Below the pieces are notes generated by a model, which was not told where the DNA came from, did no database searches, and saw only the letters and a list, made by a program, of their open reading frames with translations. From a virus, in IMG/VR virus record IMGVR_UViG_3300045988_101972, positions 1 to 16,805 of that record: DNA of 16,805 nucleotides. One strand, 5' to 3'. Of the stretch, positions 1-16,805 are shown in pieces. Numbering within the stretch: the first letter of the stretch is position 1; each line of letters begins with the position of its first letter. A program made the translations under genes and the position numbers.

Positions 1-95
1 GTATAATAGTGAGTGTTATTGTGAGGAGTTGGCTGAGTTGTGTTGAAGTTGAAGGCGGAACGTATTACTGGCGACTTGGGCGTGGTTTTTCACTC
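1..95. repeat. Left inverted terminal repeat (95 bp)
   Basis: Bases 1-95 are the exact reverse complement of 16711-16805. Identity stops at 96/16710. Contains tandem hexamers GAGTTG x2 (26-31, 35-40) and TTGAAG x2 (43-54). Confidence 0.97.
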
Positions 96-309
96 ATTGC
101 GCAAGGGTGCGACGTGTGATGAAGACGTTGAAGAGTACGCTAATGTTAGCGGTGGTTTTAATGAGTTTTGTTTGAGGTTTTACGCTCGGTATGATGATAT
201 CGCTGAGGTGGTTCCGGTAGTTGAAGGCCCTTACCGTGTTGATGAAGCGAGGGAGAGGATGGAGTTTATTCTGGGCTTGACGCTTGAGGAACGTGGCGAG
301 GTGGTGTGA
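40..309 (+). CDS. Hypothetical early protein (89 aa); start lies inside the ITR and is uncertain
   Basis: ORF-track ORF. GTG at 40 (or TTG at 43) follows GAGGAG at 23-28. There is no ATG until near the C-terminus. The product is acidic and no family is recognised. No room exists for a conventional promoter upstream. Confidence 0.4.
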   Translation: MLKLKAERITGDLGVVFHSLRKGATCDEDVEEYANVSGGFNEFCLRFYARYDDIAEVVPVVEGPYRVDEARERMEFILGLTLEERGEVV

Positions 310-370
310 TGTATTTTTGATGAGTTTGCTGAAGATTATTTCAAGCGCTTGGGTGCGCTACGCGGCGCGC

Positions 371-399
371 TTGACTGCACGCGTGATAATAGATATGAT
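371..399 (+). promoter_or_regulatory. Sigma-A/sigma-70 type promoter, TTGACT-17 nt-TATGAT
   Basis: TTGACT at 371-376, a 17-nt spacer, then TATGAT at 394-399. It lies about 65 nt upstream of the 463/466 start codon. Confidence 0.5.
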
Positions 400-462
400 G
401 ATTACGACAAGTCAATTCCGAAGATTTTGTAGAAACATATAAGGCCGCTTATAAAAGGGGGT

Positions 463-1023
463 ATGATGTTGAACATATGGCCGCGCAATTTTAGTGAGTC
501 TCATAGCGTGCCGGTATCGCGAAACTCTTTTAACGATGATATTCTAGGAGATAAGCGCGTAAGTCGTGTACTGAGGGGCGTGAAACGGTGTGTCGCTGGC
601 TTGTACCGTGATTCGGAACACGGGGACTGGGAGACGTTTTGCCGGGCCACTGCCCTTATGGGTCGATTCTATTCAAGCAACGGCCCTCAGATTTCATATC
701 GTGAGAGTGTTCTACATGCCGCTGAGATTTGCGCGACACTTAAACCCGGCGACGGGTTCAAGGACGCCGAGAACCGGTCGGACGGTATAGTCACTCTGGA
801 TGGGCTTATTATTGTCCCCAGCTTGATAGCGTGGTGTGCTGTGGCGTGGGTTAAAGGCGGATACGATTTCAGTATGAAAAAGTTTTGGGGGAGTGATTTT
901 TTCTATGATTTTATTATTGAAAAATGTTGTAAATCGTTTGACAATTTAACAGATGAAGTTTATAATGATAAAGACGTAGCCCTTTGGACTACGAAGCAAA
1001 GCATTATATCCAACGAACAGTAA
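463..1023 (+). CDS. Hypothetical early protein (186 aa)
   Basis: ORF-track ORF. AGGGGG at 456-461 precedes the tandem ATGs at 463 and 466, and 466 has the better spacing. No family is recognised. The 3' third is AT-rich and carries an embedded consensus promoter. Confidence 0.6.
   Translation: MMLNIWPRNFSESHSVPVSRNSFNDDILGDKRVSRVLRGVKRCVAGLYRDSEHGDWETFCRATALMGRFYSSNGPQISYRESVLHAAEICATLKPGDGFKDAENRSDGIVTLDGLIIVPSLIAWCAVAWVKGGYDFSMKKFWGSDFFYDFIIEKCCKSFDNLTDEVYNDKDVALWTTKQSIISNEQ
938..966 (+). promoter_or_regulatory. Perfect consensus promoter TTGACA-17 nt-TATAAT inside the 3' end of the preceding CDS
   Basis: TTGACA at 938-943, a 17-nt spacer, then TATAAT at 961-966. An A/T-rich tract (about 895-937) lies upstream like an UP element. 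The next gene starts at 1037. Confidence 0.6.
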
Positions 1024-1036
1024 GGCGGTATCTAAT

Positions 1037-1342
1037 ATGATTAAGCGAACTCGAAACTACTCTGTGGTTAAGGGTGTCCAGCGTGGCGAAAACGGTGAAC
1101 TTGAAAATATCGAGGTCATTGTTGACGGCGCGTGTCGTTCCGAAGAAAAGGCCATGAAGAAGGCGAGGCGACTGAACAAGAACATGTTGCCGGTTCGTGC
1201 CGAGTATCACGCGCAGTTGACTACCCTTGATGATGAAGAGTATTATAAGATTTGCAAGTTTGGAGAAGATACCATTATCGACTACAGGGGTGTCAACGAT
1301 ATTGATACCGTGGTTGAGGATGATATTCTTTCCGAAGAGTAA
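1037..1342 (+). CDS. Hypothetical early protein (101 aa), basic N-half and acidic C-tail; possible DNA-binding replication accessory protein by position only
   Basis: ATG is preceded by AGGCGG (1023-1028) at 8-nt spacing. The C-terminus is VEDDILSEE. It occupies the slot of the small early replication proteins upstream of TP and DNAP in phi29-type genomes. Confidence 0.6.
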   Translation: MIKRTRNYSVVKGVQRGENGELENIEVIVDGACRSEEKAMKKARRLNKNMLPVRAEYHAQLTTLDDEEYYKICKFGEDTIIDYRGVNDIDTVVEDDILSEE

Positions 1343-1386
1343 TAACAATAACCAACCAACGATAAGACAAAGGCGGCATAATTATT

Positions 1387-1836
1387 ATGGCTGACAACAC
1401 CAATACCGATATCACCGTAGCTCAGGGCAACAACTTCAGCGCTAACGGCGCTAACGCGCTCTCCCACTTTTTTAACACCGAAACGATGGAGGGAAAGCTC
1501 GCTCTCTACGCGGCCCTACAGTCCAGCGATAAGGTCGATGAACATTTGAACGAGGTTTTGCACGTCACTAACGTGGCTGCGCAGTCCATTGAGGTTGCGG
1601 ACGAGAAGACCGGTGAGTTGAATCCGTCTACCCGCGTGATTATCCACGCCGAAGAGGGCGACTTTACCGCTACGTCCCCGTCTCTTGCGCGTTCGTTCGG
1701 CACTATGTTCTCGATTTTCGGCACGCCGGATAAGTGGGATGAACCGTTTGTTATGAGGGTGGTCGAAAAGAAGGCGCGTTCCGGCTACAAATTCTTCGAC
1801 ATTGAGCCGGTATTGGACTCTAAGAAGTCCAAGTGA
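1387..1836 (+). CDS. Hypothetical early protein (149 aa); candidate ssDNA-binding protein by position only
   Basis: ATG is preceded by AGGCGG (1371-1376) at 10-nt spacing. It lies immediately upstream of the TP and DNAP genes and is followed by a strong hairpin. The function is inferred from synteny with phi29 gene 5, not from a recognised motif. Confidence 0.6.
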   Translation: MADNTNTDITVAQGNNFSANGANALSHFFNTETMEGKLALYAALQSSDKVDEHLNEVLHVTNVAAQSIEVADEKTGELNPSTRVIIHAEEGDFTATSPSLARSFGTMFSIFGTPDKWDEPFVMRVVEKKARSGYKFFDIEPVLDSKKSK

Positions 1837-1842
1837 TATACT
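1834..1842 (+). promoter_or_regulatory. Extended -10 element TGATATACT (copy 1 of a recurrent motif)
   Basis: TGnTATACT overlaps the TGA stop of the upstream CDS. TTGGAC lies 18 nt upstream (1813-1818). The 10-mer GTGATATACT occurs identically at 8970 and 13890. Confidence 0.45.
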
Positions 1843-1882
1843 AGGTGGAGTGGGCTAAAAGGCTCACACTGCCGCCAAGCAC

Positions 1883-1917
1883 TAGCCCCCTATGAGTCAT
1901 GGCATAGGGGGCTATTT
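1883..1917 (+). terminator. Stem-loop with a 12-bp perfect stem plus a short T tract; likely partial terminator or attenuator before the TP and DNAP genes
   Basis: TAGCCCCCTATG (1883-1894) pairs with CATAGGGGGCTA (1903-1914), with an 8-nt loop, followed by TTTAAT. Only 24 nt separate it from the TP start, so downstream genes need read-through. Confidence 0.55.
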
Positions 1918-1938
1918 AATCTCGGAAAGCGGGGGCGT

Positions 1939-2901
1939 GTGGCTAAACGTGGTAGGAATAACAAACGTCAACAGCGACGCGAAACCATACGCGCACGCTC
2001 TCGGCAAGCGCAATTGAACGAACGCTTGCGTGATTATTCCACGGGGCTCATACCCGATATCAACGACAGGAATCTGGGTAGGTTGACAGTCCGGCAGTTG
2101 GAACAGGTTGCCGGAAGAGTGGCTCAAAGGGTTGAAGAGCAACAAGCAGCGTTACGCGCAAGGGACGCGCGTGTTTTTCAAGCCACGCCGGATGTTACTA
2201 TCACCAAGCTTGACAGAGAGTTGGCTAATCGCCCATTAATCACAGACGAGCAGATTGATAACGCGCCGTCGAAACGACGTAAAACTCTACGTCAACAACA
2301 GCGTAGACGTGTTCGCGCGCGGGAGAAAATCAAGCGTGCGCAACAGTATAACGCTTTTAACTTGCAACAGTACACTGTGGGTGAACTGCGTGACCTCGAG
2401 TCGCGGGGAGAATCACCGTTTGAAGTGCTGGGCGGTCGAGTCATACACGAAACACCCGAAGACAATCTAATCAGAAGTCGTAAGAACGTTTTGGCTAACA
2501 AAACGTGGGTGCGCGAAAAAATCAGGCACGGCCGACGTGATGAACTTGAAGCGTATGTTAAAGCATATGCGGGCGTCGCCGGGATGAAGCCGATTGATTT
2601 GCGCGATTTTTTGCCCAGTAACCTACGCTCTGAAAACTTCCGGCCGCTGACTCTCGATTATCGCAGTGGTGTATATGAACAGAAGCTCGAGTCAATGGGC
2701 GTGACAATCGCCGCAAGATATAGTAGACTCAGCAATAGGGCTAAAATTTGGTTACTCGAAAACACGCCTTTTATGAGCTTGTTGGATGAAAGTACTCATT
2801 ATGACGAAAATCAAAAAAAATGGGCGACAAACGCGGGTACCATGCCCGACGTAAAAAATCAGATAGCAGACTATCTAACTCAGGCGGAACGAACGAAATG
2901 A
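1939..2901 (+). CDS. Candidate terminal (priming) protein, 320 aa
   Basis: Lies immediately upstream of the protein-primed DNAP, 6 nt from it, as in phi29-type genomes. It has very basic segments (MAKRGRNNKRQQRRETIRARSR; SKRRKTLRQQQRRRVRAREKIKR). It starts with GTG and has no in-frame ATG nearby. The genome has ITRs. The call rests on position and composition. Confidence 0.6.
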   Translation: MAKRGRNNKRQQRRETIRARSRQAQLNERLRDYSTGLIPDINDRNLGRLTVRQLEQVAGRVAQRVEEQQAALRARDARVFQATPDVTITKLDRELANRPLITDEQIDNAPSKRRKTLRQQQRRRVRAREKIKRAQQYNAFNLQQYTVGELRDLESRGESPFEVLGGRVIHETPEDNLIRSRKNVLANKTWVREKIRHGRRDELEAYVKAYAGVAGMKPIDLRDFLPSNLRSENFRPLTLDYRSGVYEQKLESMGVTIAARYSRLSNRAKIWLLENTPFMSLLDESTHYDENQKKWATNAGTMPDVKNQIADYLTQAERTK

Positions 2902-2907
2902 GGTGTC

Positions 2908-4374
2908 ATGGCGGTACGTTTGGCGGCGGCTACCGACGGTACGACGCTACTGGACAATGAACTGGGGGCGGTAGGTCTCTCAGCGAACACGGTAATGCAA
3001 CTAACTCAGCGCGACAGTAACACGCGCGTTTATTGCGCTCATGGTTGGTCTGACATTGAACGACTCGCAACTGACTTGTTCCGAATATTACCTCACGCCA
3101 CGTCGCCGCAGTCCAACGGGATACGTGGCACGTTTGACACGCGCGGTCACTTTTACAATCTCGCTGTACGCTGGGACAAAACCATTGTTGACTTTGCAGA
3201 CGTGCGCAATATCACGCGCGATAATGAGGTCACTGAAAGCGCGGCCGATTTTGGGGGGGACAGTGACCTTGAAACCACGTGGAACATAGCCCAGTCGCTA
3301 CTGGCCCACAAACTGCAAGGCACGACCATAGGCGCGGTGGCAATGAACGATTACATCGGCGGCGATTATCGTAGGTTCCGGGAAAAATTCCCGCCATTGG
3401 ACGCGACGGACTACGGGCGTATGAGAGCTAGCTACTTTGGTGCGTACTTACAGGCCGAAGCGGGCGAATATGCCGAGTGCTCTAGCTGGGACGTGAACTC
3501 ATTATATCCGTTCATCATGCGCAACATGCCATTGCCGTATGGGGTTCCGGAATGGTATGACGGTAAGTACGTGGCGGACAAAACCATGCCTCTTCATATT
3601 GATGTCATATCATTTGCCGCCACGTTGAAAAAAAACAAATGCCCGACGCTGACAAACCTGTTGCCGTTATGGGGGTTCGAGCATGTTCGACTGCCGAGCA
3701 CGTTCGGCGTGGTCACCATGCCGCTCACCGAGGTAGACCAGCAGACGTTACGCGAAAACTATGACGTTGATATATATGAGGTTCAAGGTGGCTGGAAGTT
3801 CCGCAGAAGCCAAGGGCACTTTCAGGCGTACGTTGATGAATGGTTTCACGTGAAACAATCCGAGACAGGCACTCGGAAACGTATCGCCAAGCTCATGCTT
3901 AACTCGTTGGTGGGAAAGTTCGGCGCAAGCGTCAACAGGCCCATGATGGAACCCGTCTTAGATGAATCAACGCAAGAGCTGCGGTTTGACGTGAAACCGG
4001 CCAACGCTTTGGCGTCACTCGCGTATATGCCGGTGGCTGCGTATGTTAACGCCTATGGACGGCAGATTTTAACACGTGCGATAAACCAGAACCAAGACAG
4101 AGTCATATACGCCGACACCGACAGTATGATAGTGACTGGATTGGACGTGCCTCATGGCATCGAAGCCGACCAAAGTAAGCTGGGCTTATGGAAAAACGAC
4201 TGCCGATACAGGCGGCTGCGAATATTGGGGCCGCGCAAGTATTGCGGGGAGACCATCGAGGGCGATACCGTCATGAGATTGTCTGGGGTCAAACGGCGTG
4301 ACCCGATACCGTACGACAGTTTCTACGCGGGTAGCAGTCTTATGAACGACTACGGTCAGGAGTTTGTGCTATAA
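2908..4374 (+). CDS. Protein-primed family-B DNA polymerase (488 aa)
   Basis: Motif A SWDVNSLYP (nt 3484 onward). Motif B KLMLNSLVGKFG (nt 3889 onward). Motif C VIYADTDSMIV (D403/D405, nt 4114 onward). YxGA motif SYFGA. KxY motif PRKYCG. The spacings A-to-B (133 aa) and B-to-C (75 aa) match the TPR1 and TPR2 insertions typical of protein-primed polymerases. GAGG RBS at 2900-2903. Confidence 0.95.
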   Translation: MAVRLAAATDGTTLLDNELGAVGLSANTVMQLTQRDSNTRVYCAHGWSDIERLATDLFRILPHATSPQSNGIRGTFDTRGHFYNLAVRWDKTIVDFADVRNITRDNEVTESAADFGGDSDLETTWNIAQSLLAHKLQGTTIGAVAMNDYIGGDYRRFREKFPPLDATDYGRMRASYFGAYLQAEAGEYAECSSWDVNSLYPFIMRNMPLPYGVPEWYDGKYVADKTMPLHIDVISFAATLKKNKCPTLTNLLPLWGFEHVRLPSTFGVVTMPLTEVDQQTLRENYDVDIYEVQGGWKFRRSQGHFQAYVDEWFHVKQSETGTRKRIAKLMLNSLVGKFGASVNRPMMEPVLDESTQELRFDVKPANALASLAYMPVAAYVNAYGRQILTRAINQNQDRVIYADTDSMIVTGLDVPHGIEADQSKLGLWKNDCRYRRLRILGPRKYCGETIEGDTVMRLSGVKRRDPIPYDSFYAGSSLMNDYGQEFVL

Positions 4375-4375
4375 T
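4367..4375 (+). promoter_or_regulatory. Extended -10 element TGCTATAAT overlapping the DNAP stop codon
   Basis: A TGnTATAAT consensus with no good -35. It would start transcription near 4382, at the head of the structured non-coding gap preceding the structural genes. Confidence 0.45.
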
Positions 4376-4381
4376 AGGAAT

Positions 4382-4545
4382 GTGCGGGGCATGCCCCTTG
4401 AATTGACACGCTAGCCCTCATGCGTGGCACGCGGTAAGGCGCGGCATGGGGATGTAAATGGTATGCCATACCCTAGGTGCAAAGAGAGTCCCGGCATGAC
4501 CTACATCATTTGTATGGCCCCATTATTGGGGCCATACCCTTAAAC
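4382..4545 (+). other. Structured non-coding region (candidate leader, small RNA or operator cluster) at the replication/structural boundary
   Basis: No ORF longer than 15 codons with an RBS. Hairpins: GGGG-CATG-CCCC (4386-4397); CCCT(C)ATGC (4415-4423) with GCATGGGG (4444-4451); GGTAT-GCC-ATACC (4460-4472); a 10-bp perfect stem GTATGGCCCC / GGGGCCATAC (4512-4537) with loop ATTATT. GGCATG occurs 3 times and GCCATACCCT twice. Confidence 0.5.
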
Positions 4546-4557
4546 GGAAGGAATCTC

Positions 4558-4926
4558 ATGGACAACGATGAAACCGACGTTACCCCGGACGATACCACAC
4601 CGTCCGATACCGGCGACAACGGCGACGGAGAAGACAACCCGCCCGAGCAGAACCCAGAAACACAGGACAACGATACCGACAAGAGCGCTGACCCGGCCGA
4701 AGCCGACACCGATAGCGACATGAACGCGCGTATCACGGCGCTGGAGTCGGCCATCACGGAAATCTCTCAGACCCTTGCGGAGATTCAGGCCGCAAACGCC
4801 AAGACGGTATTGGGCGGTGGCGACGAGTCCAATGACCTACCCGACGAGGCCGACGCGCTCACCGACGATGACGCTAACGGCACCTATCTTACTTTTGACG
4901 ACCTCTACGAAAAGGATGAAGACTAA
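4558..4926 (+). CDS. Putative scaffolding protein (122 aa, highly acidic)
   Basis: ATG at 4558 is preceded by GGAAGGA (4546-4552). The N-half is D/E/T/P-rich and low in complexity, and the C-half is a predicted helix. It lies directly upstream of the capsid gene with a TAATG overlap, as for phi29 gp7. The track start at 4477 was rejected because it has no RBS and crosses hairpins. Confidence 0.65.
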   Translation: MDNDETDVTPDDTTPSDTGDNGDGEDNPPEQNPETQDNDTDKSADPAEADTDSDMNARITALESAITEISQTLAEIQAANAKTVLGGGDESNDLPDEADALTDDDANGTYLTFDDLYEKDED

Positions 4927-6650
4927 TGGCGACTCCAAACGTGACCAATAAGCAGACGTTACGCCCGCTCACCGATTTTAACAATGTCCAGCTGTTGAAC
5001 ATGATTCGCAACGAGGCCAGTCCGGAATACCAACGTCGTATCCCCGCCGCAACCCAGACCAATATGGATATCACCGTTTCTACGCTCATGTCCAGCACCC
5101 AGTTGAAGAACGAGTTTTACTCCTCGCTGATTAACCGTATCGGCGGCACTATGGTACACTCGTGGAAGTGGTCAAACCCGCTTTCCGTGTTCACCCGCGC
5201 GTCGCAGACGTATGGCGACACGTGGCAGGAAGTCGCCGTGGGTATGCCGCTCGCTCAGGTGTACGACCCGAACGCCGAGTACCTCGGGGCCGACAACTTC
5301 CGCAAGTGGAAAGTCGACGTGGACTCGCTCTATCACCGTCTCGACTTTGCGCATTTTTACCCGGTCACCACCGATGATAAAACCCTTCGTCGTGCCTTTA
5401 CGTCTGACAATGGCCTCTCTTCACTGACCTCCCAGCTTATCCAGTCGTGCTACAACGCGGCCGAAGTTGACGTTTTCGAGGCGCTGTGCCACATGTTTAC
5501 GCAGTACGCGCGACTGGGCGGTTATTGGCGTGTCCACATGGACGCCGACCTGAACAAAATGACCAGTACTCAGGATGAGGCGCGCGGATTGTTGCGGCAG
5601 ATTCGCGCGTGGGCCGACAGTCTCAAGTTCGTCTCAACCCGGTATAACGCGCGTCACATGCCCACGTTTGCCAAGCCCGACGAGTTAGTGCTGTTTTGTT
5701 CTCCCGAGGTCAAGTCGGCTTTGGACGTTCAGGGTCTCGCTACCGTGTTCCATCGTACCGACGCAGAGCCGACTATCGACCGTATTATTGTCGTGCCCGA
5801 GGACAGATTCGGCATCGACGGTGTTCAGGCGATTCTCACGACGGACAAATTCCTCATTGACATACCGGTTGTCGAGGAGATGACTCAGCAGACCAACCCC
5901 GTCAATATCAACAGCGTTAACAATTTTTTGCATATGCAACGAATTATCTCGGTGTCGGGTTTCGCCCCGGCCGTGCTGTTCTGGAACGGCGCCGGTTCTA
6001 CGGATAACGTCGTACTTCCGGTCGGCACCGCCGCGACCACGCCGAAGTTCGCGCTGAAGCTTTCCGCCTATGGTGAGGGTGTAACCACGCCGGAGAACGT
6101 GACACGTGGTGGCGCGGTACAGGTCGAGGCTGATACCACCATTACCAATGACGGTCAGGCGTCATGGCGTTCCGGTGCCGTCAAGTATTCTATCGGCGCG
6201 ACCGACAAGAAGCTCTCAGAATGGACGTATATCAGCCCGACGGGTGTATTGGTGGTCGGTATCGATGAGGCCAACACCGTCGTTCCGGTGCAGGCGACTG
6301 CCGATTACATCAACCCGGCTACCCCCGAAGTCCCGAACACGGTGAGCGCGTCCCTTGACGTGCCCGTGGTTGGAGACGGTGTTATCGGGTTCAGTCCGAG
6401 TATTGTTGCGTCCATTACTGTTGACGCCGTTTCGGTCGAGGTTGGTAAGACAGGTCAAGCGCACGCCACTGCCGTGATGATTGACGGCCGTAAAATCGAC
6501 GTGACCAAGCAGGCCGCGTGGACTAGCGCCGCCACTGCGACGGCAACAGTGGATAATACCGGCCTAGTCACCGGCGTGGCCGCCGGTTCTGTCAAACTGA
6601 CCGCCGCGCTGTTCGGCGTCAGCGGTCAGGGCACTGTGACAGTCGCCTAA
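4926..6650 (+). CDS. Major capsid protein with a C-terminal bacterial Ig-like (Big_2-type) domain (574 aa)
   Basis: Remembered similarity to phi29 gp8 (for example LINRIG and YNAAEVD segments). The C-terminal 80 aa (ITVDAVSVEVGKTGQAHATAV...VTGVAAGSVKLTAALFGVSGQGTVTV) have the Big_2 pattern. The gene is followed by a strong terminator. Confidence 0.9.
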   Translation: MATPNVTNKQTLRPLTDFNNVQLLNMIRNEASPEYQRRIPAATQTNMDITVSTLMSSTQLKNEFYSSLINRIGGTMVHSWKWSNPLSVFTRASQTYGDTWQEVAVGMPLAQVYDPNAEYLGADNFRKWKVDVDSLYHRLDFAHFYPVTTDDKTLRRAFTSDNGLSSLTSQLIQSCYNAAEVDVFEALCHMFTQYARLGGYWRVHMDADLNKMTSTQDEARGLLRQIRAWADSLKFVSTRYNARHMPTFAKPDELVLFCSPEVKSALDVQGLATVFHRTDAEPTIDRIIVVPEDRFGIDGVQAILTTDKFLIDIPVVEEMTQQTNPVNINSVNNFLHMQRIISVSGFAPAVLFWNGAGSTDNVVLPVGTAATTPKFALKLSAYGEGVTTPENVTRGGAVQVEADTTITNDGQASWRSGAVKYSIGATDKKLSEWTYISPTGVLVVGIDEANTVVPVQATADYINPATPEVPNTVSASLDVPVVGDGVIGFSPSIVASITVDAVSVEVGKTGQAHATAVMIDGRKIDVTKQAAWTSAATATATVDNTGLVTGVAAGSVKLTAALFGVSGQGTVTVA

Positions 6651-6665
6651 CCTGCGATATAATAA

Positions 6666-6701
6666 AAGGGAGTGTTTCACGTGAAACACTCCCTTATTTT
6701 T
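6666..6701 (+). terminator. Rho-independent terminator after the capsid gene
   Basis: A 15-bp perfect inverted repeat, AAGGGAGTGTTTCAC / GTGAAACACTCCCTT (6666-6695), followed by ATTTTT. Confidence 0.85.
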
Positions 6702-6720
6702 ATGACGAAAAGAGGTAGTT

Positions 6721-8970
6721 GTGCTAAGAGATATCAACCCTAACGTCGAGGCGACGTTTAACTGGGCTCAATGGACACCGAACACGTCGTTGAAACTCTG
6801 TAACGTGCCGTGGGATAGCAGTTACCGCGACCTAGCACGGTTCGAGTCGCCGCAGAAACAGCAGGAGTGGTTTGACCGACAGCCCGGCGTCAGTGGGGTG
6901 CATGGAGTCATGCATGTGTTTGGGCAGCCCGTGCGCGTCGAACTACCGTTTAACGAGGCGTCTAACTACAACTATGTTGTGGTTCATAACGATTACTCCG
7001 ATTTGGAGGCTCCTCGATATTGGTATTATTTCATCAACCACGTGGACTACATCAGTGCGTACACCACTCAGCTCACTGTACAGTTGGACGTTTGGCAGTC
7101 GTTTCAGCATCGACTTAGGTTTGGGTCGTGCTACGTGGTTCGCGGTCACATCGGCATTGCCAACGAAAACCAGATGAGGGATTATGGCCGTAGTTATCTC
7201 GCGCTACCCGAGGGGCTGGACACCGGTAGTGAAATGGTGACGGTAAACCAACAATACAAGTCTCTTGTCGGCATGGACGGGAAAAACCTGAACTACGGCG
7301 TAATAGTCGTGAGCACGGTAGATTTGTCAGCGGACGCGGGCAGTCAGGAAAAACCGTCTCTCACTACTGCGGGCGGCTCTCTCTTCGAGAACATGGCAAA
7401 CGGGGCCGAGATACTGTACTTTAAGGACATTCAGGCCATCCAAGTGTTTATGGGAGTGGGGTCTACTTTTTCGTGGATAACACAGGGTATTGTGTGCATG
7501 TACATGATCCCCTCTTTAGACGATGACTTTCTCAAGAAGTCCGGCTATGTCGTAGATAAGCTTTTTGGGAAAACACTCCCCTCGGAGTTAAACAATCGTA
7601 TCTACCGTTTCCCCCAGTCGGCCACAAACGCGCCCAGCAGATATGAGGACATTATTACCATTAATGATTTTCGCGACAACTTTAATATCCCTGAACGTTA
7701 TAAAAACCTTAAAAAACTCAAGTGCTACCCCTACTCCACTGTTGAATGCACTTGCCTGAACGGGACTAATATCACCTATAAGCCCGAAAACATCCAAAGC
7801 GATAATCTGGTTATCAGAGAGGTTCATAATTACGCGCCCAATGGCGCGCGCTTGAACTTTTATCCGGTTGGATACAATGAGGCGGGTGCAAGCGAGATTG
7901 TTCCTCTTGATAAAAACAATGGGTTGCCTATCGACAGCGGAGAAATGTTGGACGCCGCGTTTGGCATCAGCAACTTTCCCCAGTTCGTAATTGTCAACAA
8001 TGGTGCCCAGTTGGCAATAGCAAACAGTGCCTACACTCGCTCCTACAGCCAACAGTCCGCCGACTGGACATATCAAAAAGCGCAGATGGGCGTTAGCCAG
8101 TCTCTTGCGGCCACGGCCGTGCAAAACCGGTACAATACCCAAGCCAACAAACTCGCTATCGGCAACCGCAACGCCAATAACGCAATTCAAGCGACGGCAC
8201 TTAACACCGGACTGGACAACACGTCATATATCAACAATCAGCGAGCCGACCTCGCACAGCTGAACAACGTGGCTAACGGCGTGGTCGGAGTGGTGGGTAA
8301 CGCCGCTTCGGGCAACGTCGGGGGTGCGATATCCGCGCTGGGTGGTGCGGTCATGAATGGCGTCAACACCGAGTCCAACCGCATCATCAACAATACCGCC
8401 GCCCAACTCTCCACTGCCAACTCTCTGAGTACTAACGCGGCTACGACGAGTCAGGCCAACACGTACGGCTCTCAGACTACGGCGCTTTCAAACCAGTTGG
8501 GCCAAAACATGGCGGACATGAACGCGGACTACGCGCAACGTTCCGCGTTTGGCGACTATCAGAACACTATCGCCGGAGTTAACGCACAGGTCCAGCAGAT
8601 GCAGTTGACGCCCCCTACCACGTCCGGTGCTATCGGTGGAGACGGATTCAATCTCGCCAACGGCATTATCGGAGTGCTGGTGCGATTCAAGACGTGCGCA
8701 CCCTCAGCTCTGCGGAGCGTCGGAGAGTACATGTTGCGCTACGGGTACTTTGTCCAGCGTTTCATCACGCCGCCGCAATCGCTGGAATGTATGACCAAGT
8801 TCTCCTACTGGCAGATGCAAGAGTGCTATGTGCGAGGCGACTTGCCCGAGCAGTATCGGCAGACCATTAAGGGCGTGTTCGAGTCCGGCACTACTGTATG
8901 GGCTGACCCTGATGATATCGGAGTGACCGATTGGGCGGATAACGACCCATTGCCGGGCTTCTCGTTCTAG
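6721..8970 (+). CDS. Tail knob / distal tail tube protein, phi29 gp9-like (749 aa)
   Basis: GTG start with GAGG at 6712-6715. The N-terminal pattern LCNVPWDSSYRDLARFESPQKQQEWF and YWYYFINHVDYIS...QLDVWQSF, the mid pattern KCYPYSTVE and the C-terminal LRYGYFVQR...GTTVWADPDDIG resemble phi29 gp9 from memory. It has a long Q/N/A/G-rich central region. Confidence 0.8.
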   Translation: MLRDINPNVEATFNWAQWTPNTSLKLCNVPWDSSYRDLARFESPQKQQEWFDRQPGVSGVHGVMHVFGQPVRVELPFNEASNYNYVVVHNDYSDLEAPRYWYYFINHVDYISAYTTQLTVQLDVWQSFQHRLRFGSCYVVRGHIGIANENQMRDYGRSYLALPEGLDTGSEMVTVNQQYKSLVGMDGKNLNYGVIVVSTVDLSADAGSQEKPSLTTAGGSLFENMANGAEILYFKDIQAIQVFMGVGSTFSWITQGIVCMYMIPSLDDDFLKKSGYVVDKLFGKTLPSELNNRIYRFPQSATNAPSRYEDIITINDFRDNFNIPERYKNLKKLKCYPYSTVECTCLNGTNITYKPENIQSDNLVIREVHNYAPNGARLNFYPVGYNEAGASEIVPLDKNNGLPIDSGEMLDAAFGISNFPQFVIVNNGAQLAIANSAYTRSYSQQSADWTYQKAQMGVSQSLAATAVQNRYNTQANKLAIGNRNANNAIQATALNTGLDNTSYINNQRADLAQLNNVANGVVGVVGNAASGNVGGAISALGGAVMNGVNTESNRIINNTAAQLSTANSLSTNAATTSQANTYGSQTTALSNQLGQNMADMNADYAQRSAFGDYQNTIAGVNAQVQQMQLTPPTTSGAIGGDGFNLANGIIGVLVRFKTCAPSALRSVGEYMLRYGYFVQRFITPPQSLECMTKFSYWQMQECYVRGDLPEQYRQTIKGVFESGTTVWADPDDIGVTDWADNDPLPGFSF

Positions 8971-8979
8971 TGATATACT
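8971..8979 (+). promoter_or_regulatory. Extended -10 element TGATATACT (copy 2), 6 nt before the portal ATG
   Basis: GTGATATACT at 8970-8979. TTGCCG lies 18 nt upstream (8950-8955). The ATG at 8986 is where a transcription start would be expected. Confidence 0.5.
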
Positions 8980-8985
8980 GGAGAC

Positions 8986-9948
8986 ATGTCTAGGTCGAGG
9001 AAAAATCAGAATCGTAGGGGCGGCGGCGTGCATCCCAGTGGCAATTATGCTAAAACGCGCGCCGTCGCCCTTGATGATATGTATTATCACTTGCTGCGCG
9101 AACTCGCGTTGAACCGGTTCAAATGGCATGGGTTGCCTCCCACGGTTGATGAACGTTGGATGGAGACGTGTCTGCTGGACTATAGTCTCTGCCTGTTTTT
9201 CTACGACAGGCGTATCGGTTCGTTTTTGGCAACTCAGGCGGCTTATCAAGGCCGCTTGAATCTCTACAATAATCCAACCGAGTTTTCCCCAGTCGGGGTT
9301 AACTATCATTACAAGGTTCTCTCGGCGGCCAACGAGTGTGTGCCCATCTGGGATAGTCGCACGCGGTGGCCGTTCAATGATATTCTCTGGATGTACGCCC
9401 GACGTTTGGCGGATATCGACAAGGCGTATCAAGTCAACTTGGACGGGTTGAAACTGCCGACGTTTATCACTGCCGACCAGCGTACCAAGCTCACGGTGGA
9501 AAACATTCTGCACCAGCAGCAAGACGGGCAATCGTTTATCATCGGCTATGACTCGCTCGACCCTTCCAGCATGTTCCAGCCATGGCCTAACACCACGCCC
9601 TATTTGTTGGACAAATTCATCCAGCAAAAAACACAGGTGACCAATGAGGCGTTGAGTTATCTGGGCATTCAGTCCAGCGGCACGGAAAAACAGGAACGTT
9701 TGATAGGCGCTGAGGTTGCTCAGGCCAACGAAAAGACCGACATGTTTCGACTCGCTTTTTTGACGGCGCGACAGGAAGGCGCACGACTGATTAACAGGAT
9801 GTATAACCTGGGCGTATGGGTGGAATACGCGGATACGCAAAGCTCTGGTGTGCCGAACGCGATTGACAATACGCCATCCGGCGGCAACACCACTACGGCA
9901 ATCGGTTCGACAGGCTCTCTTGGAAACGGAACAGGTGGTGTGGTATGA
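8986..9948 (+). CDS. Portal / upper collar (connector) protein, phi29 gp10-like (320 aa)
   Basis: Size and remembered motifs match gp10 (FKWHGLPPTVD near the N-terminus; LSYLGIQSSGTEKQERLIGAEV). Its position is between the tail knob and lower collar genes. Confidence 0.85.
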   Translation: MSRSRKNQNRRGGGVHPSGNYAKTRAVALDDMYYHLLRELALNRFKWHGLPPTVDERWMETCLLDYSLCLFFYDRRIGSFLATQAAYQGRLNLYNNPTEFSPVGVNYHYKVLSAANECVPIWDSRTRWPFNDILWMYARRLADIDKAYQVNLDGLKLPTFITADQRTKLTVENILHQQQDGQSFIIGYDSLDPSSMFQPWPNTTPYLLDKFIQQKTQVTNEALSYLGIQSSGTEKQERLIGAEVAQANEKTDMFRLAFLTARQEGARLINRMYNLGVWVEYADTQSSGVPNAIDNTPSGGNTTTAIGSTGSLGNGTGGVV

Positions 9949-10727
9949 CACAAGACCTAAGCAAGTGGGGTACGCGCGTACCCCCCGAATACACTGCCAC
10001 ACTGGGCAGTGTCATCGACATGGGCTATAATACTGATGATAAACTGCATTTATCCTCCGATTATTACCCGATTTTTGACGAAGCCCACAGGGCTGAGTTG
10101 AACGATAAAATCTGCCAGAACTTCATGTTGCGCGAAATCGGCCAAGAGACCGTGCAACAGTTTGTGTTTTACTTGGGAACGACGTTAAATCAGATTATGC
10201 CGTATTTCAATGAACGTTACAGGACGCTGGCGCTGAAATATGACCCATTGGTCACTATGGAAGTGACCAATGAAAGCCTGTCCAATACCGTAGCCCAGTC
10301 CAGCGGCAAAACCAGCGCCTCTCAGGATAGTGCAACCCGAAGTTCTTCGGATAGCACCAGTTCGAGCAGTACCAAGTCCCAGTCCTACGACTCGGAAGTG
10401 CCCGCAACCGGCGTGCAAGGTGACTTTGCTCGATACGCGACTCATGCCAATCAAGCGCAAGCGGATACGGACGGCAGTAGCCATAGCACGCAAGACTCCT
10501 CCTCCCAGTCTCATAGCACATCCAGCACAGAGTGGCAACACGACGCTACAGACGGGAGCACCAAGTCCCACACGTCGGGCCGCTCTCAGTCCGCAATGAG
10601 CCTCATTGCCGAGTATCGCAACGCAATCATCAACGTGGATATGGAAGTCATACACTCGCTCGAACCGTGCTTCCTGCAAGTCTGGGGGTCGTATGATACT
10701 ATTTTTGGCGACAGTCCAATATATTAA
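9945..10727 (+). CDS. Lower collar protein, gp11-like (260 aa) with a Ser/Thr-rich insert
   Basis: ATGA start/stop overlap with the portal gene and AGGTGG RBS at 9932-9937. The N-terminal LREIGQETVQQF...IMPYFNERY...KYDPL pattern is typical of Picovirinae-type lower collar proteins, recalled from memory. Synteny agrees. Confidence 0.7.
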   Translation: MTQDLSKWGTRVPPEYTATLGSVIDMGYNTDDKLHLSSDYYPIFDEAHRAELNDKICQNFMLREIGQETVQQFVFYLGTTLNQIMPYFNERYRTLALKYDPLVTMEVTNESLSNTVAQSSGKTSASQDSATRSSSDSTSSSSTKSQSYDSEVPATGVQGDFARYATHANQAQADTDGSSHSTQDSSSQSHSTSSTEWQHDATDGSTKSHTSGRSQSAMSLIAEYRNAIINVDMEVIHSLEPCFLQVWGSYDTIFGDSPIY

Positions 10728-10738
10728 GGAGGCAATGC

Positions 10739-11374
10739 ATGATATATAATAATGCGATTATTCCTCGGTTGGCCCCAAGACCGGTGCCCACGTCAGTGCC
10801 TTTTACTTACCGTGACGGCATCACCACGCTGGAGCTCATTGAGTGCGTCAAACGCAATCTGGACACACTCCAGAGCGAATTTAACGGCGTGGTTGATGAA
10901 GTCAATAAAACACTATCGGGCGTAGACGATTCCCTGAACAACGCTCTGGATACCATGAGCGCCGAACTTGAGTCATTGCGGGTGGAACTTATCCGGCTTA
11001 TCAATGAGGCGCAAGGCAGTGGCGTATACCCAAACGTGGTCTACGGCAACGACACCAGCGCATTGCAGATTATGGGCGACGTGTACGACAATACGCGCTA
11101 TTATGGTCTGTTCGCCCGGGACTACGACACTATGGAAATCAGCGCTCTGGATTATGACACGCTCGAAACCCCGGCACGACGGTATGACCTACAAGGCTCA
11201 CGCAAACTAAACCCAGTCCTCGGAGACTTTACAGGTCGTGAGGATTTTTGGGCAACGTTGCCAACTCAGCCGGAAACACCGCAATATGAACCGTTTGCGA
11301 CGAAAAAGTACGTTGATGATAATTTTATGACGCTCAACCCCACTGTAGACCAGTTCGACCCGAGGAAGGGATGA
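10739..11374 (+). CDS. Tail appendage / fibre-associated protein (211 aa), coiled-coil
   Basis: AAGGAGG at 10726-10732 with 6-nt spacing. It has a heptad-like segment (LDTLQSEFNGVVDEVNKTLSGVDDSLNNALDTMSAELESLRVELIRLINEA) and a fibre-type motif, FATKKYVDDNF. Its position follows the collar genes. Confidence 0.55.
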   Translation: MIYNNAIIPRLAPRPVPTSVPFTYRDGITTLELIECVKRNLDTLQSEFNGVVDEVNKTLSGVDDSLNNALDTMSAELESLRVELIRLINEAQGSGVYPNVVYGNDTSALQIMGDVYDNTRYYGLFARDYDTMEISALDYDTLETPARRYDLQGSRKLNPVLGDFTGREDFWATLPTQPETPQYEPFATKKYVDDNFMTLNPTVDQFDPRKG

Positions 11375-11378
11375 CACA

Positions 11379-11684
11379 ATGCCCAGCACCAATAAAACAG
11401 CCAATTATGCGTTATCCCAGTTCTCGGCGGGGGATAAACCGAGTTTTCTGCGCGACTATAACTCGGATATGGCGACAATTGACGCCCAGATGAAGAAAAA
11501 CGCCGACGCCGCCGCGTCCGGGGGGCATGTTGACGCGTACACCAAAGCGCAATCCGACGCCAGATACGCGCCGAAAACGACGACGCCCCCGGACGATACC
11601 GCTCTCGGCGTCACCGCGGGTGACTTTGATAGGCTATACATCGACTCTGACAATATTGTGCGTTTCAAGCCAAAAACAGCGTAA
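11379..11684 (+). CDS. Short fibre-like protein (101 aa) sharing an N-terminal anchor with the next gene
   Basis: GAGGAAGGG RBS. The N-terminal 41 aa are about 50 percent identical to the product of 11719..12582. It carries the fibre motif DAYTKAQSDARYAPK. Confidence 0.6.
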   Translation: MPSTNKTANYALSQFSAGDKPSFLRDYNSDMATIDAQMKKNADAAASGGHVDAYTKAQSDARYAPKTTTPPDDTALGVTAGDFDRLYIDSDNIVRFKPKTA

Positions 11685-11718
11685 TAGAGTAATTGCCAAC
11701 AACAAGGAGATAGATATC

Positions 11719-12582
11719 ATGAGCAGTGTCAATAAAACAGTACACTACGGGCTCTCGCAGTTCGGGGACGCCGATAAACCGTCATGGCGCGGAGACTACA
11801 CGGGAGACATGGCAAAAATCGATACGGCAATGACGGAAAACAAGAACAGCGCACAAACCGCCATCACCAACGCCAACAATGCCGTAACTCAGGTCGGTAC
11901 CGTGAAAGCCACGGCGGACGCAAACAAGGCCATGCTTTCGGCGATGGGCGTCAACGACACGACCGAAGCCACCGGGTTTAAAAACCGGGTCAACGCGACA
12001 AATTCCAAAGCCGACTCAGCCATTAAAAATCTGACAGCTCTGGGGGCTGATACGGAAGTCAAGGCGACGGCTCTCGCAAAGGAGCTCTCGGATAATACGG
12101 CAAACGTGCAACAGGTGACAACCCAGCTTACAGGCAAAGCCGATTTGTCCCAGGTGTACACGCGGACTCAGGCCAACAGCACGTTTGAGACTGTTAACGC
12201 CGCAAACGCCGCGCACAGCGCTATTAACAACGACCTTAGCAGCAAGGCCAGTTCTGTTGACCTCGATACCGCCGTAGGACGCGTCGACGCCATCGAAAGC
12301 ACGTTTTTTGACAAAAACCTTATCCAGCGAATTAATGTCAATGGAGTGACGGAAGATAACGGCCTCTACACAGTCAGACTCACCCAGCCAACTGGGACAG
12401 ACACTGACCCGACTGTGATATGGACTCAGAGTCACGCCAATACTGACACTGAGAAGGCTTACTTTTGGGAAATCTGGAACGTTACGCGCTCTTCGGTGAC
12501 AGTTCGCCCGAAAACAAACGAAGGCGCTTGGGTTTCGGGAAAACACACGATTAGAGGTTTTCTCATTGTAGCATGGTTCTAA
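11719..12582 (+). CDS. Tail fibre / receptor-binding protein candidate (287 aa)
   Basis: ATG at 11719 is preceded by AAGGAG (11704-11709). The track start at 11527 was rejected because it overlaps the previous CDS and has no RBS. The protein has the shared anchor, an Ala/Asn/Thr-rich helical shaft and a distinct C-terminal globular part. Confidence 0.65.
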   Translation: MSSVNKTVHYGLSQFGDADKPSWRGDYTGDMAKIDTAMTENKNSAQTAITNANNAVTQVGTVKATADANKAMLSAMGVNDTTEATGFKNRVNATNSKADSAIKNLTALGADTEVKATALAKELSDNTANVQQVTTQLTGKADLSQVYTRTQANSTFETVNAANAAHSAINNDLSSKASSVDLDTAVGRVDAIESTFFDKNLIQRINVNGVTEDNGLYTVRLTQPTGTDTDPTVIWTQSHANTDTEKAYFWEIWNVTRSSVTVRPKTNEGAWVSGKHTIRGFLIVAWF

Positions 12583-12590
12583 CCGTTCCG

Positions 12591-12614
12591 ACACCCCGCC
12601 TCATGGCGGGGTGT
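12591..12614 (+). terminator. 10-bp GC-rich stem-loop after the fibre gene (weak terminator or RNA-stability element)
   Basis: ACACCCCGCC-TCAT-GGCGGGGTGT, followed by TATCAT, which is a poor U tract. Confidence 0.4.
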
Positions 12615-12641
12615 TATCATATCGAGAACAGGAGCAAAGGC

Positions 12642-13859
12642 ATGGCAGTTGACTTTAAAACATGGGTAAAGCAAACCGAAAACCACTTTTGGGATATGGA
12701 CGGCAGTTGGGGCCCCCAATGTTGGGACCTGTGGGCCAAGTATTGCATGGATGAATACGGGTGCAGTGTTCAGGATTGCGTCACCCCGACAGGTTGGGCA
12801 GGGGGATTGTACGCTAATCATCCAGTGAGCGCAAGAGTCGGGGAGATTTTCGAAAAAAAAGACAACACGTGGGAGCCTATGCCCGGCGACGTTGCCATAT
12901 GGCAAGTCTGTTATCCCAACTATCCGTCAACACACGTGGCCATTGTCGTTGACGGGATACAAGGCGACTCCATCGACGTGCTCACCCAAAACCCGGAGCC
13001 AAGCGTTCATAAACTACTCCCATTGCAGAAATCATGTATCGGATATCTGCATCCACGTAAAAAACCGGACGGGGGAGACAATAACAGCGGGTCAAACAAT
13101 ACAGGTTCAAACAATCCGGGCAACACGTCCAGCAGTGACGCGTGGATACAGCAACAAGGGGATAATCTTATCTACCATTATCGAGACAACGACAGTGGCG
13201 CGGGTACGCTGATTTTTTATAAGGCCACAGCTCAGACATGGACCGCCAAAGGCAGTGCGAAAGCCCCCAACGATTCAAACGGACAGGCCACGCCGTCTGT
13301 AGGCAACGGCAAAAGCAGTTACGCTCTCTACTGCATCGGCACCGTGGAAAGCTCACTACAATGGGATGCGGTTGAGTTAGCCAACATGCAGGGAATTGGC
13401 ATTGCGCAATGGTCGTTTGACAGGCGACTGGACGTTTTGAACGCCATGAGGAAAGCCGACCCAACAGGCTATGAGACGTTTGCCAAAGCGTGCCCCGAGA
13501 TAGCGTCGCTCATGGATGATGACGGGGTGTTTACGCGCCCCTTGACGGCAATAGAATCGGCGGCGTTCAAGACATGGGCGCAACGCCCCGAGTCACATCA
13601 GGGACAACGAAACCAGTTCGAGGCAGACTACAACGGATATCACCATGTGTATGACGACATCAAAATGCAGATACTGTGGGCGTCGGCATATCATCAGGGC
13701 CCGGCTTACGCGGAAGTGTTGCCAAAAGCGACAACGTTGGACGGGTTGCTGGCCAATCTGCTTAATGACGGCGTTTTCGGGCAATATCCCAATCGATATC
13801 AGACGGTGTATAATCTGTTGGTTGTCTGGGATGGGACTAGCGCCCCGCCGAACTTTTAG
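12642..13859 (+). CDS. Virion-associated peptidoglycan hydrolase: N-terminal CHAP domain plus C-terminal lysozyme / lytic-transglycosylase-like domain (405 aa)
   Basis: ATG at 12642 with AGGAG at 12630-12634. CHAP signature: GPQCWDLW (Cys), THVAIVV (His), TQNPEP. The linker is Gly/Asn/Ser-rich. The C-terminal domain has GTVESS...GIGIAQWS, resembling the E-S / G-x-x-Q motifs of SLT-like enzymes. It occupies the slot of phi29 gp13. Confidence 0.8.
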   Translation: MAVDFKTWVKQTENHFWDMDGSWGPQCWDLWAKYCMDEYGCSVQDCVTPTGWAGGLYANHPVSARVGEIFEKKDNTWEPMPGDVAIWQVCYPNYPSTHVAIVVDGIQGDSIDVLTQNPEPSVHKLLPLQKSCIGYLHPRKKPDGGDNNSGSNNTGSNNPGNTSSSDAWIQQQGDNLIYHYRDNDSGAGTLIFYKATAQTWTAKGSAKAPNDSNGQATPSVGNGKSSYALYCIGTVESSLQWDAVELANMQGIGIAQWSFDRRLDVLNAMRKADPTGYETFAKACPEIASLMDDDGVFTRPLTAIESAAFKTWAQRPESHQGQRNQFEADYNGYHHVYDDIKMQILWASAYHQGPAYAEVLPKATTLDGLLANLLNDGVFGQYPNRYQTVYNLLVVWDGTSAPPNF

Positions 13860-13890
13860 TTATCCACAATATTATACACATATCCACATG

Positions 13891-13899
13891 TGATATACT
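13891..13899 (+). promoter_or_regulatory. Extended -10 element TGATATACT (copy 3), 6 nt before the ATPase ATG
   Basis: GTGATATACT at 13890-13899. There is no SD sequence before ATG 13906. Upstream repeats: TATCCACA (13861, 13881) and TATACACA (13873). Confidence 0.5.
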
Positions 13900-13905
13900 G
13901 TGATT

Positions 13906-14994
13906 ATGGATGATAAAACGATGTTTCTTAATGAGAACGATTATTATGATTACACGCGCGTGCTATCATATCACGCGCCGTGGATGTTCATTATCGGCGC
14001 ACGCGGTCTCGGCAAAACCTACGGCGGCAAAAAACTCATGATAGACGATTGGATGAAACGACGTTGGCAGTTTATCTATCTACGCCGTACCGCCGAAGAA
14101 CAAAAAAACAAGGGCACGTTTTTCAACGATATCGCAGACAGTTATCCCGAACTAGATTTTAGGGTCAACGGCAACCAGGCGGAATGTCATTGGGCCGACG
14201 ATAGAGACGCTATAGTCGATAAAAACGGAAAAAAGAAGTCAGTGTGGCATATCATCGGCTATTTTATAGCGCTCTCGCAAGCCGGACAGGTCAAGTCAGT
14301 GGCATACCCGCGCGTACGTACCATACTGTTTGACGAAGTCTTTCCAGACACCATGCGCTACCTAGGGGGTGAGGTTACTGCGTTGGAGGAATTTTACAAC
14401 ACGGTAGACCGATGGCACGACCGCGTGCGCCTTATCTTGTGTTCGAACGCCGTAAGTCTGGCCAACCCGTACTTTGCGGCATTTAACATCAACGTCACGC
14501 CGCAAGTCGAGAACAAGATTCAATATCAACGGTACTGCGATTCTTTCATCGTGGTGGAACTCGCTGACTATGGCGGGTTTTCCGCCAAAATCGCCAAAAG
14601 CAAGTTTGGTCAATTCCTCAGCAAGTTCGACGCGGACTATGCCTCATATTCCATCAACAACACGTTCCGAGACAACAGCAACACGCTTATAAGCAACCTC
14701 AGCGGCGCGGGATATGTTTTGTCGATAAAGACACGCGAATACGGGGCGTTTGCTGTCTATCAAATTCTGAACGACAGTAAAATCATGACGGTATGGCAGA
14801 TAGCGCGCCGCCAACCCAAGAAGCAAAAGTGGTACACGCTGGACTATCGATTAGTCGACGAAAAGTGCATATTGTTGAAAAAATCAGATGATATCATCAA
14901 GAAACTAATTGAGGCGTACCGTGTAGGGCGTGTTCGATTCGAGACGCCGCAAACAAAATCAGAATTTAGTATGTTATTAGGCTCGCTTTTTTAA
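13906..14994 (+). CDS. DNA encapsidation (packaging) ATPase, phi29 gp16-like
   Basis: Walker A FIIGARGLGKTYG and Walker B RTILFDEVF. The size (about 362 aa) and family pattern match gp16-type ATPases. The start may be ATG 13906 (leaderless model) or GTG 13900 (ORF track). Confidence 0.9.
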   Translation: MDDKTMFLNENDYYDYTRVLSYHAPWMFIIGARGLGKTYGGKKLMIDDWMKRRWQFIYLRRTAEEQKNKGTFFNDIADSYPELDFRVNGNQAECHWADDRDAIVDKNGKKKSVWHIIGYFIALSQAGQVKSVAYPRVRTILFDEVFPDTMRYLGGEVTALEEFYNTVDRWHDRVRLILCSNAVSLANPYFAAFNINVTPQVENKIQYQRYCDSFIVVELADYGGFSAKIAKSKFGQFLSKFDADYASYSINNTFRDNSNTLISNLSGAGYVLSIKTREYGAFAVYQILNDSKIMTVWQIARRQPKKQKWYTLDYRLVDEKCILLKKSDDIIKKLIEAYRVGRVRFETPQTKSEFSMLLGSLF

Positions 14995-15034
14995 CTTTCA
15001 AGCACAACAAAATAAAAAAGAAAAGGACAAATCA

Positions 15035-15403
15035 ATGCAACACTATATAGCACCACTTATAATCACGGCCGCGTTCATTATCATGGATTATGGTACCGGC
15101 GTCGCAAACGCGATTATGCACAATCAAGTGAACAGCGAAAAAATGAGAAACGGATTATGGCACAAATTCGCGTACGTCATAGTAATAAGTACTGCCTCCC
15201 TCATAGAGTACGGAGCCCAATGGCTTGAGCTAGGGTTCAATCTCCCCCTAGTTATACCGGTGATAGTATCCATTTGTCTGATTGAAGTCACATCCATTCT
15301 GGAAAACTGCACTAAAATCAACCCCGAACTTAAAAGCAACAAGGTACTGAACGTTTTCAGTGAAGCCCAGAACGGAAAGACAGACAATAACAATAATCAT
15401 TAA
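15035..15403 (+). CDS. Holin (122 aa), Phage_holin_4_1-like
   Basis: AAGGA RBS at 15023-15027. Three hydrophobic segments. Family hallmarks are MDYGTGVANAI near the N-terminus and LIEVTSILEN. The C-tail is polar. It lies directly upstream of the endolysin. Confidence 0.85.
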   Translation: MQHYIAPLIITAAFIIMDYGTGVANAIMHNQVNSEKMRNGLWHKFAYVIVISTASLIEYGAQWLELGFNLPLVIPVIVSICLIEVTSILENCTKINPELKSNKVLNVFSEAQNGKTDNNNNH

Positions 15404-15408
15404 ATGTA

Positions 15409-15417
15409 TGGTACAAT
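15409..15417 (+). promoter_or_regulatory. Possible extended -10 element TGGTACAAT upstream of the endolysin gene
   Basis: A TGnTACAAT match located between the holin stop and the endolysin RBS. This is a single weak observation. Confidence 0.3.
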
Positions 15418-15461
15418 AATCTCGACAATAGCACCGACCACGACAGAGAGGAATATTGATT

Positions 15462-16301
15462 ATGGCTCTCAACGGAATCGACATATCAAGCCATCAAACG
15501 GGCATAAACCTAGCCATAGTACCGTGTGACTTTGTTATCATCAAGGTCACACAAGGTACACGCCATGTCAACGCGGATTGGGAACGACAGGCAAAACAGG
15601 CAATCAACTCCGGCAAACTTGTAGCATTCTACCACTATGCAGAAGGCACTAGCCCAAGCGCCGAACGCGAGTTTTTCCTAAGACAACTGGGAGACTACGC
15701 CCAATACTATCCAATGGCGTGCGACTGGGAACAAGACTACAATATCCGATACCACGTCAATGACACTCAATGGGTATCCGCTTTCATGAGCGGACTCCCC
15801 TACAGCCGCCAAAACATGATATACTGTAGCGCATTTGACCGTGGATATTTTGACCACCTCGGGCACCCAATGTGGATAGCGCAATATGCAGACACCAACC
15901 CCACAGGATACCAAGCAAACCCATGGAATGAACCCAACACGCCATGCACTGTTCGTCAATACTCGGGAACAGGCCGCCTAAATGGCTGGGGCGAAAACCT
16001 TGACCTCGACAAATTCTACGGAGACAAAAAAACATGGTATAATGTTTTCGGACAACGTAAAAACATTGTCCTAACCTATGACAAGGATAACCCAATGCAA
16101 GCAATCATTCAACCGAACGAGGAACCGCGCCTAGTATGGTTCGACGGCTCCAAGCTACACTCGCTCACCCATCCAGACCAAGTAACAGCACTACGTGAAG
16201 TCGCCAAAGCGTGCGGCACCACAATTCCGACATTTAAGCTCGGAACCAAAAAAGCACCATGGTACACACGACTTAAGCAAGCAGTAGATCTAGGAGAGTA
16301 A
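15462..16301 (+). CDS. Endolysin: GH25 muramidase domain plus a C-terminal domain of about 70 aa of unknown type
   Basis: N-terminal NGIDISSHQTGINLAIVPCDFVIIKVTQGT and the acidic pair in ACDWEQD are typical of GH25. ATG at 15462 is preferred; the track start TTG at 15456 is possible. Confidence 0.9.
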   Translation: MALNGIDISSHQTGINLAIVPCDFVIIKVTQGTRHVNADWERQAKQAINSGKLVAFYHYAEGTSPSAEREFFLRQLGDYAQYYPMACDWEQDYNIRYHVNDTQWVSAFMSGLPYSRQNMIYCSAFDRGYFDHLGHPMWIAQYADTNPTGYQANPWNEPNTPCTVRQYSGTGRLNGWGENLDLDKFYGDKKTWYNVFGQRKNIVLTYDKDNPMQAIIQPNEEPRLVWFDGSKLHSLTHPDQVTALREVAKACGTTIPTFKLGTKKAPWYTRLKQAVDLGE

Positions 16302-16305
16302 TATC

Positions 16306-16395
16306 ATGGAAAACAACACCGAAGTAACCCAACCCTTAAACGAAGAAGAACTCAATAAGATTCTCGAAATCATGAAAGAATCTGTCAACAATTAA
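16306..16395 (+). CDS. Small acidic ORF (29 aa, MENNTEVTQPLNEEELNKILEIMKESVNN)
   Basis: AGGAG at 16292-16296 is 9 nt before the ATG. The ORF ends just before the bidirectional terminator. It is too short for any family call. Confidence 0.35.
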   Translation: MENNTEVTQPLNEEELNKILEIMKESVNN

Positions 16396-16399
16396 GACA

Positions 16400-16430
16400 A
16401 CCCCCAGAGAATACTCTGGGGGTATTCTTT
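16400..16430. terminator. Bidirectional rho-independent terminator between convergent genes
   Basis: ACCCCCAGAG-AATA-CTCTGGGGGT (16400-16423), followed by ATTCTTTT on the + strand and flanked by a T-containing tract on the - strand. Confidence 0.75.
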
Positions 16431-16627
16431 TAATCAGTCTTACGACAACAACCACCACGTCGAAACCGCTCAATATCACCCCTGTATCGCAGATTCACAA
16501 AGTCATAAATACTATCACCATCAACAGTACCCCCCCTATTATGGTGACCACCACGTTTTTTACTCGAACTCACCTTAACGCCGCCGATAAAGTGTTTACC
16601 ATTCCTACGCGATTCAATCAGTGACAT
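16430..16627 (-). CDS. Small basic Gly/Arg/Lys-rich protein (65 aa); the only - strand gene, reading inward from the right end
   Basis: ATG at 16627 is preceded by GGGAGG (complement of 16634-16639) at 6-nt spacing. The track start at 16696 was rejected because it would translate a CA repeat. No family is recognised. Confidence 0.6.
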   Translation of the reverse strand: MSLIESRRNGKHFIGGVKVSSSKKRGGHHNRGGTVDGDSIYDFVNLRYRGDIERFRRGGCCRKTD

Positions 16628-16646
16628 TATAAACCTCCCTTTTAAC

Positions 16647-16655
16647 AGTATAACA
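16647..16655 (-). promoter_or_regulatory. Extended -10 element TGTTATACT (- strand) for the right-end gene
   Basis: The reverse complement of 16647-16655 reads TGTTATACT. The predicted start is about 16640, immediately before the GGGAGG RBS. TTGTGT lies 17 nt upstream. Confidence 0.45.
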
Positions 16656-16680
16656 CACAACACACAAACACACAACACAC
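16653..16680. repeat. CA-rich low-complexity tract (CACACAA-type repeats)
   Basis: ACACACAACACACAAACACACAACACAC lies between the right-end promoter and the right ITR. There is no counterpart at the left end. Confidence 0.8.
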
Positions 16681-16805
16681 GGCGTGTCGAAAACAAAAAA
16701 CCAGAAACAAGAGTGAAAAACCACGCCCAAGTCGCCAGTAATACGTTCCGCCTTCAACTTCAACACAACTCAGCCAACTCCTCACAATAACACTCACTAT
16801 TATAC

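Follow-up and report, generated by a model that had tools for sequence, protein, structure and literature searches.

Putative extended -10 promoters at gene junctions of a gut phi29-like phage and the leaderless mRNAs and non-coding RNAs that they would produce

The window, by which we mean the whole stretch of DNA analysed here (16,805 nucleotides), is the complete linear 16.8 kb genome of a phi29-like phage (podovirus), bounded by 95-bp perfect terminal repeats and carrying phi29-type genes for DNA polymerase, SSB, capsid, tail, collar, ATPase and lysis. The connector protein matches phi29 gp10 (1h5w, E 2.5e-33) and PHROG 2038, and the packaging ATPase matches full-length phi29 gp16 (7jqq_A residues 4-316 of 332, E 5.8e-35) and PHROG 2150. 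The best cultured relatives are all Bifidobacterium phages, among which BD811P3 is fully syntenic, and Bifidobacterium is probably the host, judging solely from the 35-43% protein similarity to these phages; a scan of bacterial genomes with the endolysin retrieved Firmicutes MAGs only. The transcription map of phi29 consists of early promoters A1, A2b/c, and C2, a late promoter A3 with its activator p4, and a terminator within gene 4. The window shares with that map the module order of SSB, terminal protein, DNA polymerase, and, after these, a small RNA gene behind a promoter of its own, and differs from it in having all genes but one on one strand and putative internal promoters before the connector and ATPase genes; in this comparison, neither a p4-like activator nor p4 sites were recognised in the window.

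Table 1. Positions of promoters, repeats, RNA units, and associated genes in the window
Feature	Position	Strand	Context
Full consensus promoter TTGACA-17-TATAAT	938..966	+	Inside gene 463-1023, upstream of gene 1037
Extended -10 promoter G-TG-A-TATACT (putative)	1833..1842	+	Overlaps SSB stop; predicted start ~1849
Small RNA unit, ~70 nt (putative)	1849..1922	+	Hairpin-linker-terminator between SSB and terminal-protein genes
Extended -10 promoter GTGCTATAAT (putative)	4366..4375	+	Within last three DNA polymerase codons (V-L-stop); predicted start ~4382
Structured non-coding RNA, ~165 nt (putative)	4382..4545	+	Between DNA polymerase and scaffold genes
Acidic scaffold-like gene	4558..4926	+	Starts at ATG 4558, preceded by Shine-Dalgarno sequence GGAAGGAA
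Extended -10 promoter (putative)	8970..8979	+	Followed by exactly 6 nt, then ATG of upper-collar (connector) gene
Connector (portal) gene	8986..9948	+	Predicted leaderless, start at A of ATG
Three 9-mers, TTATCCACA, TTATACACA, and ATATCCACA	13860..13888	+	Directly upstream of ATPase promoter
Extended -10 promoter (putative)	13890..13899	+	Followed by 6 nt, then ATG of packaging ATPase gene
Packaging ATPase gene, phi29 type	13906..14994	+	Predicted leaderless
Fourth 9-mer copy	15817..15825	+	In endolysin gene, codons N-M-I-Y-C
TGTTATACT	16647..16655	-	Upstream of Shine-Dalgarno and ATG (16627) of the only minus-strand gene

A preliminary description of this DNA had drawn attention to the 10-mer GTGATATACT, and we find it at the three positions given there (1833, 8970, and 13890), always on the plus strand, which is the coding strand, against an expectation of 0.01 copies; none of 200 shuffles reached three. 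The fourth copy of the 9-mer TGATATACT in the endolysin gene is likewise present, as are the variants TGCTATAAT (at 4367-4375 on the plus strand) and TGTTATACT, the latter being one of 10 one-mismatch matches to the 9-mer (2.35 expected). The loose pattern TGNTANNNT is frequent (44 copies, 25 on the plus and 19 on the minus strand), so that a match alone means little and only the exact 10-mer and its placement are informative. The packing of the intergenic copies against stop codons, also described earlier, is equally clear: the 1833 copy overlaps the SSB stop TGA (1834-1836), the 8970 copy touches the tail-gene stop TAG (8968-8970), and the DNA polymerase stop TAA (4372-4374) sits within the TATAAT hexamer of the 4366 element. 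The elements are squeezed against or into the preceding stop codons because the genome is tightly packed, and the copies are identical over the 10-mer only, with unrelated flanks. Neither the constant 6-nt spacing before the ATG nor the pair of non-coding RNAs predicted downstream of 1833 and 4367 figured in the earlier account.

We compared the sites with their counterparts in 80 related metagenomic genomes, the denominators differing by junction (80, 71, 65, and 68). At all four orthologous junctions TGnTANNNT is kept and the inner hexamer bases and flanks vary: the pattern is found in 80/80 relatives at the connector junction, in 66/71 at the ATPase junction (the remaining 5 keep the hexamer without TG), in 62/65 at the SSB/terminal-protein junction, and, as TGnTATrAT, in 68/68 at the end of the DNA polymerase gene. 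In the window, the TG stands one base upstream of the hexamer at 1834, 4367, 8971, and 13891. Six hexamer variants occur at the connector site, 10 at the ATPase site, and 10 at the site of the small RNA, and all fit TANNNT except CATAAT, which is seen in 17 ATPase sites. As a negative control, one-mismatch look-alikes inside genes drift, being kept in 6/17 (537), 5/65 (1321), and 2/80 relatives (9378). The preliminary description had staked its reading on the motif recurring at the equivalent junctions of related phages, and the pattern does recur there.

This conservation bears directly on the idea that the recurrence has no function, arising by chance or as the residue of recombination between short junctions in a mosaic genome. 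The abundance of the loose pattern would agree with it, as would two sites whose conservation tells us little. One is the endolysin copy, whose cassette is carried by only two relatives (L002 and L010) with ~91% identity over the gene region, which makes its conservation uninformative; this copy is probably coincidental. The other is the minus-strand variant at 16655, where close relatives have a different sequence upstream of the orthologous gene, and which is possibly a right-end promoter that is not conserved. Three copies occur where 0.01 are expected, and the pattern persists at four orthologous junctions, in as many as 80 genomes and in lineages sharing ~35% protein identity, unlike the drifting look-alikes; against this, we regard a functionless origin as the least probable of the explanations weighed here, with hardly any weight left to it.

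We read GTGATATACT and its variant GTGCTATAAT as extended -10 elements that would be recognised by the host sigma-A and yield two leaderless mRNAs and two RNAs (probability about 0.75). The elements share with sigma-70/sigma-A extended -10 promoters the succession of TG, one base, and T-A-n-n-n-T, a weak or absent -35, and an orientation co-directional with the downstream units; the best -35-like hexamers at the sites have 4/6 matches (TGGACT, TTGCCG) at 17-18 bp, in coding sequence with variable synonymous positions. They differ from generic extended -10 promoters in that three copies are identical over 10 bases, including the G at -17, and in being fused to the preceding stop codon, and initiation from them is predicted. 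A TANNNT -10 with TG-n is the actinobacterial motif reported for Bifidobacterium (bioRxiv 10.64898/2026.08.12.744520) and for mycobacteria (PMC6448022), and the fixed and free positions in the 80 relatives match it. The polymerase would be the housekeeping sigma-A enzyme of the host, with a -35 box contributing little or nothing, and the four conserved elements would start four short-range transcription units. Motif, strand bias, junction conservation, fixed spacing, missing Shine-Dalgarno sequences, and RNA structures with covariation were computed directly; from them we infer initiation at the sites, the use of sigma-A, and the functions of the RNAs. Such a reading would provide the first testable transcription map for abundant, uncultured gut phi29-like phages that probably live on Bifidobacterium.

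The preliminary description had spoken of a phage-specific extended -10 promoter class and of temporal promoter classes. The extended -10 part is supported by its retention at four junctions, and the phage-specific part lacks support, since only the generic TG-n-TANNNT is fixed. Indeed, the exact 10-mer is restricted to the close clade of the window, and the sites mutate and diverge independently (relative L003 has GTGCTATACT at one site and L005 ATGATATACT at another). Furthermore, the promoter at 938..966, which agrees with the consensus at 12/12 positions, is kept as TTGAYW-17-TANNNT in 61/63 relatives with a hexamer that is mostly TATACT, and in 46 relatives TATACT is paired with a perfect TTGACA -35. 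The temporal classes find no support either: the sites occur in the replication region as well as in the structural one, and neither a phage sigma factor nor a regulator was recognised.

A related proposal is that the 10-mer is recognised by a factor encoded by the phage (activator, sigma-like protein, or anti-sigma appropriator) and marks a separate, temporally regulated middle or late class, by analogy with A3 of phi29, a late promoter that has no -35 box and depends on protein p4. Identity of three sites over 10 bases exceeds what sigma-A needs of a generic -10, and the contrast between sites with at best 4/6 matches to a -35 box and the full -35/-10 promoters of the early region points the same way, as do five small early ORFs without a function assignable from PHROGs or Pfam. 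The conserved repeats directly upstream of the ATPase site would also fit; of these putative DnaA-box-like 9-mers, the two outer ones are conserved in the close clade and the sequence between them varies, L008 and L009 having TTGTCCACA. However, the four sites carry different hexamers within one relative's genome and change independently, only TG and TANNNT are fixed, the hexamer TATACT also stands beside a perfect TTGACA, and the sites are spread over replication and structural regions instead of forming one temporal block. PHROGs and Pfam searches found no sigma factor, RNA polymerase, or regulator domain in the window. We thus consider a phage-encoded factor improbable and read the promoter motif itself as an ordinary, host-type element.

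Within the sigma-A reading, the fixed 6-nt distance to the ATG at the connector and ATPase junctions implies leaderless mRNAs: with the hexamer ending exactly 6 nt before the ATG, transcription should begin on its A. The connector site reads [G/A]TGn-TANNNT, N6, ATG in 80/80 relatives with 21 distinct spacers, and the ATPase site reads TGn[T/C]ANNNT, N6-7, ATG/GTG in 66/71 with 22 spacer types; upstream of the ATPase site the sequence of distant clades is non-homologous and the pattern is still kept. Spacer sequences include GGAGAC, AGAGGC, GGTAGT, and GGCAAT, and where a GGAG occurs, as it does before the connector gene of the window, it lies just 2 nt from the ATG. No Shine-Dalgarno sequence at working distance is present at either junction, other genes of the window having normally spaced ones, and none of the other real gene starts in the window shows this layout. 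Upstream starts are excluded by in-frame stops before the connector ATG (8971-8973) and before the ATPase ATG (13891-13893). In addition, position -1 is a pyrimidine at 80/80 connector and 71/71 ATPase junctions (151/151), in agreement with the Y(-1)R(+1) rule for transcription starts (PMC4782308). The lack of a usable Shine-Dalgarno sequence together with the pyrimidine at -1 makes leaderless mRNAs likely, and on these sequence features both genes are probably transcribed without a leader.

Leaderless mRNAs are common in Actinobacteria and tend toward weaker expression, which would suit the connector and the ATPase if, as we assume, these proteins are needed in few copies. They account for 15% of transcription starts in B. 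pseudolongum and ~24% in mycobacteria (PMC4782308, PMC6448022). The two junctions share with known actinobacterial examples the 6-7 nt between the -10 and ATG/GTG, the absence of a Shine-Dalgarno sequence at working distance, the pyrimidine at -1, and the purine at +1; they differ in lying inside the late operon of a phi29-like phage and in that their 5' ends are predicted. For phi29-like phages, leaderless mRNAs of the portal and packaging ATPase genes, as predicted here, are undescribed. The layout is clade-specific, because BD811P3 has leadered, Shine-Dalgarno-bearing versions of both junctions and BadAztec1 has no promoter at either.

The absence of a usable Shine-Dalgarno sequence also makes reinitiation plausible at the connector, which could be translated in this manner after the tail-gene stop 13 nt upstream, and every intergenic copy touches or contains a stop codon. 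The motif might then act at the level of RNA or translation, as a stop-restart coupling signal or an RNase processing site in a polycistronic transcript. Yet what is conserved corresponds to a DNA -10 element and to no known coupling or cleavage signal, and two copies precede a non-coding RNA rather than a start codon. At the ATPase junction, the preceding stop lies 46 nt off in the window and its distance differs among relatives, whereas the hexamer stays 6-7 nt from the ATG, and the stop itself shifts among relatives (TAG before the motif or TGA inside it) with the motif unchanged. An RNA-level role is thus very unlikely, even more so than that of a phage-encoded factor.

The two remaining promoters would mark conserved non-coding RNA genes that are absent from annotations. 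The 1833 promoter, whose orthologous sites have 10 different hexamers, all TANNNT, would start an RNA of ~70 nt in which a 5' hairpin (1850-1867) is joined by the invariant linker UGCCGCC (1870-1876) to an intrinsic terminator (1883-1914, the best terminator match in the window) with a U-rich tail, just before the Shine-Dalgarno sequence and GTG (1939) of the presumed terminal-protein gene. Its MFE is -33.8 kcal/mol (z = -4.1; 0/200 shuffles fold as well), and the hairpin-linker-terminator layout is kept in both clades with different hairpin sequences. A terminator after the SSB gene recalls that of phi29 gene 4, which gives p5/p6 preference over the genes downstream (PMC11476376).

The 4366 element would in turn start a structured RNA of ~165 nt. 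The element is also kept by genomes whose DNA polymerase is only ~35% identical to that of the window, namely the cultured Bifidobacterium phages BD811P3, BP1, BadAztec1, and BadAargau2 and the uncultured faecal contig MT836241. The core of the RNA (~125 nt) is a three-way junction closed by a long, bulged 5'/3' helix; UGGCA (4425-4429) lies in a 5' bulge of branch 1, which ends in the hexaloop GUAAGG, the loop of branch 2 reads UGCCA (4464-4468), and a separate 3' hairpin follows at 4512-4537. RNAalifold finds 46 pairs, 25 of them with compensatory changes, with 98.6% of cells paired and a covariation score of 0.313 (0.015-0.068 in slid controls), and MFE folds computed independently for four lineages agree in topology. 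No Rfam family matches this RNA. Since the 3' hairpin is directly followed by the scaffold gene, the RNA could instead be a 5' leader. For that gene we rejected GTG 4477 in favour of ATG 4558 as the true start: in tblastn, the alignments with relatives set in only at residue 27-31 of the ORF read from GTG 4477, where relatives have a Shine-Dalgarno sequence and ATG.

In size, fold layout, genomic position, and promoter type the 4382 RNA resembles the pRNA of phi29, which a 2024 review describes as unique to Bacillus phages (PMC11476376), other phi29-like phages having been reported without evidence of one (PMC7823558). We suggest, tentatively and at somewhat under even odds, that the 4366 promoter drives a prohead RNA, the counterpart of phi29 pRNA in the clade of the window and in Bifidobacterium phi29-like phages, that would dock the gp16-type ATPase onto the prohead as a kissing-loop ring. 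If this is true, it would be the first pRNA outside Bacillus phages and would provide very divergent pRNA sequences for RNA nanotechnology and for studies of packaging-motor evolution; the locus and the cultured relatives BD811P1-3 and BP1 make a packaging RNA outside Bacillus directly testable.

The likeness to phi29 pRNA (RF00044) extends to a core of ~125 nt plus a dispensable-looking 3' hairpin (120 + 54 nt in phi29) and to a long bulged 5'/3' helix closing a three-way junction, the elements following one another as in the Rfam consensus line. Branch 1 is built of an outer stem, then a bulge on the 5' side, a 4-bp stem, and a loop of 6 nt, and branch 2 forms a short hairpin; its loop may pair with the bulge of branch 1, to a degree that varies with the lineage. 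Furthermore, the gene follows that of DNA polymerase and has its own TGCTATAAT-type promoter, a sequence that the phi29 A1 promoter also reads, and the packaging ATPase (gp16-type) and connector (gp10-type) are of phi29 type. As for differences, A1 has a full -35 box and the 4366 element does not, and the branch linker has 8 nt in the 4382 RNA and 3 in phi29. Searched against the window, L013, BD811P3, and BadAztec1 with E values up to 1, the RF00044 covariance model, which finds phi29 pRNA itself at 145 bits, gave no match, and in the other direction model R1, built in this work, does not find phi29 pRNA. The ring would be held by kissing between bulge and loop, UGGCA/UGCCA in the window and GCCA/UGGC in BP1. 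In a comparison made after the fact, this pairing has 5 bp in the window clade (p ~0.002), 4 bp with swapped polarity in BP1 and MT836241 (p ~0.03), and the form GCCA/UGGU in BD811P3; it comes down to GGC/GCC (3 bp, p ~0.4) in the distant clade and is not evident in BadAztec, and phi29 pRNA itself reaches p ~0.05 in the same test.

We find that the recurrent motif of this genome is a predicted host-type extended −10 promoter, an already known kind of element, with which a compact phage genome would launch two probable leaderless mRNAs and two noncoding RNAs. The recurrence of GTGATATACT reported in the preliminary description is confirmed (three copies against 0.01 expected, a number reached in 0 of 200 shuffles), as is the additional 9-mer, and the contacts of the copies with stop codons are also as described there. 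Identity among the copies is limited to 10 bases, with unrelated flanks, and the loose pattern TGNTANNNT, occurring 44 times in the window on the two strands together, carries little information alone.

Promoter-like features and the noncoding unit located in the window
Feature	Position	Strand	Remark
TTGACA-17-TATAAT, perfect	938-966	+	full promoter
GTGATATACT (10-mer)	1833, 8970, 13890	+	exact matches
Noncoding unit	1849 to ~1922	+	7-bp hairpin, linker UGCCGCC, terminator-like hairpin, U-rich tail
TGCTATAAT	4367	+	variant of motif
TGGTACAAT	15409-15417		between holin and endolysin genes; candidate extended −10 promoter, leader ~38 nt
9-mer, fourth copy	15817	+	inside endolysin gene
TGTTATACT	16655-16647	−	variant of motif

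We treat the 16,805-bp window as a complete phi29-like phage genome with Bifidobacterium or another actinobacterium as its probable host, given its terminal repeats, gene set, protein relatives, gene order, and base composition. Perfect inverted terminal repeats of 95 bp (1-95 and 16711-16805), far longer than the 6 bp of phi29, flank a phi29-type gene set comprising SSB, B-family DNA polymerase, major head protein, tail protein, upper and lower collar, packaging ATPase, holin, and endolysin, with every gene but one on the + strand. The ATPase matches full-length phi29 gp16 (7jqq_A residues 4-316 of 332, E 5.8e-35) and the connector matches phi29 gp10. A megablast search with the entire window retrieved no GenBank phage, so none is close at the DNA level, and relatives were therefore sought via proteins; the best cultured ones are all Bifidobacterium phages (BadAztec/BadAargau, BD811P1-3, and BP1), with identities of 37-43% for the capsid and ~35% for the polymerase, and the gene order of BD811P3 is that of the window from end to end. 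The G+C content of 51% is the value listed for a similar-sized “human gut phage, Bifidobacterium (suggested)” in a 2024 review (PMC11476376). A scan of bacterial genomes with the endolysin returned two Firmicutes MAGs only, which is uninformative on the host, and a search for related loci with the DNA polymerases of BD811P3 and BadAztec1 yielded nothing new. The first bases at the window's genome ends are GTATAAT.

We compared the four junctions that carry the motif or its 4367 variant in 80 genomes retrieved from IMG/VR with the connector protein, 10 of them forming a close clade (connector identity 94-97%) and the remaining 70 lying at ~72-74%, with orthologous junctions placed by tblastn. 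At the tail/connector junction, [G/A]TGn, TANNNT, exactly 6 bases, and ATG follow one another in 80/80 genomes with 21 distinct spacers, the hexamer being TATACT in 46, TATGAT in 15, TACAAT in 8, TATAAT in 4, TATGCT in 4, and TACACT in 3; the upstream stop is TAG ahead of the motif in some genomes and TGA within it in others, with the motif unaltered. Upstream of the ATPase gene, GTGATATACT-N6-ATG is retained in the close clade, the distant clades have upstream sequence nonhomologous to the window's with a long palindrome in its place, and TGn[T/C]ANNNT, 6-7 bases, and ATG/GTG occur in 66 of 71 genomes, the other 5 having the hexamer without TG. TGnTANNNT stands at the SSB/terminal-protein junction in 62/65 genomes (10 hexamer variants), and TGnTATrAT at the end of the DNA polymerase gene in 68/68, as well as in the cultured phages BD811P3, BP1, BadAztec1, and BadAargau2 and the uncultured fecal contig MT836241. 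One-mismatch look-alikes within genes (TGATATTCT at 537, 1321, and 9378) served as a control and drift, the pattern being retained in only 6/17, 5/65, and 2/80 relatives. Judged from this comparison, selection acts on TG and on three hexamer bases (T, A, and final T), which together make up an extended −10 element, and the promoter reading of the motif is supported at all four orthologous junctions. TANNNT has been reported as the −10 motif in Bifidobacterium (bioRxiv 10.64898/2026.08.12.744520) and as that of mycobacterial SigA (PMC6448022).

The stop codon that ends the polymerase gene falls within the −10 hexamer (CTA TAA T, window 4370-4375; TAG in BadAztec1). The same overlap is present in the inspected relatives of every lineage (including loci L081 at 4651-4656, L082 on the minus strand, L086, L087, and L088), at a polymerase identity of only ~35%, and the last three polymerase codons are predicted to serve also as a promoter.

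Full and −35-less promoters coexist, as first proposed, and the full one is retained in 61 of 63 relatives, mostly as TTGACA-17-TATACT; however, the two types have a −10 hexamer in common, suggesting that a single sigma factor reads both. This shared hexamer, the mutation of close-clade 10-mers one at a time (at the connector site in L003, at the ATPase site in L005), and the fact that no sigma factor, RNA polymerase, or regulator was recognized among the phage proteins, several early ORFs of which are without assigned function, argue against a phage-specific motif; the presence of −35-less sites in the replication and structural halves of the genome alike, again with no sigma factor or regulator recognized, argues against a temporal class. 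Neither reading is supported, although each retains a low probability.

We attach no function to two further copies listed in the preliminary description. The one in the endolysin gene encodes N-M-I-Y-C; as an internal promoter it has no ATG at +7, and its conservation is uninformative, the cassette being found in only two relatives at 91% identity. The minus-strand copy is not conserved, orthologous upstream regions differing in close relatives. The candidate promoter TGGTACAAT is restricted to genomes with the same lysis cassette (L010; L002 has TGGTACGAT).

The hexamer ends 6 bases before the ATG of both the connector (8986) and the ATPase (13906); at the typical hexamer-to-start spacing, transcription is predicted to initiate at the A of ATG. 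Longer reading frames are excluded by in-frame stops (8971-8973 and 13891-13893). The spacers are not conserved in sequence, and GGAG, where present, is separated from the ATG by only 2 nt, which is too short a distance for a Shine-Dalgarno role; Shine-Dalgarno spacing is normal in the other window genes. A pyrimidine precedes the start codon in 151/151 junctions with 43 spacer variants (21 at the connector, 22 at the ATPase), in keeping with the Y(−1)R(+1) rule for bacterial transcription initiation sites (PMC4782308). We searched both strands for ORFs of 50 or more codons opened by TANNNT-N6/7-ATG/GTG, and the connector and ATPase were the only real gene starts recovered. In Bifidobacterium pseudolongum, 15% of transcription starts are leaderless (PMC4782308); in mycobacteria, where a 5′ ATG/GTG suffices for translation, the share is ~24% (PMC6448022). 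On this predicted geometry, expression of the connector and ATPase probably proceeds from leaderless mRNAs. At the same junctions, BD811P3 has TATAAT-type promoters but with leaders and Shine-Dalgarno sequences, and BadAztec1 has no promoter; the leaderless layout is thus confined to the metagenomic clades of the window.

At 13860-13888, immediately before the ATPase promoter, are three 9-mers (TTATCCACA, TTATACACA, and ATATCCACA) that resemble DnaA boxes. Within the close clade, the outer two are conserved and the intervening sequence is variable (L008 and L009 have TTGTCCACA), and host DnaA or another repeat-binding protein could control the promoter of the packaging ATPase. In the distant clades (L014 and most loci), the place of these repeats is occupied by a perfect palindrome of 12-13 bp per arm (e.g., GACAGACCGGTAGATATCTACCGGTCTGTC), just upstream of the −10 element and ~20-50 nt before the start, which may serve as operator or terminator. 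Between clades, the region regulating the ATPase gene has been replaced while the −10-to-ATG geometry persisted.

Following the motif to its 4366 variant led to what we consider its most interesting product, a pRNA-like RNA. The 182 bases between this promoter and the scaffold-like gene are noncoding and highly structured; the real start of that gene is ATG 4558, with Shine-Dalgarno sequence GGAAGGAA, and the GTG at 4477 chosen by mechanical ORF calling overextends it by 81 bases (4477-4557) that belong to the structured RNA. Across 67 distinct sequences, RNAalifold predicts a structure of 46 pairs, of which 25 show compensatory double changes, and 98.6% of cells are paired, with a covariation score of 0.313 against 0.015-0.068 when partners are slid by 1-3 columns. 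The double changes mostly separate the two clades, across many independent pairs, and so represent few events. Helix 1 of the alifold model (columns 4-6 with 144-146) was discounted, being upstream of the predicted start and only 88.6% paired. Single-sequence folds of the RNAs of the window, L013 (a relative), BD811P3, and BadAztec1 show little shared sequence and the same shape: a long bulged 5′/3′ helix, a three-way junction with two hairpins, and then a separate 3′ hairpin. Rfam searches of the window and three relatives at E up to 1 gave chance snoRNA/miRNA matches or none. A covariance model trained on 25 sequences, drawn from the window clade and the distant clades, found no RNA beyond the window's own: those of BD811P3, BP1, MT836241, BadAztec1, and BadAargau2 and that of phi29 went undetected. 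The case for homology across lineages is thus made by synteny, fold topology, and the overlap of promoter and stop codon rather than by sequence. That this RNA exists as a conserved structure we consider very probable.

Its position and architecture recall the phi29 packaging RNA (pRNA). The phi29 early transcript runs SSB, terminal protein, polymerase, small genes, promoter A1 (TTGACA-17-TGCTATAAT), and pRNA, and the window runs SSB, terminal protein, polymerase, TGCTATAAT, and RNA. Both the consensus from the Rfam model on phi29 and that of the window family have a bulged closing helix and a junction, then a branch 1 stem with a 5′ bulge (9 nt in phi29, 7 nt in the window family), a 4-bp stem, and a 6-nt loop (GUAAGG in the window family), then a linker (3 and 8 nt, respectively) leading to the branch 2 hairpin, the loop of which is 5 nt in phi29. 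Neighboring pRNA molecules of phi29 pair through the bulge (AACC) of one and the branch 2 loop (GGUU) of the other. The window's bulge UGGCA and loop UGCCA would form 5 bp; BP1 and MT836241 have bulge GCCA and loop UGGC, with polarity swapped relative to the window, BD811P3 has GCCA/UGGU, the distant clade only GGC/GCC, and BadAztec nothing clear, with p per lineage of 0.002 to 0.4, comparable with the 0.05 of phi29, in a post hoc comparison. The alignment of the window's ATPase to gp16 extends through the C-terminal domain, whereas its alignment to the lactococcal asccphi28 enzyme covers the N-terminal domain only, and asccphi28 is without an evident pRNA (PMC7823558). No pRNA similarity was detected with the Rfam model on the window and relatives or with our model on phi29. 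The RNA could instead be a structured leader of the late operon, as the window clade has a 3′ hairpin with a poor U-tract and the scaffold gene directly after it; however, in BD811P3 and BP1, this hairpin has a good U-tract and is followed by a separate promoter, which favors a free-standing RNA. We regard the RNA as a candidate pRNA counterpart, with a probability of roughly 0.45.

The more distant actinobacterial phi29-like Curtobacterium phage Thatch has noncoding gaps of 160-210 nt after its DNA polymerase gene, at 2174-2337, with a TTGACA/TGGTACAGT promoter and a long hairpin, and at 2575-2784, with a strong terminator at its end; structured RNAs at this place may be widespread in actinobacterial phi29-like phages. 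Separately, a palindrome, GTTTCACGTGAAAC, lies in the window's polymerase gene (3843-3861), with a looser copy, GTTTGACGTGAAAC, at 3984-4002 and another at 6674-6692. The copies at 3843 and 6674 share 95% identity over 19 nt, and the latter forms part of the stem of a bidirectional terminator-like hairpin (6666-6695) that follows the capsid gene.

The second noncoding product follows the 1833 copy, between the SSB gene and the terminal-protein and polymerase genes. The unit folds with z = −4.1 and its terminator-like hairpin is the strongest in the window, and in relatives the order of parts is kept and the linker is invariant while the hairpin sequences differ; BadAztec1 has UGCCGC near the predicted 5′ end. 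MAFFT with RNAalifold was unsuccessful, the two clades not being alignable by sequence, and the structure is based on single-sequence folds and inspection. The position of the terminator recalls that of phi29, which has one at a similar point, thought to favor p5/p6 over downstream genes (PMC11476376). The unit could be a free small RNA or a leader metering read-through into the terminal-protein gene. The linker (1870-1876) can pair with DNA polymerase codons 5-8 (2920-2928) over 9 bp in both the window (UUGGCGGCG) and the distant clade (GGCGGCAAC), the duplex extending on opposite sides in the two. We treat this possible pairing with the polymerase mRNA as a weak lead, because the target is an Ala-Ala codon pair, GGCGGC being frequent, and is absent from BadAztec1 and BD811P3. 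Downstream, the terminal-protein gene has a Shine-Dalgarno region made up of consecutive A and G runs, of a length that varies by genome (L032, L058, L063, L072, and others; AAAAAAAGGGGGGGG vs. AAGGGGGAGG), which may be an assembly artifact or a variable homopolymer tuning translation.

Follow-up and report, generated by a model that had tools for sequence, protein, structure and literature searches.

The pRNA of phage phi29 is needed for the loading of DNA into the head, and it binds to a connector whose N-terminal RKR is required for this interaction. To our knowledge, pRNA is the sole RNA component of any viral DNA-packaging motor. The molecule is much used in RNA nanotechnology, and whether other phi29-like phages package their DNA with or without an RNA is a question that is decades old. 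According to a 2014 study, no natural RNA other than pRNA is known to assemble into rings of identical molecules (PMC4201828). A 2024 review regarded it as exclusive to phi29 and its relatives among the Bacillus phages (PMC11476376), and the additional carriers reported by a 2025 survey with Infernal were again all Bacillus or Cytobacillus phages (PMC12670572). The interacting loops of the Bacillus pRNAs follow a rule in which a GG/CC core is combined with A/U pairs (PMC12670572).

The window studied here, the whole stretch of 16,805 nucleotides of IMG/VR record IMGVR_UViG_3300045988_101972, is a complete phi29-like genome of 16.8 kb with a 95-bp ITR. Neither the whole genome (megablast, near mode) nor the gap described below (blastn, distant mode) matched any GenBank phage, and no tRNA or tmRNA genes were found in the window. 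The genome encodes a Phi29-type SSB, a gp9-type tail knob and a capsid protein (Pfam Phi29_MCP, 7.6e-89). Also present are a gp10-type portal, or connector (8986–9948, plus strand; Pfam Phage_connector, 3.3e-43), and a gp16-type packaging ATPase (13900–14994, plus strand; Pfam Podovirus_Gp16, 6.6e-45, profile positions 5–317 of 331). The N-terminus of the portal is strongly basic (MSRSRKNQNRRGGG), and this protein is the presumed docking site of the RNA that we describe; the ATPase is the presumed partner of its A-like helix.

Directly 3' of the protein-primed family B DNA polymerase gene (2908–4374, plus strand; Pfam DNA_pol_B_2, 6.2e-30; PHROG 1907, 1e-58) is a gap at 4375–4557. An earlier note on this DNA had called it the longest non-coding stretch of the genome, and our own gene calls agree (183 nt, the longest intergenic region). 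It is followed by the first late gene, which is scaffold-like (4546–4926 including its RBS, plus strand; RBS GGAAGGA at 4546–4552, ATG at 4558). The product of this gene is acidic and has 122 aa, and the gene adjoins the Phi29_MCP-family capsid gene on its upstream side. The gap holds a structured RNA encoded on the plus strand, as covariation demonstrates, and does not hold DNA operators. By analogy with phi29, this RNA is probably a divergent phi29-type pRNA, with a function to match, and the phages that carry it are related to isolates from actinobacterial hosts.

The genomic context of the RNA resembles that of pRNA. Both phages are protein-primed podoviruses that encode a gp10 connector as well as a gp16 ATPase, and in both the RNA lies 3' of the polymerase gene, where the early block ends. 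Taken in transcriptional order, the early operon of phi29 (5-4-3-2-1-pRNA) corresponds to the order in the window, where the SSB gene (1387) is followed by an ORF in the position of the terminal protein (1939), the polymerase gene (2908) and the RNA (4382). However, pRNA is encoded at the left end of phi29, whereas the RNA gene here is internal, at the early/late boundary of a genome with all genes on the same strand. Moreover, the hosts of the cultured relatives are Actinobacteria (Bifidobacterium, Arthrobacter and Curtobacterium) and not Bacillaceae.

Across all 78 distinct relatives the gap is 183–190 nt long, and its flanks diverge, down to 58% identity for the polymerase C-terminus and 44% for the scaffold protein. 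The view that the region is structured is borne out by its MFE (−70.3 kcal/mol, z = −2.5, equalled by 1 of 200 shuffles) and, above all, by compensatory changes that maintain the helices in relatives. RNAalifold predicted 45 pairs from the relatives, 24 of them with compensatory changes. In a curated core, 98.7% of pair cells are paired, compared with 31–40% in slid controls, and none of 500 shuffles reached the score of the core. Covariation among relatives, which the earlier note had proposed looking for, was found in this core as double (compensatory) changes at 18 of the 36 pairs. In the clade of the Bifidobacterium dentium phage BD811P2 (clade C), 97% of pair cells are paired and 23 of 39 pairs have compensatory changes. 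The plus strand can be assigned to the RNA because G–U pairs are numerous in the alignment (for example GU 67/74 and UG 65/74). An RNA from the minus strand was considered and rejected; its MFE is similar, yet the G–U pairs turn into C–A mismatches.

The same pairs bear on whether the inverted repeats act at the level of DNA, either as operators like those of phi29 p4, as had been suggested, or as simple terminators and promoters, with RNA structure not being selected. This would suit the perfect palindromes of the window genome, the location at the early/late boundary and the ribbon-helix-helix protein encoded just upstream in Arthrobacter relatives. However, what is conserved is pairing and not palindromes: the palindrome sequences vary between clades and half of the core pairs have changed on both sides. 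In addition, G–U pairs become mismatches on the other strand and would thus disrupt a cruciform or a symmetric operator, and the helix 4386–4395/4493–4502 bridges about 100 nt, farther than any dimeric operator reaches. We regard a role confined to DNA as barely credible. The p4/p6 switch region of phi29 (DNA operators between the promoters A2c, A2b and A3) also combines inverted repeats with an early/late boundary, but it separates divergent operons and is bound by protein as DNA, whereas here the pairing of RNA, from one strand, is under selection.

All sequence motifs listed in the earlier note are present in the window: GGGGCATGCCCC (4386–4397), GGTAT-GCC-ATACC (4460–4472), three copies of GGCATG, TGCTATAAT (4367–4375), a bulged stem (4416–4422/4445–4451) that encloses CGCG-GTAAGG-CGCG (4430–4443), and a perfect 10-bp stem, GTATGGCCCC/GGGGCCATAC, within 4512–4537. 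The local hairpin GGGG-CATG-CCCC was also read from these letters, and does not correspond to the conserved pairing. The loop positions of this candidate (GGGGCAUGCCCC) covary with 4493–4498 instead, and the conserved helix is a long-range one between GGGGCAUGCC (4386–4395) and GGCAUGACCU (4493–4502). Because CATG is palindromic, this long-range pairing also accounts for two of the three occurrences of GGCATG. The base and 3' flank GTAT...ATACCCT, said to be shared by the last two hairpins, is indeed shared in the window and its closest relatives but is absent from the next clade.

The predicted RNA extends over 4382–4537, roughly 155 nt, on the plus strand, as do all of the elements that follow. 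The consensus fold consists of domain I (about 4384–4504), then a linker, then a 3' hairpin. This layout is common to phi29 pRNA, and in both RNAs domain I has about 120 nt, with its ends paired in a long bulged helix, and contains a three-way junction. The A-like bulged closing helix is formed by a 5' strand at 4386–4414 (P1 4386–4395, P2a 4397–4399, P2b 4402–4408 and P2c 4412–4414) and a 3' strand at 4473–4502 (P2c 4473–4475, P2b 4478–4483, P2a 4486–4488 and P1 4493–4502). It has 21 pairs in four segments, compared with 22 bp in the Rfam pRNA consensus, and across clades 9 of the 21 pairs have changed on both sides. The apposition 4402–4483 is A–A in the window genome and A–U in most close relatives. 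The junction J(A/C) that follows is 1 nt in both the consensus and the window.

Next is a C/E-like arm (4416–4451), which is supported by covariation and matches the Rfam pRNA consensus in the sizes of its elements. The C helix (4416–4422/4445–4451) has 7 bp, compared with 9 bp in the consensus, and compensatory changes at 5 of the 7 pairs; in BD811P2 it has 9 bp with a 1-nt bulge, as in phi29. The CE-like internal loop, CGUGGCA (4423–4429), is on the 5' side only, as in pRNA, with 7 nt rather than 9. The E helix, CGCG/CGCG (4430–4433/4440–4443), has 4 bp in both RNAs and compensatory changes at 2 of its 4 pairs. It is closed by a loop of 6 nt in both, and GUAAGG in the window (4434–4439) has the pattern N-U-R-A-N-N in common with UUGAGU of phi29. 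A 1-nt bulge, G4444, completes the arm.

The C/D junction, AUGUAAAU (4452–4459), is single-stranded in all clades, and its first nucleotides, AUGU, are kept in clades A and B and in L189. It is a point of difference from phi29, where the junction has 3 nt (UUU) as opposed to 8–10 nt here. The D-like hairpin, GGUAU-GCC-AUACC (4460–4472), abuts the A-like helix with no spacer, and J(D/A) is likewise 0 in pRNA. Its helix has 4–5 bp compared with 6 bp, and the loop has 5 nt in both RNAs; in the window it is UGCCA (4464–4468) if the U–A closing pair opens. The equivalent hairpin of clade B, GCG(U)-AGCCA-(A)CGC, shows U–A/C–G covariation at the closing pair (pair 89–95). The linker from domain I to the 3' hairpin (4503–4511, 9 nt) is unpaired in the consensus fold. 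The 3' hairpin itself, GUAUGGCCCC-AUUAUU-GGGGCCAUAC (4512–4537), may be an analog of domain II or of a terminator; 8 of its 11 predicted pairs covary, and in clades B and C the loop, GUGAUU, is conserved. The tree-edit distance between the predicted structure and that of phi29 pRNA is below about 99.9% of those from 1500 folds of random genomic windows, a background that represents genomic sequence and not other natural RNAs.

The loops of the two arms are complementary over 3–6 bp with a G/C core, as in phi29 pRNA. In the window, UGGCA of the CE-like loop (4425–4429) is the proposed kissing partner of UGCCA of the D loop, with 5 Watson–Crick bp (P ~0.003 for random loops of such sizes). Five pairs can also be formed in BD811P2 (ACCAC/GUGGU) and in Mendel (CAGCU/AGCUG). 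In clade C, position 4 of the CE loop and position 5 of the D loop are G–C in 57 cases, A–U in 7 and G–U in 7, with no mismatch (A–C never occurs), and the A–U states fall in at least 4–5 separate sequence neighborhoods. The complementarity in clade B is limited to 3 G–C pairs, for which the probability by chance is ~0.2. We infer, by analogy with the phi29 ring, that the kissing pair is intermolecular.

Three-way junctions with loop–loop contacts also occur in unrelated RNAs, and sequence homology to pRNA was not detected. The RNA could be another trans-acting phage ncRNA that is pRNA-like in shape only, such as an early-to-late regulator, a decoy for host defense or the scaffold of some other complex. 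Such a molecule would be compatible with the strong conservation and with the apparently independent transcription unit of clade C. However, the resemblance to pRNA goes beyond topology and holds for each element, and the loop pairs obey the GG/CC-core-plus-A/U rule of the Bacillus pRNAs. In addition, the phage has both of the proteins that are bridged by pRNA in phi29, and its RNA follows the polymerase gene much as pRNA does there. A different trans-acting function therefore seems unlikely to us. The 'tuning fork' of purine riboswitches also has a three-way junction with complementary loops on its distal arms, followed by a hairpin and RBS. Unlike in those riboswitches, the closing helix here has 21 or more bp and could not switch, one of the loop partners is an internal loop, no Rfam riboswitch matches and the RNA of a sister clade has its own promoter and terminator. 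Among the three readings proposed in the earlier note, namely a pRNA analog, a structured late leader and an operator cluster, the pRNA analog is the one best supported by the covarying fold, the layout, the loops, the gene order and the separate unit in the sister clade.

Like phi29 pRNA, the RNA appears to have its own promoter abutting the first helix. In the window this is a promoter-like element recognized from sequence, the extended −10 TGCTATAAT (4367–4375, plus strand), which overlaps the final Leu codon and TAA stop (4372–4374) of the polymerase gene and gives a predicted transcription start at about 4382–4383. There are only two exact matches to TGNTATAAT in the window, one of them being the element at 4367. 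Clades A, B and C have TGnTATAAT without exception despite variable C-terminal residues of the polymerase; Leu is encoded by YTA and translation stopped by TAA in every case, and the next base is always T. TGCTATAGT occurs in BadAztec1. The polymerase gene and the RNA are separated by a small ORF in those Arthrobacter and Curtobacterium phages that were examined. A gene for a ribbon-helix-helix protein is located just 5' of the region in Arthrobacter relatives.

The arrangement at the 3' end differs among clades. In clade C, a U-tract terminator follows the RNA, the equivalent of the 3' hairpin carrying UUUUAUUUU, and a second extended −10, TGATATAAT, lies between the terminator and the scaffold gene. 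The window combines the invariant extended −10 with the covarying 3' hairpin and has no downstream promoter. No U-tract follows the hairpin in its clade, and this clade thus differs from phi29 in lacking both a U-tract terminator and a separate late promoter. Because there is little room and both a U-tract and a second promoter are missing, the late transcript is deduced to start at or upstream of the RNA promoter.

These features would also suit a structured leader or attenuator that acts in cis on the late (scaffold–capsid) operon, in which the hairpin or a bound protein sets the amount of transcription or translation of the late genes and the RNA has no role in trans. Only 20 nt separate the hairpin from the scaffold ATG in the window (20–23 nt in the window and clades A and B), and the RBS is within 10 nt of the hairpin. 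The RNA must accordingly lie 5' on the late transcript or end before it, and this much of the suggestion of a late leader stands. It does not extend to relatives in which a terminator plus promoter, or an ORF, intervenes: clade C has a canonical U-tract terminator and an extended −10 that belongs to the scaffold gene, and in L170 and L173, of the Arthrobacter group, an extra ORF is inserted between the RNA and the scaffold gene. Furthermore, a pRNA-like three-way junction with covarying loop complementarity would not be expected of a leader. Searches with the Rfam riboswitch and leader families gave only sub-threshold matches (E>=2, 10.7–13.5 bits), in the 3' part of the gap and the 3' hairpin. 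A function solely as a leader is, in our assessment, quite unlikely. Intrinsic terminators and RNase III hairpins resemble the stable, G+C-rich stem at 4512–4537, the clade C equivalent of which has a U-tract, but they would account for the last 26 nt only and not for the 120-nt domain or the conserved loop GUGAUU.

If the RNA is a pRNA, packaging could proceed much as in phi29. Transcription would be driven from about 4382 by the extended −10 in the end of the polymerase gene. The transcript would have the fold that covariation shows, namely domain I, with the 21-bp bulged closing helix, the three-way junction, the C/E arm and the D hairpin, and then the 9-nt linker and the 3' hairpin. Pairing of UGGCA in one molecule with UGCCA in the next could then create a ring of RNAs, which, on the model of phi29 throughout, would be seated in the prohead on the gp10-type portal, at its basic, narrow end. 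From this ring the closing helices would protrude, and they may dock the gp16-type ATPase, which would pump in the terminal-protein-capped genome, and the RNA would depart before the tail is attached. In the clade of the window, the space between the RNA and the scaffold gene fits no promoter, and the same promoter probably also feeds the late operon by read-through of the hairpin that lacks a U-tract. The RNA itself might be freed by termination or by processing in the linker.

We tentatively extend this to a broader proposal, which is possible but on balance doubtful. pRNA-dependent packaging may be ancestral to a wider phi29-like lineage and persist, as a class unrecognizable by sequence, in relatives of the phage isolates from Bifidobacterium, Arthrobacter and Curtobacterium, and possibly in a Rhizobium phage. 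In the window's clade, the RNA would be the 5' part of the late transcript and serve as both leader and packaging RNA, being released by termination or processing, with one promoter coupling the supply of RNA to that of prohead proteins. Were the RNA a pRNA, an RNA-bridged motor would be ancient and widespread, and hundreds of natural variants with covarying kissing loops would become available for structure–function work and design. The question could then be addressed directly in cultured phages, namely BD811P2, the Arthrobacter phage Mendel and the Curtobacterium phages Pize and Ayka. Even if it is not a pRNA, the RNA represents a new family of phage RNAs, located at the early/late boundary and very well supported.

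The earlier note had anticipated that the Rfam pRNA model could miss such an RNA, and RF00044 indeed failed to match the window, the isolated 201-nt gap and the BD811P2 RNA at E<=10, as well as five relatives at gathering; phi29, as a positive control, scores 145 bits. The other Rfam families likewise yielded nothing meaningful in these searches. A covariance model (R1) was built from clades A and B, with an effective sequence number of 1.08. Its sole match in the window is at 4382–4505 (109.5 bits), and it matched nothing in BadAztec1, BD811P2 or phi29, even with the search space reduced to ~140–150 nt. The low effective sequence number indicates that R1 is too locked to sequence. Given that both RF00044 and R1 miss across the groups, the case for homology is one of architecture and context only, and the RNA, if correctly interpreted, adds a pRNA variant unlike the known sequences.

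A loose descriptor (A/C/CE/E/D elements plus kissing of >=4 bp) was also tried and set aside, as its 18–63 matches per genome did not separate true sites from chance matches. The true sites were tied for the top in the window and BD811P2, and the phi29 pRNA was outside the top five. Upstream of the scaffold gene in the distant lineages L193 and L196, L198, L200 and L203, a clean pRNA-like layout was not found. In BadAztec1 and BadAargau2 the closing helix covaries and the inner 50 nt are nearly invariant, and this inner part can be drawn either as pRNA-like or as another junction.

The window is predicted to have a structured plus-strand RNA (4382-4537) in the gap between its DNA polymerase and scaffold-like genes, and a divergent prohead/packaging RNA (pRNA) is its best explanation, and a likely one. 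The window ends in a perfect 95-bp inverted terminal repeat (1-95 and 16711-16805), so it represents a complete linear genome; Rfam sR2 matches at 17-73 and 16733-16789 are identical and spurious, being this repeat itself. Every major gene lies on the plus strand: a Phi29-type SSB (1387-1836), a 320-aa ORF without a family match in the terminal-protein position (1939-2901), a 488-aa protein-primed DNA polymerase of family B (2908-4374), a scaffold-like gene that is small and acidic (4558-4926), a capsid gene of the Phi29_MCP family (4926-6650), a gp10-type connector, or portal (8986-9948), and a gp16-type packaging ATPase (13900-14994). A gp9-type tail knob, lower collar, holin and endolysin are also encoded on this strand.

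No GenBank phage is close to this genome at the DNA level. The nearest isolates by capsid protein are the Bifidobacterium phages BadAztec and BD811P (38-43% identity), followed by Arthrobacter, Curtobacterium and one Rhizobium phage. A capsid-protein scan of IMG/VR yielded 80 contigs that fall into clades A and B (capsid identity to the window about 95% and about 76%, respectively); the clade B flanking proteins are 58% (polymerase C-terminus) and 44% (scaffold protein) identical. The window polymerase ORF aligns with polymerase profiles from about profile position 180 onward only. Its layout, an ORF in the terminal-protein position plus a short polymerase, is common to BadAztec1 (321 + 469 aa) and BD811P2 (320 + 445 aa); polymerases of the Arthrobacter and Curtobacterium relatives have 547-590 aa.

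By our gene calls no intergenic region is longer than the gap (4375-4557, 183 nt), as the earlier note held, and each motif listed in that note was found in place. The plus strand has an MFE of -70.3 kcal/mol (z = -2.5 versus dinucleotide shuffles) and the minus strand folds about equally well, so thermodynamics alone cannot tell what the feature is. Gap length is 184-190 nt in all 78 gap-spanning relative loci, and their alignment has conserved blocks broken up by paired substitutions. Compensatory changes occur in 24 of the 45 pairs in an RNAalifold consensus. In a trimmed core alignment with a curated structure (A2), the basis of the pair-cell and covariation counts, standard pairs occupy 98.7% of cells, against 31-40% after a shift of the 3' partners by 1-3 columns. 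Both sides have changed in 18 of 36 pairs, and none of 500 shuffles matched the observed covariation score; covariation in relatives supports the helices. G-U is the majority pair at many positions (e.g. GU 67/74, UG 65/74). Because such pairs would be C-A mismatches on the opposite strand, the molecule under selection is a plus-strand RNA. Selection on RNA pairing that includes G-U essentially excludes the earlier proposal that the palindromes are DNA operators.

The predicted RNA, encoded throughout on the plus strand, is closed by a helix in four segments: P1 (4386-4395/4493-4502, with one conserved mismatch), P2a (4397-4399/4486-4488), P2b (4402-4408/4478-4483) and P2c (4412-4414/4473-4475). 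At 4402/4483 the window has an A-A mismatch, the other eight clade A relatives have A-U and clade B has G-C. GGGG-CAUG-CCCC, previously drawn as a local hairpin, is not a conserved pairing, and its supposed loop bases covary with 4493-4498. Unpaired C4415 separates the closing helix from the C helix (4416-4422/4445-4451), which is followed by a one-sided internal loop CGUGGCA (4423-4429) and the E helix CGCG/CGCG (4430-4433/4440-4443) with loop GUAAGG. The junction AUGUAAAU (4452-4459) leads to the D hairpin GGUAU-GCC-AUACC (4460-4472), which adjoins P2c with no spacer. Beyond P1 come a linker (4503-4511), a 3' hairpin (4512-4537) and the RBS GGAAGGA, then the scaffold-like ATG at 4558. The 6-nt loop of the 3' hairpin (AUUAUU in the window, 4522-4527) is kept as GUGAUU in clade B and clade C loci (e.g. 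L082, about 4877-4882), clade C being the RNAs like that of Bifidobacterium phage BD811P2. The hairpin's stem covaries freely, which is unusual for a mere terminator, and a conserved loop on such a stem suggests recognition by something.

The order and dimensions of these elements resemble those of phi29 pRNA. The Rfam consensus of the latter (RF00044) comprises a 22-bp A helix with a bulge, 1 nt to a 9-bp C helix with a 1-nt bulge, a 9-nt CE loop on the 5' side only, a 4-bp E helix, a 6-nt E loop, 3 nt to a 6-bp D helix, a 5-nt D loop and 0 nt before the A helix resumes. The window RNA has a 21-bp A-like helix, 1 nt, a 7-bp C-like helix, a 7-nt CE-like loop (5' side only), a 4-bp E helix, a 6-nt E loop, an 8-nt C-D junction, a 4-5-bp D helix, a 5-nt D loop and 0 nt to A. 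Beyond the consensus, the full 174-nt phi29 pRNA has a linker plus a 3' hairpin that terminates in U's, and a linker and 3' hairpin likewise follow domain I in the window RNA. The homologous BD811P2 RNA is nearer still to phi29, with a C helix of 6+3 bp and a 1-nt bulge, a 4-nt junction (AUUU), a 6-bp D helix and a 5-nt D loop. Of 1500 MFE folds, taken from random windows of five phage genomes, about 99.9% are further from phi29 pRNA by tree-edit distance than the window and BD811P2 consensus structures; this background is random genomic sequence, not other natural RNAs. The E loop is N-U-R-A-N-N in most lineages examined and in phi29 (UUGAGU), and a 7-nt UGAGAAU in clade C. The layout is not a clean match for BadAztec-type RNAs or for a few distant lineages. 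RF00044 scores 145 bits on phi29 and matches nothing in the window, the gap alone, the BD811P2 RNA or five relatives, a miss foreseen as possible in the earlier note. R1, a covariance model built from clades A and B, is sequence-locked and gave no match across clades, and a loose structural descriptor was rejected as non-specific. The window RNA therefore cannot be filed by sequence in the curated pRNA family.

Neighbouring phi29 pRNA molecules are joined by pairing of the CE loop (AACC) of one with the D loop (GGUU) of the next. UGGCA in the CE loop and UGCCA in the D loop of the window RNA could form five Watson-Crick pairs (P about 0.003 for random loops of the same sizes), as could ACCAC/GUGGU in BD811P2 (5 bp) and CAGCU/AGCUG in Arthrobacter phage Mendel (5 bp). 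Curtobacterium phages have 3-5 bp of loop complementarity around a GC core, and clade B loops share GGC/GCC only, with 5-6 bp in three members. Across 71 distinct clade C RNAs, pairing at the four proposed kissing pairs reaches 98.6%. Between CE position 4 and D position 5 the pair is G-C in 57, A-U in 7, G-U in 7 and A-C in 0 (Fisher P 2.6e-6, non-phylogenetic); A-U is spread over at least four or five distinct sequence neighbourhoods, in which the closest relatives carry G-C or G-U. This composition, a GG/CC core plus A/U pairs, is the rule reported for Bacillus pRNA loop pairs (PMC12670572), and Bacillus pRNAs have 2-5 such pairs (PMC4201828). The sequences would be compatible with either an intra- or an intermolecular contact. 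The window RNA is probably a very divergent pRNA homologue and, by analogy, would work like pRNA; that it acts in trans in a function other than packaging seems improbable.

Followed along its transcription, the left early operon of phi29 reads SSB (5), p4, terminal protein (3), polymerase (2) and gene 1, then small ORFs, promoter A1 and pRNA; the window order is SSB, 320-aa ORF, polymerase, promoter and RNA. The pRNA lies at the left end of phi29 and the window RNA is internal because the early block is inverted in phi29 and co-directional in the window. The putative promoter is an extended -10, TGCTATAAT (4367-4375, plus strand), one of only two exact matches within the window, and overlaps the polymerase's last Leu codon and stop codon. 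TGnTATAAT is invariant in clades A, B and C (Leu always YTA, stop always TAA, then always T), and the preceding polymerase residues are variable. As the -10 sits 8 nt upstream of a conserved GC before the first helix (10 nt before P1), the transcript would start 1-3 nt ahead of the fold, similar to phi29.

In clade C, the 3' hairpin is followed by UUUUAUUUU and then, ahead of the RBS and scaffold gene, by a second extended -10 that is likewise conserved (CATGATATAAT); these signals mark the clade C RNA as a self-contained unit with its own terminator. Arthrobacter, Curtobacterium and Rhizobium phages have a small ORF after the polymerase gene and before the RNA, and two Arthrobacter-group genomes have a further ORF between the RNA and the scaffold gene. 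Because ORFs intervene in this way, the RNA is an independent module, not the UTR of a particular gene. Both the clade C arrangement and the downstream ORF speak against a purely cis-acting late leader, which we consider decidedly unlikely. In the window's clade no U-tract follows the 3' hairpin and there is no promoter room before the scaffold gene, so the late leader, one of the earlier note's readings, stays alive for this genome alongside the pRNA analogue. The RNA may here be freed by inefficient termination or processing, or may double as the 5' part of the late transcript.

We found no report of pRNA outside Bacillaceae phages in the literature searched, and no RNA annotation at this locus in the relatives' genome records inspected. 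A 2024 review of phi29-like phages, whose scope includes BadAztec, BD811P, Curtobacterium and Arthrobacter phages, regards pRNA as confined to phi29 and its Bacillus phage relatives (PMC11476376). A further 12 pRNAs came from a 2025 Infernal survey, in Salasvirus and in unclassified phages, Cytobacillus phage Bfsp1 among them; the survey leaves hosts beyond Bacillaceae unmentioned (PMC12670572). Whether the window RNA is a pRNA touches a question of long standing, and relatives already in culture would allow a direct test. In Rhizobium phage RHph_N3_8, whose host is Gram-negative, a 155-nt gap occupies the equivalent place (L086, 5589-5743), with a similar arm-plus-hairpin fold and possible UGUUG/UAACA loop complementarity predicted from this single sequence. 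In a more distant lineage (L196, L198, L200 and L203, about 2440-2660) this position is taken by a conserved structured element of shorter length, with a 4-bp hairpin (loop AAGCCA) inside a 9-bp helix and a large hairpin after it, which may be a reduced or different RNA.

A ribbon-helix-helix DNA-binding protein is encoded between the polymerase gene and the RNA in Arthrobacter phages (L084, 4676-4933; L209, 910-1143). In Curtobacterium and Rhizobium relatives this place holds a small ORF without annotation, and the Bifidobacterium-type clades, including the window, have no ribbon-helix-helix gene there. Elsewhere in the window, the 9-mer TGATATACT has four plus-strand copies (1834-1842, 8971-8979, 13891-13899 and 15817-15825), one ending 7 nt before the portal ATG at 8986 and another adjoining the ATPase ORF start at 13900. 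These copies may be extended -10 promoters giving leaderless or short-leader mRNAs, which are common in Actinobacteria. Between the capsid gene and that for the tail knob lies a near-consensus promoter (GTGACA-16-TATAAT, 6636-6663), with a strong 13-bp bidirectional terminator-like hairpin (6666-6695) immediately after it.
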